Source: an uncultured virus (IMG/VR IMGVR_UViG_3300020576_006994)
Taxonomy: Duplodnaviria; Heunggongvirae; Uroviricota; Caudoviricetes
Strand: one strand, 5' to 3'
Virus record (IMG/VR): IMGVR_UViG_3300020576_006994
DNA length: 64,000 nt
Shown: positions 1-64,000 of the stretch, piece by piece
How positions within the stretch are numbered: position 1 is the stretch's first letter
How the letters are laid out: every line of letters begins with the position of its first letter
Notes under the pieces: model-generated
The model's input: only the letters and a program-made list of their open reading frames with translations
What the model was told of the DNA's origin: nothing
The model's database searches: none
Program-made: the position numbers and the translations under genes

Positions 1-518
1 GCCCAGAAAGATGCGATAAGCTGGTTGCTCTCGTTAACACTAAAGACTCCATTTACGCCATATACGTCGCCGCCAGCAGAGATACCAACGGTTGTGATGG
101 TCATTGTAATTACGTTAGTATCTCGATTACCGACACCATCAACCGCACGAACTCCAACATAATAGGTCAATCCACTTTGGAGAAGATCTCCATTTGGAAG
201 ATTGAAAATATCGTACTGAAGCTGACTAGTGCTTGCTAAAAGATTTGGTGACGTAAATAGTCCAGCTGGAGTGGTGTGCCTGATGTAAATCTCATATCGA
301 ATAGGAGCTGATGGATCAGTAGCAGCCGCCCAACCAGCGCGTACTTGGCCAAGAGATCCGGTAATCAAAGAAGAAATGCCAGCAAACGTTGGAGGAGTAA
401 GGTCAACAATGCACGCCTGTGAAGTGCTCATAATGGCATCACCAGCGTACAACTTCGGAGGTATTGTCGGGGCAGACGTACCTTGCGACGCCTGCCCTAT
501 GACATAAATATCAGCCAT
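1..518 (-). CDS. Virion structural protein with a fibronectin-III-like domain (partial; runs off the window edge)
   Basis: ATG at 518 just after the stop of the upstream gene. Open frame MADIYVIGQASQG...PPTFAGISSL...WAAATD...YEIY...TYYVGVRAVDGVGNRD shows an FN3-like pattern. No stop before base 1. Confidence 0.6.
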   Translation of the reverse strand, partial: MADIYVIGQASQGTSAPTIPPKLYAGDAIMSTSQACIVDLTPPTFAGISSLITGSLGQVRAGWAAATDPSAPIRYEIYIRHTTPAGLFTSPNLLASTSQLQYDIFNLPNGDLLQSGLTYYVGVRAVDGVGNRDTNVITMTITTVGISAGGDVYGVNGVFSVNESNQLIASFW

Positions 519-528
519 TTGTTATTCC

Positions 529-2610
529 TTACGAGTCTTTCAGCGAAACTCGAACATCGACCCCTGGAGGTGACGGCCAAGTGTATCGAATCTTAGTACC
601 CACCACATTCGGAATTGTTCCAAGAGGTAACCAAGTTGCTCCATCATCCGTAGAGTATTGGAAGTTTGACGGATGAGACGCGATTGTCTGATCAGTCAAA
701 AGCGTTCCACCAAGATCATATGCGCGGAATCGTAGTCCAGTTGGGATCGCAGATCCGTACGCATATTTCAATCGGAATGCGGCCCGAGATGGAATCAGGT
801 TCGTTGAATCATCAAACGAGAATTCCCAATTATCTGAAATCTCAGCGTTTTCAACCGTCACGAAATCTAAGTACGCAGTTTGTGTGGCTGTTTGTGACAA
901 ATAACCGAGTACTTGATAGCAAATCTTAAACTGAATCTGGGTTCCAATCGGAATGCTCAATTCTTGATCTCTTGGAATGGAAACCCAGCCACCAGTTGCA
1001 GATCCGAATCCGCTAGTCCGATAATATGAATCAATTACATTTGAATAATCATAAAGCTTGTCAACTTCAATCAAGTGCTTCATCACTGAGTCTGGAGCAT
1101 CTACAACCTTTGTGATCACGCAATCGCGTTCAAAAATTGAATCAGAAGACATATCAAGGCTGATAAGACCACGTTGTCCAGTGGTACTTCCGACGAACAT
1201 CGCAATACCATTTGCAATTGAAAATCCTGAAACAGCAGCTGCTCCAAAGATTACACTTCCATATGCCGGGATAGTTGCTTCGTAGTAGTCGGTATTTGTA
1301 CGACCGCCACGAAATACATATGAGTTATTTACGAGGTATTTACCATAGTAGAAAGTACCGTTTGAAATAAACACAAACATGTCGAGAACGTTTGAAAACT
1401 GAACAAACGTTGCTGTTGGAGCCACAACTTGGTTGACTGATCCGAGGATGTTCGCTGTAGTGAGAGATGGCCAAGTTGTAACACCTGATGTCAATTCACT
1501 TAACTTACCCATATACAAGTTAGACGTTGTACCGAATGCAACGCAATTTGCACCAATCAAACCTCCGTAAGAAGCGTGAGTTGGGTTTGCCAAAGTTTCA
1601 CCGTTGTTAATTAACAGCGTACCGACAAGAGCTGGCAAGTTTCCAGTTTTATGAACAAAATTGGAGCCTGTTGTTCCGTAAGCACGTCCAATGGAGTGGA
1701 CACCAGCCTGTGTACCTACAGTACTGATAGAGGCACCGCCAGATGTGGCCGATAATTCGAAAGTATTGGCCGTTTGGTTTCTTACAAAATACACCGTGTT
1801 TGTAGTTAGGCCAGAGAACGAGCCAGTCGTTTTAAACAAAACAGGGTCGTTTGCTGCAAAGCCGTGAGCGTTCAGTGTAAATACTCCAGGAGCGGCGTTA
1901 GTCCCCGTAATAGTACTTTCCAAGAAAGTTGGAGCAATTGCCGTGTCGTATACGTAGTACTGATGCGTCGCGGCAATACCGTTGTGGACATAAACCTTAC
2001 TGCCCGATACATCGACAATACCACCTGCTGTAACGGTGTTTAATTGACCTACGCCAATGTTAGCAGGATCTTGCAAGAGATAGTTGGCCTTTTGATCATT
2101 TCCGGTTGCTACGGGAATGGTAATGACTCCGAGTGGCGTGAAGTCTGCAAGATCTACTTTGTTTGCCAAAAAGAGGCCGCCGTTAATTAAAATCGTAGCC
2201 GTACAGCCAAGATAAATTTTCCAGTTGGTTGTGCCTGAATCGATTACTTCAAAAAACTTAAATACCGTAGTTGTTGCAAAAGCTGGGTTTGCAATGCTAA
2301 GCTTTCCTACGTAAGAAAAGGCACCTGATAAAACGTTATGGTTATAACAGGCAATTACCAAGTTACCGGCTGTTGGTGTACCTACAATAAATACTCGAAC
2401 TATATCGGAGTTTATGTTCTTAGAGATATAAATTGCACCAGACGGCACGATACCGGCATCGGTCTGAACATCTGCCCAATTTGGTACCGATGGGCCAAGG
2501 CACGGCTCACCGCCAATTGTTTTTTGTGATACACGCCCAAAAATGGTCGTTTTAGTTTGGTCGTAAACCGACACAACATCGTCTAGCAGTCCAAGCTCTT
2601 TATAACCCAC
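529..2610 (-). CDS. Tail/baseplate-associated structural protein (693 aa, beta-rich)
   Basis: Long TAG-free ORF rich in G/T/S/A/V. Contains the module GVFTLNAHGF...TVYFVRNQTANTFELSAT, typical of phage tail-associated proteins. Confidence 0.6.
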   Translation of the reverse strand: MGYKELGLLDDVVSVYDQTKTTIFGRVSQKTIGGEPCLGPSVPNWADVQTDAGIVPSGAIYISKNINSDIVRVFIVGTPTAGNLVIACYNHNVLSGAFSYVGKLSIANPAFATTTVFKFFEVIDSGTTNWKIYLGCTATILINGGLFLANKVDLADFTPLGVITIPVATGNDQKANYLLQDPANIGVGQLNTVTAGGIVDVSGSKVYVHNGIAATHQYYVYDTAIAPTFLESTITGTNAAPGVFTLNAHGFAANDPVLFKTTGSFSGLTTNTVYFVRNQTANTFELSATSGGASISTVGTQAGVHSIGRAYGTTGSNFVHKTGNLPALVGTLLINNGETLANPTHASYGGLIGANCVAFGTTSNLYMGKLSELTSGVTTWPSLTTANILGSVNQVVAPTATFVQFSNVLDMFVFISNGTFYYGKYLVNNSYVFRGGRTNTDYYEATIPAYGSVIFGAAAVSGFSIANGIAMFVGSTTGQRGLISLDMSSDSIFERDCVITKVVDAPDSVMKHLIEVDKLYDYSNVIDSYYRTSGFGSATGGWVSIPRDQELSIPIGTQIQFKICYQVLGYLSQTATQTAYLDFVTVENAEISDNWEFSFDDSTNLIPSRAAFRLKYAYGSAIPTGLRFRAYDLGGTLLTDQTIASHPSNFQYSTDDGATWLPLGTIPNVVGTKIRYTWPSPPGVDVRVSLKDS

Positions 2611-2619
2611 GATAACTCC

Positions 2620-3528
2620 TTAAATTACTGACCATTCGTCATTTTCATAAACATATTCAGTCCCAACCAAGGTCCAGGAGAACTGGCGAACCAATGTCAC
2701 CCCTGGAAAGGTCGGGCTTGTGTACTCAAATTTATCCAAACGCCGATCCTTCTTACTGGAAATATCCAAATAGAAGGCGTCGCGCTTTCTGTCCTATGAG
2801 GCTAAAACCATTTGACGCACGTTATTCACAAAAACATGCTGAATTCCAGTAACGGTGCCATCTTCTGTACCAATGCTGAATTTACTCAAAGAGCTGTTGA
2901 GGGCCGTCACAATCTATTGCAACTGAGTGATTGCATCCGCGTCGTAGGTGTAGATCTATCCGCCTGAGGTGATCCGCGCCTATCTCTTTATTCCACCCTT
3001 GGTGCCGTCTTCCGAGCCTGCAATCAAGACGTTATCTGGATCCGGTTTATTGGATGGAGTTATTGCATCTAGCGCTACAGAGATGTCTTCAATTGTGACC
3101 TATGCATCCACCTATAGTCGAGTTCGTCCATCCGGACCAACAACCGTATCAACCGGGAGGCCAAATTTATTGACGAGCAAATTCCTGAGAGCCACTGCCG
3201 GGTCTTTCTGGTAAACTGCTTGCAGAACTTCGTCTGGCTTAATCAGGCGCTTCTGCTGCTGTGGCTAGAAGATCTAAGCTGAATCAGCGACCAGGTAAGC
3301 AGTTACATCAATAAAGGAATTGATGCCTTTATCAACTTGTCCGACTTGAATTGTAGTGGGAGTGACGACCTTGACTTCAAGGGTTAAAGGAGGCTGAGTA
3401 GACGAGGTGAGGGTCACCGATTGCTTGGTGAAGAATCCGGAGGCGTCTGCCACCGTGATTACGCCATCTTGTGTGCCGTTAGCCGTAAACTGCTATAAAA
3501 CAGCTTCCCAGCTCTTCTCCATCTACAT
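2620..3528 (-). CDS. Putative virion protein, 302 aa, 10 in-frame TAG (absent from the ORF track)
   Basis: AAAGGAC upstream, then ATG TAG ATG GAG AAG (M*MEKSWEAVL*QFTANG...). The frame has no TAA/TGA until the TAA at 2620-2622, just before the next gene. Confidence 0.75.
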
Positions 3529-3648
3529 ACCATGTCCTTTATCCAGCCCATGCTGGAACGGCCTAGACCAAAAAGAAAGCCTTTAGGTCCACCAATTAAT
3601 GGAATTACTAAAGGCTTGTATTCTTGCGTAAATGTTTGTATTTAGGGC

Positions 3649-4389
3649 TTATTCTGTAACAATGCCGTGCGGAACAAGGACGCCGAGAGCTGGCGAAAAC
3701 AGGGCAATTTCGTTAAGAACGGCAGAATTGATGCCAATAACGAAACCTTCGACGTTAAGGAGTGGGCCGCCTGACATTCCAGGGTAAAGAAAGCCTTTGC
3801 CCTACAGCTGGAATCCGTAGGTTGAGGTTAAAGTCACCTGATTACAGAATAGCTTATCTCCCCATGGATAACCGCAGGTAAAGAAGGGCGAACTAGCATC
3901 GTAAATTTTTGTTGGATCTGTTTCAAGGATGAGGCCATTGAATTTAGAGAAGTCTCCAATCAGAACGGCTGTGTCAGCGTGGTGATTGACACCAACAACC
4001 TTAACTGTAAGATTTACATCCTGTTTATTTTCGTTCTCGATGCGGATCGGATTTTCATTGGCAAAGCCAAGTTCATCCACGACGCAATGAGCGGCTGTTA
4101 GAGCATACCGTGAAGAAATTACAAACGCTGAACAATAAAAGCTACCATCATCGTCGGTGAGACGAAAAACCTAGTTATTAAGGGTGACGTCGTCAACTGG
4201 GCGGTCAGATCGAAACGCGGGGAGTGGCTCTTTTTGCTCCTCGGTTTGGATTGTTGGAATCATTCGCTGCATCACCGTGCCAGCTAAGCGAGGTGCCAGA
4301 TCCCATATAATTGAGAAGGCTGTTACAGCAACGACAGATAGGATCTAATAGGTTAGGATTGACGATAGACGCTTGACACTTTTCTTCAT
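3649..4389 (-). CDS. Trypsin-like serine protease with N-terminal hydrophobic segment (3 TAG)
   Basis: Read-through frame gives CSAFVISSRYALTAAHCV (catalytic His), DTAVL (Asp) and YPGMSGGP (Ser). The Ser motif lies downstream of the TAG at 3802. Confidence 0.85.
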
Positions 4390-4454
4390 TTTTCACCTTG
4401 TTTTAGGGTTTATTATGTTGTAGCATGATATGCATGGTAAATGAATCTCGTGTG

Positions 4455-4631
4455 ATGAAAAAGCATAAGCAAATTAGGAATCAGCTTGGGGTTCAGCTTG
4501 GGAATCAGCTTAGGGATCAGCTTAGGGATCAGCTTTGGGATCAGCTTTGGGATGAGTTGAGGGATCATCTTAGGAATCAGCTTTTGAATCAGCTTTTGAA
4601 TCAGCTTTGGGGTCAGTTGAGGGGTGGATGA
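4455..4631 (+). CDS. QLxx tetrapeptide-repeat mini-protein, copy 1 (58 aa)
   Basis: ATGAAAAAGCATAAGCAAATTAGG, then a 12-bp unit NNNRRTCAGCTT, ending TTGAGGGGTGGATGA. Confidence 0.7.
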   Translation: MKKHKQIRNQLGVQLGNQLRDQLRDQLWDQLWDELRDHLRNQLLNQLLNQLWGQLRGG

Positions 4632-4828
4632 AAAAGCATAAGCAAATTAGGGGTCAGCTTAGGGGTCAGCTTAGGAATCAGCTTGGGGGTCAGTTTTGGA
4701 ATCAGCTTGGGGATCAGCTTGTTGATCAGCTTTGGAATCAGCTTGGGAATCAGCTTTGGAATCAGCTTGGGGATCAGCTTAGGAATCAGCTTTGGAATCA
4801 GCTTGGGGATGAGTTGAGGGGGAGATGA
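4628..4828 (+). CDS. QLxx tetrapeptide-repeat mini-protein, copy 2 (66 aa)
   Basis: ATGA overlap with copy 1; same head and the same 12-bp repeats. Confidence 0.7.
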   Translation: MKKHKQIRGQLRGQLRNQLGGQFWNQLGDQLVDQLWNQLGNQLWNQLGDQLRNQLWNQLGDELRGR

Positions 4829-4841
4829 AGAAGAAAAGTAC

Positions 4842-4870
4842 TTGCAAAACTAAAAACTAGCCATTACAAT
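4842..4870 (+). promoter_or_regulatory. Sigma70-type promoter for the 4906-8216 operon
   Basis: TTGCAA-17 bp-TACAAT, followed by AAAAGGAGAA before the ATG at 4906. Confidence 0.6.
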
Positions 4871-4905
4871 AACAAAAACCGGCGAAAAGCCAAAAGGAGA
4901 ATACG

Positions 4906-5529
4906 ATGTCAGAAAGTCAAACAGTAATCGACAAGCTCACGCCCGAGCAAGAGGCAATGATCCCAGTGTTTCGTGAAAAGTTCCGTGCAATCGGACTTTC
5001 AACCGAGCCAACAAACCGAGCAGAGGCAGAGCGAGCCGTGATTGACTCGTACCTGTACTTCAAAAAGCCGGTTCCGGAAGTGGTTTGGGCAAACAGCCCG
5101 GCTCACGGAGCAAAAATGGCGGCGCAGGCGCTTCACGGTCGCGAACAAGTGACGACGCAGGAGATTCAGGAGCAGGCTGGATCGGCATCTTACGGAAGCT
5201 TTGAGGCGTATTGGGTTTCTCTGTACTCTTACATTGCAAACGTACTTCCGGTTCAAAAAGACGAGCTTGCCGATATCGCCGAGCGCATCGTTACGCACTG
5301 CGGCGTGTACTGGACATTTGAGGATCTTGTAATCCTTACAGAGAAACCAAAAGAGATCCACATGAAAGACGGCAAGCTCCATCGTGAGGACGGACTGGCT
5401 CTTGTATATGGCGACGGAACTGGAGTTTTCGCAATCAACGGCGAACGCAAGGCGTCATTGATGGATGTTGTTCTTTCTGAGCAATATTCAGAAAAAGAAA
5501 CTGAAGCGGAAGAGTCGACAGAAGATTGA
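4906..5529 (+). CDS. DUF6745-like protein
   Basis: N-terminal KLTPEQEAMIP...TEPTNRAEAE and C-terminal GKLHREDGLALVYGDG...FAING pattern recalled for this family; strong RBS. Confidence 0.6.
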   Translation: MSESQTVIDKLTPEQEAMIPVFREKFRAIGLSTEPTNRAEAERAVIDSYLYFKKPVPEVVWANSPAHGAKMAAQALHGREQVTTQEIQEQAGSASYGSFEAYWVSLYSYIANVLPVQKDELADIAERIVTHCGVYWTFEDLVILTEKPKEIHMKDGKLHREDGLALVYGDGTGVFAINGERKASLMDVVLSEQYSEKETEAEESTED

Positions 5530-5581
5530 TTTTGGTATAAAATAAAAGGAAATAGCGCCTTAGGGCAGAAAGCAGGAAATT

Positions 5582-6661
5582 GTGAACATTGCGACTTTTA
5601 AGCGAATTGCACCAATTCTTTTCAAGCACAACATCGTTCCGTATCTTCACGGCAATCAAGGTCTTGGCAAGACCCAGGTGACCGGCCAGATCGCGGACAT
5701 GATGAGAGAGATGCGCGACGACAAGAACTTCGGATTCATTCCGCTTCACTTGGCTACTCAAGAAGTCGGCGACTTGGTCGGCCTCTTAGTTAAAGATGAT
5801 GCTGGAAATGTGCGACATGCACGTCCAGAGTGGATGCCAACATCAGGCCAAGGTGTCGTGTTCCTTGATGAAGTGAACCGCGCTCACCCCGAGGTCTTGT
5901 CTTGTATGTATAGCTTCTTGACAGAGAAGACTATCCACTCGCACAAGCTCCCTGACGGATGGGTGATTGCAGCGGCTGGTAACTACGACAGCAACCGATT
6001 CACAGTCACGAACACAAGCGACACTGCATTCAAGAGCCGATTCTGCCATATTGATTTCGTTCCTTCAGTAGAAGAGTTTGTAGCGTTTGCTGAAACTCGT
6101 GGAGCCAAAGACGTTGCAGCCTTCATTCGAGAGAATCCCACTCTTCTTGAAGCAAAAACAGATGCTGGGCAGTTCAATGTTGCCCCTGAACCAGATCGTC
6201 GAGCTTGGCTCGAAAAGCTCGCTCGCCTTGAGAGTGAGGACCTTGGTGATGCACGTTTTGAGGTTTATGCTGGCTGTATCGGAACGGCAGCAGCTGCAGC
6301 ATTCATGTCTTGGAAGTCGAAGCCGGAGCGTGCAATTTCGATCAACGAGATCTTGACAAACTACAAGACGATCCAGGCTCGCGTCTTGAAGATGTCAAGC
6401 ACCGAGGAGGGCAACGAGCGTCGATTTGATGCACTAAACCAGCCTATCGACGAGCTTATGTCGCGACTTGAGTCAGAACAGACCCTTCTCGAGGATAGGA
6501 CAAAGCTCGAAAACATCAAGCAGTTCTTGATTGATGTTCCACGAGAGCTGGCACTCAAGGCATTCAACCGGATGGGAAAAATTACAATCTTCTCTGGTAA
6601 GAATGATATCTTGAATAATCCGGAATATGTTGCTAACTTCAAGAATAACGCAACGAAGTAA
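5582..6661 (+). CDS. MoxR-like AAA+ ATPase
   Basis: Walker A GNQGLGKT, Walker B VVFLDEVNRA, IAAAGN sensor and AFKSRF arginine finger; adjacent to a VWA gene. Confidence 0.85.
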   Translation: MNIATFKRIAPILFKHNIVPYLHGNQGLGKTQVTGQIADMMREMRDDKNFGFIPLHLATQEVGDLVGLLVKDDAGNVRHARPEWMPTSGQGVVFLDEVNRAHPEVLSCMYSFLTEKTIHSHKLPDGWVIAAAGNYDSNRFTVTNTSDTAFKSRFCHIDFVPSVEEFVAFAETRGAKDVAAFIRENPTLLEAKTDAGQFNVAPEPDRRAWLEKLARLESEDLGDARFEVYAGCIGTAAAAAFMSWKSKPERAISINEILTNYKTIQARVLKMSSTEEGNERRFDALNQPIDELMSRLESEQTLLEDRTKLENIKQFLIDVPRELALKAFNRMGKITIFSGKNDILNNPEYVANFKNNATK

Positions 6662-6676
6662 GGGAAAGGGCATAAA

Positions 6677-7837
6677 ATGACTATGTCGAATCAGGCCAAG
6701 GTAATGTCTTTCAAGGATCAATTTGAGGGAGCTATCTATAGTCTTCTGTCTACAGAGCCATTTTATGCCAATTTTTTACTAAACTCTCGGCTGATTATTG
6801 ACTCACCGAGAGTACCAACAGCTGCTGTTTCAGTGATGAACGGAACTCCAGTGATTATGTTCAATACCAAATGGATTGCTGAGTCTGCACCTACTGTCCT
6901 CAATCTGACTGCAGTAATTAAGCACGAGATTCTTCACCTATGCCTTGATCACCTGGATAAGCAGGTAAAAGATCGCCTGGGTGGAGCGGTAGACGCATAT
7001 GTTTGGAACATTGCTCAGGACTGCATGATTAACCAAGAGATCAGTCGAGGACTTCCTGAAGGATGCGTCACTCTTGAATCGCTTGAAAAGGTGGTAAAAG
7101 AGAAGCTTCTCCCTCGTGAAACTTCGCACTATTACTATGAAAAACTAAAGGACTTCAAGCAAGAACTTGAGGATGCGTGTATTAAGGCGATGGATGAGCA
7201 CGGGTCCATGGAGGGAACTCCGGAGGAAATGCAGGCTGCGGTGTTCAACGTAATGCGACGGGCAGCTAATGCCTCTGCTGGAAACGTTCCGGATCCACTA
7301 GTTAAAGCGCTTGGCGCAATGATGAAAGATGCTCAGATTCCATGGCGCCAGGTTTTATCAAACTTTATCGCCAGAGCGGTTAGCTCGAGCACTCAGAACA
7401 CAAGGAAGCGGATCAATCGACGCTTTGAGCTTGATGCTCCAGGAAAGAAGAAAAAGCGTGAGCTTACTCTTGGGCTATGCATCGACTCTTCTGGTTCAGT
7501 GAGTGACGATATGTTCGCCTCGCTAATGAACGAAGTGATGCACATTATTCCAAACTCAGCGCTGTCTTACTTGATTCAGGCGGATTGCGAAGTTCACAAG
7601 ATCGAAGTGATCAGAAAAGGAAAGAAGCCGGCCTTAGAGCGTGCAGGCAATGGCGGAACGGCTTATCAGCCTGCAATCGATGCTTGCATGGAACGAAAAT
7701 GTGACGCAATCATTTATTTGGGTGACATGGACTGTGCCGACACTCCAGTTGATCCAGGAATTCCGTTCTTGTGGGTATCAGTTGGTGGTAACATGAAAGC
7801 TCCAGGCAGCTTTGGACACGTAATTGGGATTTCGTGA
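6677..7837 (+). CDS. DUF2201-type metallopeptidase-like + VWA protein
   Basis: PTAAV...KHEILH (HExxH), WNIAQDCMIN, MIDAS motif IDSSGSV, GNGGT and YLGD. Confidence 0.85.
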   Translation: MTMSNQAKVMSFKDQFEGAIYSLLSTEPFYANFLLNSRLIIDSPRVPTAAVSVMNGTPVIMFNTKWIAESAPTVLNLTAVIKHEILHLCLDHLDKQVKDRLGGAVDAYVWNIAQDCMINQEISRGLPEGCVTLESLEKVVKEKLLPRETSHYYYEKLKDFKQELEDACIKAMDEHGSMEGTPEEMQAAVFNVMRRAANASAGNVPDPLVKALGAMMKDAQIPWRQVLSNFIARAVSSSTQNTRKRINRRFELDAPGKKKKRELTLGLCIDSSGSVSDDMFASLMNEVMHIIPNSALSYLIQADCEVHKIEVIRKGKKPALERAGNGGTAYQPAIDACMERKCDAIIYLGDMDCADTPVDPGIPFLWVSVGGNMKAPGSFGHVIGIS

Positions 7838-8216
7838 TGGAAATCAGACGTCGGGCTATTTGCTATCACGTAAGCCAAGTGAGGATATGGGATGTTTTGT
7901 TCGAACGAGATTGGGTGGAGCTTGAGGCCGGTGTTACTGGTCCACTAGAAGAGGGCATTTACTTTATGCTACATGGAATGAGCTCCATCTCTAATTGCAT
8001 GCAAGAGACAAGACCGCTATGGCCACGCTGAAAAGGGAGGCAGGTGGGATCCGGATGGTAAAAATCTGGGACACGCTGCTAAACAGTCAATGGCAAGGAG
8101 TGGCTCACGATGCAACTAGCACAATCCTTTTTCATCTTTATAATGAAAACAGACGAATTTTTGACCATTTAAAAGCATTATCTGCAGGCGAGCTCAGACA
8201 GCAACCTCTGCCCTGA
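7834..8216 (+). CDS. Two small hypothetical ORFs (7834-8031 and about 7995-8216)
   Basis: Translationally coupled to the VWA gene; both contain a V(R/K)IWD(V/T)L...W pattern. Confidence 0.45.
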
Positions 8217-9060
8217 TTGTAGGGTGCGGATCATAACCCTAAAGAACTAGATGCTCCATCTTAATGAGATCAATGTCTTGGGGGCAGTCCGGCGACAAAC
8301 AAAGAGTCGGCTCTGACTTAAGTTCACGAGACAGCATCTCTCTGCATTGCTCAATGTGATTTGAGTAAATATGCGCATCGCCAAGCACATGAATGAACTT
8401 ACCAGGTTTTGCCCCAACTGCATGAGCTATCATGATTAGCAACAGTGAATAGGAGGCGATATTAAACGGCACACCAAGAAATACGTCCCCTGATCTTTGG
8501 TACATCTTGAGATCAATGCAGTCTCCACGCTTATAAAGCTGGAAAGACATATGGCACGGAGTGAGCTACATCTTATCAAGATCCTGGACCTGCCATGAAT
8601 CTACAACAATTCGTCTACTGTCTGGGCTGTTTTTGAGTAGATCAATTGCTTCTGCCAGCTGATCGACGTGAGTCTCAATAAACTGCTCTTCGTGGCGAAA
8701 GCCACTTCGTCCTAAAACCGGCACCAGGCTCTTAACGAACCTAGATGCCCGCCTCCATTGCTTGCTGTAAATAGGGCCGAGGTCGCCATCCGGTTTTGCC
8801 CATTCATTCCAGATTGTAGATCCCATGGCCAACAAATCATTGTTGTTCGTGGACCCAGAGATCATCCAAAGAAGTTCTGCTGCCATCGACTTAAATGGCA
8901 CGCGCTTTGCCGTTAACAGTGGGAATGACTGCGATAAATCAAAAACCATTTGCGGAGCGTCAAATACAGAGATTGTACCGACGCCAGTTCGGTCTTTTTT
9001 TTCGATTCCGTTCGCCAAAACATATCTGACTAAATCAAGGTACTGGTAAGTTTGGGTCAT
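8194..9060 (-). CDS. thyA: Thymidylate synthase (288 aa; TAG at 8566 and 8239)
   Basis: KDRTGVGT, FPLLT, ELLW, GDLGPIY, PDSRR, DKM*LTPCH (catalytic Cys), YQRSGDVFLGVPFN, GDAHIY, and the C-terminus L*GYDPHPTIRAEVAV-TGA. Confidence 0.95.
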
Positions 9061-9124
9061 GGCTTCCTTAAGGGAGTGAGCACTCCCCATAAAATATTGA
9101 TGAAAGGCCGGGCATCAGTGTGTG

Positions 9125-9661
9125 TCATTTGTTTCTTAGGTATGATGTCATTCCATACCAATCTTCATAAGAAAAATTATCTTTTTTAGATTCATTGCAA
9201 CGCCAACAACAAACAACGCAATTATCAGTGCTGTATCCTAATTTGTTGTTTTTTCTATCTAAATTATAGCTAGATCCGTTTTGATTTAAATTATGTTCAG
9301 CCCAAAAAACAGACTCGTTGCAATAGTGACAATTTTTAATTTTAGTAAATTCTAAAAAATTTTCAAAAGATAAAACGGTTTGCTTGCCTTCTCTCTTGGC
9401 TCTATAACAGAAGGTAGTATATAGCGCCCTAAAGGGCTCTTTTCTGTTTTTTTGTCCTCTTAATAACGCTGCTGTTTTATCTGCACAGTTTCTGCATTTT
9501 CCAGAAACTTTTTTAATATCAGACTTTCTTAAATGAATTTCTTCTCCACAAGAACATAAGTAAACAAAAACAGTTTCTCGTTTTTGGTACTTTCCTTTTT
9601 GTAAGTTTTTTCTTACATATTTATATGTCCTAATAGGGTCTTTAAACTCCACAGACCCCAC
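9125..9661 (-). CDS. HNH-like homing endonuclease between nrdJ and thyA
   Basis: CSCG...CRNC, CHYC and LDRKNNKLGYSTDNCVVCCWRCN motifs; visibly AT-richer than its neighbours. Confidence 0.8.
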   Translation of the reverse strand: MGSVEFKDPIRTYKYVRKNLQKGKYQKRETVFVYLCSCGEEIHLRKSDIKKVSGKCRNCADKTAALLRGQKNRKEPFRALYTTFCYRAKREGKQTVLSFENFLEFTKIKNCHYCNESVFWAEHNLNQNGSSYNLDRKNNKLGYSTDNCVVCCWRCNESKKDNFSYEDWYGMTSYLRNK

Positions 9662-11267
9662 CTACGCACTCTGCCTCATATTCCTCAAAAACAGTTCCTT
9701 CTTTATTTAGAGCTTCTTTTAGGTCTACTCTAACTAATGGCTGACCTTGACGGCAGCCGTCTGGATATACAGTAAATCCACGCAGTCGTTTTGCATATTT
9801 AAGCAATGCGTCTGCATTAGTCTTTACGGTGCTGTCGTTGTTAGTCTCAGATCCCCAAGCAGGCATGTTACATGTCGAGGAGATGGCCATGTCGACATAT
9901 TGCTGAACGTCAGCTTGAAACTTAACTCTATCCTTAAACGAAATATCATAGGAGTCGATGATCGCTTCAGCCTTGACGCCCTTCTCTAGAAGACGTTTAA
10001 CCTATCCATCCACAACATACTGATACATCCATTTACCGTCCTTGTAGTAACGTCGCTTGTAAGCCTTACAAAACAGAGGCTCAATTCCTGTCGTGGTTTC
10101 GGCGATAATTCCAATTGTTCCCGTAGGAGCGATCTATCTTACACCCTTAGGAACCGCAACGCCTAGGCGCTTAGCTCCGATATATGCTGCCGAGTCAGAC
10201 TCGCGCTCATATGTAGCCAGCCACTTGTGAAGCTCTGGAACGCACTGATATTTATGGCCGCGAATCATTAGCCACTCGTGCATTCCGCCCAATCCAAGAC
10301 CAATTCTGTTGTTCTTTGCACCGACTTCTTTTACTTTATCATTTGGTACGTCGCTGTATATGCCGCCACAAAGAAGAAAAAGTGTTGAGAATTTTACAAC
10401 CTCTGCAAACTCCTCTTTAGTATCACAGCGATTCATCCAGACAGTTCCGAGGTTGCATTTATCTGAATCATCCTCGCTCACTACCTCACAGCACTAGTTA
10501 CGAAGAGATTCGGCGTCTTTTCTAAAATTGAACGACATACCCGGCTCTGCTGTGGAGAACGCCTGTGCGCAATTATCTAGCCAAACCTTCATTGCCTTTT
10601 GATGGTCTGGGTGATCTTCGTTTTCAATAGCAATAAAAAAATTAGTGTCGTAGATTACAGAGATGTTGGTTAACTCCATCGGCAGGCGAAAATTAAAGTC
10701 CTTCTCTTTCATTGCCTTGAGCTCTGGCGAGTGGTCTTTCTAGTGTATAAATTCGTGAACATCTTGGTGAGACCAATTAAGTCCTGCCCAAATCTAAGAT
10801 CGGCGCTGACCTCCCTGCATTACATGACGACCTGATTCATTCACCATCTCCATAAGAGAGATTGGCCCTGTACAAAAGCCGCCCGTTCGCTTGATCTGTG
10901 CGCCCTTGGGTCGGATATTTGAATAATCAACTCCAATTCCACCGCCAGTGAGCAGCTACGATGTAGATCGTTGCATTAATGATGCCCAGTCTTCACGAGT
11001 ATCCTCTGCGCGATATAAGAAGCAGTTATTTACTTGGTGAAAGGATCTTCCGGCAGAGTACAAGTATCGGCCCCCAGGGATAAACTTCCTTTCTTTCATG
11101 AACTTTAAAATCTTTGCTTTTTCTTTTGAGTCAAGCAGTTGACCACACACGGCCTGAACCACACGCTCGCACGTATCGGCCCAGGTCTCTGTCTGATTCA
11201 TTGAATATTTCTGCAAAAAGATGTCGTGGGCGAACTTATTACCGAATACGTCAAACTTAGAAGTCAC
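9642..11267 (-). CDS. nrdJ: Class II (B12-dependent) ribonucleotide reductase, 541 aa, 6 TAG
   Basis: One frame joins four ORF-track pieces: FIPGGRYL, NNCF, TGGGIGVDYS, QGGQRRS*IW, LRN*CCE, CNLG, R*IAPTGTI, TTGIEP, GFTVYPDG and C-terminal CVGGVCGV. TAG at 10956, 10794, 10740, 10494, 10134 and 10002. Confidence 0.93.
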
Positions 11268-11324
11268 AGTTGATGTCCTCTTTGTATCAAAAAATGTTGC
11301 TTTTGTTGTGTGCTGAGATTAAAG

Positions 11325-11343
11325 AATTACCGAAAACTTCTAA
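11325..11343 (-). promoter_or_regulatory. Candidate phage promoter TTA-N10-GTAATT upstream of nrdJ
   Basis: Exact match to a motif that recurs in minus-strand intergenic regions. Confidence 0.55.
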
Positions 11344-11946
11344 TTACTCGTCTCGACGATTGATCTGCCACTGTGATCTTTTAATGCGATTTTGTGGCGT
11401 AATTCCGAACACAGACAGCTTCTGTTCAAGCTCCTTTACAACCGAAACCGCCTCTTCTTCGCTTGTAAATTGTGCATCTTTTCTCTACTCTACTTCAATA
11501 TATCTGCCAATCTCTTTCATGTCTTCGTTGTATGAGATGTAGTATACGATGTCGACCTTTTCGTAAAAGAAAATGAAGCAATGCTTGAAGATCCTGAAGT
11601 TCTCATGAAAACCAAATTGCTCGCAATAAGATGCTGCAATCTTAAGCAATTCATCTTCGCTTTTCGATTCGCTGAGCGGTAAGTCTATTTCAATTCGATT
11701 ATTGTTGTTCGTGCTTGTTGTTTGAACCTTGATTGTAAGCTCGGGCCTCTCTCCGAGCCTTAGCCTCATAAACTCAAACGGAAGAGCAGATGTCTTTTTA
11801 GGCGAAAAGTACACATCCCATGACTACACTTCTACTTTTTTCTCTGGATTAAGCTGGGTCTAGAACTCAATGAATTTTGAAAGCTTTACATATTCCTACG
11901 AAAACTTAAACTCAATCTCTCTAGTTTCGATGTCAAAATTACCCAT
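11344..11946 (-). CDS. CYTH-domain (triphosphate tunnel) protein, 200 aa, 4 TAG
   Basis: Read-through restores the N-terminal REIEFKF (ExExK), followed by WDVYF, FMRLR, ELTIK, RIEIDL and YIEVE. Confidence 0.8.
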
Positions 11947-12101
11947 TCCAAAGCTCCTGGGAGAGACATGAAATTAGCATGGTGGCGTGGCCCCGTTGCA
12001 ATAGGAATCTTGTTTGTAGGAACAGGGGCATATGCAACACGTCTTCGCCCTTGTTTTGCAAAGCCGTCCTCATACACACACCCAAGTAGTAAGGCTGTCG
12101 C

Positions 12102-12620
12102 TCAGTCATTAGAAAACCGAATTTTTTCTAAAACCATAATGAAGTCAATGTTTTTTCCTGATGACGGCCTATAAACTGTAATCTTTACCGGCGTGGGGCC
12201 GCTGCCGACGATCTGCTCGCCAAGTGGATTGAATTTCATGTCATTTACGTGAGTAATCATATCGTTGATGCGAATGCCAGCTTTTTCCGCAGGATATCCT
12301 CCAGTGGCTCGCTTAACCAAAGCAACGGTGTCGTCGCCAAGCTTTGAATATGTAATTTCTACACCAATGCCCCAATAGTAATCCTGGGTCTCAACGATTG
12401 GATCCTGAGGCGTTTCCTGCTTATCTGGAGTCATGGGAGTGCTAAACTCCTCACGCTTCTGATCTGGCGGAAAAGTGGCGGACAACTCTACCGTCGGTAA
12501 AACTGGCTAAACAGGGGTAAGTGGCTAATTGTCATCTGCAGCAAAAGCAGCAATGACCAGAGCCCCATGGAGCACCTATGAAACAAACACCATCTTAGCC
12601 TCGCTTACTTTTCTGTTCAT
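12102..12620 (-). CDS. Membrane-anchored PDZ-domain protein (3 TAG)
   Basis: N-terminal VFVS*VLHGALVIAAF hydrophobic helix, Pro-rich linker, and PDZ motifs YWGIGVEI...GYPAEKAGIRINDMITHVN. Confidence 0.75.
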
Positions 12621-12755
12621 TTTGCCACACCCTCAACTCTTCTTTTAGCCTGTCCAACTGCTGAATGGAAACAATACATCCTGGAATCTTTTTAAGGTTT
12701 CTTTTTGTTGCGTCAATCAGCTTTTTCTGCCATTTTACATCCATCCTCACCTCAC

Positions 12756-13864
12756 TTATTCATTGTACGGAAAATTCCACAAAGAGTCAAGCACGAGGCT
12801 GAGGATCAGAAGCGCTGGATTGTTGTCCCCTACAACCGAACCCTGCACGCCGTCTTTAACGATCCTAAATACATCGATGTTTATGTCGACAAGCCCCATG
12901 CAGAGCCTGCCATGAATATCCCTGGTCATCATTTGATGAATTTGTTGATAAACCTGCACTCACTCGCCCCTTATTGTTTGAGAGACGTGCTGCTCGAGAC
13001 CTTGGATTTCTCTTTGCACTGGCTCATAGAGATACCTAAATAACACATTAATGTCGTATACGACGTTTTTGTCGACCAATGAAAAATAATGCGGCTACGC
13101 CCAACGGTACTGCATCTCTCTTATTTGGATCCGCTTTTTCATTTGCCGCCACCAATCTCTTCTACAATCATGAATTTAATATATTCTGTGCCAGCCGACA
13201 CCTGCTTGCTAAGGTCTCTGCGCAGGCGCCATTTGATTTTAGGTGAATAAAATGACCACAACGAATTAGGGATGAGGTCGTCATGATGTCGGTCGAGTGG
13301 CTTATATTTTTTCATGATTCCCATAACTCAATGCAAAGCGTGCGCATGACGCGATACACATCATACATTTCATGTTTGCGCTCTATGCCATTTGTAAGAA
13401 CAGCACTGAGCGGATTCGTAAGGTCGAAGAGCTGTCTGCTGATTTTTATGTATACACCCTTATGCTTTTTCATTTTTCACCTCTAAGTTCCATCCAAACA
13501 TTGAGGCCAACGTTACTGTCTTTCTTAGAGAGTCCATCTAAGAGCTCATTCTCGACGTAGGTTCGAGCCTTGCCAAGCATCTTATTTCCGACTTCGCTTT
13601 TTAGTCTAGGCCGAACTACGATACTAAGATATCCTTTAATCTGCTTACGCTTTTTCATCCCTCAAGCTCCGCTAAAATCTGCTCTTCAAGAGTATAGAGC
13701 AAAAAGTTTAAATGGGACCTTAACCCATGCCTAAGTTCTTTAATAAGAGCTCTATCTAATGGCACCATCAGGTCCTCAAGAAGCTGGCTTTCGATATTGT
13801 TCCACAGCATCTGGCTGATCTGCTCATGCTTCATCGCCCACCTTAAGATTCTCTTTAGGGCCAT
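12756..13864 (-). CDS. Array of about 6 coupled small ORFs (50-70 aa, MKK[HRY]-type starts)
   Basis: MKHEQI, MKKRKQI (13470-13658), MKKHKGV, MKKYKPL and MKKRIQI are chained by ATGA or short overlaps; several end in ELxG-like tails. Confidence 0.55.
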
Positions 13865-14087
13865 AAAATAGGTATGGTCTGCCGTCCTTCACTTCAAAAT
13901 ACAAAACTGGATTTTTGTTGTCGGCAGTGTATGTCTCAATGTGATTCGGATAGTGTGCGTTCAGGTAGCCAAGGTTAAGGTGAAGCCAGTCCGACCACTG
14001 AAGATCGTGGCCATCCATCGCCTCCTGGATAAGGGGCTCCATTTCTAATAGAATTTCGCCTAATGGGCGGACTTTCTTTTTGCTCAT
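13824..14087 (-). CDS. Hypothetical protein (87 aa)
   Basis: ATG-initiated, protein-like composition, overlaps the next ORF. Confidence 0.55.
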   Translation of the reverse strand: MSKKKVRPLGEILLEMEPLIQEAMDGHDLQWSDWLHLNLGYLNAHYPNHIETYTADNKNPVLYFEVKDGRPYLFYGPKENLKVGDEA

Positions 14088-14142
14088 TGTGATAGCTTAT
14101 GTCAGTTTTAGCGGTGGCGCAAGAATTTTTTGAAGATTTTAC

Positions 14143-14171
14143 TTGACAGAGGGTTTGGATTTGGATATAGT
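14143..14171 (+). promoter_or_regulatory. Sigma70-type promoter of the HNH gene
   Basis: TTGACA-17 bp-TATAGT. Confidence 0.75.
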
Positions 14172-14187
14172 GAGGATAGAGGAGAGT

Positions 14188-15204
14188 ATGTAGCATTTTT
14201 GTACAAATTGCAAAGAAACGAAGGAGTCTGAGCTCTTTTATAAGTTGAAGAGCGGGAAGCCGTATTCCCATTGCAAGCCATGCCACAGGGACATTATGCG
14301 TAAGGTTAAGGCGGCTGAGATGAGCCGTGATGGTGCAGAGAAGGTTCGGGAGCGGCGACGGGAGCAATGGGCAAAACACCATCCAAAAATGCCGAGGCGA
14401 CATCATGCCGAGCCAATACTAAAAATTCCGCCGAAACCACGGAAAAGGCGCCCTTCAAAAAGGAAAATCGCGCAGGCGTTGACGGTACATGTTCATGCGC
14501 CAGTCGATGACTTTATTATTTGCCGTAAATGCTTTACGTACAAGGGTGGCAATCAATTTCCTCAAGAGCGGAACAGAGATGGATCGACGAGATTTAAATA
14601 TCAGTGTATTGATTGCTACAACAAATATAGACGGCAAAAATGGGAGAGCGTAAAAGCAGCAGCCGGTGACGAATACCTGTCCATTCTTGCCACTAAAGCC
14701 GAGAAAAACAGGGGGTGGAAGCAGAGAAACCGACAAAGGCACCTTGAGTCTAGACGAAAGTGGGCCGAAAGAATCCATGGTGATCCAGAGCTGAGAGAGG
14801 CGTTTTTACAGAAAAAGCGTGATGCAATTAAAACCGAAAAATACAGGACTCACACAAAAAATAAAAGAAAAAATGACATTCATTTTCGTCTATCAAGCCA
14901 ACTAAGGAAGCGCTTACTGAAGGCTCTAAAGGGTAATGCAAAAAGGGGCTCCGCCATCAATGATCTTGGCTGCTCAATAAGCTTCCTAAAGGGACACCTT
15001 GAGTCTCAGTTTTATGACTGTCCGCGCACTGGCGCCAAGATGACTTGGGAAAATCATGGGAAAACTGGCTGGCATATAGATCACATCCTGGAATTCAAAA
15101 ATGTAGACCTCAGCGATCCTGAGCAATTCAAAAAGGTTGTGCATTATACCAACTTGAGGCCGCTCTGGTATTTTGAAAATCTTGCACGTAATAGAAAATC
15201 TTGA
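14188..15204 (+). CDS. Zinc-ribbon + HNH homing endonuclease (338 aa; TAG at codon 2)
   Basis: GAGGAGAG RBS, then ATG TAG CAT TTT TGT ACA AAT TGC (M*HFCTNC...HCKPC). Second ribbon CRKC...CIDC; C-terminal MTWENHG...WHIDHI...HYTNLRPLW...EN. Confidence 0.85.
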
Positions 15205-15212
15205 AATAGAAG

Positions 15213-15241
15213 TTGACGTGATAGAAAAAGACTGTTAATCT
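15213..15241 (+). promoter_or_regulatory. Sigma70-type promoter of the suppressor tRNA
   Basis: TTGACG-17 bp-TAATCT with a TG extended -10; predicted start about 15248. Confidence 0.6.
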
Positions 15242-15247
15242 GATTTT

Positions 15248-15323
15248 GGGTCGCGGGTGTGAGTAGGAGCACGACTGTCTCTAAAACAGTAGGACTGAAT
15301 GCAAGTTTTCAGGCGATCCACCA
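15248..15323 (+). tRNA. Amber-decoding tRNA (anticodon CUA) with alanine identity elements
   Basis: 76-nt cloverleaf: acceptor GGGTCGC/GCGATCC (G1-C72, G2-C71, G3:U70), discriminator A, encoded CCA; D stem GTGT/GCAC; anticodon stem ACTGT/ACAGT with loop CT-CTA-AA (CTA at 15281-15283); T stem CTGAA/TTCAG. Confidence 0.92.
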
Positions 15324-15360
15324 TTCTTCAATGTTTTCAACAACTTAGGAGAAAGACGAC

Positions 15361-16044
15361 ATGCAACAGACTAGCCAACAAAAGCCCTTCGTTGTCGTCA
15401 CAAAATCTTTTGGCCAACTTGTGCTTGCCTCTCCTAAGTCGTTTGACGACATCACCCTGGCTAGAGAGTTGGCCAAGCACCTAACCAAGACGCACGGCAA
15501 AGAACACTTTTCAATGCATTATCTCTATATCGATGCACTTAACGACGAAAGCTTTGATCCCACATCGCCAAGGCAGGAAGACTGGCGAGACGATGGTTGA
15601 GGCGTTCGTCGTCTTCGTCTGCTTCGCTGGATCTGAGTGCCAAAAACCGCTCGAGGCCTACTATGCCCACTCCGCACCGGCACGCCAAGCAATCGCCGAC
15701 ATCGACTCCTTTCGAAAAAAGAACGTAATAGGCGACAAATCCTTAGCCTACCTCACCCCATTCTTTCTACTTGCATCCAAAGGCAAAATCGGCTTACACT
15801 TATCTAGTTCGTCTGAGTTAATAATTGAACCAAAAGAGGAAAGGTTCGTCGTTCAATGGACATGGTAAAGCGTACAAATTTAGTGATCACGTATCAAATA
15901 AACGGCGCACTTTTTGCTAAGCACAAGATCCAATTTCAATCTAGCATATGGAATAATATGTGGAATCTAACAGACAATCATCTTTTTCATTTATTAAAGC
16001 TTCAGCTTATGCTTAGCATTCGACATGAATTGTACAGCCAATGA
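15361..16044 (+). CDS. Three small hypothetical ORFs (15361-15600, about 15593-15868, about 15856-16044)
   Basis: AGGAGA RBS before 15361; overlapping starts and stops; TAG-free. Confidence 0.5.
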
Positions 16045-16289
16045 AAAAGCATAAGCAAATTAGGGGTCAGCTTGGGGGTCAGCTTTGGAGTCAGCTTGGG
16101 AATCAGCTTGAGAATCAGCTTGGGGATCAGCGTAGTAATCAGCTTGTTGGTCAGCTTAGTAATCAGCTTGGGGATCAGCTTTGGGGTCAACTTAGGGATC
16201 AGCTTGTTGGTCAACTTAGGGATCAGCTTTGGGATCAGCTTGGGAATCAGCTTGGGGATCAGCTTGGGAAAGAGTTGAGGGGTGGATGA
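16041..16289 (+). CDS. QLxx tetrapeptide-repeat mini-protein, copy 3 (82 aa)
   Basis: Same conserved head, 12-bp repeats and GAGTTGAGGGGTGGATGA tail. Confidence 0.7.
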   Translation: MKKHKQIRGQLGGQLWSQLGNQLENQLGDQRSNQLVGQLSNQLGDQLWGQLRDQLVGQLRDQLWDQLGNQLGDQLGKELRGG

Positions 16290-17976
16290 AAAAGCATAGG
16301 CAATATCGGCACTGCTGGAATGGAACGAGTCGCATATACAGCTCACTTAGAGCAAGCATGCCGGAATATGATGTCGCAAGAGGGCCTGTTAGCTACATGC
16401 TTTTCATTAGAATAGTGAACGCTACTAGAGCAGGCTCAGTGCGGGATGTGGGTTTTTTACTTAATAAGGAGCTTAAGCAGTCATGAAAAAGTATAAAGAG
16501 CTCGTAGTTTTATTTCAAAGTAATCTTGCGGTTCAGCTTGGGAAGGGACTGAGCGATCAGCTTTGGGGTCAGCTTTGGGGTCAGCTGAGAGTTAATCTTT
16601 GGAGACAGCTTAAGGTTGAGATTTCTAACCAACTTCAGAGTGAATTGAGTGGAGAATGATTAAACACAAGCAAATAGCCCACTTTCTTTCATTTAAGATG
16701 CAGGATATCATGTGGAATCAATTTATTTGGCCGACTCCAAGCTCCATTATTAGCCATGCATTGCAAGGAACATGGACAGAGTTAAAGGCTAGCGGGCTAG
16801 AGGCGGCCTTGAAGTCGGAACTTGGGCAGGAGACGTAATGTGATTTTTTCAAAAAAAAGAGCGCAGATTATATGGCAGACGAGATTGATTGGAGACTGTC
16901 TGTAGGCGAACTTGTCGGGAATCAGCGACATCACTCTGATCTACTTGATCGGTGCCATTAATGGCCAGCTAAGAGAGTCACTTCGGCCTACAGAAGAAAT
17001 ATTGATGGATGAAATTAATCAGTCGTGTGGGGCCAGGCAGCAATGAAAAAGAAAGGCGAGCTCCGGCTATTCTCCTTGTCTGATAAGCTTCATTATAGCA
17101 TCGGACGTCAAGTTGATGACAGGCTTAGGCTGAAAATTATAGACGCGCTATGGAACAAGGGCGGAATATGGGATACACTTAGATCGAATCTTGAGTTTCG
17201 CGTCAGGGAGCATTTAAGAGATGAAAGAGCGTAAACTAATTACGGCTCACGCAACGGCGGTTTTGGGCTGCTTAAGAGATGGACTTTATGACAATCTCGG
17301 ACACGATCTATTTACGCACCTAAAAATTTATCTTGTAAACGACATCAATTACGGTCTTAGGTGGCATATTATGGCCGAATTGGATGGTCGATGAAAAAGC
17401 ACAAGCAGACTCACAATGACCTTGGATTGGTGGTTCACAGAACGCTGATGTGGAGTATGGTTCCGTTTATTCCAAAGAAGAGCTGGGGCTATCTAAGAGG
17501 TCAAGTTGTTGGAGATTTATCGCGAAAAGCTGCTAAGTGTCTTCTGTTTCAGCTGGAGGAAAGGTGAGGCAACAATTGAATTTGCAGGGCATGTACGTTG
17601 ATCTACTAAGATCCCAACTCAAGGACTCAGTCTCAGAGCAGATCGCGTATACAATAGGGTGGTCGCTTGGGAAGGGGATGAGGGATGAGATATGGGGCTA
17701 TGTTGGTGCAATTCTAAGTGATGAATTGATGGGAATATGAAAAGGCATCTACCGCTAAAAATACCTGACATTGCATCAAGTGACCACATGCAGTACATGG
17801 CTCAGTTTTTGTACAAAATGATCGATTTTGAAAATCCAAATTCAGTCATAATGGGGCACGGAATCCCAAGTAAAATACGTGGAGGAGCGGTCGAAAACCA
17901 TCCGGCTTTTGGTTTATATAGAGCACTGGTTAGGGAGATTAGATCAGCTATCTCCGACGATCTCTTCGTAAATTAA
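16286..17976 (+). CDS. Array of about 9 coupled small ORFs (MKKHRQ, MKKYKE, MIKHKQI, MKKKGE, MKERK, MKKHKQT, MRQQL, MKRHL)
   Basis: 55-80 aa ORFs mostly linked by ATGA/GTGA overlaps; 16483-16659 retains QLWGQLWGQLR. Confidence 0.55.
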
Positions 17977-18353
17977 GTTCTGTACATTATCTGATTCAAA
18001 ATCATAGCCTTCAGCCACAATCTCAAGGTACATGAGGTCCCATAAATCTTGATCCATTTGCAACCACATCTGCTCTCTGAGTTGATGGCGGACAATCATA
18101 AATAAGAAAATGTGCATTGGTTCACGCTTTTTCAATTGTTCTCCAGGTACCCAATAAGGAACCTATCGAGATTTTCGTGTTTACCAGAAAGAACCAGTAG
18201 AATGTACGCTTTTACGTAGATATTGAAATCTACGCTATTGAGCGATTTATTGATCGCAAGTCGTCGAATACTTGCGTCGGTGAGCTTACGTCTCTTCTGA
18301 TGTAATGTCGTCATATAGTAGCGAATCAAGCCTCGCTGATTCAAAGTACTCAA
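17944..18353 (-). CDS. Two small hypothetical ORFs (17944-18135 MKKREP..., 18132-18353)
   Basis: Overlapping start and stop; the first resembles the MKK small-ORF family (HQLREQMW...DLWD). Confidence 0.45.
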
Positions 18354-18465
18354 ACAAAAACATCAGGCTAAGCCTCAACTAGGCATCGTCACTTAGATGT
18401 TTGTAGATCTGCTCCTGTAGGCTTAAGAACATGTGCTCTGAGTGTTTTGGTAATAGATTCTTCAT

Positions 18466-18494
18466 AAAAAAAGGCCAGTCATTTCTGACCAGCC
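18466..18494 (-). terminator. Intrinsic terminator after the tail tube gene
   Basis: GGCTGGTCA-GAAA-TGACTGGCC hairpin followed by T7. Confidence 0.75.
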
Positions 18495-18524
18495 CAATCC
18501 ATAAGCTTGTTTAAAAGATTAGAA

Positions 18525-18989
18525 TTATGAACTTGTCAGGAGATCTGAAGCTCCAGAGCTCTCGTTGCTTTCTCCAGATTCGTCACTGAGACGAAGTCCG
18601 AGGAAATTAACTGTAACGTCGGCAACTGAACGAGTTGCAACTCCAGTAGAGAATCCTGTTGGCCGGCAGCCGACGACAGACATGATCAACTTGTTTGTTT
18701 GACGATCATAAATCGCAAGAGTGATGTCCTCGTGGTTCAAAAGCTCCTGGAGCTTAGGAACTGAGGCTACTGCGTGCGGTCCATTATCAACAACCCGGAA
18801 GCCAGTCGCAGTTACGCTAATAGCCTCTTGTCCAGTGTAAGTGATCTCGGCAGGCGAGAACCGACCAAGGACGTAGCTGGGGGTTGCATCGTACTGAACT
18901 CCGTAGCTAACCTGACTGAACAATCCAATTGTTCGTCCGTTAACTTGAAGCTGAGCTCGTGATCCGTGAAGAATTTTTTGTTGTGACAT
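18525..18989 (-). CDS. Tail tube protein
   Basis: 154 aa beta-rich protein (ILHGSRAQLQVNG...YVLGRFSPAEI) directly downstream of the sheath gene; TAG-free. Confidence 0.8.
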   Translation of the reverse strand: MSQQKILHGSRAQLQVNGRTIGLFSQVSYGVQYDATPSYVLGRFSPAEITYTGQEAISVTATGFRVVDNGPHAVASVPKLQELLNHEDITLAIYDRQTNKLIMSVVGCRPTGFSTGVATRSVADVTVNFLGLRLSDESGESNESSGASDLLTSS

Positions 18990-19002
18990 TTATGTCTCCT
19001 TA

Positions 19003-21813
19003 TTAACCTTGAGCCGAGCTAGAGGATTTAACGCCTTCAACTGTGAGCGTAATAGGAATAAAGCGGATTGGACTCTGAATAATCGCACTCACGCCAACTT
19101 CCATAACACTTCCGCTGATAGACACAGAAATGCTCTTCCATCCAGAAACATACTGATCTGTTCCGACGATGTATTTAAGCGACAGGAACTCAGCCATCTT
19201 TCCGCGAATAAAGCTTTCTGCGTTTGCATTTGTAACGTCAGCGGTTGACTCGCCAACAAACGCACGCTTAAGTGACTCAGCAAGACTGAGGGCCATAAGG
19301 TCAGCAACGTAAACGACGTTCAGTGAGTTATACACTACGTTATTGTCAATGCCGTAAGTCGTTTGATCTGTGAGGAATGTGAATCCGCCAGTCTCTTGAC
19401 GCTGAATTGGCATCAAGCCTGCAAGGATTGCATCTTCACAGTCAGATACGTTTTCGTCATCGAAGCTGCCATCAGCATGAACTGCGCCAGAGCAAGCAAT
19501 CGACTTATTGAAGATCGCCTTGTACCCACCAGCTGCCTGCATGCCGGCTGCTTTAACGGATCCCATCCACGGCTGGAACTGATTAATGTCGCCATTCGAA
19601 TCAAGATCAAAAACATCTTGGAATGTATGAGCGATACGGTAGTTTGCCATGTTGAGGGCTGAGTCTTTGGCTTGCTGGAATGTTCCACGCTTAGAAACAA
19701 CGCCTACACGGTGACGCTTAACTTTAGCGGTAGACATTGCAATTACGTGAGCACGTACAGCTGCATTCACTGCATCAACAGTGTATGTTGATGTCGGCTC
19801 AGTTTCGTCATCGGCAATGTCATCAGCTGCATCTTGCGATACAAGCGGAACAACAAAATTGCAACGAACTGAAGCAAGAGCGTCGATAGCCTGTGCGAGC
19901 TGAAGCCCAGACGATCCACCCTTATCGCCACCAGAAAGGAAGGCATAGGAGTTATCTTCCGGAAGACCAGCTGTAGCCGTTGCATCATAAGAAACCAGCG
20001 AGTTACTAGCCAGACTTCCGTTGCCAAGAGTGAGATCGTAAAGATCGCGCTTGATTCGTCCAGGGCGATTGCTGGCTGAACAGATCGAAACTGTACACTG
20101 ATCGAGAACCGATGGGTTACGCTGACCGTCAAGTGATGAGCCGACGGCTGCTGAGTACCCTACGTTCTGATTGATCTTTGTTACGAGATCGGCGATTGTA
20201 GAGATCTTCGAGAGGTCAAGGTCGAGGTTTGCGCCAAGGCCGCCTGTTACCGAAGTCTGCAGACGGAGAACGCCTGAAACTTCACCAACAGTAGCCGTTG
20301 CAGTTGTACCTGCATAGCCAAGTTGAAGAGCAACTTGTCCACCAACAGTGATTGACGACTCCGATTGACCAAGCTTTACGCTAATTGTCTTGCGGAGTTC
20401 CGCAGACGAAGTCAATAGGCTGCCAAGGAACGTAACTGCAGAATCAACTGCGAGTTGTTTAAACATCGTATTGACATTTACAGTTCCGGCATTATCTTTA
20501 ATCTCAAGAGCTTTACCAACGCCCTTAATCTGACGATCAAGGACTTGAATGTTAGATGCGCCAGAGATCGCTGCAGCTGCTACCGCAACAGGGCTGCCGT
20601 TTGAAAGGCGGCTCATCTTGATGTATGCTGAGGTCGTCGTATTCAAGACTTCTGTAAGTTGATACCAACCAACGTTAGCCGAACCAGCACCCTGGTAAGG
20701 AGAGCCTGAAGGGATGTAAGCGATGTCACCAACCTGTGGGCGATTTGCAAAAACCTGACCAGAAGCAAGGGTTGCTGTGAGTGCCGATCCTACAACCGAA
20801 ACAGTGATGTTCTGACCAGTGAGGCCAGAAAGGACGCTGCGGTCAACTCCACTCATGTTATCGATCTTGATGCTAGAGAAGCAAACAAGGTCGTTAGCCG
20901 GGGTTGCAGAGAAGGCAACCGGAGCTACTGCTAGAGGAGCGCCTGCTGTGATTTTCTTTGCAGTTACTTCAGCCAAAGCTGTTGTGTTGCTTACCGCAGT
21001 TACAAGGTACCAGCCAACGTTTTCAGCCGAGCCACCTTCGATAACCGAACCAGCTGGAACGCGAATAACGTCGCCGGCCTGGGGTGTAACTGTAAATACG
21101 TCTGGAGTAGCGAGCTTAAACTTAACTACTTGACCAGAAACAACCTGGAGCTGGAGAGTGTCAGAGACAGTCAATGCTGATACGAAAGCCCGGTCAACTC
21201 CACCAACTGCATTGATCTTAGAAAGACCAGTAAGTGCCGTAGCCAGAGCTGCAGGTGATGTATCTGCGGAAATAGCCAAGGTTTGCTGCGCTTCACCGTT
21301 TACACGGATAGCGAGCGATGCAGAAGAAGCTGACGGAACATACGAAAAGCTTGATGTGGTGGGAGCGGCCTCTGATTGAGCAGTCGAAACCGCCTCAGAG
21401 ATAGAGTTTCCAAGAGCGCCACCACGCTTTGCCTGGAATGTGCCGTGACTGTCTTGAGTAGTCAGCGACGCTTTAGTTGAGTCGTTTGATTTGATAAGAA
21501 TGATGCGGTTCGGTGACCCTTGGATTCGAGTCGATGCACTTGGAGCGACGATTCCACGGTATGCATCTACAAGACGGCCTGAACCGAACTTAGAGATAAC
21601 GCGACCGATATCGCCGGGACCAAAAGACTGGCTTGATGGCTTAATGCCGTCAGCTTTGTCTTGTTGCCAAGACGGACCTTCGTCAGCTTCACCGACCAGA
21701 GCGATTACGCCAGAAAGCGCAACGCCAGACGGCTGTGATGCGACTACCACATCAACAGATGAATCCGGGATAATTAGGACTGACCCTGAGGCCGTCGTAA
21801 AAGTCTGAGCCAT
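19003..21813 (-). CDS. Contractile tail sheath protein (936 aa)
   Basis: N-terminal VIALVGEADEGP...KFGSGRLVDA; LSGGDKG; C-terminal FLTDQTTY...FVGE...PIRFIPITL sheath patterns; TAG-free. Confidence 0.9.
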   Translation of the reverse strand: MAQTFTTASGSVLIIPDSSVDVVVASQPSGVALSGVIALVGEADEGPSWQQDKADGIKPSSQSFGPGDIGRVISKFGSGRLVDAYRGIVAPSASTRIQGSPNRIILIKSNDSTKASLTTQDSHGTFQAKRGGALGNSISEAVSTAQSEAAPTTSSFSYVPSASSASLAIRVNGEAQQTLAISADTSPAALATALTGLSKINAVGGVDRAFVSALTVSDTLQLQVVSGQVVKFKLATPDVFTVTPQAGDVIRVPAGSVIEGGSAENVGWYLVTAVSNTTALAEVTAKKITAGAPLAVAPVAFSATPANDLVCFSSIKIDNMSGVDRSVLSGLTGQNITVSVVGSALTATLASGQVFANRPQVGDIAYIPSGSPYQGAGSANVGWYQLTEVLNTTTSAYIKMSRLSNGSPVAVAAAAISGASNIQVLDRQIKGVGKALEIKDNAGTVNVNTMFKQLAVDSAVTFLGSLLTSSAELRKTISVKLGQSESSITVGGQVALQLGYAGTTATATVGEVSGVLRLQTSVTGGLGANLDLDLSKISTIADLVTKINQNVGYSAAVGSSLDGQRNPSVLDQCTVSICSASNRPGRIKRDLYDLTLGNGSLASNSLVSYDATATAGLPEDNSYAFLSGGDKGGSSGLQLAQAIDALASVRCNFVVPLVSQDAADDIADDETEPTSTYTVDAVNAAVRAHVIAMSTAKVKRHRVGVVSKRGTFQQAKDSALNMANYRIAHTFQDVFDLDSNGDINQFQPWMGSVKAAGMQAAGGYKAIFNKSIACSGAVHADGSFDDENVSDCEDAILAGLMPIQRQETGGFTFLTDQTTYGIDNNVVYNSLNVVYVADLMALSLAESLKRAFVGESTADVTNANAESFIRGKMAEFLSLKYIVGTDQYVSGWKSISVSISGSVMEVGVSAIIQSPIRFIPITLTVEGVKSSSSAQG

Positions 21814-21835
21814 ATTTACACCTCTAAAAAACTTA

Positions 21836-21854
21836 AATTACTTAATGCTTTTAA
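21836..21854 (-). promoter_or_regulatory. Candidate late promoter TTA-N10-GTAATT (sheath operon)
   Basis: Exact motif 22 nt upstream of the sheath ATG. Confidence 0.65.
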
Positions 21855-21858
21855 CAGC

Positions 21859-22107
21859 TTATTTCTCCACCGGAATACCAAAGGACTTTAGCCCGTCTAG
21901 CCACTTGTCTGGCTGATCTAGCCAACCCATGGACTTTAAGTGAGCCTCTGCCTAAATCTTAAGTACCGGCGTTCCATTCTTTACACACTCTGACCAGCAC
22001 TGATCGAACGACATCCATACATTAGGAGCCTTATTTTCGATCTGAGCCGGTTCATCCTTCTTCTATATCTGAACAACCTGGGGCTGTTTTTTACTCTTTT
22101 TTGACAT
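21859..22107 (-). CDS. Hypothetical protein (82 aa, 2 TAG)
   Basis: MSKKSKKQPQVVQI*KK...LKI*AEAHLKSMGW...FGIPVEK-TAA fills the gap between neighbouring genes. Confidence 0.65.
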
Positions 22108-22109
22108 TT

Positions 22110-24812
22110 TCAGTCCCCTGTGTAGTTGCCGGTTCCGGAACCACCCTTTTGCCTGCCCATATCAGCAGCGATCTGATCCTGCGTCCTTTGTGGCTATTTA
22201 GGACTTCCGAAGGCATATTTGATTTGTTCAGGCGTCATTCTTAGCGCATGCTTGAGAGAATGATTTAGGTCTGCTGGAACCCCATCCCAAGTTGCATGAG
22301 TGGGATTCATGTCTTTATCAACGTGAATCATCACTTGCTTGGCTGGCGGAACATGAAGCTTGCCCATGTCCATAACCTGATCTTTGAAGTTTACAACGAT
22401 AGCGTCTTTGCCCGGAGTCATCCCAACTTGGCGGTTGTAATTTGCCATTGGGAACTAGTTGACTACGGGCTTATTAAAAGACTTTTTAGGCTCGTCTTTT
22501 GTAAGCTTTGGTTTTGGCTGATCTTTGAGCTCTTTAATCTTTTCTTTTGCCGTTTCTTTTGCCTATTTCATCTTATCTTTGGCCATTGATCTTTCAATAG
22601 ACGGGCCAGTTGACCTTGGATCTTTAGCCCAAGACTTGCTTCGATTAGCAGAGCGAACCTAAGCCCCCATTTTACTGGTGCCTAAATCCGGCTCATACAA
22701 ATGAGCGTTCTTGTCATGCTCTGGCTTTAATCTAAGTGCCTTTTTTAATTCAGGCATCACTTCATTCCAAGACTTAGTAAGCTTTGGCTTTGGCATGGCT
22801 TTAAGTTCAGCAAGCTTGTTTTTATGCTGTTCTTTTGCCCATTCATTTGTATCTTTACTAGCTCCACCAGGAGCCATGCGGGCGCCTACGTCTGAAGTGC
22901 CACTTTCGTAATTATGTGCAAAAGCTGGAGCGTGAACGCCTTTTTGTTGCTTTGCGTTCTTATTCTTTTCACTCTCATCTTTTGTAAGCTTTGGTTTGAT
23001 TTTAGACTGAGCTTCCATTACATCTTTATGAGCAGCCTCTGCACCGCCGTATGAATGGTATGCGCCGCCGGTACGCCAAGATTTACCGCCGCCCTTTTCA
23101 CTCAAGGCTGCGCCACTCTTTGGTCCGCCGCCAACTTTATTGTGTGCCTTAGTGGCATAGGTAGCACCGCGAACATGAACACCAGACGTGTGCTCGGGCT
23201 GTTCCTTTTCTTCGCCCTTTACTTTTTCTCCATGTTTTCCAGGCGAACCGCTCGAGATTGCGTTAGCTCTTTCCCATTTTGTGCGGTTTACGCGAAGCTT
23301 GCCGCCACCGGGTCCAACTTCTTTAGATGAAGTCCTGTCGTTCCGCTCTGACCGTGCAGACGCCTTGTCTTCTGGCGACTTACCCTCATCAACCTTAGCC
23401 TTCTCAAGCTCATTCATTTTAAGCGGAGCTGGACCTGCAGGCTTCGGAAGCTTTGGAGCCTGCATCTTAGGCATTGCCGGCATGGCTGGCTTTGAAGGTG
23501 CAGCTGGTGCCGGAGCAGGTGCCGGCTGAGCTTTCTTCATAGAAGAACACTTGGATAGGATTTCTTTAAATTTAGCTAGGCGCTCTTGCTCTTGGTTTTT
23601 ATCCAAGAGAACTCCTGGCAGCTTGGTTGACGGATCGGACTTTTTCATGCCCACTTCCTCATCGGATGTTTTGATTTTATTGCGAGATTTATCAACAGTG
23701 CCTTTATATTCAATGCTTCTTCCATCGAATACTTGAGGCTCTTGAATGTATTTAGGTGATGTTGTAGTCACTCGATTACGGATGACTGGTTTAGTCGAAA
23801 TCGACGGACCGACAGCTGCCTTCTCAAGTTCAGAGCGCATCAAAGTGCCTTTGTCCTTGCCTTGATAAGCTGGATCTTCTGCTTTAACGCGAGCACGTTG
23901 ATTGATTATGGCATCTGGAGAATCGGCCATATGCCATCCATGAGTCGGATGCCACTTAAGCTCGCCTCGATCAACTTGATCAATTCGCTTTTTGTTTGAT
24001 TCACTTAAAAGCCTTGCTTGACGAAGTAAATCTACGGCCTTACCTTCACCAGTCGCAACACGGACGGCTGCAGGTCCACCCTCTAAAGCCATGCGTGGTG
24101 GAGCGTCTACTGAAACTTTGTTTCCTGAGCGATTCGCTGGCAAGCCCATTCTTCGGCGAAGTTTATTCTCTACAGCCATTGGCTGCACTTCATGCTGACT
24201 CTGCTTTTGCTTCATATAGCCGTAGTCACGCTGAACGTCGGCATATTGTTTATCCATGAGAGTTTGTCCGCCAGGAAGATCGGTTCCTTCCGGCATAATC
24301 TCAAGGTGAGCGCCCTCATGAACCTGAGCATCTGGATTGCTTTGGGCTTCCCACTGGCCTGAGCGCCAGTCAGGTTTATCAACTCCAACTTCGGGAGCCT
24401 CATCTCTGCGCTCGCCAGTCTTTGGATTGATTTTTCCACCAGACGGAACTAGATCCTGATTATATCGAGTCTTGAAGTAATTAACTATCTGCTCCATGTG
24501 CTTAGCTCGCATTGGCGAACCTGCAGCAGGCATAGCTCGTGTGCCAAAAATAGCTTTCTTTTGCTCTTTCTAATTTTTGCCTTTTTGGAGCTCTTCGTTT
24601 TTTAAAACTGTCGGCTGAGCAAGGCCTTTTGCATGCTTCTGTGCAGCGCCGATTGCTCCCATTGGCTGAAGGAATGATCCAAGCTTTTTTCCGTTATGAT
24701 GAACATCCCAGGTTTTACCTGATTGCTTAACGGTGATCGCACCATGCTCCGGATGAGAGAATGTGCCACTACCTTCGTTATAGTTCCAATTTGGACCTAA
24801 AGTTTTAGGCAT
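22110..24812 (-). CDS. Large Lys/Pro-rich putative internal virion polyprotein (900 aa)
   Basis: ORF-track pieces 24570, 22659 and 22194 share one frame through TAG. HEGAH (HExxH) segment, three PKLTK(D/S) repeats and many LxK[S/A] motifs. Confidence 0.7.
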
Positions 24813-25153
24813 TATCGGCTCCTGGCATGGTCTAAGATCTGTTTAATTGCATCGCCGACATTGTGACATCCGTCACCTTTTTCGTCTGGATTTGACGCCG
24901 AATACCAGCCAACATGTGGCTCACCAGCGTCAAACTTAGACGAGTCGACAACTACGTGATAGGCAGGCTTTCCTGCGCCATCAATAAGAACATGGGCGAA
25001 CGAAGTGGGGCTGATAGCAACCATTCCACCGTGCTTAAGGGCAAGCGCCTGGCTCTTCTCCAAAGAATGCTTTTTGACCGTCCGGATTGCCTCACGGAGG
25101 TCTCTAAGCTGCTTTATTTTCATAAGAAGTTCTTCGGCTCGTTCCATGTCCAA
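24812..25153 (-). CDS. Hypothetical virion protein (113 aa)
   Basis: Coupled to the next gene; contains LEKS; preceded by the TTA-N10-GTAATT motif at 25161-25179. Confidence 0.6.
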   Translation of the reverse strand: MDMERAEELLMKIKQLRDLREAIRTVKKHSLEKSQALALKHGGMVAISPTSFAHVLIDGAGKPAYHVVVDSSKFDAGEPHVGWYSASNPDEKGDGCHNVGDAIKQILDHARSR

Positions 25154-25217
25154 AAGAAGAAATTACTCTATATGGTTAAAAGGGGATAATTACACGTTTT
25201 CTATGGTCTTTTTTAAA

Positions 25218-26189
25218 TTAATCGTCAACTAGTTTCCATCCCTGTGCCTGAACAGTCTCCTGCAGGGCATCCGGAGTCCTAGTTGGCTCTACGGTTGGGT
25301 CGATAAGCAGCATGTCGGCGAGTCCAGTCACTTTTATGTCCGTACTCTCGATAAAGCTGTGCTTTACACGGCCCCTAATGCCGATATCTCGACCGTGCAG
25401 AGAATTAGCTCCATCGCCATGATCGACCACTGGACCGTAGTTTATTGTAGAAATTTCAAAGTTTCTCTACTCAAACAAGGTCTTCTTGTACCTTCCGAGG
25501 ATGTACATAACAAGAGTGTGAAGGTGCATCAGTTCGTTTGGATCGGTAGACAGCGAGGTGATCTTGAAGCTTTCGTAAGCAAACAAGGACTTTCGTTGAT
25601 GTTTATACTCAGGAGCTTGCATTCGAATTGTGCAATTAGTGAAGTTTGGAGTCAGGCCAGTGTCAATGAGTAGCGTGCTGTCGTCCATAACCATCAAGAC
25701 TGAGTAGGTGCGATGGTTCACTTCGTCGATAATAGCCATTCCTTCGTAGACATCCTAAAGGCTCACTCCTGTCGGAAAAGTTACCTCTCCAGTTTCTTTG
25801 TCATACGACTCTGGGGTTACTGGCCCAAGGATGAGCGTAGGCGTAGTGAACGCGCCGCCAAGGTCTGCAGCATCGACATCTTCGAATGGATTAGATTCGT
25901 CTGTGTCACCAAGTCCATTTCTGCCCTAGTCCTCAGATCCCTCTCCGACATTGATGACGATTGCGGGATATGACGCGACGTCAGGGAGTCTAGTTTCCAT
26001 GACGATAGAGATTTGAGTTTTGGCAACAAACTCTTTTAAAGCTTGCGGCTGCTTTCCATACATTTGCTTAAGCAGTGGATCTGTTACGAATTGTGAATAG
26101 GCGTCGTCTAATAGAAAGAGGTTCTTTCTGATGTCAGTGAGCCCGGCTCTAATTGCTGTAAGAATTACTGCTTCTGTTTGAGAGATCAT
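25218..26189 (-). CDS. Putative tail completion/terminator protein (323 aa, 3 TAG)
   Basis: Three ORF pieces in one frame; YPAIVINV motif; position between neck genes and sheath. Function inferred from synteny. Confidence 0.55.
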
Positions 26190-26968
26190 GTCTTAGTTAA
26201 CGTCTACTTACAGACGCCCTCCCAAAGATTATCAAGCTCTTTATAGACTTCATCAAAAATCTTGGCGCCTTGCTTCTCTGGATAATCCCACAGGCCCTTA
26301 CCTAGCTGCTTTGATGATGCCACTCGAAACGTCATTATGTCTCGGGCGATCTTGGTTCCGGCTTTTGTCTTCATTGGTCGCTGATAAATCGTAAGGCCGG
26401 AAAGAATTGGATTTCCCTGCTTACTCTTAGGAGAATTTTCTCCATCAAGATTAAGCGTTGCGGCTCTTCCTAAGATTGGCTTTCCTTTTGAGTCTGTAAT
26501 GGTTTTATCAAGTCCCATTTTTTTCAATTCAGATTGCACGTAGCCTGCCAGCTTAGATTCCGCTGCAGAACGATCAGAGGCTTTTTTGTTATGCTTAAAC
26601 GGAATTACGAGATATTTTCCACCATCTTTGGCGGTTTTTGCTTTTGGGCTTGCAAGAAAATTCTCCAGCATATTTCTTGCCGGAGCACCTTCTTCAATCC
26701 ATTCCTAGTCTTTGTTTAGCGTGACAGCCCAAATGGCATCGTTGCCGTTTTGTGAAATAGATTGAAGCCCTACAGACTGAATATACTGACTTCTAGTCGA
26801 CTTAAGGCGCTTCTGAGCCTTTTCTATGACCATAGCGTGAGCCTGGGCCTAGAGCATCTTCACTGCATTTTTTTGCAGCTTCTCGATGTCGTCTTTCTAC
26901 ATCTTTTTGACGTCGGATTCGATTTCTTTAAGAACATCGCTAAGACTAAAGAGCTTATTGTCCGCCAT
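26186..26968 (-). CDS. Putative neck/virion morphogenesis protein (260 aa, 4 TAG)
   Basis: AGGAG RBS; D*EWIEEG, YLVIPF, MTFRVASS; read-through ends in a TGA overlapping the next ATG. Confidence 0.6.
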
Positions 26969-28070
26969 CTTGTGGCTCCTGGACGGTCTTAAGACTAGAC
27001 CAGCTTCCATCCTCATTCTTAACCCTTGTGTTTTGAGGGCTGTATTGACGAATTGCTCCAGGCGCAAATTCCAGCTTTGCTCTGTGTATGTCTGGGTCTT
27101 TATTTACATGAGCAGGCGAGGTTGCCAATGTTTGTGGGAGTGACCGCTCAGGAGTGCCGGCCTCTTCCTTTTCTTCTTGACGATTTGGGTCAAGCGAAGC
27201 CTCAATTTCTGACTGGGCCTAATCTTGAGCTGGATGGATTCCATCGTTATCCTCAACGATTTTACCAACAGCCTGAATAATTCCCATAATTGCCTTCTAC
27301 ACATCAGGGTTTGCCTGAGACAGCTGGGCAACTACGTCTTTATTTTTCTGGATTAGGCTGATCGCCTCTGACTAGCTTTGTCGGATTTCTTTTGATAACG
27401 GACTGGTTTCATGCACATCTTGTTCTGGTCCTATATCATCTTCATCTATATCAGAGAGCTGCTGATTATTAGAATTGCTAGGCTCGCTACCATCTTTATC
27501 TCCATGCTAGAAGTCATCCAAGTACGGATCAGATTCATCGTTGGTTCCACTGTCGCTTCCTCCTGAATTATCGCCAAGAATCATCATCAATGATTTCATC
27601 TACGTGAGTAGGCTCACATAGACTTCCGGCTACTAGTCCTTTAGTTGTGCAATTACGTCCTTATTTTGAGCCACGGACTGAAGAGACCGTGCTATGCTTT
27701 CTTTATCTTCGTCGGTTACTTCGGCCTTAGAAAGATCTTCGGCATCGATCATAACCTTATAGCAGCCACTTTGTGCCTGCTCTGCTGCAGTTCGCGCCTC
27801 CTCAATAGAGGCTCCAATACCTGCTTTAAAATTAACCCTAGACTCTTCACGCATCCGCTCTCTCAATTCGAGTAGCTTATCGTCGTGATTATCTTCAACT
27901 GAAAAAATGACTTCATCTGTTTCGTCAGAAAGAATGTCGCCGTACATCTGCTAAACAGCAGCCGATAAGATCTTCTTTGCGTGAAGAAGTCTTGAGTTGT
28001 TCTCTCTTATTGAGTCTTCGTCGTTACTTAGCTCTCTCGTAAGTAACGAAAACACGACAAAAAGTTCCAT
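26955..28070 (-). CDS. Hypothetical acidic protein with an internal repeat (371 aa; includes tandem TAG TAG)
   Basis: Open frame apart from TAG; repeat QNKDVIAQLKD**PEV / KNKDVVAQLSQANPDV. Confidence 0.65.
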
Positions 28071-28071
28071 A

Positions 28072-29121
28072 TCACTCACCTCTCTTTACTGAGGCAAGCA
28101 AGGCATTGACTGAGTCTTTGTCCCAATCAGATTCGAATTGAAGCAGGATGTTAGTTCCGAGCTCTAATCTCTTTGGAGCAGACAGGGTCTAGAAGCATGC
28201 GCAGTTTGGGAGCTTTTGTCCACAGTCATAACATGGACGAGAAACCTCGTTCTTTTTTAAAACCAGGTGGTTCTTTTTTTGCTCAGACTTTATTGCTTTT
28301 GGGAGTTTAGCAATGGCAGGGCCAGCTGCAGGAGCGGCCTTAATTTTACTGTCATTCGTCTTTGGACCAGTTGATGTTTTGGTCGAAGTGTCAGTCGATG
28401 AAGTTTTATCTCCATGAATTCCACCTTGAGTGAGGCCATTATTGCCGCCGACTTTGGTGCCTGGGCTCGGTGGCTTTGGCATCTTCGGCATTAAGCCGCT
28501 TTTCTTTAACTTGTCTTTGATGGCATTGATCTTTTTAAGTCCAGCCGTCCGATCTTCAGATTTCTCGATTGGATCTTTATTCGAGGCGACCAAGAGAAGA
28601 AGGGAGTCTACCTTTGCTTGCAGCTCCTTAACTTGAGACTTCAAGTCATCAACTGGCTCAGGCTTGCTTTCTTCTTTTGACTCTTCTTTGCTTTGCTCTG
28701 CGTGAGATTCTTCTTTTGAATGCTCTCTGGCCTAGTCGCGCTCTTCAAACGCCTCATCATACAGCTCAAAATGACTCAAAAGATGGGCGGCGAGCTACGG
28801 AATATTTTCCAACTCAAACTTGTGAGTGATTTTTCCCTATTCAACAATAGCGCCGCTATAAACGTCGTTGTCTTTTTTATTAACCTGCATCATGGCATTT
28901 TCGCCAAATGGCAGGTCGATTTCCTTCGCGCCCTCTTTTTCCATAGGCGAGAGCTCTTTTAAGAGAAACGCAACTACGGATTTAGGGACGACTGCCATCT
29001 AATTGGCAACTTCGCCCAAATCAACAACAGATTTTGTATTGATCTTTACTAAAGACTTCTGAAGGCTTTCGTAGCCTTGTTCACCAAGAACATGCTTGAG
29101 AAGTCTTTTGGAGTTAGACAC
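28072..29121 (-). CDS. Hypothetical virion protein with a C-terminal Cys cluster (349 aa)
   Basis: GTG start; single frame through 5 TAG; CYDC...CAC; LQKS, IEKS, LKKS and IKS motifs. Confidence 0.65.
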
Positions 29122-29124
29122 TGA

Positions 29125-29517
29125 TTAGTTGCCTTCTGTGATGTAGCTGTCATCAACCACTAAATAAACGCCAAGGGTGGCCGCTGAGCCAACAATAATG
29201 CTTTTATTGCCAGAGCTGAGCTGAATGTATGAGTTAGGAGGCACGGGGATTCCGGTAGCGAGAGCCTATGGAGTCGGGGCGGCTTCACCTGGCTCATAAA
29301 ACGCAACAAAACCAACTGCACCAGCATTATTGTAGACCCAAACTGTTCGTCCATATCCAATCGACTTCTCGGCTGCAAGAGTTCCAAGGATTTCAAGCTG
29401 TGGTCCGGCTTGCATAACCTTTCTGGCGCCTGCGCGAGAGTTATGCTCGATTGACTCAATTTGCCCTTGATCAACCTATCCCTGTTTTGTGCGACGTTTT
29501 GGGTTCTGAAGTGCCAT
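29125..29517 (-). CDS. Hypothetical structural protein (130 aa, 2 TAG)
   Basis: GAGGT RBS; MALQNPKRRTKQG*VDQG...SYITEGN-TAA; promoter motif at 29539-29557. Confidence 0.65.
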
Positions 29518-29560
29518 TTTTACCTCTTAATTCAATGAAATTACATACTTACTATAAGGA

Positions 29561-30490
29561 TCAGAAAGGACCGACGTTTTCTCCGTCCTCTTCCGATGCA
29601 ATCTGCTAATCTGGAGCCTCTTCTGCTGTACGGCGATCAAGATAAACCCAGTCTGCAACCAAAGAGGCGCTAATTGGCCCTGGTTTGTAGGTGATTTCAC
29701 CAGAATCGCTGATATTTACAATGGTGTCTATATTGCCGTGAGCATCAAAGGTTGGGCAGATTCTGATGTCGTGTCCCATATGTTGAACGTAAAATGTCGG
29801 CTTATATCGATATCTGACACTAATGAGTCGAGTTTTGCCAGAAATAGGGTCAAATCCTGGATGATCAGCCCCCGGCTGCTGCTTCCAGACGATATCACCA
29901 GCGATCACCTAGAAGTCCTTACCTTCTGAATACATCCTGCCCTAAGAGTCAATAACGAACTCGACAGCGCAGGCCCTATACTGAAGGCGTGTCTTGCCTG
30001 TTGTTCCGGCGTGGACCTTTTCAAAATTCACAGAGAAGAACTCCTCTCCTGAGATGCACGGCACTAGCTTATCATAAGGCGCGAGGCCGACGTATTTATT
30101 GGTTCCACGATAGTAGCGATTGAATGTGACTGAGGCTCCTGATTGAGAATATAGGCCGGCCTGGACTTGACGCATATCTTTTGCGTTGCCTTGGAAAATA
30201 CCCCAGATCTGGCCTACAAACTTATACAAAAAGCCATTTTCTACAAAATCAAACTGTTTTTCAAACTCAAACTGATTCTGGTCCTCTAATCCATATGATC
30301 TGCGCAAATCTCCGTCATTCACCTCGCCAACAACGTTAGGGATGGCGACGTAATGATTAAAAACAATACCAAGGCCAGCGATGAAAAAGTTTTCTGCCTC
30401 TGTATTTAATACAATTGAATCCCATGGACTAGAGTAGTCCATGAGGATGTTTTTGATATCTTCAGGCTTTCTGTCCGATTGATCCGACAT
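29561..30490 (-). CDS. Putative head-closure/neck protein (309 aa, 3 TAG)
   Basis: GGAGGG RBS; ENGFLY, PYDKL, VIDS*GRMYSEGKDF*VIAGDIVW and ISVRYRYKPTFYV. Function inferred. Confidence 0.55.
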
Positions 30491-31064
30491 TTCCGCCCTC
30501 CAGCTCTTGTTGTAGCGCAATTGCTTGATTATGCGCGGCCAAGGCCTTGTTTTTGTGCTGATGCATGCGATCATCAAACCAATCAAGCAGGCCAAGCATT
30601 TTCTTTCTTGCTTCTTGATGAATAGGATGCATTTGTTTTAATGGGACGCCCTGACTAACCTGAAAAGCTAGATGGGGCGCATATCTTGAGTCAAGAAATC
30701 TTTGCCTTTGGTCTTTAAGCTCTGCGTGCATCTTTGAGTGCATCTTTGCTTCTTTAGCTAGATTATGTATCTGCTTTGAAATCTTTTCACGATACATATC
30801 GACTTCGTTATTTACGTTCGGAAGGAGACGGTTGTGCTCAGATTTAAAAAGAGACTCTTCCCATTGGATGTCTTTGTCTAGCTTTTCTGCCATATGCTGC
30901 GCTACACCAAAGTGTCCAGCCTTAGAGAGGACATTCCATTGGCCAGCCTTGTCACGAACGGCAACCATTGCCTGTCCACCTTTAGTTATAAGCTTAAAGA
31001 CCTCGCCTTTACGGCTGATCCCAATCTTACAAATGTCTGAAAAGTGCTCCTATCCTAGATTCAT
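30462..31064 (-). CDS. Hypothetical protein (200 aa, 1 TAG)
   Basis: ATG overlaps the upstream TGA; KLITKGG motif; LFKSE. Confidence 0.6.
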
Positions 31065-33667
31065 ACCTAGCTTTCCTTTTTTGGTCCAAAAACCCACAAA
31101 TAATTTACCTAATGATCGAAAGGGGTCTGCTTATCAAGCACAAGCTCCTTCAACTGCTGAAGTCTTTCTTTTGATGGAGCTGAGTCGATTCCAAATCGCT
31201 TAAGTGAGATGTCGAGATCAGTGGGGGCAATCGATTCAAGCCACTTCTTATTAATTTCGTTGGCGTCATCAGTTGACTTAAAGAGATTTTTCATTTTATT
31301 CTCTTTAGTGTCGCTTGATTCGAACTCATTATTCCGCAATACATACGGAACGTAGTAATCTGGCTCTACGGCTGGATCAAAAGACGAATCCTAGAACGAA
31401 GTGCCGTGGTCAATATAATAGATCTCGGCGTCATTCATCATCACATTGTTGCCGTGACCATCTACGTCACCAAGGACGTACATCGCAGCCGCCATTCTGT
31501 GTGCCTTTCCGTTTCTAATATCTTGCCCAGCAACTGCCTCGTATCTGCGTGGATCTTCATCTTTTACTTCTGCAGCAAGCTTAAAATCTGGCGGCAACAT
31601 TCTGATTGCAACTGCCGGCTTCTTCTCTGTCTTCATATCGGCTTGTCCGAGAACGGCCTCAGGTACACAGTGAAGTCCAAAGACATTAAGAGCTGCGTCG
31701 TAAAATGCCTATTCTTTTGCAGTCTGAAATCCAGTTGCACGAGTAGACTTAACCTAAGACCTATTGGTTGGCTCGACCTTTACTAGCCATGACGAGTCGT
31801 CGCCGTGGGCAATAAAGCTTGAATGGGTGAAGTGACCAGCATTTGAAATATTTTCAAGACGGCCCTCTTTAATCTATTCGTTGACCTGTTTCTGCTAATC
31901 CGACTACTTATCAATCTACTCAAAGCCAACTACTGATTCTAGATCAGCATTTGACTCGGCCTTCTTTAGATCAAGTGTCTTTTTTTGCTCAAGCTTTGGC
32001 TGAATCTCTTGCAGGCGCTTATATTTGGCATATTTCTGCACATATTCATGTTGCTAAATAACTTCTGGGTCAGCTTTATGAGCTGCTGTGATTCCTTGAT
32101 TCCAGGCATACACGGCACGATTTAGATCATTAGGAAACTGTCTACGAATTCTATTCCAGTGAGCATTCGCAACTTCCTTTAAAGCATCCGGCTTCTGCTT
32201 AAAAAACTAATGAATCTTATCGTGGTCGGTTTTATAATTAAGCTGTGCAACGCCTGGATACTTAGACCTCAAGCTTGGGTTTGCCTTAATGGTCTCAATT
32301 GCAGTGAGGGGCATAACACCAACGCTTCCCATGGCACGAGTTCCGGCATTGAGGCCGTAGTTAACCTGTGGATGGTTGGTATTTTTGTTGCCGCTGCTCT
32401 CGATCATCTTAATCGGCTTAAGCTCTGGATGAACCTGAACAGATTCTGGCCTTGCCTGCTCAATATGAGCAGGGGTGGGCGGCTGATGCTGAGTTTGCGC
32501 AACATTCGACGGAACGCCCATCATCGCAAGTGCAGTTACGAACTATGCCTTGCGATCTGATTTGAGGAGTTTATTGTAGTGAGATTGCGCAAACGGGCTG
32601 GCCTTAAATGTATGATACGAGTGCTCTCTGGCGTCAACGATGTTATCACTATCAACGTGAAGGTGCCCTTCAGGGTGATGAACAACATACTCATTCTCAA
32701 CAAAATTAGCCCTGAGCCCAGGAGTCGGACTGAAGCTCCTCTACGAAAGAAGCTGGCTTATCGGAACCTTTGTTTTAATGATCTATGCCGGCCCACTGTG
32801 CCTGTTCCCTTGATCATCAATATTAGAGAATTCATGAGCAACGTCTGGATTCGAGGTCCATGATGCAAGTGACGATATTGGTATTTTTAATGTCTTGCCC
32901 TATTGCTTTGCATTTAAGATCTACTCAGCATAAGGTCCACGAACTGCCCGGAATAGCTCGACATGGTCGCTTGGTTTCCCGTGAAGCTGAAGGTAATTTT
33001 GAACCATTGCTTGAGTTTTATGTGCATGCTCTTTTAAGGCCGGGATCGCTGAGTGGTCGGGCTCGCCTGAAACTCCATTTCTAAACGAAACGCTTTCGAC
33101 TGTAGGATCGGTGAACTACTTTATTGTCTAGACATGGTGTGGTTTTGGAGTGTTATAGAATGACTCCCAGAACCTTCGTGCAGGTACAGTTTTTGCTGTT
33201 TCCTCTGGAAGCATGATTTCAGCATGGGCCGAATGCGTACCATACATGGTATGCCTTAAGACGTAATTTAGATTATCGTGGTCGTGCTTGTCAGCTCCGT
33301 CAAGGGCTGGATCTAGCTTCATGCCATGCACAATATCAAGCTTAACGAGGCTGTTGATATGATGTTCGTTGTCTTGTTCGTGCGGCAAAAGGTCTGTTTT
33401 CTCTGGCGCTTCGTGGATTTTATCCATCCATGCATTTAGATAGGACTTAAGGGCATGGTTACCAGACAAGCCCTAGTTGTAGGCACTGCGATAGGCGGTA
33501 AGCTTGGCCGTATTTTTCTCTGAGGGCGACAGCCCGTGCTTTTTTGCAATGTCTTCAATTCCAGACTCAATCTAATTTACAGCGCCAATGTGATCATTTT
33601 TCGGCAAATGATCGTTGTAAACCTTACTAACAAGCTGATGGTATTCAGGCGGAAGCTCACGAATCAT
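31061..33667 (-). CDS. Polyvalent protein: ADP-ribosyltransferase + lytic transglycosylase-like + PI3/4-kinase/HipA-like kinase (868 aa)
   Basis: One frame through many TAG. ART: ELFRAV...ASWTSNPDVAHEF...ENEYVV. Transglycosylase: MIESSG...AMGSVGVMP...AVYAWNQG. Kinase: WLVK...KE*AFY...DVDGHGNNVM...IDHG. Confidence 0.75.
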
Positions 33668-35247
33668 TTTTCTTCCTCCTGTCCACGCCTAAACGGCCTG
33701 ATATTATCGTAGACATGCTGATCGTGAATGTCTACTGTAATAATTTCACTTTCAAGTTTCTATTTTAGCCTCTAGAGCTTTCCTGAATCGTCTGACTTTT
33801 TAGTCGGTCGACTATATAGACGCATCAAATCTCTTGGCGAGAGGAGCGTCTCGCCGGATCTTGCATTAATTCTTGAATCAATACTTGGAACGCTAGCGTT
33901 AGCTTGAGGATGGGCATTCTTGAAGTCAGACAGAGTTACGCGCTGATATTTTCCAGGCTTAACTATAACTTCTTTTTCGTTTGCAAATTCAGCTTCACCC
34001 ATCGGCTTTTCATGATGCTGAGGGTTAAATCCCATTTTGTTTTCTTCATCAAACGGATGAGTGCCAGCTCTCGTGCCAATGACGGCACCGTGCATAAATG
34101 GCACCGAATGAATACTTGACATCGGAATCCATGCAGCAAAAAAACCACGCCTTACCGCATCGTCGAGTGGTCCTCGATTTGCAACGTTATGATCCGAATG
34201 GTCCTGCCTGAAGGCGACTGCAACATCATGCTTTGGAGTCCACGAAGACGCCTGCTTATGCTCTATATGATGCTTCTTTTTCTAAGCCTTAGCCTCTTCA
34301 TCAGAGGCTCCACGGAAAAGCATTACGTGAGGCTCGCCATTGATCATTTTGACCTATGTGCTACCCATGAGTTTATTAAGGGCTCGTTTTCTTGCATGTG
34401 GGTCTTTCGTCTATGGAACGCCTTCGCGAAGAGCCTAAGTACTCTCGTATCGTTCGTCAGACCCGCCAACTGTCCATCTTGCGGTAGAGAACTAGTCTTC
34501 TGGGGCCATATCCTGTGGATTAAAACCAAACAGGCGCTTCATGGCTCCCTTCTATAAAATCTCTTCTGACTTTTCTAGATCGAGGGGTCGCAGGCTCCAT
34601 AAGATTTTATCGGCCTGGACAAGAACGTAGTTTACAATTGGAATATCAACGACATCAGTGTTTGCATTGACAGTGACATGTGGCTTGTACTCTGGCCACT
34701 TATCCTCTTCCAGCTCATCAAGTTTGTTTTTAAGGTCGATTAGAAACTTTTCGCTCGATGCCGGCCTCAGGACCCTGATATCACCCTCTTCTCCAAAGAA
34801 CTCCTCTTTGTCAAAAACCTCACGAATATCCTCGAAGGGGTGCTGATCAAAATACTCTTCAAGAATTTCAATGACTTTTTCTTTGTCATCAAATGGCTTA
34901 AAGTATTTATGGGTGACATGAAGAATCTCTGGGTGATCGATCCCATCAAATAAGAACATGCAGCAGAGCCCGGAGTGCTCTGATTTTTCCAGATCATTCT
35001 CCATTTGGCTTTCCATGTCACTTAAATACTTGTAATAACTTGGATTTTCAGACAGGTGGTCCATTGCAACTTCTTTTGCAATTTGTGGATCATCCGTGTG
35101 CTCCATTTCGACACGAATACCCTCTTCAAGATCGTCTTGGTCAAAGTCAGCTGGGGTCTTATCGTCCGCAAGCCCGCCCTCCAAGTGATCTTCCCACTCA
35201 GAATCGGCCTGGAGCTTTGAAATGTGATCAAAAAGGCTGCTTGACAC
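33664..35247 (-). CDS. Polyvalent protein: DUF5661-like + 2H phosphoesterase + ADP-ribosyltransferase (527 aa)
   Basis: GIRVEMEHT...AKEVAMDHLSENPSYY; two HVT motifs (LHVTH, PHVTV); LFRG...SSWTP...WIP...EKEVIV; domains separated by LEKSE. Confidence 0.75.
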
Positions 35248-35369
35248 AAATATCCCTTCTTAGGGTCTATACTCAATTTACCACAAAGCAGAACTGTGGT
35301 AAAGATGTAAATTACCTACCCGGCCAAACCTGCGAAAATTGCTTATTTCTTAGTGGTTTCAGGCACATA

Positions 35370-36836
35370 TTATTCCTTTACTGGTCGACTCTATGCAATC
35401 TTTCCAGATTCTTCGCTGATCGGCTCAGATTGAATTCCGACATCCTCTGGCCTTACTTTTTTGGTCCACTTAAGAGCTTTTTTATAACCAGCCTTAAGAC
35501 TGTTGATATGCTGCCTAGCGTCCTATCCAGCATATTTTTCAAAAGCCTCTCTTTTTCTAGGATTAACTAAGATATCTCTTGCATGCGCCAAGATCTCTTC
35601 GTTAAAATGATCACTTTTTGGCTTATACCCCATTCGATCAGCAATAAACATTCCAACTTTAGATAGAGCATTCATGTCGAACTGCTCAAGAAGCTTACCC
35701 TGTATCTTTCTTGCGACTTGTCTTCCGTAATGATGCTCAACCTGGTCCATTAAATTATGAAGGGCTTCATGTTCAACTGTTGCATCTGTTTGCTTGCCGC
35801 GAATCTACTGTGCTGCAGGAGATAGATCTTCAGTCGACACCTTCTTTCTTGACGGCTAACGCGGAAGCTTTGGCCTAGTTGGCTTTTGAAGCATGTGCCT
35901 AAAATAGGCCTTCCTGCCTGGATCATTTTCATCTTTTGGATTAGTTATTTTTCTCGAGAGCTCATCGGCTTTATATCGCCAAACCATATAACGCTTGTTG
36001 TAATCCTCTACAACCTAATTCCTCTTCTCTCTGTGTGCGTCCATCTTTTCTTTGTGTTCGTCGTCAGGAGCTTCGAACTTAGACTGAAGCTATCCACCAA
36101 CAGCAGCTGCATATGATCTTTTCTGCGGCTATACCTGGGCATTCAATCCAAGAGTGTTTCTGCTAAAAAGGCCTTCCAGGTATTTTGCTTCTTTATCTCT
36201 CGTTGCTTGCTGAGACATAAGCTTTGTACCCTCAGAGACAACTTTAAGATTTTGATCCATTTGTGTGTATGGAACTACTTTATCTCGATTTCTTGCTTGA
36301 GCAACTTTACGACCGAACAGTTTCTTCTGTCTTGGAGTCGTCATAACCTGAACGTCTTGATCTGGGCGCGTTGATACCTTGGGAAAGTTAGGAAACCTAA
36401 TCTTCGGCTACGACATTTTCTCAAGGCTATCTGATGGCCGATCAAGATCTATCAGTGCGACCTGAGGATTAATTCCGTGAATAAAGGCCTAGTCCATTCT
36501 GGTATTGCCAGACAAAATCGACATATTGCCGTTATGCTTAATTACGATTGGATGCGGAAGCGGGCTGCCTGAGTGTAGGCCATCGACGATGCTATCAACA
36601 TCTCTTGGGTAGTTGTACCCAGACACAAGATCTTTTAGGTCATCGATAGATTTCGTGTGACTTCTATTTCCAATGTGCTGATCAATCTCTGGTGTAATCT
36701 CTACAATCTCTGCATTTTTTACAGAATCAGTAAAGTGCTGTTTTGTTGGGAAAAGGCCGGTGTGATGCCAATGGCGCTTGTATTCCCAGTTGTATTCATT
36801 CTCAATATCTTGATCTGAATTTGGCTTCCAGCTCAT
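35370..36836 (-). CDS. Polyvalent protein: ParB-like nuclease + zincin-like metallopeptidase (488 aa)
   Basis: PHPIVI...ILSGNTRMD*A; VEHEALH...NEEILA; single frame through TAG ending at TAA 35370. Confidence 0.7.
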
Positions 36837-37372
36837 TGATGCCTCGGATGTTTTTTGTAGAAAACTGCATGTCGCTCGGTGGTAAAAGGCTGCCCAAACT
36901 CTGCATGGAATTCTGGATCTTGATGGATTTTTTTATAAACCTATTCCTATGATGGACTAAGGTATTGGTCAGAGAAGATGGTGCCGTGATGCTTCGCCTA
37001 TTCTTTATACAGCTGAGTACCGAGACCCATGCCTTTGTGAGTCTGCCTAATGACGGATAGACCAATCTCTAAACCGTCGCCATCATCAACTCCACGAATT
37101 TCTGCAAAACCTTTGTGGAACGGATGGGGTGACTCAGATAGGACATGACGGAACAAAGGCTTGTTGTTTACCTTAAAGACGTGATGGTGATAGGTGTTTC
37201 CGCCGTTATTGATTTTCGATGAATGAGTCCATGCCTCGCCTTCTTGCATGGGCTCAATTTGCTTTGCTGCATTTTCAGCAAACTCGCTAGCGTCGCCTGG
37301 CTACAGCATGGTCTAAATCGGAGCCTTCTCTAAGGACTCTATGGGCGAATTATCCTGCGATTTCTTGCTCAT
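36833..37372 (-). CDS. GNAT acetyltransferase-domain protein (179 aa, 5 TAG)
   Basis: HKGMGLGTQLY acetyl-CoA motif; paralogous to two GNAT domains in 39213-42548; TGA overlaps the next ATG. Confidence 0.75.
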
Positions 37373-37598
37373 TCTTTTGCTCCATATGTGCCACTAACGG
37401 ACACTGGACATGAACGATCTCAGTTGCCGGATTCAGAAGATGGCCGACTCTTTTCAAAATATAACCAGTCTCTTCCGGAGTATAAACCTCGGCTAAATCC
37501 ATTCCCATCCCATACTGTACACACAGCTGGACTAATTCCTGGTCTGTCATTTTGCTCAGTTTTTCCAAGGTTTTCTCCCTTTTTAAAGCTGAAATCAA
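37350..37598 (-). CDS. Small hypothetical protein (start uncertain)
   Basis: Protein-like ORF with GGGAGA before an internal TTG; overlaps the tail of the upstream read-through gene. Confidence 0.4.
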   Translation of the reverse strand: MISALKREKTLEKLSKMTDQELVQLCVQYGMGMDLAEVYTPEETGYILKRVGHLLNPATEIVHVQCPLVAHMEQKNEQEIAG

Positions 37599-39216
37599 TC
37601 TTCTATCCTGAGTTTACACCCTGACTATGGCTTTGTCTAGTTATTTTAAGATGATTGGGGTCAGATGTATCCAGTGTGATATCTGGGTCATTGTGAATCA
37701 GGCTCTTTATGTGCCTAGCCCTTAGTTTCTGGACCCCTCTGTCTTGAGTTGGGACAAAGTGTCTATTTGGGTCCCTTGCGACAGACTTGATCATTCCGGC
37801 AAGGACGTCTCGATGTGACTCAGGTACTCTTTGTAGGAGTGATTGTATCTTTTTGGGATCATTAATAATTCGATCATTATTATCGGCAACGGCCTTGGTT
37901 GAGTGCCACATGACGGTTCCACTTGGATGCTTTTTAGCGATGTGGTGTCCATTTGGATGGAGCTCGCCTTCATACTGCGGAGCAGCCTTATCGAGATCTT
38001 CTTGGAAGACTGACTCGTCGATTATGGCTTTCTTAACAGGCTTACGCTGCATTCTGTCCGCATTCTGAACCATCTTGTCCGCATCGCGCATTTTAGCTTC
38101 AATAATGGCTTGATCAAGTTCGTCCTGATGATGTTCATTGCCAGACGCCATAACGCCGTGATCGCGCTTGATTTGCTCCAGGCGTTTATATCCGGTGAAC
38201 TTAGATGGAGTTTTAGTAGATTTGCTGAGATTCTCAGACTTATAAATCCTATTTCTCAAGTCCTCAAAGTGCTTCGGAGTTACAGGTTCTTCAGTTTCGG
38301 GTCTGTGCTAATGAAAAAGCTACACGACGTTATTCATGGACGGATGTTTGGAATTAGTAAATCCATGATATCCAGAATCACGAATCTAGCCAAGAAGCTC
38401 GTCTCGAGTTACCTGTCCTGGGTTTACTTGCCGCTGAAGCGAAGACTCGTACAGCTTCTTTCCGATTTGATCTGGATCGGTTGCCAAATCATAGATTTTA
38501 TGATCAGGCGTCAAGGTTTTTGTGTAGATTGACTTCTAGCCCTGAGTAACTACGCTTTCTGGTTCAGTACCGGATTTATACCAATACGAAGCTCTTACGT
38601 CCGGAACGCCTTGCTTATTTTCTTGCCCTTTAGCTCCGGTGCCTTGCTTATTTGGATCGATAATGTCGAGCCCTGGAGTTACAGAGTAATGAACCAGCTT
38701 CTGATGACCTTCAGGTACAGAGTCTTTCTGAAGCGATGTGTCTTTATCTGGTCGCAAAAGGTCATTTATTTCATACGATTCAGGCTGATCATTGAACTTT
38801 ATACTTACGTGCGAACCGCTAGGGGTCGTCACATATGGTTTTTTAGTTGGAGGCTGCGCATATTCTTCGTAATGCTGAGCGGTTAATTTCTTGCCCGCGA
38901 GTGGTCCGTTTAGATAAAGCATGTGCCACTTGTCACCGTGACGAAGAATTGCCGACTCCTGACCTTGTTTCTGAGCAAGATCTAGGTGAGTCTTAATGTC
39001 CTGATCCGATGGATCTTTTAGTGCGACGGTATCTTCTTTGTAATGAATGCCCTGTTCTGGGTCCTGATACTAGCCAACAGTTCTGTGATGTGGAATGCCC
39101 TTGCTGATTAAGCGATCAACGAGGTCGCTTGTTGAATTAATCCCTTCATACCCAGGCTTCTGGAAATAAGGCTGATCGAGAGTGAAGATAAGGTGTCGGT
39201 CTCCGAATTTCTTCAT
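37420..39216 (-). CDS. Polyvalent protein including a probable ART-like domain (about 598 aa)
   Basis: ATG overlaps the upstream TGA; GQESAIL domain; LVHYS...IDPNKQGTG...SYWY...SGYHG; LQKD, YKSE, LSKS and LDKA linkers. C-terminal end is uncertain. Confidence 0.6.
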
Positions 39217-42200
39217 TTTGGCTTTACCTCTGGAAACGCCTCTTTATCATCAAGCTGGCCAGTCACTTGGGCCTTAAATGGCTCATGAGGCGAGTCTGGA
39301 TTCATTCCTTCATTAATCCAGTTCTAGTACTCTTCGTTGGTTAAATAAGGAGCTGGGCGATAGTCTACATTATTCATAGCACCTAGGCGCTACCACTGAT
39401 GAGCGGCGGCTGGAGAAACTAAGGTGTCTGACTCTAATTGGCCATGATGCCTTAGGGCGGCTGAATAAAGCGACTTGCCGTAGTTGCGGCCTTGTTCTTC
39501 TGATGATACCTGGGAATCTCTAACTTGATTATTTACGACAGTAAGAGTGCCGACGAGTTTATCTTTGTCATAAAGCTCGTGAATGGTCTTTTGATCTCCA
39601 TGGAGTATTTTGTGCGTAAGGCCGTTTGGAAGGGCTTGTGTAGTTTTTTCATTTACGAATGGCTTTTCTTCAGATGTCTTTACTTGCTGTGGGTGATTGA
39701 AAAGTTCGCCTTCGTATTTGATTGGGGCTTTATTAAGGGTTGTTTTTTGAAATTCAGTTGCGGTCAGCTTTCTTTGCCGTCCAAAACCGACCGCTGAGTC
39801 ATGAAAAGTATTTTTGGGCTTTGATATCCGCTTCTTCAGCCTGTCGCGAATCGAAGGTTGAGAAATGGAAAGAGAGTATTTCTCAGGATTACTCTCAATT
39901 TGAAATCTGTGGGGCCTTACTATAACCTCGTGCTCGTCTGAACGCATAGGTTTTTTGGCGATGGCCCCTAGCTCCCATTCGTTTTGGTTATAATCCTTCG
40001 ATTTTGTACCAATAGAGTTTGGAATGTGATGTATCTGAGATTCAGGTACCCAGGCTGAGTGTACATGGGGTTTAGAAAAATCCAGCGGAATGCCATAATT
40101 TTTCTCGTGTTCTCTAGAGTCGGAGTGATTCTCTGCATGAAGATAGTCTTCGGCAAAGTTTTGAGCTATCTTAAAAATAGGAGTCCACGATGAAAGCTAG
40201 CCGGGCGACCCGCTGGATATGAAGAATTGTGATTGAGAAGGTCTCATTCCGCGATGTAAGAGAAACTCTCGCTCCCCCGTGCTTGGATTTCTGCGGCTTG
40301 CAGTCAGCGAATGTAATTTGTTCATGCCTCTTAGCAGGCTGTTCTTTGGGGCGCGTGGAACTTTGTCAGGGTTATGAGCGTTGTAGCCACCAACCCACTC
40401 CTCGAGTGGCCTTCTGTGTGAATCGGACACATCATTTGGGTTAAATGGGGCCAAGCGTCGCATGGCGCCTTTAATCAGCTCAGACTTTCCAAACGGAATA
40501 GACTTAACCTGTTTGCCCCTAAAGGCAATCAGCATTCCATTCTGTTTATTGTGAATGCCGTCAAAACCAGCCTACTGAATTAGCTTATTGATAATGTCGT
40601 ATTGTGAATTTGGGTGCTGTAATTTATGCTTAGCCCAGAAGTCTGACTTTCGCGACTGCTCATTCCAGCCAAGGGATTCTCTATCTGAAAGCATCTCATG
40701 GTAGTCTATTGGATTTTCTGGATCATCATCAATAGCTTTCATTCTATCAAATGCGCCCGGATATCCCGCCACTTCTGCCACTTTATTTGCGTGATCTGGG
40801 TTGTGGATGTCAAATGGATTCTTAATGTCCATATCCACGCGCTTTACATGTGGCTAAATACCTAGTTTTTCAGATAGGTAATTTTCCTCATGTGGCTTAA
40901 TTACGTCAGAATTGAATTTGTCGTAATTTGGATGACCATAATCCCTGGAATCCTTGAGTCCGTAATGTCTTGCGTGACTGTCTAGCTTTTTATTGAATTG
41001 CTTATCAGCTCGCATAGCTGTGTACGCCGCAGCATCTTCATCACGACGCGACGCTTGGGGGCCAGCATAGTCAGACGCCTCTTTTGGGTCTGTGCTTGCA
41101 TAGATGCCAGTGCCGTAATTAAGGACGGGACCGGACTTCTTTGGAAGCTTAAACCTGTCAAAAATTCGAACAGTGCCGTGATAGGCTTTAATTTTCTCAA
41201 GGTCTTCGCTGGCGGCAAGTTTTTTAGGCTTTTTATAAAAAGCAACATGCGGACTGTCAGCGGCCTCGCTTGCATCGTCTGGATTTAATTCAGTGTCGCC
41301 ATCAAACTCAGTACCCATTTCAACTTTAGCACCTGGATACTGAGACAGTTTCTTCCATGATCTATTCTCTGCAGGAGACACTACGCTGTCTGACTCCATG
41401 GACCCATGATGCTGTAGGGCAAGCTGCTTTAATTTAGTGCCCAGACCCATGCCCTGATGCTCTGGCTCAGTAGCGGTATAAGTCGCAACATACTTGCCCT
41501 TAGTTCCGTCTATTTTTGGATCTAGTGTGTGACCAACAATTATCGACTTCGGGTATTCAGGATTGCCATCACTTAAAGAATGAATAAATCCACTTTTAGA
41601 GCCGCGCATTTTGTAAGTGTGGTGAAAGAGTCCATCGCCGATATCTTTAGTTGTAAGGTCGCTGTGATAATTTGGATCAAAAGCATTGTCGTCTAGTTTT
41701 GTACCCGCAAAATCTTCATCCTGTTCATAAATGATGGGAGCCTTCTTAAGTTCACTTGCAGCCAGTCTATCTCCAGTAAAGAACGACTCATCAATCCCTT
41801 TCTACGACTGAGCAAATCGCTTGAACCCGCCCTTAAGGTCCTAGTCCAAAGCGCGCATTTCATGCTCTGGCATGCCTTCAAAAGCATATTCACGCTGAGG
41901 CTTTCCAGAAAGCGTATTGTGCATGTAATTAGCGATCTCTTCTTTGAGTGCCAATGAGTCTACGCTTGGGTAATGACTCTAGTATTTTTTGTAAAAATGC
42001 CTAACGGTTTCCGGCTTGAAGTTAGACAGGATGTGATCAAGGAATTTTTCCTTGCCTTCCTTTCCATACTTCTTTTCAATCGCATGGAACACAAGGTGGT
42101 TGCCTTCGTGTTCGCGGACTTTCTATTCAAGGTCTGGACGATTTTCGTTAGTTTTTACGTGACCAACAAAAGCATGCTTGCTTGGCGTAGATGCCACAGC

Positions 42201-42548
42201 GCCACCGCTAAAACTTCTAGTTAGGTTACTTAACAGCTATTCTTTGTGTTTGTCTGGGTGTTGGCGCCGCCAGAACTAGAGATCTTTTTCTGAGCTTCCA
42301 GGAGTGAGCGCCTCAGCTCTGAACTTGCCCTACAGTTTCTAAAACTGACCACCAATCTTAGGGTCATCACCTGGCTGACGATTTTTATAGTCGATTACGT
42401 CCGCATCAGAAATCGGAACCACTTCCTAGGTCCTATCGCGATCTGCGCCTGGAACGTTAGGCAAAAGGATGCCTGGTTGCTTTTTTTCAAGCTCCTGCTG
42501 TACCTTCTTTAAAATTGCCGCCTTAATGAGCGATTGTAGTTTCGACAT
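39213..42548 (-). CDS. Polyvalent protein: zincin - GNAT - ART (YHGT type) - ART (R-S-E type) - GNAT (1111 aa)
   Basis: Single frame through TAG: REHEGNH...KEEIA; HQGMGLGTKL; AYHGT...GTGIYAST...AGFDGI; LLHRGM...SSWTP...EHEVIV; EQGRNYGKSLY. Confidence 0.75.
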
Positions 42549-42552
42549 AGCA

Positions 42553-43434
42553 TTAAATGTTTGACATCATAATCTTATTGCTGTAATACGCACTTATAAG
42601 AGACTCAAGCTACGCTTTTTGCTCTTTAAGATCTTGTAGCCTAGCTGCCATCCATTGTGGACCGGCTGAACCGAGACCTTGGCTTGCGCCATCGATCCCA
42701 ATGGATTTCGAGTTATACTTATTTGTTGGAGCGATCATAGATAGGACGCGGATTGCTGCTTCGATTCCGATCAATTCATTGATTGTCTCTGGAATTCCGC
42801 CATCTTTAAATCCGCATGTAAATTTAACAAACCAGTACCCCTAAATCATGTTTAATGAGCTGAGCGCAATGAATAGCGGCGCATAAGGACTTGAAGCCGG
42901 GCTTCCACCAACAAGCGAAGCTCCAGTATATGTAGTCTGAACAGGCGCTAGGTGCAGAAGTCCTTTATGAGCCATCGACAGGTCAATCCACTCAAGCGGA
43001 AGCTTAAACAACATCGACCCTTCGCCGTTTCCAACCTGAACACCCTGAACCGTCGATGTTGAGTTTGAGGATCTAATGCTCCACTCCTCAACAGAAAGAA
43101 TGTTTGCTCTGCCGACATCTAGCTGATTCCAGCCCTGAGTAAACTTAGTTCTGTCGTACATGATTTTCATCGATCTCTGAACTGGAGAGATGTCAATTTT
43201 ACATTTAAGCTCGACAGCAGCTGCTGATTTTGCAATGATACTTTTGATAGTGTCGTCGCTCATCGTTTGATTAGTTAAAGGGCTCTTAAGCGGAATACCG
43301 AACAGAAACTCATTCTTTAGCCGCTCTGGCGTAAGCATTGGAGCTACGCGAGTGAACCCGGCAGCTCCGCCTTCGGTAGCAAGCAGCGGGTAGTTTCCAG
43401 AAACTGGATTTTTTGTATTTGAATAGTCAGACAT
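42553..43434 (-). CDS. Putative head-tail adaptor/neck protein (293 aa, 2 TAG)
   Basis: LTPERLKNEFLFGIPL, *GYWFVKFTCGF...IPETINELIG, SIGIDGASQ; neck-protein-like pattern and synteny. Confidence 0.65.
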
Positions 43435-43448
43435 TTATGTCTCCGGTA

Positions 43449-43856
43449 TCAGCACTGATACGGTGATGACGAATCGGCAATGATAGTTTGCTTGCCATTT
43501 GCTTTTTTGATGGACGTGCCTTCTGTTAGGGTAACAAGAAGATCCATCTATCCAAGTTGTGCAGTCTCTGTTGAGTTCAAGGTGATCTGCCAAACAGAGG
43601 CATCTTGTGCAAATGGCTGTGATGCAACCTTAGTGAGCACGTTGGCGGAATTGTTTGACTGAATGGTCACGGATAGCGTTGCGCCTGTGGCCGGCATGTA
43701 TCTATTTCCAATTCGATTAGATTCAGAAACAGTTGTAAGATCTACAAGCTGCATAATTACTGTTGCCGTTTCGCCAGGAGATACTTCGATCTGATTCAAG
43801 TGCATCAGATTATTCAGTGTTGAATTTGAATTAAGGACTCTTACGCCTAGTTTCAT
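43449..43856 (-). CDS. Hypothetical structural protein (135 aa, 1 TAG)
   Basis: Beta-rich frame continues past the TAG at 43548 to the TGA at 43449. Confidence 0.6.
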
Positions 43857-44149
43857 TGCATTGCTCCTAAAGATTTAAGGACGAGGCTCACCAGGGTTCC
43901 AGCCGATGCCGTAACGATGGCCATCAAGAGCTTGGTCTGTAGTTTATTGTTTTGAGAAAGGCTCTCAAGTTGCTTTGTGTGATGATCTTCTTGAGTCTCA
44001 AGGTAGATGATCTTGCCAGAAAGCAGCTCATTTGATTTTGTAATGGCCTGAAGGATTTCGTCATATTTGTCAATTCGACGCTCGAGCGACTCCACTTGGT
44101 GCTCTAAAACCGCTACAGACTTACCTAGCTTTTCAATGGTATCAGACAC
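43853..44149 (-). CDS. Coiled-coil protein with a C-terminal transmembrane helix (XhlA/holin-like)
   Basis: Heptad pattern followed by LLMAIVTASAGTLVSLVL; promoter motif at 44183-44201. Confidence 0.5.
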   Translation of the reverse strand: MSDTIEKLGKSVAVLEHQVESLERRIDKYDEILQAITKSNELLSGKIIYLETQEDHHTKQLESLSQNNKLQTKLLMAIVTASAGTLVSLVLKSLGAMQ

Positions 44150-44197
44150 AGAAAACCCCTAAAAATAGAGCTAAGTAGATAGAATTACTTAATAAGA

Positions 44198-44416
44198 TTA
44201 AGAGGTTGGCTTTGCTGGGGTTTCTTCTGCGGTATAATCGCCATGACTGATCATTGACTTCTAAATATCTAGACTTCTTATGTTTAGGTTTTCTGGATGC
44301 GAATTGACAAGGCCGGTATAGATCTTTATCCAGATGTGGAGGCTGACCTCATCATTGGATCGACGGCTGTCTAGGACACTTCTAAGGTGCCTAGGATTGC
44401 ATTTATGCTTCTTCAT
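44198..44416 (-). CDS. MKKHK-type small ORF
   Basis: Starts in the ATGA overlap with repeat copy 4 (MKKHKCNPRH...); one TAG at 44261. Confidence 0.45.
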
Positions 44417-44637
44417 CCACCCCTCAACTCTTTCCAAAGCTGATCCCCAAGCTGATCCCAAAGCTGACCAACAAGCTGATTCCCAAGCTGATTCCAAAGA
44501 TGACCAACAAGCTGACCAACAAGCTGATCCCCAAGCTGACCCCCAAGCTGACCCCCAAGCTGATTCCCAAGCTGATTCCCAAGCTGATTCCCAAGCTGAC
44601 CCCCAAGCTGATTCCTGATTTGTTTATGCTTTTTCAT
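44413..44637 (-). CDS. QLxx tetrapeptide-repeat mini-protein, copy 4 (74 aa)
   Basis: Conserved head and tail with 12-bp repeats. Confidence 0.7.
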   Translation of the reverse strand: MKKHKQIRNQLGGQLGNQLGNQLGNQLGGQLGGQLGDQLVGQLVGHLWNQLGNQLVGQLWDQLGDQLWKELRGG

Positions 44638-44810
44638 CCACCCCTCAACTCATTCTCAAGCTGACCCCCAAGCTGACCCAAAAGCTGATTCCAAAGCTGA
44701 TCCCAAAGCTGATTCCAAAGCTGACCAACAAGCTGACCAACAAGCTGATCCCAAAGCTGACCAACAAGCTGATTCCCAAGCTGATTCCTAATTTGCTTAT
44801 GCTTTTTCAT
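44634..44810 (-). CDS. QLxx tetrapeptide-repeat mini-protein, copy 5 (58 aa)
   Basis: Conserved head and tail with 12-bp repeats; ATGA overlaps on both sides. Confidence 0.7.
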   Translation of the reverse strand: MKKHKQIRNQLGNQLVGQLWDQLVGQLVGQLWNQLWDQLWNQLLGQLGGQLENELRGG

Positions 44811-45485
44811 TGGCCACCAAATTTAATCTTGTGCAACTTCTTTGCAAAGTCTGGATCAAAACATGGATGGGTGTATCTGGTGTGATTCTGGATAAAATCA
44901 CGTAGCCTAATGACGTTGATGTTTCGGCTTTTTGAGTTATACTCGAGGATCTTGTTGCTTTCCTTGGCCTTGGCCACAACCCACTGCTTGATGGTTGCAA
45001 CTTCATGAGGCGTGATTTTCCACTTATTTTGAATCATAGCGGAGGCAAGGAGGTTTTTGCTAAGCAGCTCTCTGTAAAATTCGAGATTTTTAGATTTTAA
45101 ATCTCTAACCCCTCGATATTTCTTAGTTCTAGGAAGAAGATTTTGTTCATCTTTGTATCTTGTGGTGATTATAAAACTATCGGCAACGAGGTCAGAAAGG
45201 CTGTTTTTGCCTTCAGATTCGGATTCCATCATTTCAAAAATATGGAACTCAGACACGTCACGTCTCCAGGCTAATCTTCATTGATGGCCACTCAATCGTA
45301 TACTCTGGAACATAGCCGACGACCTCTTCCAGGTAGTCATCGATGAACTCGCGCAAATTCTCAATTTCTTCAATGGGCAGACCCTTTCCAGTCTCAGCGA
45401 CGTGCTCTGCTTGAGCGGCGTTTACATTCTCTTGAATTTCTTCAAAGATCTGCTGAATTTCATCCACGAGTTGACTCCCGGCCAA
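44807..45485 (-). CDS. Two hypothetical proteins (44807-45256 and 45258-45485)
   Basis: Adjacent TAG-free ORFs; GGAG before 45256. Confidence 0.55.
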
Positions 45486-45648
45486 AGAAAATTGCCTTAA
45501 ATGCGCTCTTTACGCTTAATCCCTTGCCGACCCAGTATCCTATTTGGGCAACATAAAAACAAGCCAAGAAACAGCTCATAATGAGAAAACTGTTGTTGAG
45601 AGCAAACTGAATAAGTTCTTTTTTCTGCTGTAGACTCATGGATAGAGC

Positions 45649-47226
45649 TTATATTGGAGACGGGGAGATGTCAAGGATGAATCGCTTCTTTCCGCAGTCC
45701 CATATCCTTTTAAATCCCTGCTCAGTCCTCAGCTCCAGCTCAGTTTTATTCAGGCCTCTCTCTTGAGGCTTAATCTTCATTGACTGTTTTGAATACCTTT
45801 TCTGGTTTTTTATATACGAATAATCTGGCCCGTACTCTCTATCTAAAGAAAAGCCCATCTTAAAATACACGTTTCCCTGAGAAAATCTATTGTCTGACCA
45901 AGTTACTATCCTTGCGAAACCTAATTCTTGTAACCCTGAAATGGCATGACTTAGTAGCTTAGAGGCACCTCCAGGAATTGACCATCCATCTTTAACTGAA
46001 TATCTATTCAAAACGCACTGAGTTCTGTCGTTAACCCTATGATGCCTGGAGAAAGACATCGCTGACACCAGCTCGTTTTTGTAAAAGAGTCCTAGATGTA
46101 ACAGGCCTGGCTATCCTCCCTGGATATGATTGCTTTCATGGAAAGACATCGCCTGTTTCTGCGCTATAATTCTAACCTCACATTTCCTAGCAAACACCCT
46201 GGTATCAAAAACACCAAGACGTGATTTTATCAGGTTCATTACCTGTTGCTTTCTTAGCAGCCACTCGTCCTCAAAAATAGTAAGCAGCTGGACTCCCTGG
46301 TCTGCTGCCTTAGTGAATTTATCATAGTGGCGGAGATCTTTAGCATCGCTGGTTGTTCCGTGCCAAAACAAACCGCAATACTCAATGCCAATATTTTTTT
46401 CTTTAATGAAAATATCGATCTCTTTACGGCGACCCTTGCCGCTCTTCTTAAAATAAAACTTCTCGCTTATGAAGCCAAGGGAATCGACCTCACGACGAAC
46501 GTCACTCTCATGGGTCGAAGTTCCGTTATTTAAGCACCCAGGGCACTTTTGGTGATATTTTGAGTAAAGGCTCTCTAAATTTTTGAGATGTCGAGTGTGG
46601 CCTTTCTAAAGGCACCGAAGCGTAATTGGCGTTTCTTTTATTTTTCCGTAGGTATACTTGGTGATTTCATAGCCAAGACTAGCGGCCTTCGCTGCCACCA
46701 TAGATTCTTCATTGTTTCGTCGTGGCGGTCTGCCTTGATGGAGATGACTTGCCGCTTTAGAAAAAGAAAAGCCATCTTTGCACAAAATGATATACTTAAC
46801 TTGTTTTCCTGACTAATCTATCGCAATAAATCTGTATTCGTTCCCGTCATTTGCGGGGAGCCTCTATAGGACCTGCTCTTCACTTAGTACCTTTTTCAGC
46901 TACGACAGGCGTCTATCTTGAATGTTTAATCCATGTTTGGACTATATCTTTTTTATAAATTCGTAAGATACCCCCATCTTCCTCATCTTGTTGATGGTGA
47001 ATCCGGCCTGATGCATTGACAAAACTCGCTACTCTTTTTCTGTCAAACTATTTGCAAAATAGTTATATGTAACACCAAGTTTTTTAAGCCAAGCGGTCAC
47101 CGTCATTCTGGACGTGCCTGTAGCCTAGGCAATTCTGCTAGCATCCATCCCAGCATTTGCCATAGAGACAAATGCTTCCTTTTGCTAATCAGTTATTCTT
47201 TTTATCGGCATACCTTTTCTGTTCAT
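45649..47226 (-). CDS. Putative homing endonuclease (HTH repeats + PD-(D/E)xK-like + C-terminal domain), 525 aa
   Basis: N-terminal HTH (ASRIA*ATGTSRMTVTAWLKKLG); EIDI...IGIEYCGLFWH, LLTIFEDEW, FARKCEV, TWSDNRFS, RIWDCGK; inserted after the capsid terminator. Confidence 0.65.
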
Positions 47227-47263
47227 ATAGGTAAGCTATCACAATTAGTGGGTTTTTACAAAT

Positions 47264-47290
47264 AAAAAACCCAGCCACAAAGGGCTGGGT
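47264..47290 (-). terminator. Intrinsic terminator after the major capsid gene
   Basis: ACCCAGCC-loop-GGCTGGGT followed by a T run. Confidence 0.75.
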
Positions 47291-47324
47291 AAATTTTTCA
47301 ACAACTACTTAAGTTATTGAAATA

Positions 47325-48716
47325 TCAGGGTAAAGTATTATCTACGAGTGCCGAGAAGCGGGGAAGTGCAACTTTCAATGCACAGAACCGATACCACGCG
47401 CGTGGAGTGCTGAGATCGACGCGAGCCAAATCTACACTCTTAAACGGCGACATCTCGGCGATTTCTGTTCCACGAAGGTCCAGAGCAAAGCCAGTGATGG
47501 CGAACGGCAAGCGGTTGTTCAGGTCGTTGAACACAGTTGTAGCTGCGCCCGAGTTCTTAACGCGACCGATCAGGGCTTTGCGTGTGCTGCCAGCCTGTGA
47601 ACGATAAACGTTGAAATAACGAGCAACTACACCAGCTGCGGGAGTGATTGTCAGGTTAACCTGGTTACCGCTAGCTGCGATTGTAACCGCAGAAGTAGCC
47701 GACTCAGGTCCTTCACCGCGATCACCAACTGCAGTTACGCTGTACTGGTACACTTCGTTGATGAGCAGCGAAGTTGTGCTAGCAGCCTGCGCGTTAGCGA
47801 AAGTCGGTGCATTCGGAGTGCCAACTCGAGCACGGGCAGCTGAAGTCTTTGCAGACAAGAAGCGGCTCGATTCGATTGACATAACGCCGTCAGCAACGAA
47901 CTGCTCTTTCAGAGAAGCGCCTGTAGCTTTCTGGGGCGAACCAGCAAGTACGATACGCTCTTTGTTGAAAGAGATTTTGTTGTATGCCGAGTGAGTGAGA
48001 GGATCGATGTAGATCTTCTCGGGCTGACCGTTACGCATTTGCGCCTGAGAATATACATCCTCAATGGTGCTCTGCGAGAGAACGCCAGCTTGGTTGATAG
48101 CAACCGAGTTGTCGCCACCGTACTCAGACATCATCAGATCCTTAGTAGAATCTTCAAAGTCCGAAGAGCGGATTTGTGGGTCGAGACCCATCATGCCAGC
48201 TTCGTCAGCCGACATAGCGAGCGGGTTACCATCAAAAACACCTGCGTTTGAATACATCGCTTTACCACGGAAAAGGTGGAATTCGATATCCATTGCAAGC
48301 TTGATAGCGGCATCAGCAGCCAAGCGATCTTCTGGTTTAACACCGTCGAAAGTCTCAACGAGCTCCGACTGAAGTGTGTGACGGCGAGTATGAACATAGT
48401 ACGCCATCGGAACTACCGCACGAACGATAGTAGATGTTTCGTCTTGTCCAACGCCACCCTCAAGGGCAGCCGATCCACCGTTTACACCGTAGTCAAGCTG
48501 ACGGTTAAACTGAACGAGTGTCGACTTAACAGGAACGACTTTGAAAAGCTTTTGAAGCTTAATCTTGTCGTCGCTGATTGTCGCAACGTTCATAATTGGG
48601 CTCAGATCTTCTGTCTGAAGGGCAGAGCCTTGTGTCAAAGATCCAGGAGCAGCGTTATATCCGCCTGCTTCCAGGGCCTTTTTGAGTTCTTCAAATTTCT
48701 GGGTAATAGCGTCCAC
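47325..48716 (-). CDS. Major capsid protein (463 aa)
   Basis: ELKKALEAG...GSALQTEDL N-terminus and DIEFHLFRG resemble SPO1/Twort-type capsid proteins. Position after protease and scaffold; TAG-free; AAGGAG RBS and a downstream terminator. Confidence 0.85.
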   Translation of the reverse strand: MDAITQKFEELKKALEAGGYNAAPGSLTQGSALQTEDLSPIMNVATISDDKIKLQKLFKVVPVKSTLVQFNRQLDYGVNGGSAALEGGVGQDETSTIVRAVVPMAYYVHTRRHTLQSELVETFDGVKPEDRLAADAAIKLAMDIEFHLFRGKAMYSNAGVFDGNPLAMSADEAGMMGLDPQIRSSDFEDSTKDLMMSEYGGDNSVAINQAGVLSQSTIEDVYSQAQMRNGQPEKIYIDPLTHSAYNKISFNKERIVLAGSPQKATGASLKEQFVADGVMSIESSRFLSAKTSAARARVGTPNAPTFANAQAASTTSLLINEVYQYSVTAVGDRGEGPESATSAVTIAASGNQVNLTITPAAGVVARYFNVYRSQAGSTRKALIGRVKNSGAATTVFNDLNNRLPFAITGFALDLRGTEIAEMSPFKSVDLARVDLSTPRAWYRFCALKVALPRFSALVDNTLP

Positions 48717-48730
48717 AGCTTACTCCTTAA

Positions 48731-49546
48731 TTATTTTAAAGCAATCTTGATAACTGTTTCGTTTCGTTTCTTTCCGCCAACAAAGTATTCGCTGACAGCA
48801 TTCTGTTCTGATTTGGTGAGGGTGGCGAGTTTCTTCATATCGCCAGCTACTCCCCGAAGTCGCGCTTCTAGCTCTCGGTCATCGATCTGTGGAGATTCAG
48901 ATTTCTTCAGCTCGTCTCCACGAGGAACGATGTCAACGCTAGTTACAGCCTTAGCCACAGGACGGCGAGCGGCTTTTTGTACCAACTCCGTCATTTCCTC
49001 AAAAGCCTTAGACAGTTTTGAAATCTGTTGTTGTGCTTCTGCGAGATCTTTCTGTGTCTTTTTCAGCTCTTCCGATTCTTCTTTTTCTGATTTGCCCATA
49101 GACATCTCAGGTGAAGCTTCGGGTGCAGGAGCAGATTGATCCATTTCTGGAGCTTGCTCAGGCGGAGCTTCTTCTTGGGGCTGTCGCATTTGCATTTCCT
49201 GCATGATAGCTTCATGCAATTCTTGCAACATGCTGTCGTCCAACTCTTTTACCATATCAGCTAAGCCAGCGCCTTCTTGGGGAGCTTCAGGAGCTGCATC
49301 CATTTCTGGAGCAGGTTCAGCCGGAGCTTCCATTTCTGGAGACTGGTTTTCGTAATGCGACGAAGATTCGTCGTCTTTTTCAAGTTTAGAATCTTCTTTC
49401 TTCGACTCTTCCTTGCTCTCTTCTTTCTTCGACTTCTCTTCTGATTTATGAAGTTTTTCAACTTCAGCTTTCAAAAGTTTATCGATTTCTGCAGTTGCTT
49501 CCGCGATGAGAGCCTGGACGTCGAGTGCTTGTGCTGTATTAGACAT
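48731..49546 (-). CDS. Putative scaffolding protein
   Basis: Acidic, coiled-coil and Pro-rich; multiple xKSE motifs; immediately upstream of the capsid gene. Confidence 0.65.
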   Translation of the reverse strand: MSNTAQALDVQALIAEATAEIDKLLKAEVEKLHKSEEKSKKEESKEESKKEDSKLEKDDESSSHYENQSPEMEAPAEPAPEMDAAPEAPQEGAGLADMVKELDDSMLQELHEAIMQEMQMRQPQEEAPPEQAPEMDQSAPAPEASPEMSMGKSEKEESEELKKTQKDLAEAQQQISKLSKAFEEMTELVQKAARRPVAKAVTSVDIVPRGDELKKSESPQIDDRELEARLRGVAGDMKKLATLTKSEQNAVSEYFVGGKKRNETVIKIALK

Positions 49547-49573
49547 ATTGTACCTCGACAATCCTAAGAGTTA

Positions 49574-50047
49574 TTATTGACCCGACATTGGCCACTTGAT
49601 GTCTGGCATCAAATCGCCTTGTTTTGTTGCAGTTGCAACCGAACCATCAGCCGAGAACATTGCAGCTGTAGGCTGAACAGTGTTAGCAGTGAGGTAGAGC
49701 TCTGAACGCAGACCTGCGCGACCGAGGTCAGAAGCGATTTCAGCCCAACGGAGCGACGAGAGAACCGCGATTCCAGCGATTGTCGAAGATTCCATGATAA
49801 GCTGACACTTCATCGGCGAATAAGCAGCTTGTGCTTGGCCAATACCGTTGTCGAATTGCGTCTCTACACCGAGAATTCGGATGCAGATAGCTGCTTCGCC
49901 AGTTGCCCAGGCAGAGTCCTGGTTAATGACGAGAATTTGACCTTTTGCATCACTTGACTCGCTGAAGAGCCACGTAGCGGGGAATCGCTTTTGCAGGTCT
50001 CCTTTGAGTTGCTTAATCAATGATTGCGATTTTGCGAGTGCAGACAT
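49574..50047 (-). CDS. Putative head structural/decoration protein (157 aa)
   Basis: AAGGAG RBS, TAG-free, in the capsid operon; motif variant TTA-N10-GTAATA at 50136-50154. Confidence 0.5.
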   Translation of the reverse strand: MSALAKSQSLIKQLKGDLQKRFPATWLFSESSDAKGQILVINQDSAWATGEAAICIRILGVETQFDNGIGQAQAAYSPMKCQLIMESSTIAGIAVLSSLRWAEIASDLGRAGLRSELYLTANTVQPTAAMFSADGSVATATKQGDLMPDIKWPMSGQ

Positions 50048-50161
50048 TGTTACTCCTTGTTATTTCCGCGATAAGTTCGCGTAACTTTTAGTTTCTAAAG
50101 CAAAAAGGGCGTAAACCCTTGACGACATTGAGAGTTATTACCGTGGCCCTGTAAGTGACGA

Positions 50162-51091
50162 TTATTTACAGTTTTTTTGAGGGGTTACGAGAAGCTTATA
50201 TGCCTCCTTAGCCTCCTCTTCACATTTCTTAAGGTAGGCGACTTTCAGCGCCTTCTCCATTTTTTCGGCCTAGTCGTCTGACAGGTCCGGGTATTTAGCC
50301 AAAATCTCTGCCTTTTTCGCCGGCTTCTTAAAAAGACCAAAGACTTTCTAAAGTGCATCGCCGCCTGTTCTAGAAGATGGGGCTCCCATTCCTGAACCAG
50401 CAGTGAGTGCCTTTTTTAGGTCCTCAATGGCATTCTTAAGTCCGTGATCGTTCAGTGGTGATGCCACTTCAGACAAAAGCTGAGCATTGATTGATTTATG
50501 CAGGGGCTCAAAGCCGTCCACGGAAGCCGTTTTACGCATTGGCTTGAGGGCTTGTGACGCTTGATCGTCCTGCACTACATCAATTCTAGCAGCTTTAAAG
50601 GCTGGCTTAAGGGTTAAAGCTAATTTTCTGATAACAGTTTTCTTAAGATAAGGGCCTTCGCGATGAAGGGTTGAGCCTTCAACGGATAGACCTAGCTTGG
50701 TGTCTTTGTCTTTAGACAGGAGGCGAGCAAGTGAGGCTGCGGCCCGAGCATTGTCATGGGCCTCAGGTCCATCAAACAAGGTAACTTGGCCATATATGAG
50801 AGGGACGCCAAGGTTTTTTAGAGCCTAAAGCTCGCGATCAGTTTTACAGTCTTCTTTTGTGAAGATTTTCCTGGCCCAGTTCACCTTTCCAACGACAGCC
50901 TGGAATCCCTTAAAGTCGCCATCGGCTTTTTCTATGTCTTCTGGGTTGGTGTGTTCTGTATTAACAAAGGCGGTGCCATCATTTAATGAGCTTATGTCTG
51001 CACCCTTAACGTCCAAGACTTCGCCTGAAGTATCTGGGCTTTGGGCGGAGAAAACACCTTCTAAAATAACGTTTTTCTTGAGGTTTTGCAC
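50162..51091 (-). CDS. Prohead protease (309 aa, 3 TAG)
   Basis: ILEGVFS...DTSGEVL...VNTEH, LGLSVEG, LALTLKP; promoter motif at 51100-51118. Confidence 0.8.
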
Positions 51092-51222
51092 AATGTAGGA
51101 ATTACCATGGCGCCGTAAAGCATGAAAAAGCCTTAAATGATGAGGGGTTACGTCTCAAAGTGATAAATAGGGTTGATTTTTTTAGTAGCACTAATGGTAT
51201 TATTTTCATATCGGAGGCACGC

Positions 51223-51510
51223 ATGACTAAGAAACAAAGATTGGCGAAGTTACTGAAGGCGGCTGAGGATTTGCAATATAATCGTATGGGCCTCTATGCG
51301 CTCAACCGATTGCAAAAATTTTCTTGCAATGCTGTTTCCGCAAGGCTAGAACGTCTTGGGTCAAATGAACGAACTGCCTACGACGAAGCGGTAGCGGCCA
51401 ACCGGTCATCAAAAGACCTTCGCGACGAGTACACCGAGCAATCGCAGCTAGCTCGTCAATTGGCGGTGCTTATGTACCGTGAAGGAATCAAAAGGGGGAA
51501 GTATGACTAA
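51223..51510 (+). CDS. Hypothetical protein, tandem paralog A
   Basis: GGAGG RBS; shares RLAKLL, SCNAV and YTEQSQLARQLAVLMYREGIKRGKYD with the next gene. Confidence 0.7.
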   Translation: MTKKQRLAKLLKAAEDLQYNRMGLYALNRLQKFSCNAVSARLERLGSNERTAYDEAVAANRSSKDLRDEYTEQSQLARQLAVLMYREGIKRGKYD

Positions 51511-51793
51511 GAGGCAGAAGAGATTAGCGAAGTTACTAAGGGCGGCCAAGAGGCTTCACTACGATAGTAAGGTGATTCCTATATCGTACAATAAGTATTC
51601 TTGTAATGCAGTCGAGCGAGCATTCGGTGCCTATATAGACCCGTCTGCGGAGCTGGTTGCCTACGATGAGTCTGTTGGAGCCTCAATGTCAGCATATGAC
51701 TTATACTGGACCTATACTGAGCAATCGCAGCTCGCCCGTCAACTCGCAGTGCTCATGTATCGTGAAGGTATCAAAAGAGGTAAATATGACTAA
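51503..51793 (+). CDS. Hypothetical protein, tandem paralog B
   Basis: Paralog of 51223-51510 with the same C-terminal peptide. Confidence 0.7.
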   Translation: MTKRQKRLAKLLRAAKRLHYDSKVIPISYNKYSCNAVERAFGAYIDPSAELVAYDESVGASMSAYDLYWTYTEQSQLARQLAVLMYREGIKRGKYD

Positions 51794-52001
51794 GAAAGCA
51801 TTTCAATATCGTATGAAAATGACACGAGAGGAATTGTTGGCGCATTATTTGAGGCTTAAAGAGCTTCAGGCCGAAACTGCACGGTTTTTGCCCGAGTACC
51901 AAGTCGGCGCCTCACAAGAAGAAAAAGAGGTCCTCAGCATGATGCTCGAATTGCTGGATGCCATGTCCAGTCTTGAGAAGTCTCGAAAAGAAACAGCCTG
52001 A
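51786..52001 (+). CDS. Hypothetical protein (71 aa)
   Basis: GAGG RBS; starts ATGACTAAG like the two preceding genes. Confidence 0.55.
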   Translation: MTKKAFQYRMKMTREELLAHYLRLKELQAETARFLPEYQVGASQEEKEVLSMMLELLDAMSSLEKSRKETA

Positions 52002-52020
52002 GGCATTTGTGGGGTATTAT

Positions 52021-52049
52021 TTGACGCCCCACTTTCTAAGGTGTATAAT
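52021..52049 (+). promoter_or_regulatory. Sigma70-type promoter
   Basis: TTGACG-17 bp-TATAAT followed by a GGAGG RBS. Confidence 0.8.
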
Positions 52050-52066
52050 TGAAAGCGGAGGTACAC

Positions 52067-52809
52067 ATGAACTATCCAGGCGGTTTCGGAATTCTTAAAG
52101 CGACAACCTTTTACACGGTGGTTACAATTGAAAGCATGCTTAAAAGCAAGTCGCTCCAAATGGACCCTAACACCCGAGCGGAGCTTGTCGACCTTTTGGA
52201 ATATGTGAAAAGCGCTGTGGATCGGGCCGATGATATGACTGAAAATGGAACGGCGCCCGAGCATCACAAAATGTTGATGGCGGAAGAGGCAAAGGCGAGT
52301 GAACCATATTGTGTTAGCCCCGACCATGGTGTTATTGAGACAAAAGAACAATTCGACGCTCTGATGGAAGAGGCAGGTTCTTTTTACAGACATTTCGGGT
52401 AAAACACATGTAACTATGAGAAGAAATAGGAGGATATGTGTTGTTATTTTCACTTTTTTTCGGTGGTTTTTTAGTACTTATGATGTATGCCTCTTACAGA
52501 GATAATCTCGATGCAAAAATGTTTGCGGCTGAACAGAATAGGCAAAATCAAGATTTCTTGAAGACTAATGAGGGTAAAACCGCTCTTGTTCTTTTCCAAG
52601 AAATTTCAGGTAAAACCCATGTGTGCGTGTGCGGACCGTTTACGGCTGGAATTGAAACGTGGCATTTAAGCCGGGATATTCGGATTACGGCCATAGAAAA
52701 AGCGAACGAGTACCTAGATAGAAGTATGGAAAGGGGATTCTTTGAAAACTCCAATAGAGAGCGCTTTCCGATGTGCAATGTGACAAAAGCCTGGGTTGTA
52801 GAGGCGTAA
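52067..52809 (+). CDS. Two hypothetical early proteins (52067-52402; 52438-52809 with an N-terminal TM helix)
   Basis: RBS-preceded, TAG-free ORFs downstream of the sigma70 promoter. Confidence 0.6.
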
Positions 52810-52813
52810 ACGG

Positions 52814-53026
52814 ATGAAAAAGCATAAGCAAATTAGGAATCAGCTTGGGAATCAGCTTGGGGATCAGCTTAGGGATCAGCTTAGGGATCAGCTTGGGAAT
52901 CAGCTTAGGAATCAGCTTAGGGATCAGCTTGTTGGTCAGCTTGGGGGTCAGCTTTGGGGTCAGCTTAGGGGTCAGCTTAGTAATCAGCTTGTTGGTCAGC
53001 TTTGGAAAGAGTTGAGGGGTGGATGA
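52814..53026 (+). CDS. QLxx tetrapeptide-repeat mini-protein, copy 6 (70 aa)
   Basis: Conserved head and tail with 12-bp repeats. Confidence 0.7.
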   Translation: MKKHKQIRNQLGNQLGDQLRDQLRDQLGNQLRNQLRDQLVGQLGGQLWGQLRGQLSNQLVGQLWKELRGG

Positions 53027-53274
53027 TGATTAAATCTTTTGTAGAATTTATGATTGTTGTAATGGCGTTTTTTATAGCTCTTGCACTCATGTCATCGTGT
53101 GCCATGGGGGCTGACATGAGCATCTACGACTCAGTATCAAAAAAAGATAGCGTGGTGGTTGAGGCTGAGTGCGACTCTGGAGTCAATCACAGGCTGCTTG
53201 TGAAAAAAGCATACATAAACAAAAACCCAGACGCAATTGCGACCTGGGTCCTGGATGTCTGTAAAGAGCGATAA
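53023..53274 (+). CDS. Small exported/lipoprotein-like protein
   Basis: Hydrophobic N-terminus ending LMSSC; starts in the ATGA overlap of repeat copy 6. Confidence 0.5.
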   Translation: MMIKSFVEFMIVVMAFFIALALMSSCAMGADMSIYDSVSKKDSVVVEAECDSGVNHRLLVKKAYINKNPDAIATWVLDVCKER

Positions 53275-53277
53275 CTG

Positions 53278-54117
53278 TTACTTCTTTCTCTGGGCTGAAT
53301 GCTCGTCGTGTGGCAGGCCTGTCTGCGGATCAATCCCTTTATAGACGATCTTTCCTGAATCATCAAGCCCGAATCCAGGCAGAAGGAAGGTGAGGACGTG
53401 GCGACATCCGAAATGTGATAAATTGAGGGTTGGAACCCACTCTTTCTTTGGGTCTCCGTATCCTGGCTTAAGCTCTGACAGCTTATAGACTTTTGGCTTC
53501 TCTATATTTCCTTCAGTGTGCCATAGGTGCAGGCAAATTGGTTCAATTCTGTCATCAATTACGCCATATTTTAACACGGTAGGATCTTCAATTCCAAGAG
53601 CCTTTGATGCGCCCATGATTCCGGAAATCTATCCCATATTCTGTGCGCCGATTGTTTCTGCAGCAACTATTTTTTCAGTGGCAGTTACAACCTTATCGAA
53701 TTGATCACCAAGTTGAACTGTTAGCTATTTTACTATCTGCTTGCCTTCTGGAGAAAGAAGTAGCTCTCGCTCGCTCTGTCCTAGCATTTTTGCCTTGATT
53801 GTCACTCCATCAAGTGATGCCCCAATAATTCTCATTACGTCCGCAGTGGCTTGCTGCTCTGCCTTATCGATGTACTCACCTGCAACCTTTATAGTTTTTT
53901 CAAGGAGATCCTTGTCAAACGTGTCGGGCGTGTGGTGCATAGAGTGGGCATGCATGTACATGCCCTTTAAGGTGTCTGCGAATTTAAAATTCTTGATGTG
54001 CTCCGGCTCAATCTTATCCCGCCCCTCAACACCCAGCAAATGAAGCCTGACAAGATCGAACATTCGCTCAATCTTAGTCTTGATTTCCTACTGTAGGGCA
54101 TCTGATGCAAATTTCAC
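53278..54117 (-). CDS. Head morphogenesis (MuF/SPP1 gp7-like) protein (279 aa, 3 TAG)
   Basis: GTG overlapping the upstream TGA; DDRIEPIC...SHFGCRHVL; located downstream of the portal. Confidence 0.65.
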
Positions 54118-54536
54118 GGTAGAAAAAACCTCTTTCCACTCTTAGGCTATACAGTCTGGAAATGAACCCACGTTGGAGTTGCAGAGAAGTCCTCACACCA
54201 GAGGCCGACTTCTTCTAAAACCTAAACATTATCCTTGATCCACTTCTGAAGCTCGCCTTTTGGATCTGATACGTCACACGCTTGGCCAAACAAGTGCTTG
54301 GATGCCATCGGAATCCTAAGCTCTTCCAGCCCCTGTTTTTTTCGCTTCTAGTTTATCTCAGAGTAAATTCGCTTATGGTCAAACATGGATCGATAGCCGG
54401 ACGAAATCGTCATCGCCTTCGCCCATTTCTCACGAATAACGTTTACACGCCTCTTAAGCTCTTCAAGATTGTGCTGATGCTCAATCGGAACATCAGAGAT
54501 CAGGGTCTGACCAAGGAGTTCTTTGGTTGAGATCAT
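54114..54536 (-). CDS. M15-family peptidase (putative endolysin), 140 aa, 3 TAG
   Basis: ISSGYRS...SKHLFGQACDV...WVHFQ; the Zn ligands lie downstream of the TAG at 54348. Confidence 0.85.
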
Positions 54537-56518
54537 GTCTTATCTTCTTTTGATCCAGTAATTGCGCCAAGAATATCATCAAGCGAACGTTGAGCTTCCT
54601 TCTCAAAAGACTTCATAATGTCTTTTTTCACCTTCTCGTACTTGCGATGAAGCTCTTTTCTTTGCGGGCTCTTAGTCTCAGATTTATTAAGAAGTGACCC
54701 AAGCTGAGAGATTGCGCCGTCAAGCTCCTGTGTGTCCTGTTGCGGCTGCTGCTCTTGGCCCTGACCTTGCTATTGCGTCTAGTTTGGATCCTGCTGTGGA
54801 CCCATCTATTGCTGCATCTCCATTTGTTTTTTCATCATATAAACCTGAACACTGGTTGGATCATTCATGCAGTATGACAGGTCTGGATCCCTATCGGCCT
54901 GCTCAAAACCCTTACCACCCAAAGCCTTCAGGATTTGGCCTTTTGTGTAGTACTTCTCGAGTACTCCCATGTATGCTGGATTTAAAGGAAATGCGCCACC
55001 GATTGGAAGCTTGTCTTTTTCGACTCGCTCCATAATGTCATCCATATTAAGATACAGATTTGCATCTTGCTGAAGGCGCGTAGCTTCTTTTTCCGGAGAG
55101 TCCTAGTCTAAACCTTCAAAGTCAATTCGAAGGTACTTGGCCCAGCGCTTACTAATACGAGGAAGGAGGCGCTCGTTAAAGAAATCTTCGTAAAGCATGA
55201 GTAGTGGGCGAAGTCCTGTATCTCTGGCGGCAATAAGCTTGAATTCGTTATTGCTCTCAGACATTGCCTGGCTATTTGTTCCGCGAGACAAGTATGAAAG
55301 GGCTGCAACTTCGTCGGGTGACATCTGGAATGCAGCAAATATCATTCGCTTGTTCAGGTCGGCAAGGTATTGGAATTCCATATCACGGTTGCCGCCATCG
55401 AGCGGAACAGTTTCGACAGAGTCAGTTGGCTTAATGCCAAATACCGGCATTCGATGGGCCGAGTTTACAGAGTTAATGTGGGCTGCCATCTGGATGCGGA
55501 TATTCTCAATATCCTGCTTCTCAAGGTCTTCCGACTTAAAGACAAGGGCCGTTCTTGCCTAACGACCGTTAATGAAATACATCTTGTTCTGGGTCGTAAG
55601 ATTGATGTGCGTTCCAATTGCCGACACGATGCGCTCAAGCGGGCTAATTGGGTAGCCTTGGCGATTGATGTCGGTTGATGGCGACATTGACATAACAATA
55701 CACTCATCATCAGTAAATACCTGGTCTGGTCGACCGTTAATTACCTGAGCCCATGTATATTCATCATTTTGGAACTTAGAGATATCAATCTTGTGACCCT
55801 GAAGCTGCTCAAGAATGCGCTTAGACTGCACGCGAATATTTTCAGCTTCGCGACTCTCTCCACCTTGTGGAGTTGTGCGAAATACAGTTCCGGCATCCAT
55901 TGCCCTAAATGAATGGAATTGCTGATTTGAGTCACGACGAAACTCAACGGCAAACTCGCCAAACGTTAGAGCGTCTTCAGCTGTTTCCATTACAAATTGA
56001 GCAAGCGTTCTTTTTTCTCGATCTCGGTAGGACTCATTGGTGCCGCAATTAAGCATAAGCTCTCGAACTTGCGGAACCTCTTCCTTTTTTAATTGGTCAA
56101 TTTCCTGTTCGTTAAGCTCTGCGTGCGCCTCCGGCTTAATATTGACAGAAAAGCCGATGTCGAATCGGTTTGCCCGTGGACGAGCAAATAAGGACAGCTG
56201 ACGAGCCCTTGTTGGCAAAATAACTCCACCAACTAATTCTTCTGTATTTCTTACCTGCTTAAGGATCTCAGGAGGAATAAGGCTTGTCTTTTTTCTGTAA
56301 ACAGAGGCAAACTCTTGTGACTTCTATGGATCAGAGTCGATAGAAAGCTTATTGACCATCGACCGATCTTGGGATTTCTTTAATGACTCGAGAACGCTTC
56401 CAAGCAATGATTGATCTTGATCCTGACTAGCGGAAGAGAACATTCGATTGCCGGCACCGAAAGCCTCTATATTCATAATCGAGGAATCCTGTGTAGACGG
56501 AGTCTTTTTTGATGACAT
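54533..56518 (-). CDS. Portal protein (661 aa)
   Basis: Four ORF pieces in one frame; DALTFG, YPISPLE, YFINGR*ARTALV, DMEFQYL, AFQMSPDEV, GLRPLL; ends in an ATGA overlap. Confidence 0.85.
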
Positions 56519-56520
56519 AA

Positions 56521-57489
56521 TTACTCCACGCTAGCCACGATAGCTTCAATCGTTTCGATAGACAGGTTCTTGATTGACAGTGAATAGACTGTACCTTGTT
56601 GAATATACAATCCTGGTTTTTCTGGATTATTTGGCTCAAGAGGCTCAACTACGGTAGAGTCAGACGTTGAGCCATTTATCCGAACCGATGCTTTTCCTTG
56701 AGACGCCACCATTACTAGCTTTTTTGCTGCGCTGTAAAAAATCATACCAGAAGCTGCTGGAACAATTCCTGTCTCTAGAGGAATCCCGTTCGGATAGGAA
56801 ATGCGAACTTCAACCCATGACGGGGCCACTTCAGACACTTCGAACGTTCCGAAAGACGCCGACGAGAATCCTGCAGACAAAACCATCTTGTCGCCGATTT
56901 GCACTTGATTTGGAGTTCCGTTGCTAAAAATCTGAAGCTTGGTAAAATCAGCTACGGTGAATGATTGCGACGATGCATTTAAGTTTTGGAACGACACCGA
57001 AGTTGAAGTCTTAGATAGAACGATGAATCGACCTTGATTTGATGACGACGGTCCGGCTCCCGACTCAATCAAAAGAACGTCTCCGACCTGAACGTTAGTT
57101 GTGACGATTGCCGTTCCGCCAGTATTTGTAAGAGTTGCAATTGGTCCGTTAGCAGTGATTCCGAAAACTGAGGTATTGTCAATTGAGATCTATCGATCAG
57201 TCCTAAAGGCCGGTGCCGTTCCGGAATTATGGGCAAAACGATAAACATCAAGTGCCGCACTTGGCTTGGTTACGTTGAAACTAGTTGATCCACTGATCTA
57301 CGTAGCTCGAACTCCACTGAACACATCGGCGGTTTCGCCAGGCAAAACCTTCACCGTTTGGGTTGAAGGATTTTCTGACTGGATACCAATTATTCTATAC
57401 GACAAGTCACCAACTCGAATCGACGGATTGTTGGAGGTTTTTTTATCGTTATAAGCAATAAGCTGTACTTGCAGGTTCACAGAACTCAT
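56521..57489 (-). CDS. Structural protein (322 aa, 2 TAG)
   Basis: Beta-rich, with two VQ(V/I)GD...G(R/T)F modules; motif variant TTG-N10-GTAATT at 57523-57541. Confidence 0.6.
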
Positions 57490-57558
57490 TTTAACCCCTA
57501 CTTATTTATAGCAAGTAGAATTAATTACCAGAAGGCGTCAAAGATGCGATTTTAGACA

Positions 57559-59394
57559 TTAAATGTCCCAGTAAAAACCGCCTTTTTTCGAGGACTTAGT
57601 CACTTTATTGCCACCCAAATCGACGATGGTTTTTTGGATTTCATCTTTAAGCCAAACGCCCTGTTCATCGCTTGTGTAAGTTTTACCAACAGACGTATCC
57701 TGAATGGGCACGGCTGAGACGTGAACCTCGCCTCTAAGCTTCCATCGATTCTGTGCAACGTAAGAAAGAGCATCGTGACTATCGTCGTAAGTCTTCTAAA
57801 CTTCTTCCGTTAGTTTTCCATCACTAGATTTTTTGAAATGATATTTTTCAAAGTTGTCAACAAGAGACTGCGTGTTGCCTTCAAGACCAAAGAGCTTAGT
57901 GTCGCCGTAAGGTGGGGACATCTTGTATCGGATGAATGCATGTCCGGCGCTAACGTCTTTTTTGAAAATAGCTCCGACTCTCACCTATCTGCCGATCATT
58001 CCATTGGTAGACGGATCTTCTGGATCGCAGTAAATAATGGTAAAATCATAAATGTTATGCAAACTCTTAACGAGGTCTACTTTTTGCGGTGGCTCAAGGC
58101 CACTGACCTCCACAGACCTCATTACGTAGGCATTGCCTCTGGCATCCTCGTAGACGATAACGATGGCAGTTGGGTGAGTGTAGCCGTGGTCAAGTCCTGC
58201 GTACCGCTTAACTCCTATCTTCTTCATCTGATCAATAAGGACTTGTTCTGAGATCTACGTTCCTGGATCTTCACCCATGAAGATAGTCAGCATCTCTCTT
58301 GGAGTCTTAATGAACTTTGTTCTGTCAAACCTCGGATAAACAAGGTCATCTGCAGAGGGTTGCATAGACATCGACTGAGACAAAAACCAATCATAATTCG
58401 ATTGTTTAAAGTTCGATATTGTGGCTTGAATCGGCCTGAGAGCTTTACATTTAGAGGTTTGCTTCTTGGCATCGCCTGCGCACACCGCTCTAAGTGGGCA
58501 CTCAATGCATTTCTCTTTGGCGATAACTCGCTCGTACCTTATTTGCTGTTCTGGCTCCAAAGCCAAGTAATCGTCTTTAAGGAGCGCTTTATTTTCCTAT
58601 ACCGATACAAACATCTCCAAATCTTGAGTTCCAGATCGACTATCTGGACACCTCTGCGTGTTCTCAAACACGGTCCAGAATTTGAATTTGGCTCCAGTTC
58701 GCTCTCTTTCATCGTATTCTTTTTCAATTACCGTATGTCGACCTTTTCTTGACGAAATACCGACTTTAACCCAAGGAAGCCCCTCCTCTGTATAAGAGGG
58801 AACTCCGGCAATGTCTGGATAGGCGGCAACCTTGTTGGGAGCAAGGCTTCCGAGCTCATCAATTGTTACAATTGGTTGGTGAGCCCCTTGAACTGACTAG
58901 GCTGTGAGCGCAAGCACTTCAATGCTTGATTCTTTTCCATTTACGCTCAAGTTCGTAATGGACATCTTAGGCTCTTCTTTAAGATGCTCTGCTATATACG
59001 GCCTAGAGACGAACTTCTTAAAGTACACGTACTATCGATTTGCCTGATCCTCGGTTCCGCCGAAGTGAACAACGCCACGGCCAAAATGAAGCGGCATTAG
59101 GATTTGAATAACAGCACAGGAAAGTGTTTTTTGCGAAGATCGGCCTGCGATATAAAAATGAGATTCAGGCTCGTCCTGGTTTGTCTACCTTAAGCAAAAA
59201 TCATAAACTTCCCACACCATATCCAGTGGATTTGACGTAGAAAATCTAGACACAGTACAGTCCTAAAGGTCCACCTCTAGAAATGTCTTGCACCACTGTC
59301 GAAGATGCTATTTATTCTTAAGCCTCTGAAGAAGCAATCGACGCATTATCTCGTCTTTGTTGCCCTCGAGAAGCATATCTTGATTATTGCTCAT
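57559..59394 (-). CDS. terL: Terminase large subunit (611 aa)
   Basis: Walker A IAGRSSQKT, Walker B IVTIDE, VYPRFD, AGLDHGYTHP, YCDPE and DDSHDALSY, all in one frame through TAG. Confidence 0.9.
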
Positions 59395-59971
59395 CCTCGC
59401 CTGATAGACGCTTCAGTAAAACGTCCTGGAGTTCTGGAGTAAGAACTTCAATTGTTTGATTTGACTGAACATTAATATTTTGCTCAGTTTTGATTTTTTG
59501 AACTCTATCTTCGCCAGTTAGTTTCTGTAAAATCTCTATGGTCTCTTTGTACGACTTACTTCCATGGATCCAAGTCTTTGGCTTATCTTCTTCTTTTCCG
59601 GTTTGAATATAACGAAGAAGCTATTCATTTTCAGACTTGTGATACGCCTGAATGATATTCGTGACGTGATCAAGGGATTCCAGTTTTTGATTCAAAAGCT
59701 TGATTTTGATCTTTTGTGTCAACGACTGAACATATTCTTCTCTCTACTCGTCCCATCTATTTCGAACTCGGCAATAAACGACGTCTTTTTCGGTAATGCC
59801 TTGATTTAAGTTCTAGATCTCAAGACACGTAGAGCCGGCAACAAATAGATTGAGCATCTCTTTTGAGAGAGATGCAGAGATTGGCCTCGCACCGTTATTT
59901 ACGGCGTCCTCATATAGTTCAAGCTCTCGACTTGAGAGGTACTTATCCTGGGCCTGCAATTCATTCTACAC
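59384..59971 (-). CDS. Putative terminase small subunit (start uncertain)
   Basis: HTH-like LFVAGSTCLEI*NLN...NRWDE and helical C-terminus; overlaps the terL start. Confidence 0.6.
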
Positions 59972-60365
59972 TTTGAATCTCTTCGTCAAAGATAACCTTG
60001 ACCGACTAATCCTTCCACAGAAGGTTTCTTGACCACTGAACTAACAAATCCTTGGCTTTTTGCTTTGCATCCTACCGCTTCCACGGCGGCATATCAATTA
60101 GGGCTTGGATGTAGTTAGTCTTTACAATTCCAGTTCCTGACTTGAACCGAAACCTGTCTTTTGTCATTATCTTAAAGATGACCGTTTTTTGGTCAGGAAT
60201 AACCTCAGCAACGCCGCCGAGTGAGTACTCGGAACAAGCTACGGTATAGCACTTAAGCTGATGAGCTATAGAGTCATGCAGCATTCCATATTGGAGAAGC
60301 AATAGCTTACCTAAAAGGAGCTGATCGCTTAAGACGTCTTCATTGCCTCTTGAAGGGTTTTCCAC
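59961..60365 (-). CDS. Hypothetical protein (134 aa, 2 TAG)
   Basis: Frame continues past the TAG at 60072 to the TGA at 59961. Confidence 0.55.
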
Positions 60366-61312
60366 ACTGCCTCTTTATCTTCTAGCTGCTAGACTTCGTA
60401 TACATATTCTTTTATAGCCTAATCCAGCCCACCAATGGCTTCGATATCGATAGATTTTGAAGAAAATTCAAAATTTTCCTTAAACTGAAAAGTTACTCCA
60501 GAAATTCCTGAATAAGCCAACTCGACCTAAGCCCTCTGACTCTTTGTTCCTGTAAACTTTACAATCAATCGATCACCAGGCTTCATGCCTGGCGGTATAA
60601 CTGGATCAGATTCTGGATTGGCATCCACTGACCAAAAGCACTTAACGAAGGGTGAAGTGCTAACTGAATTAATTACCATCATCTCTTTTGTATCGAAAAC
60701 GAATAATCTTTTGTCGTGATTCTATTCAGACGAAATGAGCTGCCTGGGTGTACCTGGATACCAGATCTTATCCTAAATAGTCTACTGAGTGTGGATGTGC
60801 CCAGAGATTATTTTTTCGTACTTTATTCCAGAAAAATCAAACCCGTCTGGAGCATAAAACCCATTCTCAAACTTAGCGCCATCGAAGGTTTGATGGCAAA
60901 AGAGAATCTTACCTGACTTAAGCTTTGATAAAAACTGGTCTTCGTCTTTATGAAAAGAAAGGGCATGGACTCCGTCTTCAATCTCAAAAAGCGAATTTGG
61001 GTTAATCACTGTTAGGTTTTTAATGCCATACAGGGCTTGATCTACCTAATTAACAAACTAATTAGATGGAGAAATGCCGTCGTGGTTCCCAACCAAGACA
61101 TAGACCGGAAGCTGCGCCTAAAGCTAGGACATGTTCTCCTGAACAACAGACAAGACCTCTTGTCGAACTACCTAATGTGTATGGAACAGGTCACCAAGAA
61201 ACAAAATCTAGTCGGCCCCATGCTAGATCTTAGCTGCTTCACTAAAAATGGCTTTGGTGTCTTGAATATTGTTGACCTGAGCATGCAGGTCTCCGACTAT
61301 CTAGATTTTCAT
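60329..61312 (-). CDS. Metallophosphoesterase (SbcD/Mre11-like nuclease), 327 aa, 14 TAG
   Basis: MKI*IVGDLH, D*ILFLGDLFH, LVGNHD, LFCHQTF, ISGHIH and WYPGTP. Confidence 0.9.
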
Positions 61313-61602
61313 CCCTCAGATGATACCATTACTAGTGCCTGCTTTGGAACCAGTATGAACTTTTTACCGTCATCTTCGTAAATTTTACGTGCGTGAGCTG
61401 TGCCATCAAGCTCCGCCAGAACGAAAGCTACATCACCCTATTTATAATCTTCAGAGTCAAACACAATCTTAGTTTTAACTAGATCGTTACGGAGTCGATC
61501 TGTTGTCTAGAACCGAGAAGTGGTCGCCTCGGGTTTTACCTTGTGCTCCAAAACTAGTGGCTCTAAAGCCACCAGTCCATTAAGCGTCTTTGTAGATTTC
61601 AT
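61309..61602 (-). CDS. GroES-like (co-chaperonin fold) protein, 97 aa, 2 TAG
   Basis: TLNGLVALEP...YK*GDVAFV...DGKKFILVPKQALVMV is reminiscent of Cpn10; weak similarity. Confidence 0.45.
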
Positions 61603-62638
61603 ATGAAAGCTCTCCTTTTAAAAGCAAAATCTTTCTCTGCAGGAGGCTAAGCTCCCTCTATGCATTTAATATCTTATTCCTAATGTCGGATTCAATTGCC
61701 AAGTCTTCAGGCGAAGCTGCTCGATACTAAATATCAGGCTCTAAATCTTCATCTGAAATATGCTCATGCCGCAACGAATCTGATCCAGCACCGTAAAAAG
61801 CCCGCTCGTCAAGCGACTTATACGCTCCGGGATTTCTGATCTTAGTTACAACCTCAAAAAACGCTTCATCAGTAAGATCAAGCTATTCTTGAAGCTGTTC
61901 ATCTGTCTATTCTGGATTTTCTTCGAGAAACCTTACGGCCTGAAAAGCCTTGTCTGAAACCTTAGAGCTGTACGTCAGGTGACTAGATGCTTCGTGGTAG
62001 TATTCCTGAAGGTACTTGTTCATCCACCCGTTTGCCATAGAGATGAACGCGTCTTTTTTCTATTGATCAGGAACGTACTTATCGACAGCACTGAACAGCC
62101 CAAGGTTGGCCGTCTATACAAAATCTTCCATAGAGGCTCTAGCTCCTAGCTATGGATTCTTTTTTACCATGGAGTAAAATACCTTCTATCTGTGCATAGC
62201 CAAATATAGAGATGCCGAAACGATTTCCTGCCTCTTGCTGGAGATATCAGCAAGAATCTGAGCAAGCTCTGACTTGTTTGATGAATCTACAACTCTTGAC
62301 ATCTAGAACTTACAGAAGTTAAAGTTTACTGGAGCCTTATATAGCTCTTTTGAGTTCATTCTTTGAATGTTTTTTGAAACAGGTCCAAACTTTTCGTCTC
62401 GTATCCTGAAAAAGATGCTTGATTTACCCTGATAGTCTTTGTCTTGATTTACTGTTCTGCAAAAAGTATCATAGATCTACTTCCCAGCCAAACTCTTCCG
62501 AAGAGTTTTCTAGAAGAGATCTTCTAGTTTCATCAAGTCCTTAAACATCTTGAGCATCTTAGTTGAATCAATTGGCGCAGACCCAATCTCGCTCTTAAGC
62601 TCATTTGCGTATGAATGCAAAAGGTCTTTCTCGCTCAC
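61580..62638 (-). CDS. Phage sigma70-family factor lacking region 4.2 (352 aa, 11 TAG; absent from the ORF track)
   Basis: Region 2: RQEIVSASLYLAMHR*KVFY...MEDFV*TANLGLFSAVDKY...FISMANGWM. Region 3: KSLDE, SPED. Ends shortly after LSLLQRKILLL. Confidence 0.75.
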
Positions 62639-64000
62639 TGAACCCCCATCTTAGACGAATGCACGTGCTGCACCGGCCCTACCTACTGGTAGTATTTAGC
62701 TCGCTCATCTGCATGTCTCTTTAAGAGCGGTACATTTGTGACCCTAAAATCAACTATCTTACAAGAAGTCTTGCCGGTCTCTTTGTGAACCCTAGTACTT
62801 CTTCCAATTGCACCCTGCTTAACCTTTGTTCCGGCCTTATTTGCCTGCCAGTTTATCGTAAGACGAACTGGTAGGAAATTCGTTCCAGTGCTTACAGCAC
62901 TCGTGCCCACAACGCATAGAATTTTGCCTTGATTGAAATCATCGCATATAGAAGTAACATCAGAGTCGCCACAGGCATAAGCATACTCAACCTGAAGGCG
63001 TTTTTTAAGGAGCTCTTCTTGACCATGTTCATCTACCAGCACCAAGACTGGCATTCCTTTTTTTACCTATTGATTAACCATCTGCGAAATAATCTTCGCA
63101 ATTCCATCATTTTTGTAAAAATGCTCTTGGTTCATCTTTACAACGTTATCTTTATTCTAGTACTTTGACTTAGATTCAATGTCAATAACCATCGTATCAA
63201 TCTTTGCCAGATACCCCTCAGCTTGCGCTTGCTGTATAGAATATTCAAAAACCTGTTTTCCAATGATCGCCTCAAGCATCAAGTCCCGTCCGTCGTTTCG
63301 CTCTTGAGTTGCCGAAACAAACCATCGATACGGACAATGAGCTAAAAGACCATGGCAAACCTTCTCAAGCATCTACTAGGGAAGAGAATGACTCTCGTCG
63401 GCAATAAATACATCGTATTGCTTAAATTCCTCTGTAGCCTCTCCCTCAACTAAAGACAGGCTCTTTCCAACTGAAATCAAAAACTGCTTGCCAACTTGCT
63501 TCTTGCCGGCCCCGAACATGCCAACGCGCTCTTTTCCAAGAAGATGACATGCATCATTATAGATCTGCTCGGCAATGGACTTTGAAGGTGTACAAACCAC
63601 ACAACGAAGTCCGGTCTTTTTAAGTAGACTAATAATTACATTAGTTTTTCCAGCTCCGGTTGCAATCTCGACGTGGGAATGTCGATTCTAGAGAAGTGCA
63701 TCAAGTGCCTACTGCTGGTAGGGCCTTAAAGAAAACTCCGGAATATTCTTCCATGGAATCAACTTGAACTCAGGGGCAGCAACTTCATCGATAACGCTAG
63801 AAATAAGATTGTGGCGCCTAAGAAGATCAGCCATGCCCTAATAAGTCCAGAATCCATTTTCATCCTCCATCAAAAGAGTCTTCTTGGATTCAGCGGTCAA
63901 CCTATCAATCTCTTTCTAAACCCACTCTTCGCCGAACCTCATAGTGTAATACGGATTCTTCTTCAAGCCTTTTAGTTGGTGAAGAACCGATTTGTCCTGA
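62635..64000 (-). CDS. Superfamily 2 helicase (5' end outside the window)
   Basis: LRPYQQ*A, IATGAGKT, IADESH, VSAT, STGTN and QGAIGRSTR; TGA overlaps the sigma GTG. Confidence 0.9.

Follow-up and report, generated by a model that had tools for sequence, protein, structure and literature searches.

Amber codon TAG is probably read as alanine in an uncultured lineage of contractile-tailed phages

Phages that read TAG as a sense codon are described under the name 'genetic code 15' and include crAss-like, Lak and other phages (10.1101/2021.08.26.457843; PMC9523058), and in the accessible parts of this literature the only phage codes unlike that of the host are TAG-to-Gln and TGA-to-Trp (10.1101/2021.08.26.457843). 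TAG is also reassigned in huge-phage genomes, for which the accessible part of the report leaves the residue unresolved (Al-Shayeb et al. 2020, PMC7162821). According to the portions of the literature consulted, a suppressor tRNA(CUA) is detected in only 40-52% of TAG-recoded phages.

The DNA analyzed here, a stretch of 64,000 nucleotides (the window), comes from an uncultured phage with a contractile tail. A sequence-only reading had claimed that essential genes in the window are broken by in-frame TAG and by no other stop, and had suggested comparing the coding density under code 11 with that under TAG read-through. The comparison bears this out, as stop-to-stop ORFs of ≥150 aa cover 0.44 of the window with table 11 and 0.85 with TAG as sense (TAA as sense 0.56, TGA as sense 0.61). 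With TAG read through, a greedy set of non-overlapping ORFs comprised 80 ORFs and 20,189 codons with 222 in-frame TAGs. Every ORF terminates at TAA or TGA, neither of which is ever internal to the frames holding the TAGs, and in-frame TAG lies inside the conserved essential genes for ThyA, RNR, TerL, portal and helicase. The names proposed for ThyA, class II RNR, portal, TerL, metallophosphoesterase, SF2 helicase and the sigma-like protein agree with Pfam and PHROGs, and the TAGs placed at 8566, 10794, 10494, 10134, 61301 and 63373-63378 are X positions in the translations. The frames had further been said to end at ATGA/GTGA overlaps with the next gene in nine places; eight of these are four-base overlaps (26186, 33664, 36833, 39213, 54114, 54533, 61309 and 62635), whereas the overlap with the following ORF at 31061 is 37 bases long. 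The recoded stretch and its principal TAG-bearing genes are:

2620..64000, minus strand: TAG-as-sense stretch, 222 TAG in 80 ORFs, genes mostly on the minus strand
2620..3528, minus strand: ORF of 302 aa, no family match, 10 TAG
8194..9090, minus strand: thymidylate synthase ThyA, 2 TAG (Pfam PF00303, E 1.7e-98)
9642..11267, minus strand: class II (B12-dependent) ribonucleotide reductase (RNR), 6 TAG
31061..33667, minus strand: ORF of 868 aa conserved in relatives, 20 TAG
39213..42548, minus strand: polyvalent protein of 1111 aa, 14 TAG (ART-PolyVal and GNAT matches)
54533..56518, minus strand: portal protein, 6 TAG (Pfam/PHROGs)
57559..59394, minus strand: terminase large subunit TerL, 9 TAG
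59384..60097, minus strand: small-terminase-like ORF, 5 TAG (column 95 A in 14/16 relatives)
60329..61312, minus strand: metallophosphoesterase, 14 TAG
61580..62638, minus strand: sigma-factor-like protein, 11 TAG (PHROG 351)
62635..63966, minus strand: SF2 helicase, 9 TAG

Twin contigs from a separate assembly, ~98-99% identical to the window, retained 109 of the 111 window TAGs that they cover, and the TAGs are therefore not assembly errors. Outside TAG the window and the twins differ by 261 synonymous and 106 non-synonymous changes, which shows selection acting on these genes. TAG is a sense codon in the window and not a terminator. Syntenic relatives with ~45-58% identity use the standard code; the two most complete are 154-159 kb. 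Without read-through the relatives (L003-L027 and G002-G010) reach a coverage of 0.75-1.00 (0.85-0.94 for loci >5 kb), and 6-18% of their genes terminate in TAG. Since the closest relatives found are on the standard code, the code change is specific to this lineage.

To assign a residue to TAG, window proteins with TAG as X were aligned by tblastn to these relatives, giving 156 alignable TAG columns, which were scored with likelihood profiles trained on the sense codons of the window itself. Tabulating residues at TAG columns was also the check proposed by the sequence-only reading, which had assigned TAG to alanine. The alignments show alanine to be the residue that fits the TAG columns best, with serine 23.8 and glutamine 38.3 nats behind, and all other residues at least 59 nats below (T -59.7, K -64.6, E -64.9, relative to A at 0). 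When columns were bootstrapped (n=2000), alanine was chosen 1983 times, serine 9 and glutamine 8 times. In a leave-one-codon-out control the method named 60 of 61 sense codons correctly, the sole miss being ATG, for which no synonymous codon can supply a profile. Among strongly conserved columns (at least four relatives agreeing at ≥80%), TAG occurs at 18, which are conserved for Ala in 12 cases, for Gln in two, and for Glu, Gly, Leu and Pro in one each. Conversely, the window codons that fall on the 198 columns conserved for Ala include 155 GCN, 12 TAG, 9 Ser and 5 Val. TAG makes up ~13% of alanine-type codons. One point against alanine is that with TAG counted as Ala the TAG-bearing genes hold 711+156 Ala, which is richer than the 735 of the relatives.

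The same pattern is visible in individual genes. The ThyA motif DKM*LTPCH had been read as carrying TAG at the Ala of MAL(P/A)PCH, and this TAG (8566-8568, X175) faces A in 3/3 PDB alignments shown; the second one (8239-8241, X284) faces N, D and E. Alanine had likewise been expected at sigma MHR*K, TerS EI* and the first TAG of helicase LP*, and is found there in 8/8, 14/16 and 8/8 relatives. The expectation failed at MKI*IVGDLH of the metallophosphoesterase, where relatives have L in five cases and I in one, and the TAG in the TM helix VS*VLHGAL faces no aligned relative. An RNR ortholog in G005 (73% identical) has S, A, L, A, A and A at the six TAG columns. Further alanine columns are 320 and 472 of portal (A in 11/11 relatives), 112 and 151 of the sigma-like protein (9/9 and 8/8), 197 and 300 of the SF2 helicase (8/8 and 7/8) and 88 of ORF 2620..3528 (4/4), in which TAG is 10 of 30 Ala-type codons. 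The most TAG-rich gene is the metallophosphoesterase, with TAG at 14 of 31 Ala-type codons. When TerL was compared with 70 database homologs, columns 44 and 121 were A in 50 and 55, and columns 29 and 380 were E or D; column 29 is E in 14/17 relatives, despite TAG in the window. TAG also stands where P is found in 5/5 relatives (column 198 of ORF 42553-43434) and where G is found in 5/5 (column 103 of ORF 43449-43856).

The recoding had been called window-wide. This holds for the spread of the 222 TAGs over 80 ORFs but not for several long genes, which are free of TAG:

529..2610, minus strand: tail-fibre-like ORF of 693 aa, TAG-free
4906..7837, plus strand: DUF6745 protein, MoxR-like AAA ATPase and VWA/DUF2201 protein, no TAG
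18525-18989, minus strand: tube-like virion protein, TAG-free (PHROGs)
19003-21813, minus strand: tail sheath, TAG-free (PHROGs)
47325..50047, minus strand: major capsid protein, scaffold-like ORF and 157-aa ORF, all TAG-free

The tail sheath has 0 TAG vs 115 GCN codons (binomial P 6e-8), the major capsid protein 0 vs 58 (P 2.4e-4) and the tail-fibre-like ORF 0 vs 57 (P 2.7e-4), and with the scaffold-like ORF included P ranges from 6e-8 to 9e-3, showing avoidance of TAG in the most abundant virion proteins. Replication and transcription genes (helicase, sigma-like, RNR) do contain it. Directly after TAG the frequency of T is 10.6% vs 17.6% elsewhere and that of A 36.7% vs 29.2% (chi-square P 0.02), a bias that hints at release-factor competition. 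If TAG decoding takes place in competition with host release factor 1 (RF1), this would explain both the avoidance of TAG in the genes of highest expression and the shortage of T after TAG.

We propose that TAG would be decoded by a CUA tRNA bearing G3:U70, the identity pair for alanine, whose gene most likely lies in the phage genome beyond the window. Alanyl-tRNA synthetase ignores the anticodon, and the host enzyme could therefore charge this tRNA without modification. Searches with ARAGORN and Rfam gave no tRNA in the 64-kb window, none was found in the twin contigs or in further contigs of this lineage, and the relatives have at most one tRNA each, a tRNA-Met. Scanning IMG/VR for Ala-like CUA tRNAs yielded 10 tRNA(CUA), two of which combine G3:U70, A73 and the GGGAGAGC D-arm, each adjoining a tRNA-Ala(UGC). 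Their carriers, G012 and G013, are unrelated to the window phage and are heavily TAG-recoded (656 TAG in 31,844 codons; 398 in 40,106). At the TerL TAG columns of one of these contigs A is found in 110, 101, 98, 95 and 89 of 110 homologs, and at those of the other in 109, 93, 88 and 87 of 116. A phage-encoded decoder thereby has a precedent in two unrelated TAG=Ala phages.

Alternatively, alanine could be inserted by a decoder of the host, with the phage mirroring the code and codon bias of a TAG=Ala bacterium. The missing tRNA in the window and twins and the tRNA-poor relatives fit this, as does the presence of TAG in genes that are usually early (helicase, sigma-like, RNR), since the decoder must then be available as soon as infection begins; that the genes of highest expression avoid TAG also resembles ordinary rare-codon bias. 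We nevertheless consider a host decoder unlikely, as every relative found uses the standard code, G012 and G013 encode their own Ala-type CUA tRNA, and more than half of a genome as large as those of the relatives lies outside the sequence covered. Furthermore, a TAG=Ala bacterium is named nowhere in the accessible parts of the recoding literature searched, and the bias against T after TAG points, if faintly, to release-factor competition.

TAG might also be decoded ambiguously, usually as alanine but at times as glutamine or another residue, through near-cognate reading or a second suppressor. A mixture fit speaks for this: the TAG columns split into Ala 0.73, Gln 0.16, Lys 0.06 and Asp 0.04, and each control class of true codons was ≥0.995 single class. 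The fit also counts against a plain alanine reading, as does the share of alanine among the residues aligned to TAG, only 25% vs 41% at true Ala codons. Two conserved-Gln columns likewise carry TAG with no Ala among the residues listed there (metallophosphoesterase 177, Q in 10/12; sigma 175, Q in 8/9). The latter, at EDFV*T, and GDAL*K of the protease (Q in 4/7 relatives) had been recognized as counter-examples from the start and stand as such. Against ambiguity, Gln CAG and Lys AAG are single-step neighbours of TAG and the remaining class is Asp/Glu-like; the window has a Q adjoining the metallophosphoesterase site, and at the sigma site G004, the closest there by eye, has Ser. The window and the twins differ at four TAGs, all to CAG or GAG and two of them CAG/TAG, showing that new TAGs keep arising via single-base changes from these codons; taken alone, these differences are compatible with glutamine too. 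Young TAGs at Ala-tolerant sites would account for the mixture unaided, and we regard ambiguous decoding as improbable. With TAG as alanine, the roughly one quarter of columns that look Gln-, Lys- or Asp-like fits TAGs recently derived from CAG, AAG or GAG. A difficulty for alanine is that TAG lies two or three base changes away from GCN, so that the large number of TAGs at ancestral alanine sites would require either much time or an intermediate step via Ser/Glu.

That TAG is simply glutamine, as in the code 15 phages named above, is very improbable. The TerL of a twin (P0001) is publicly translated with Q at all nine TAGs, the two CAG/TAG differences would be synonymous, Q is conserved at portal column 583 as well as at metallophosphoesterase 177 and sigma 175, and the mixture fit has its Gln-like share of 0.16. 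However, glutamine lies 38.3 nats below alanine and won 8 of 2000 bootstraps. It would demand an Ala-to-Gln change at each of the 12 conserved-Ala columns, yet the residues listed for all 198 such columns do not include Gln, and MAL-PCH of ThyA would become MQL. Table 15 would place TAG on glutamine columns, whereas TAG occupies only 2 of 86 conserved-Gln columns, and the 18 strongly conserved TAG columns divide into 2 Gln vs 12 Ala.

Serine deserves mention since seryl-tRNA synthetase too ignores the anticodon, and serine has the second-best likelihood and is the second commonest residue aligned to TAG (0.106). With a deficit of 23.8 nats, 9 of 2000 bootstraps and none of the 18 strongly conserved TAGs on the 145 conserved-Ser columns, a serine reading is just as hard to sustain as glutamine. 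That the TAGs are real stops, whether of a phage in decay or of a faulty assembly, was rejected as barely conceivable; nothing speaks for it but the genes being broken under table 11. Against it stand 222 TAGs with no TAA/TGA in the same frames, frame ends that overlap the following gene by four bases, 109/111 TAGs kept in a second assembly and 261 synonymous vs 106 non-synonymous changes.

Taken together, TAG has ceased to be a stop in this phage lineage and very probably serves as a minor alanine codon, read by a putative CUA decoder. Considered jointly with G012 and G013, it seems likely that TAG=Ala is a recurrent phage code of at least three independent lineages, based on G3:U70 suppressors; in the window phage it would act as a low-efficiency codon against RF1. 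The three unrelated lineages are the sheath-bearing window phage, the T5-like phage G012 and the 135 kb contig G013. If true, public databases hold TAG=Ala phage proteins mistranslated with glutamine, and standard pipelines, which assume glutamine at TAG, mistranslate the genes of the window phage. The assignment had been presented as apparently new for phages, and the accessible parts of the literature searched agree, with TAG=Gln or an unresolved residue as the only phage cases found.

Among known systems, laboratory alanine amber suppressors, made by changing the anticodon of tRNA-Ala and stemming from work on the G3:U70 identity element, match the proposed mechanism, since they show that a G3:U70 tRNA still receives alanine when its anticodon is CUA. 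They are engineered, while natural phage genes of this design are seen in G012 and G013, not in the window. In some chlorophycean mitochondria TAG is alanine, identical in codon and amino acid to the window phage, but this is a eukaryote organelle code, unrelated by descent and without a conflict between phage and host codes. Huge phages resemble the window phage in using TAG as sense outside the crAss group, so far as the accessible part of that report goes (PMC7162821), and differ in that the residue of the window phage is resolved by 156 columns. Like the code 15 phages, the window phage has turned the amber stop to sense in ordinary genes while close relatives kept the standard code, and CUA suppressor tRNAs are the proposed agents in both, but the residue is glutamine there and alanine here. 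The accessible part of the code 15 work describes a bias towards late genes (10.1101/2021.08.26.457843); the window shows the opposite, with many TAGs in the genes for replication and transcription and none in the major virion proteins. The use of TAG in early-type genes and its avoidance in major virion proteins thus suggest a low-efficiency codon rather than a late-gene switch.

With the standard bacterial code (table 11), stop-to-stop ORFs of at least 150 aa span 0.44 of the window. When TAG was read as a sense codon the same measure rose to 0.85, as compared to 0.56 for TAA and 0.61 for TGA, and in a greedy non-overlapping set of 80 read-through ORFs (20,189 codons) there were 222 in-frame TAGs. 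The following genes of the window were named by Pfam and PHROGs:

8194-9090: ThyA
9642-11267: class II ribonucleotide reductase (RNR)
19003-21813: tail sheath
47325-48716: major capsid protein
54533-56518: portal
57559-59394: TerL
60329-61312: metallophosphoesterase
61580-62638: sigma-like protein
62635-63966: SF2 helicase

In eleven cases neighbouring genes overlap by four bases (ATGA/GTGA/TTGA). A sequence-only reading of this DNA had proposed that TAG is read through in essential genes, and the TAG coordinates it quoted coincide with in-frame TAGs in our read-through translations. The proposal was confirmed by the gain in coverage and by two near-identical IMG/VR contigs from another assembly ("twins", 97.6-99.7% identity), one corresponding to 47.3-63.2 kb of the window (L001/L002) and the other to 17.1-32.5 kb (L065). 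Within the 9,864 codons covered by the twins TAG was kept at 109 of 111 positions, while the non-TAG codon differences were 261 synonymous and 106 non-synonymous. Reading through TAG raised the coverage of the twin loci from 0.37-0.50 to 0.84-0.86. The genes of the window are under selection and the TAGs are real.

A TerL search gave 70 homologs, mostly 45-58% identical, and loci of relatives were collected by scanning IMG/VR and JGI contigs (up to 159 kb) with a TerL homolog alignment. Nine relative contigs were fetched whole, where G004, G009 and G010 (99.9% identical) were counted once, as were loci L012 and L018. Without any read-through the coding coverage of the relatives was 0.75-1.00 (0.85-0.94 in loci >5 kb), and TAG terminates 6-18% of their genes. 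The relatives thus use the standard code, and the recoding is therefore specific to the lineage of the window, whose gene order parallels that of the 159 kb relative G005 between about 36 and 97 kb. The large relatives all encode a GroEL-like chaperonin (e.g. L062:1736-3559 and L038:464-2275), 56-69% identical to one another and located a few kb past the point where the window ends; a copy in the phage of the window, if present, would fall beyond the window.

To determine which residue TAG specifies, the 80 ORFs were aligned to the relatives by tblastn with TAG as X, which placed 158 TAG positions, 156 of them opposite residues. The probability of a relative's residue given the window's residue was trained on the window's sense codons in the same alignments, with each TAG column as one observation. 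Alanine gave the best fit, followed by Ser (-23.8 nats), Gln (-38.3), Thr (-59.7), Lys (-64.6) and Glu (-64.9), and was chosen in 1983 of 2000 column bootstraps (Ser 9, Gln 8). As a control each sense codon was treated as unknown, and 60 of 61 were named correctly; the sole failure was ATG, since it has no synonym to learn from. Among the sense codons, rare ones like AGT (28.6) and ATA (20.5) have margins in the same range as that of TAG. Conserved columns (at least four relatives, at least 80% agreement) held 18 TAGs, opposite 12 Ala, 2 Gln and one each of Glu, Gly, Leu and Pro. Conversely, of the 198 columns with conserved Ala, 155 are GCN in the window, 12 TAG, 9 Ser and 5 Val, which makes TAG the most frequent "replacement" of a conserved alanine. 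Clear individual columns, numbered by the position of TAG in its protein, were:

Portal column 320: Ala in 11 of 11 relatives
Portal column 472: Ala in 11 of 11 relatives
Sigma column 112: Ala in 9 of 9 relatives
Sigma column 151: Ala in 8 of 8 relatives
Helicase column 197: Ala in 8 of 8 relatives
TerS column 95: Ala in 14 of 16 relatives

Among the TerL homologs alanine was found in 50 of 70 at column 44 and in 55 of 70 at column 121. Independently of the relatives, the TAG at the invariant MAL-PCH alanine of ThyA, a site already named in the sequence-only reading, was opposite Ala in all three PDB alignments. In RNR, TAG columns gave A/S/S, A/T/V, P and T/C/A when compared to solved structures. 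With alanine ahead over the 156 tabulated columns, the earlier assignment of TAG to alanine is supported, and in the window TAG is very probably read as alanine.

Some TAG sites fit alanine less well. Ala makes up 25% of the residues aligned to TAG vs. 41% for true Ala codons, and a mixture fit of the TAG columns gave Ala 0.73, Gln 0.16, Lys 0.06 and Asp 0.04, whereas control columns drawn from true Ala, Gln, Ser and Glu codons gave at least 0.995 for a single class. Several well-conserved columns favour other residues: Q at metallophosphoesterase 177 (10 of 12) and at sigma 175 (8 of 9), E at TerL 29 (14 of 17), P at one column and G at another (5 of 5 each). Decoding could accordingly be ambiguous, mostly alanine with a share of glutamine or another residue, a reading we consider improbable. 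Both Q cases are softened, as the metallophosphoesterase TAG is directly preceded by Q in the window (GHIHTQX vs. GHIHxxQ), and at the sigma column the relative that by eye is the nearest there, G004, has Ser. Window and twins differ at four TAGs (two CAG, two GAG), and since every Ala codon is at least two steps away from TAG, these changes do not distinguish Ala from Gln. They suggest that new TAGs have kept arising since the reassignment, at Ala-tolerant sites and via one-base changes from CAG, AAG and GAG, so that TAG sites would be "younger" than GCN sites. Many old alanine sites are now TAG, although a change from GCN to TAG takes two or three steps. Counting TAG as Ala, the TAG-bearing genes have 867 Ala vs. 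735 in the relatives; amino-acid composition of window and relatives was uninformative on residue identity.

No tRNA was found in the window (ARAGORN and an Rfam E-value scan) or in the twins, and the relatives have at most one tRNA-Met each. Relaxed ARAGORN settings gave 27 weak intragenic matches, one of which had a cta anticodon (44881-44955) and was rejected for its poor cloverleaf. Searches for further contigs of the lineage returned only the twin contig with the capsid protein, no further recoded contig with the relatives' GroEL-like and RecA-like alignments, none from the lineage with two tRNA patterns, and, with the 12-base repeat described below, the twin and one contig matching window proteins in repeat ORFs only. 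A scan of genome contigs gave a single 7.7 kb contig (L296, JANWVB010000055.1) with a TerL 48% identical to that of the window; it is filed in a Patescibacteria MAG, which may point to the host or reflect a binning error.

Candidate decoders were found in other phages. Searching IMG/VR for a tRNA pattern (GGGG start, TAGCTCA D-arm, CUA anticodon loop and GGTTCRA T-loop) gave 74 loci, mostly tRNA-Arg(UCU) and ten tRNA(CUA). Two of the ten have the alanine identity pair G3:U70 together with A73 and a GGGAGAGC D-arm, and are located in contigs of two unrelated TAG-recoded phages, G012 (115.7 kb) and G013 (135.4 kb):

L247/L303, 3001-3075: tRNA(CUA) of G012
L279/L306, 3001-3076: tRNA(CUA) of G013

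They are 85.5% identical and each adjoins a normal tRNA-Ala(UGC). A second pattern gave eight more CUA tRNAs with the GGGAGAGC D-arm, none with G3:U70. G012, which has about 30 tRNAs within a 6 kb locus, contains 656 in-frame TAGs in 31,844 codons and G013 398 in 40,106. The window TerL has no match in either contig, and the TerL homologs of G012 include T5-like phages. Alanine is the commonest residue in 6 of 15 TAG columns of the G012 TerL, with A in 110, 101, 98, 95 and 89 of 110 homologs, and in 12 of 22 columns of the G013 TerL, where a TAG in the Walker-B DE-AA-F motif is opposite A in 109 of 116 homologs. Taken together, the Ala-type tRNAs and the TerL columns point to a TAG=Ala code in two other phage lineages. 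By analogy, the decoder of the window's phage may be a CUA tRNA of alanine identity. Ala, Ser and Leu synthetases ignore the anticodon and, if true, the use of alanine would point to enzymes of this type; the natural tRNAs of G012 and G013 make the proposed mechanism open to direct testing.

Gene callers hard-wire TAG=Gln, and public databases probably reflect this. P0001, the TerL entry of a twin, has Q at all nine TAG positions, while the twin DNA keeps nearly all window TAGs, so this public entry looks like a mistranslation by automatic use of table 15. P0071-P0080, P0191 and P0192 have Q at columns with TAG in the query and are probably likewise mistranslated, with Q for A. At the TerL TAG columns the ten closest relatives of G012 have Q and, where not Q, often A, and this Q is probably also a product of automatic code-15 translation. 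If true, the mistranslated entries include invariant active-site alanines.

Other features of the window were:

4480-4810, 16063-16268, 44437-44785 and 52833-52990: intergenic tandem arrays of a 12-base unit, 13-29 copies
4906-7837 (+): DUF6745 protein, MoxR-like AAA ATPase and VWA/DUF2201 metallopeptidase-like protein, no TAG
9125-9688, 14143-15204 and 45649-47226: HNH/homing-endonuclease-like genes
26955-28079: acidic 374-aa ORF matching Pfam mCpol (minimal CRISPR polymerase domain; E 2.2e-7, residues 17-104)
31061-42548: run of very large proteins with little annotation (868, 527, 488, 192, 598 and 1111 aa)
51430-51512 and 51713-51795: 83-base direct repeat, 84% identical, 283 bases apart

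The 12-base unit has the consensus AAGCTGATCCCC or its complement, and the arrays could be protein-binding. Judging from tblastn matches of the small ORFs in the repeat regions, G004 (at about 68.8-69.1 kb) and G007 (in its first 250 bases) may have arrays of this kind too, and the pattern matches 23 times in an 83 kb IMG/VR contig that is otherwise unrelated. The AAA and VWA proteins have homologs (31% and 28% identity) at a non-syntenic position in G005, 128.9-131.3 kb. The product of 45649-47226 (525 aa, 9 TAG) has a weak Mom-family match under the Pfam cut-off. The 1111-aa protein has ART-PolyVal and GNAT matches, like "polyvalent" proteins of large phages, and the large proteins are partly paralogous in relatives, where G007 92.2-92.9 kb matches two. 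The 83-base repeats are situated around ORF 51296-51793 (+).

TAG makes up 13.2% of the Ala-type codons (GCN+TAG) of the window and is unevenly used. No TAG occurs in the sheath (against 115 GCN, P = 6e-8), the capsid protein (58 GCN, P = 2.4e-4), ORF 529-2610 (57 GCN, P = 2.7e-4), a scaffold-like ORF and the plus-strand AAA and VWA genes. TAG is over-represented in others, where it accounts for 14 of 31 Ala-type codons (metallophosphoesterase), 11 of 37 (sigma-like protein), 5 of 11 (TerS-like ORF) and 10 of 30 (ORF 2620-3528). Release factor 1 terminates more readily when a T follows UAG, and T is depleted after TAG (10.6% vs. 17.6%; A 36.7% vs. 29.2%; P = 0.02), a weak hint that TAG decoding competes with this factor.

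In the papers searched, stop-codon recoding in phages is described as TAG=Gln or TGA=Trp/Gly. We found no report of a TAG=Ala phage in these texts, whose supplementary tables could list other residues; they include Cook et al. 2024, Shulgina and Eddy 2021, a 2026 jumbo-phage survey, Al-Shayeb et al. (PMC7162821) and Peters et al. 2022 (PMC9523058). Our results support TAG=Ala as an addition to the known recodings, with a decoder that in the window's phage is inferred, and the accepted picture is perhaps incomplete. If true, this third meaning implies that properties of glutaminyl-tRNA synthetase do not dictate which residue is used. The Borges preprint (bioRxiv 10.1101/2021.08.26.457843) describes crAss-like phages in which replication genes are standard-code and structural and lysis genes recoded. 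In contrast, the window has TAG in its replication genes and none in the capsid or sheath genes, a distribution at odds with the published "late-gene switch" model, for which this phage provides a second test system.

Follow-up and report, generated by a model that had tools for sequence, protein, structure and literature searches.

In the mitochondria of some green algae UAG is translated as alanine, and the marks that make a tRNA an alanine acceptor lie at its acceptor end, where alanyl-tRNA synthetase (AlaRS) reads the G3:U70 pair together with G2:C71 and A73 while ignoring the anticodon. The G3:U70 pair generally marks alanine tRNAs, A73 and G2:C71 act as secondary AlaRS elements, and G20 in the D loop is a minor element in E. 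coli. Transplants of identity by means of G3:U70 were reportedly described in 1988 by Hou and Schimmel and by McClain and Foss. G3:U70 is also named as the main AlaRS element in the available text of Mukai et al. (PMC5389517), which presents natural bacterial tRNAs combining this pair with non-alanine anticodons (allo-tRNAs) and reports that G3:U70 tRNAs given a CUA anticodon translate amber codons in E. coli, with alanine among the inserted residues. According to the accessible part of a further study, a bacterial tRNA-CCG carrying G3:U70 has been proposed to reassign CGG to alanine (10.64898/2026.04.02.715157).

In phages, the available parts of the surveys of recoded genomes report the reassignment of TAG to glutamine and of TGA to tryptophan, and annotation tools use table 15, in which TAG is glutamine (10.1101/2021.08.26.457843, PMC11210395, PMC9523058). 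As far as the accessible text of Borges et al. (10.1101/2021.08.26.457843) goes, these two are the only reassignments given for phages whose code differs from that of the host. A cell-free screen by Seki et al. 2025 (10.1101/2025.10.30.685624) includes, in its available sections, one tRNA out of 29 (tRNA_CUA-151, from a metagenomic phage) that inserted alanine at UAG in an E. coli system, which its authors described as 'an unusual UAG->Ala reassignment' whose 'biological relevance remains unclear'. Literature searches gave tRNA_CUA-151 as the one precedent and yielded no description of a phage genome in which TAG is alanine. The locus presented here supports a variant that is novel relative to known phage stop recoding by an own suppressor tRNA, in which alanine takes the place of glutamine.

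The window, that is, the whole stretch of DNA analysed here, comprises 64,000 nucleotides of an uncultured virus of the Caudoviricetes (IMG/VR record IMGVR_UViG_3300020576_006994) and covers only part of the genome. It is phage DNA with 45% G+C and encodes, in addition to the genes listed in Table 1, a portal and a scaffold-like protein. A total of 180 in-frame TAG codons are distributed over 28 of its 36 genes (15,702 codons), which end in TAA (19 genes) or TGA (17 genes) and never in TAG. The minus-strand genes are fragmented under the standard code, and long frames are obtained only when TAG is taken as a sense codon. Both features by which a stop-recoded phage with its own suppressor tRNA is recognised, namely many in-frame TAG codons and a tRNA with the matching CUA anticodon, occur in the window. 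The base after TAG was A in 0.37 and T in 0.11 of cases, compared with 0.30 and 0.17 for all codons, a difference (p = 0.044) too weak to use.

Table 1. Features of the 64,000-nucleotide window that bear on the decoding of TAG (numbering starts at the first base of the window)
Feature	Position	Strand	Basis
tRNA gene, anticodon CUA, CCA encoded, 8-base T loop, G8, G14	15248..15323	+	sequence, Rfam RF00005, MFE fold
Acceptor stem, 7 pairs	15248-15254 paired with 15313-15319	+	sequence
G3 of acceptor stem, wobble pair with U70	15250..15250	+	sequence, Rfam alignment; pair also in L046 tRNA
U70, pairs with G3	15317..15317	+	sequence, Rfam alignment
Discriminator A73 (15320), then encoded CCA (15321-15323)	15320..15323	+	sequence
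Anticodon CTA, predicted to read UAG; 7-base loop CU-CUA-AA	15281..15283	+	sequence, alignment, fold
Promoter-like element: TTGACG (15213-15218), 17-base spacer, TAATCT (15236-15241)	15213..15241	+	read from sequence, inferred
Endonuclease VII / HNH-type gene, upstream neighbour, 1 in-frame TAG	14143..15204	+	PHROGs phrog_1035, 1.5e-11
Small gene, 79 aa, no family, AGGAG before ATG, downstream neighbour	15361..15600	+	conserved in L046
Thymidylate synthase, 2 in-frame TAG	8194..9090	-	Pfam; homolog columns
Ribonucleotide reductase, 6 in-frame TAG, 5 in alanine columns	9642..11267	-	Pfam PF02867
Tail sheath, 936 aa, 115 GCN alanine codons, 0 TAG	19003..21813	-	PHROGs search, codon counts
Major capsid protein, 0 TAG	47325..48716	-	Pfam, codon counts
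Large terminase, 9 in-frame TAG	57559..59394	-	PHROGs search, codon counts
Metallophosphoesterase (SbcD-like), 14 in-frame TAG versus 17 GCN, densest in window	60329..61312	-	Pfam, columns, counts
Sigma-factor-like gene, 11 in-frame TAG	61580..62638	-	PHROGs search, codon counts
SF2 helicase, 9 in-frame TAG	62635..63966	-	Pfam, columns

A preliminary description of this DNA had read a tRNA with G1-C72, G2-C71, G3:U70, A73, an encoded CCA and a CTA anticodon, and all of these are present in the sequence, between the endonuclease gene and the small gene downstream. The remaining acceptor pairs are U4:A69, C5:G68, G6:C67 and C7:G66, the four stems have 7, 4, 5 and 5 pairs with a 7-base anticodon loop, and all 21 pairs are standard. 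The cloverleaf is the exact minimum free energy (MFE) fold of the bare tRNA (-24 kcal/mol, 0.63 of the ensemble), with fold z values of -1.6 (76 nt) and -2.3 (73 nt). The Rfam tRNA model RF00005 matches 15248-15320 over its full length (model positions 1-71 of 71) with 32.3 bits against a gathering score of 29, with an E value of 7e-5 when 601 bases were searched and of 6.9e-4 for 6 kb. The presence in the window of a tRNA-like gene with a CUA anticodon and alanine identity marks is thus confirmed. In the Rfam alignment, G8 and G14 stand in place of the consensus U8 and A14, and the T loop of 8 bases has UGC instead of the consensus UUC, the usual TPsiC being absent; the D loop contains GG and ends in GGA, with no clear G20.

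A second tRNA-CUA occupies the same spot in a related phage. The sequence concerned (L046, part of an 18-kb viral contig) was found through the upstream endonuclease VII/HNH-type gene, of which it holds a 79% identical ortholog, and is syntenic with 8.1-21.6 kb of the window at 82-88% nucleotide identity; its tRNA, detected by both ARAGORN and Rfam, lies between the same conserved flanks. This tRNA reaches 51.1 bits with Rfam, has U8, A14, GGG in the D loop (as GGGA) and a canonical T loop, and lacks an encoded CCA. Compared against the conserved core of tRNAs (U8, A14, G18 and G19, T54-Psi55-C56 and a 7-base T loop), the L046 tRNA has every element, whereas the window tRNA falls short. The flanks of the two loci are identical at 85 of 100 and 88 of 100 positions, and the tRNAs agree at 31 of 73 when compared by structural cloverleaf position, a comparison adopted because a MAFFT alignment set the two tRNAs out of register. 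Bodies so dissimilar between flanks so similar imply that the tRNA body was replaced and not gradually mutated. Fifteen of the 21 pairs differ on both sides, including all acceptor pairs from 4 to 7, and these 15 are standard in every case in the window and in 14 cases in L046 (the exception being one A-C). The six unchanged pairs are G1:C72, G2:C71, G3:U70, two in the D stem and one in the anticodon stem; A73 and the loop YU-CUA-AA are also common to both tRNAs. Both bodies therefore retain the features that AlaRS would read and a loop predicted to read UAG, and the alanine identity proposed in the preliminary description gains from this second body, in which G1:C72, G2:C71, G3:U70, A73 and the CUA loop are all kept. 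A tRNA-Pyl was considered and rejected, as the L046 tRNA forms an ordinary cloverleaf and no Pyl family appeared among the Pfam matches of the 33 largest frames; ARAGORN gives the Pyl label to any cta anticodon, so that the label reflects the anticodon only.

The ARAGORN run that the preliminary description had suggested went against it, as no tRNA was called in the window at default thresholds, and 15248-15323 was never called at thresholds of 95, 90, 85 or 80%, probably owing to the 8-base T loop and the absent TPsiC. A cmscan of the whole window also left this tRNA unlisted, both at the gathering score and at E<=1, which is read as a loss in the speed filter since shorter searches recover it. 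At 80%, ARAGORN made 27 calls inside genes of the window; a 'cta' call at 44881-44955 was rejected, its stems being mismatched and without an Rfam tRNA match at E<=10. Given the marginal Rfam score, the ARAGORN misses and the absent core bases, the window tRNA could be a weak or decaying copy, and a second decoder could exist in the part of the genome that lies beyond the window. It is improbable, in our estimate, that the gene at 15248-15323 is a replacement that works poorly or not at all and that TAG is decoded by a tRNA encoded outside the 64-kb window or supplied by co-infecting relatives, an explanation that would account for the score, the miss, G8, G14 and the enlarged T loop, and that accords with the canonical tRNA at the same locus in L046, with a cassette that varies between strains and with the partial coverage of the genome. 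The stems of the window tRNA are nevertheless intact throughout, with the cloverleaf as the dominant fold, and nothing is missing from its identity marks, CCA or anticodon loop. Moreover, no further credible tRNA was seen by ARAGORN and Rfam in the window or within 6 kb around the gene, and a decoder would be indispensable to a genome with 180 in-frame TAG codons.

The variation of the cassette was also visible in public sequencing data. Parts of the segment 14100-16100 occur in twenty public runs belonging to nine studies, and six of these runs contain at least half of its sampled words; their sources (wastewater, activated sludge, sludge, freshwater, aquatic and river) place the phage in wastewater and freshwater. 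Contigs from four runs (two RNA libraries and two DNA libraries) match both flanks at 80-100% likeness, and no contig in these four covers 15239-15305. In one RNA-library contig of 1112 bases, 102 other letters lie between 15221 and 15323 in place of the 101 of the window. This would fit the exchange of the cassette for one of equal size, as in L046, and is in itself no proof of transcription. The lack of a match to the tRNA body in the four runs, together with the contig that carries 102 other letters, suggests that the exact window tRNA is strain-specific.

Searches for further relatives of the locus gave little beyond L046. The nearest record (G001/L045) corresponds to 17127-32481 of the window and another (L043) to 47770-63185, neither of which extends to the tRNA. 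A megablast search of 12.5 kb against a phage collection returned no match, and blastn of the tRNA against this collection returned three chance-level matches (E=8), all within tail genes. Among 40 loci found through the reductase, there was no synteny past the reductase gene and no similar tRNA, and a 135-kb sequence with a helicase relative (G002, 52%) gave no match to the tRNA. A 20-base pattern of the anticodon arm matched only two unrelated phage contigs of about 103 kb. Two flank patterns had no match in metagenome contigs, and among viral contigs a flank pattern and a pattern of the L046 tRNA each matched only the contig of L046 itself. Genome contigs contained neither a match to the L046-tRNA pattern nor a capsid relative, and hence gave no clue to the host.

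The AlaRS-substrate marks G3:U70, G2:C71 and A73 are thus shared by the window and L046 tRNAs, and the specificity of G3:U70 could be examined in the other tRNAs of the fetched phage loci. Among 40 distinct ARAGORN-called phage tRNAs, a small sample most of which comes from one 177-kb phage, G3:U70 was found only in the L046 tRNA-CUA and in the sole tRNA-Ala(UGC) (1 of 1 tRNA-Ala, 0 of 38 other tRNAs), and this tRNA-Ala(UGC) likewise has G1:C72, G2:C71 and A73. The 177-kb phage has 32 Rfam tRNA matches at E<=0.01, of which 27 lie above the cut-off. A tRNA-CUA of another phage (L058) has U3:A70 and U73, showing that a CUA anticodon does not entail G3:U70. Overall similarity of the window or L046 tRNA to the 40 phage tRNAs stayed at background level (0.62-0.67) and indicated no isotype. 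The E. coli-type set of tRNA-Gln consists of U1:A72 and G73, which neither tRNA has, both of them carrying G1:C72 and A73 instead. Bacterial seryl-tRNA synthetase (SerRS) requires a long variable arm, whereas the variable region of both tRNAs has 4 bases.

The protein-level TAG=Ala signal that the preliminary description had invoked was borne out when the likelihood of each reading was tested codon by codon against homolog columns, with the sense codons as control. Each codon of four genes was scored against weighted columns of homologs (119 homologs each for the reductase, the helicase and the phosphoesterase, and 150 representatives for thymidylate synthase), after three near-identical database proteins (P0001, P0121 and P0241) had been removed before counting. 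Over 30 TAG columns, alanine obtained +14.8 nats, serine -4.2 and glutamine -29.1, and alanine was the top residue in all four genes and won 1975 of 2000 column bootstraps. In the control, 60 of the 61 sense codons were read correctly, the single miss being CGG, which was represented by two columns. Twelve TAG columns have one residue at a share of at least 0.6, and this residue is alanine in ten of them; the other two are a leucine column (share 0.73) and, in the phosphoesterase, a glutamine column (share 0.78). At five of the six reductase sites, alanine is present in 85-119 of 120 close homologs, the sixth being a Leu/Val/Ile column. In thymidylate synthase, the TAG at residue 175 falls in a column with a weighted alanine share of 0.68 among the 150 representatives, and TAG is found at this site in L046 too. 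Altogether, L046 and the window have seven in-frame TAG codons at common positions, including the one in this alanine column. The reductase of L046 is of another type, and in 1L1L, a single solved homolog, the residues opposite its four TAG sites are W, E, Q and E; a comparison with one sequence is uninformative and lends no support to alanine. On the strength of the homolog columns, alanine is confirmed as the predicted reading of TAG in the genes of the window.

The conventional reading, in which TAG is glutamine (table 15) and glutaminyl-tRNA synthetase (GlnRS) charges the tRNA by recognising its CUA anticodon, is very improbable in our view. TAG sites that were translated as glutamine should align with glutamine, yet glutamine has the large deficit given above, is the best residue in none of the four genes and has a share of 0.00 in the ten conserved alanine columns, besides the mismatch of both tRNAs to the tRNA-Gln set; in its favour stands the conserved glutamine column of the phosphoesterase. 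In the three near-identical database proteins, the TAG sites inspected show Q, since gene-calling pipelines had rendered TAG as Gln at the source. The cell-free data of Seki et al., as far as they are available, would favour glutamine by precedent, since 28 of 29 phage tRNA-CUA inserted glutamine (or near-isobaric lysine) in E. coli extract (10.1101/2025.10.30.685624). Among close relatives, TAG alternates with CAG/CAA at three sites and with GAG/GAA at two, and never with GCN, and near-identical strains show only two codon swaps that involve TAG (TAG/GAG and CAG/TAG). Such swaps would be produced if TAG were glutamine, but a single mutation separates TAG from CAG and from GAG under any meaning, and the TAG-CAG swaps are single transitions that are expected in every case. 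Since the single-step sources of TAG are CAG, GAG, AAG, TCG, TTG, TGG and TAY, TAG would enter tolerant sites, or alanine sites by way of TCG.

A reading of TAG as serine appears no less improbable than that as glutamine. Serine is the second-best residue in the likelihood test, the second commonest in many of the alanine TAG columns and the winner of 23 of the 2000 bootstraps; however, it lies 19 nats under alanine, its presence in alanine columns fits a mutational path from GCG through TCG to TAG, and both tRNAs lack the long variable arm that SerRS needs.

The alanine signal is not uniform in strength. Per column it amounts to 0.49 nats for TAG versus 0.9-1.2 for GCN columns, about half, and a polar, variable composition (E, K, Q, N, S) is seen in many of the TAG columns. 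The distribution of TAG over the genes is also uneven. It is most frequent in the phosphoesterase (14), followed by the sigma-like gene (11) and by the helicase and the terminase (9 each), and eight genes are free of it, namely a small gene and those for the capsid, the scaffold-like protein, the sheath, the tube-like protein, a 693-aa product and an AAA ATPase with its VWA partner. Since the most abundant virion proteins lack TAG, its reading may be slow, costly or imprecise. These observations could be explained by mixed decoding, in which TAG sites are statistical, mostly alanine with a sizeable share of glutamine or lysine through mischarging: the halved signal, the polar columns and a possible cost or imprecision behind the avoidance of TAG in these virion proteins all accord with it. 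We regard this as rather unlikely, because alanine occupies 10 of the 12 conserved columns and because variable polar columns are to be expected if TAG arises from GAG, CAG, AAG and TCG at tolerant sites.

With alanine as the preferred reading, a plausible course of events can be outlined. The promoter-like element ends 6 bases before base 1 of the tRNA and has a counterpart in L046 (TTGACA, 17 bases, TAATCT); a promoter consensus scan of 14900-15700 reported nothing. Through this element, a putative host-type promoter, the tRNA would probably be transcribed early in infection, and host AlaRS would then charge it by way of G3:U70, G2:C71 and A73, irrespective of the anticodon. The charged tRNA would pair with UAG through CUA, insert alanine and compete with host release factor 1, whereby 28 of the 36 examined genes of the window would become translatable. 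Because TAG is most frequent in the helicase, nuclease and sigma-like genes, the tRNA would have to act from the onset of infection. Expression of the tRNA, its charging by AlaRS and the promoter role of the element are thus put forward as predictions from sequence. According to the preliminary description, no phage synthetase would be needed; this holds in the narrower sense that the 33 largest frames of the 64-kb window lack a Pfam synthetase match, and not as a general statement. Taken as one joint claim, it is likely that host AlaRS charges the tRNA and that the tRNA decodes UAG as alanine. The full reading, to which we assign a probability of about 0.65, would be that of a natural viral code in which UAG is alanine, served by a promoter-proximal cassette with exchangeable tRNA bodies in which selection acts only on G1:C72, G2:C71, G3:U70, A73 and the CUA loop, made by host RNA polymerase at the start of infection, and with abundant virion proteins avoiding TAG.

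If this reading is correct, several implications follow for the understanding of recoded phages. The meaning of a recoded stop codon in phages may not be fixed, and it could depend on a handful of bases in the acceptor stem through which an anticodon-blind synthetase is recruited; of all amino acids, alanine probably lends itself most readily to this kind of hijacking. From an evolutionary point of view, the same acceptor marks appear on two unrelated tRNA bodies. For annotation, the public proteins of this lineage carry Q at TAG, where alanine would actually be made, that is, at about one codon in 90.

In comparison with the code 15 phages that carry Sup-CTA (crAss-like, Lak and other gut phages), as presented in the available parts of Borges et al., Cook (PMC11210395) and Peters (PMC9523058), the window likewise has many in-frame TAG codons and its own tRNA-CUA, and in both cases no phage synthetase is seen and reliance on a host synthetase is proposed. 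The difference lies in the amino acid, which is glutamine in those phages and would be alanine here, with a tRNA that bears the alanine acceptor set. The distribution of the recoded codon also appears to be the opposite: in the model given in the accessible text of Borges et al., late and lysis genes are recoded, whereas in the window TAG is most frequent in the helicase, nuclease and sigma-like genes and absent from those for the capsid, scaffold, sheath and tube-like proteins. The engineered G3:U70 transplants and the natural G3:U70 tRNAs have in common that alanine acceptance follows this pair whatever the anticodon or body, and the tRNAs of the window and L046 resemble a natural transplant of this kind; those precedents, however, are either suppressors obtained by engineering or cellular tRNAs that serve sense or UAA codons, whereas the window would hold a phage's own genome-wide UAG device. 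The mitochondria of green algae offer the same codon with the same amino acid, but theirs is a lineage-fixed organelle code, while that of the window would be a virus code unlike that of the host cell. Lastly, the evidence for tRNA_CUA-151 in the available text of Seki et al. consists of alanine insertion in a cell-free system and does not extend to the genome level; the window adds the genome side, with TAG in alanine columns, and may thereby give a natural context to the alanine-inserting tRNA of that screen.

Glutamine is found at every in-frame TAG site in the near-identical public copies of the window's reductase (P0001; 6 sites) and helicase (P0121; 9 sites); the sources of these two entries evidently used genetic code table 15, in which TAG is read as Gln, for translation. 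By the evidence from the window, this is the wrong residue at those sites. A full-length phosphoesterase entry (P0241), which is 89% identical to the window's protein, was also left out of the column count.

Three window genes that contain TAG also have notable domain matches (see the table). Both members of the AAA_5 and VWA/DUF2201 pair are TAG-free, and they lie on the strand opposite to most genes. The small reading frames flanking the tRNA locus mostly start with MKK(H/Y/R)K and appear to be small paralogous genes of one family. In addition, the window carries four tandem-repeat arrays with 12-base consensus units such as GGGATCAGCTTG, present in 13-29 copies; such arrays were also detected in the syntenic relative L046 and in L043, related DNA covering part of the window, and the summed contig depth over them was very high in metagenome runs. 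One array is located ~740 bases downstream of the window tRNA.

Features of the window and of the compared viral loci
Feature	Location	Strand	Remarks
AAA_5 ATPase and VWA/DUF2201 metallopeptidase-like pair	window 5582-7837	+	domain matches
Small reading frames	window 13139-14087	-	53-87 aa; run on both sides of tRNA locus
Small reading frames	window 16041-17976	+	as above
Minimal CRISPR polymerase (mCpol) domain gene	window 26955-28079	-	Pfam, 2.2e-7; contains TAG
Polyvalent protein, 1111 aa	window 39213-42548	-	Pfam: ADP-ribosyltransferase, weak GNAT; contains TAG
Gene with weak Mom-like match	window 45649-47226	-	just under Pfam cut-off; contains TAG
12-base tandem-repeat arrays	window 4480-4810, 16063-16268, 44437-44785, 52833-53007		n=4
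Ribonucleotide reductase, RTPR-like	L046 10105-12018		corresponds to window 9642-11267
Cloverleaf-like element, CUA anticodon arm	L041 4935-5060	-	adjoins tRNA-Met
Cloverleaf-like element, CUA anticodon arm	L042 4969-5050	+	adjoins tRNA-Met
Canonical tRNA-CUA	L058 1501-1576	+	encoded CCA

The L046 reductase is 27% identical to that of the window, its best solved match being 1L1L, and the two represent a module swap between genomes that are otherwise 82-88% identical.

Elements with a CUA anticodon were found in other viral loci. The 20-base CUA anticodon arm of the window tRNA recurs unchanged in the L041 and L042 elements, which belong to two unrelated ~103-kb viral contigs; these elements have six acceptor pairs and six D-stem pairs, lack G3:U70, and yielded no tRNA call by ARAGORN or Rfam (E<=0.01). 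Another viral locus, L058, comes from a 177-kb record (G004) in which Rfam lists 32 matches to tRNA (E<=0.01), and the reductase of this phage is 75% identical to that of the window. Judging from its bases, its tRNA-CUA, having U3:A70 and U73, is a predicted suppressor of different identity.
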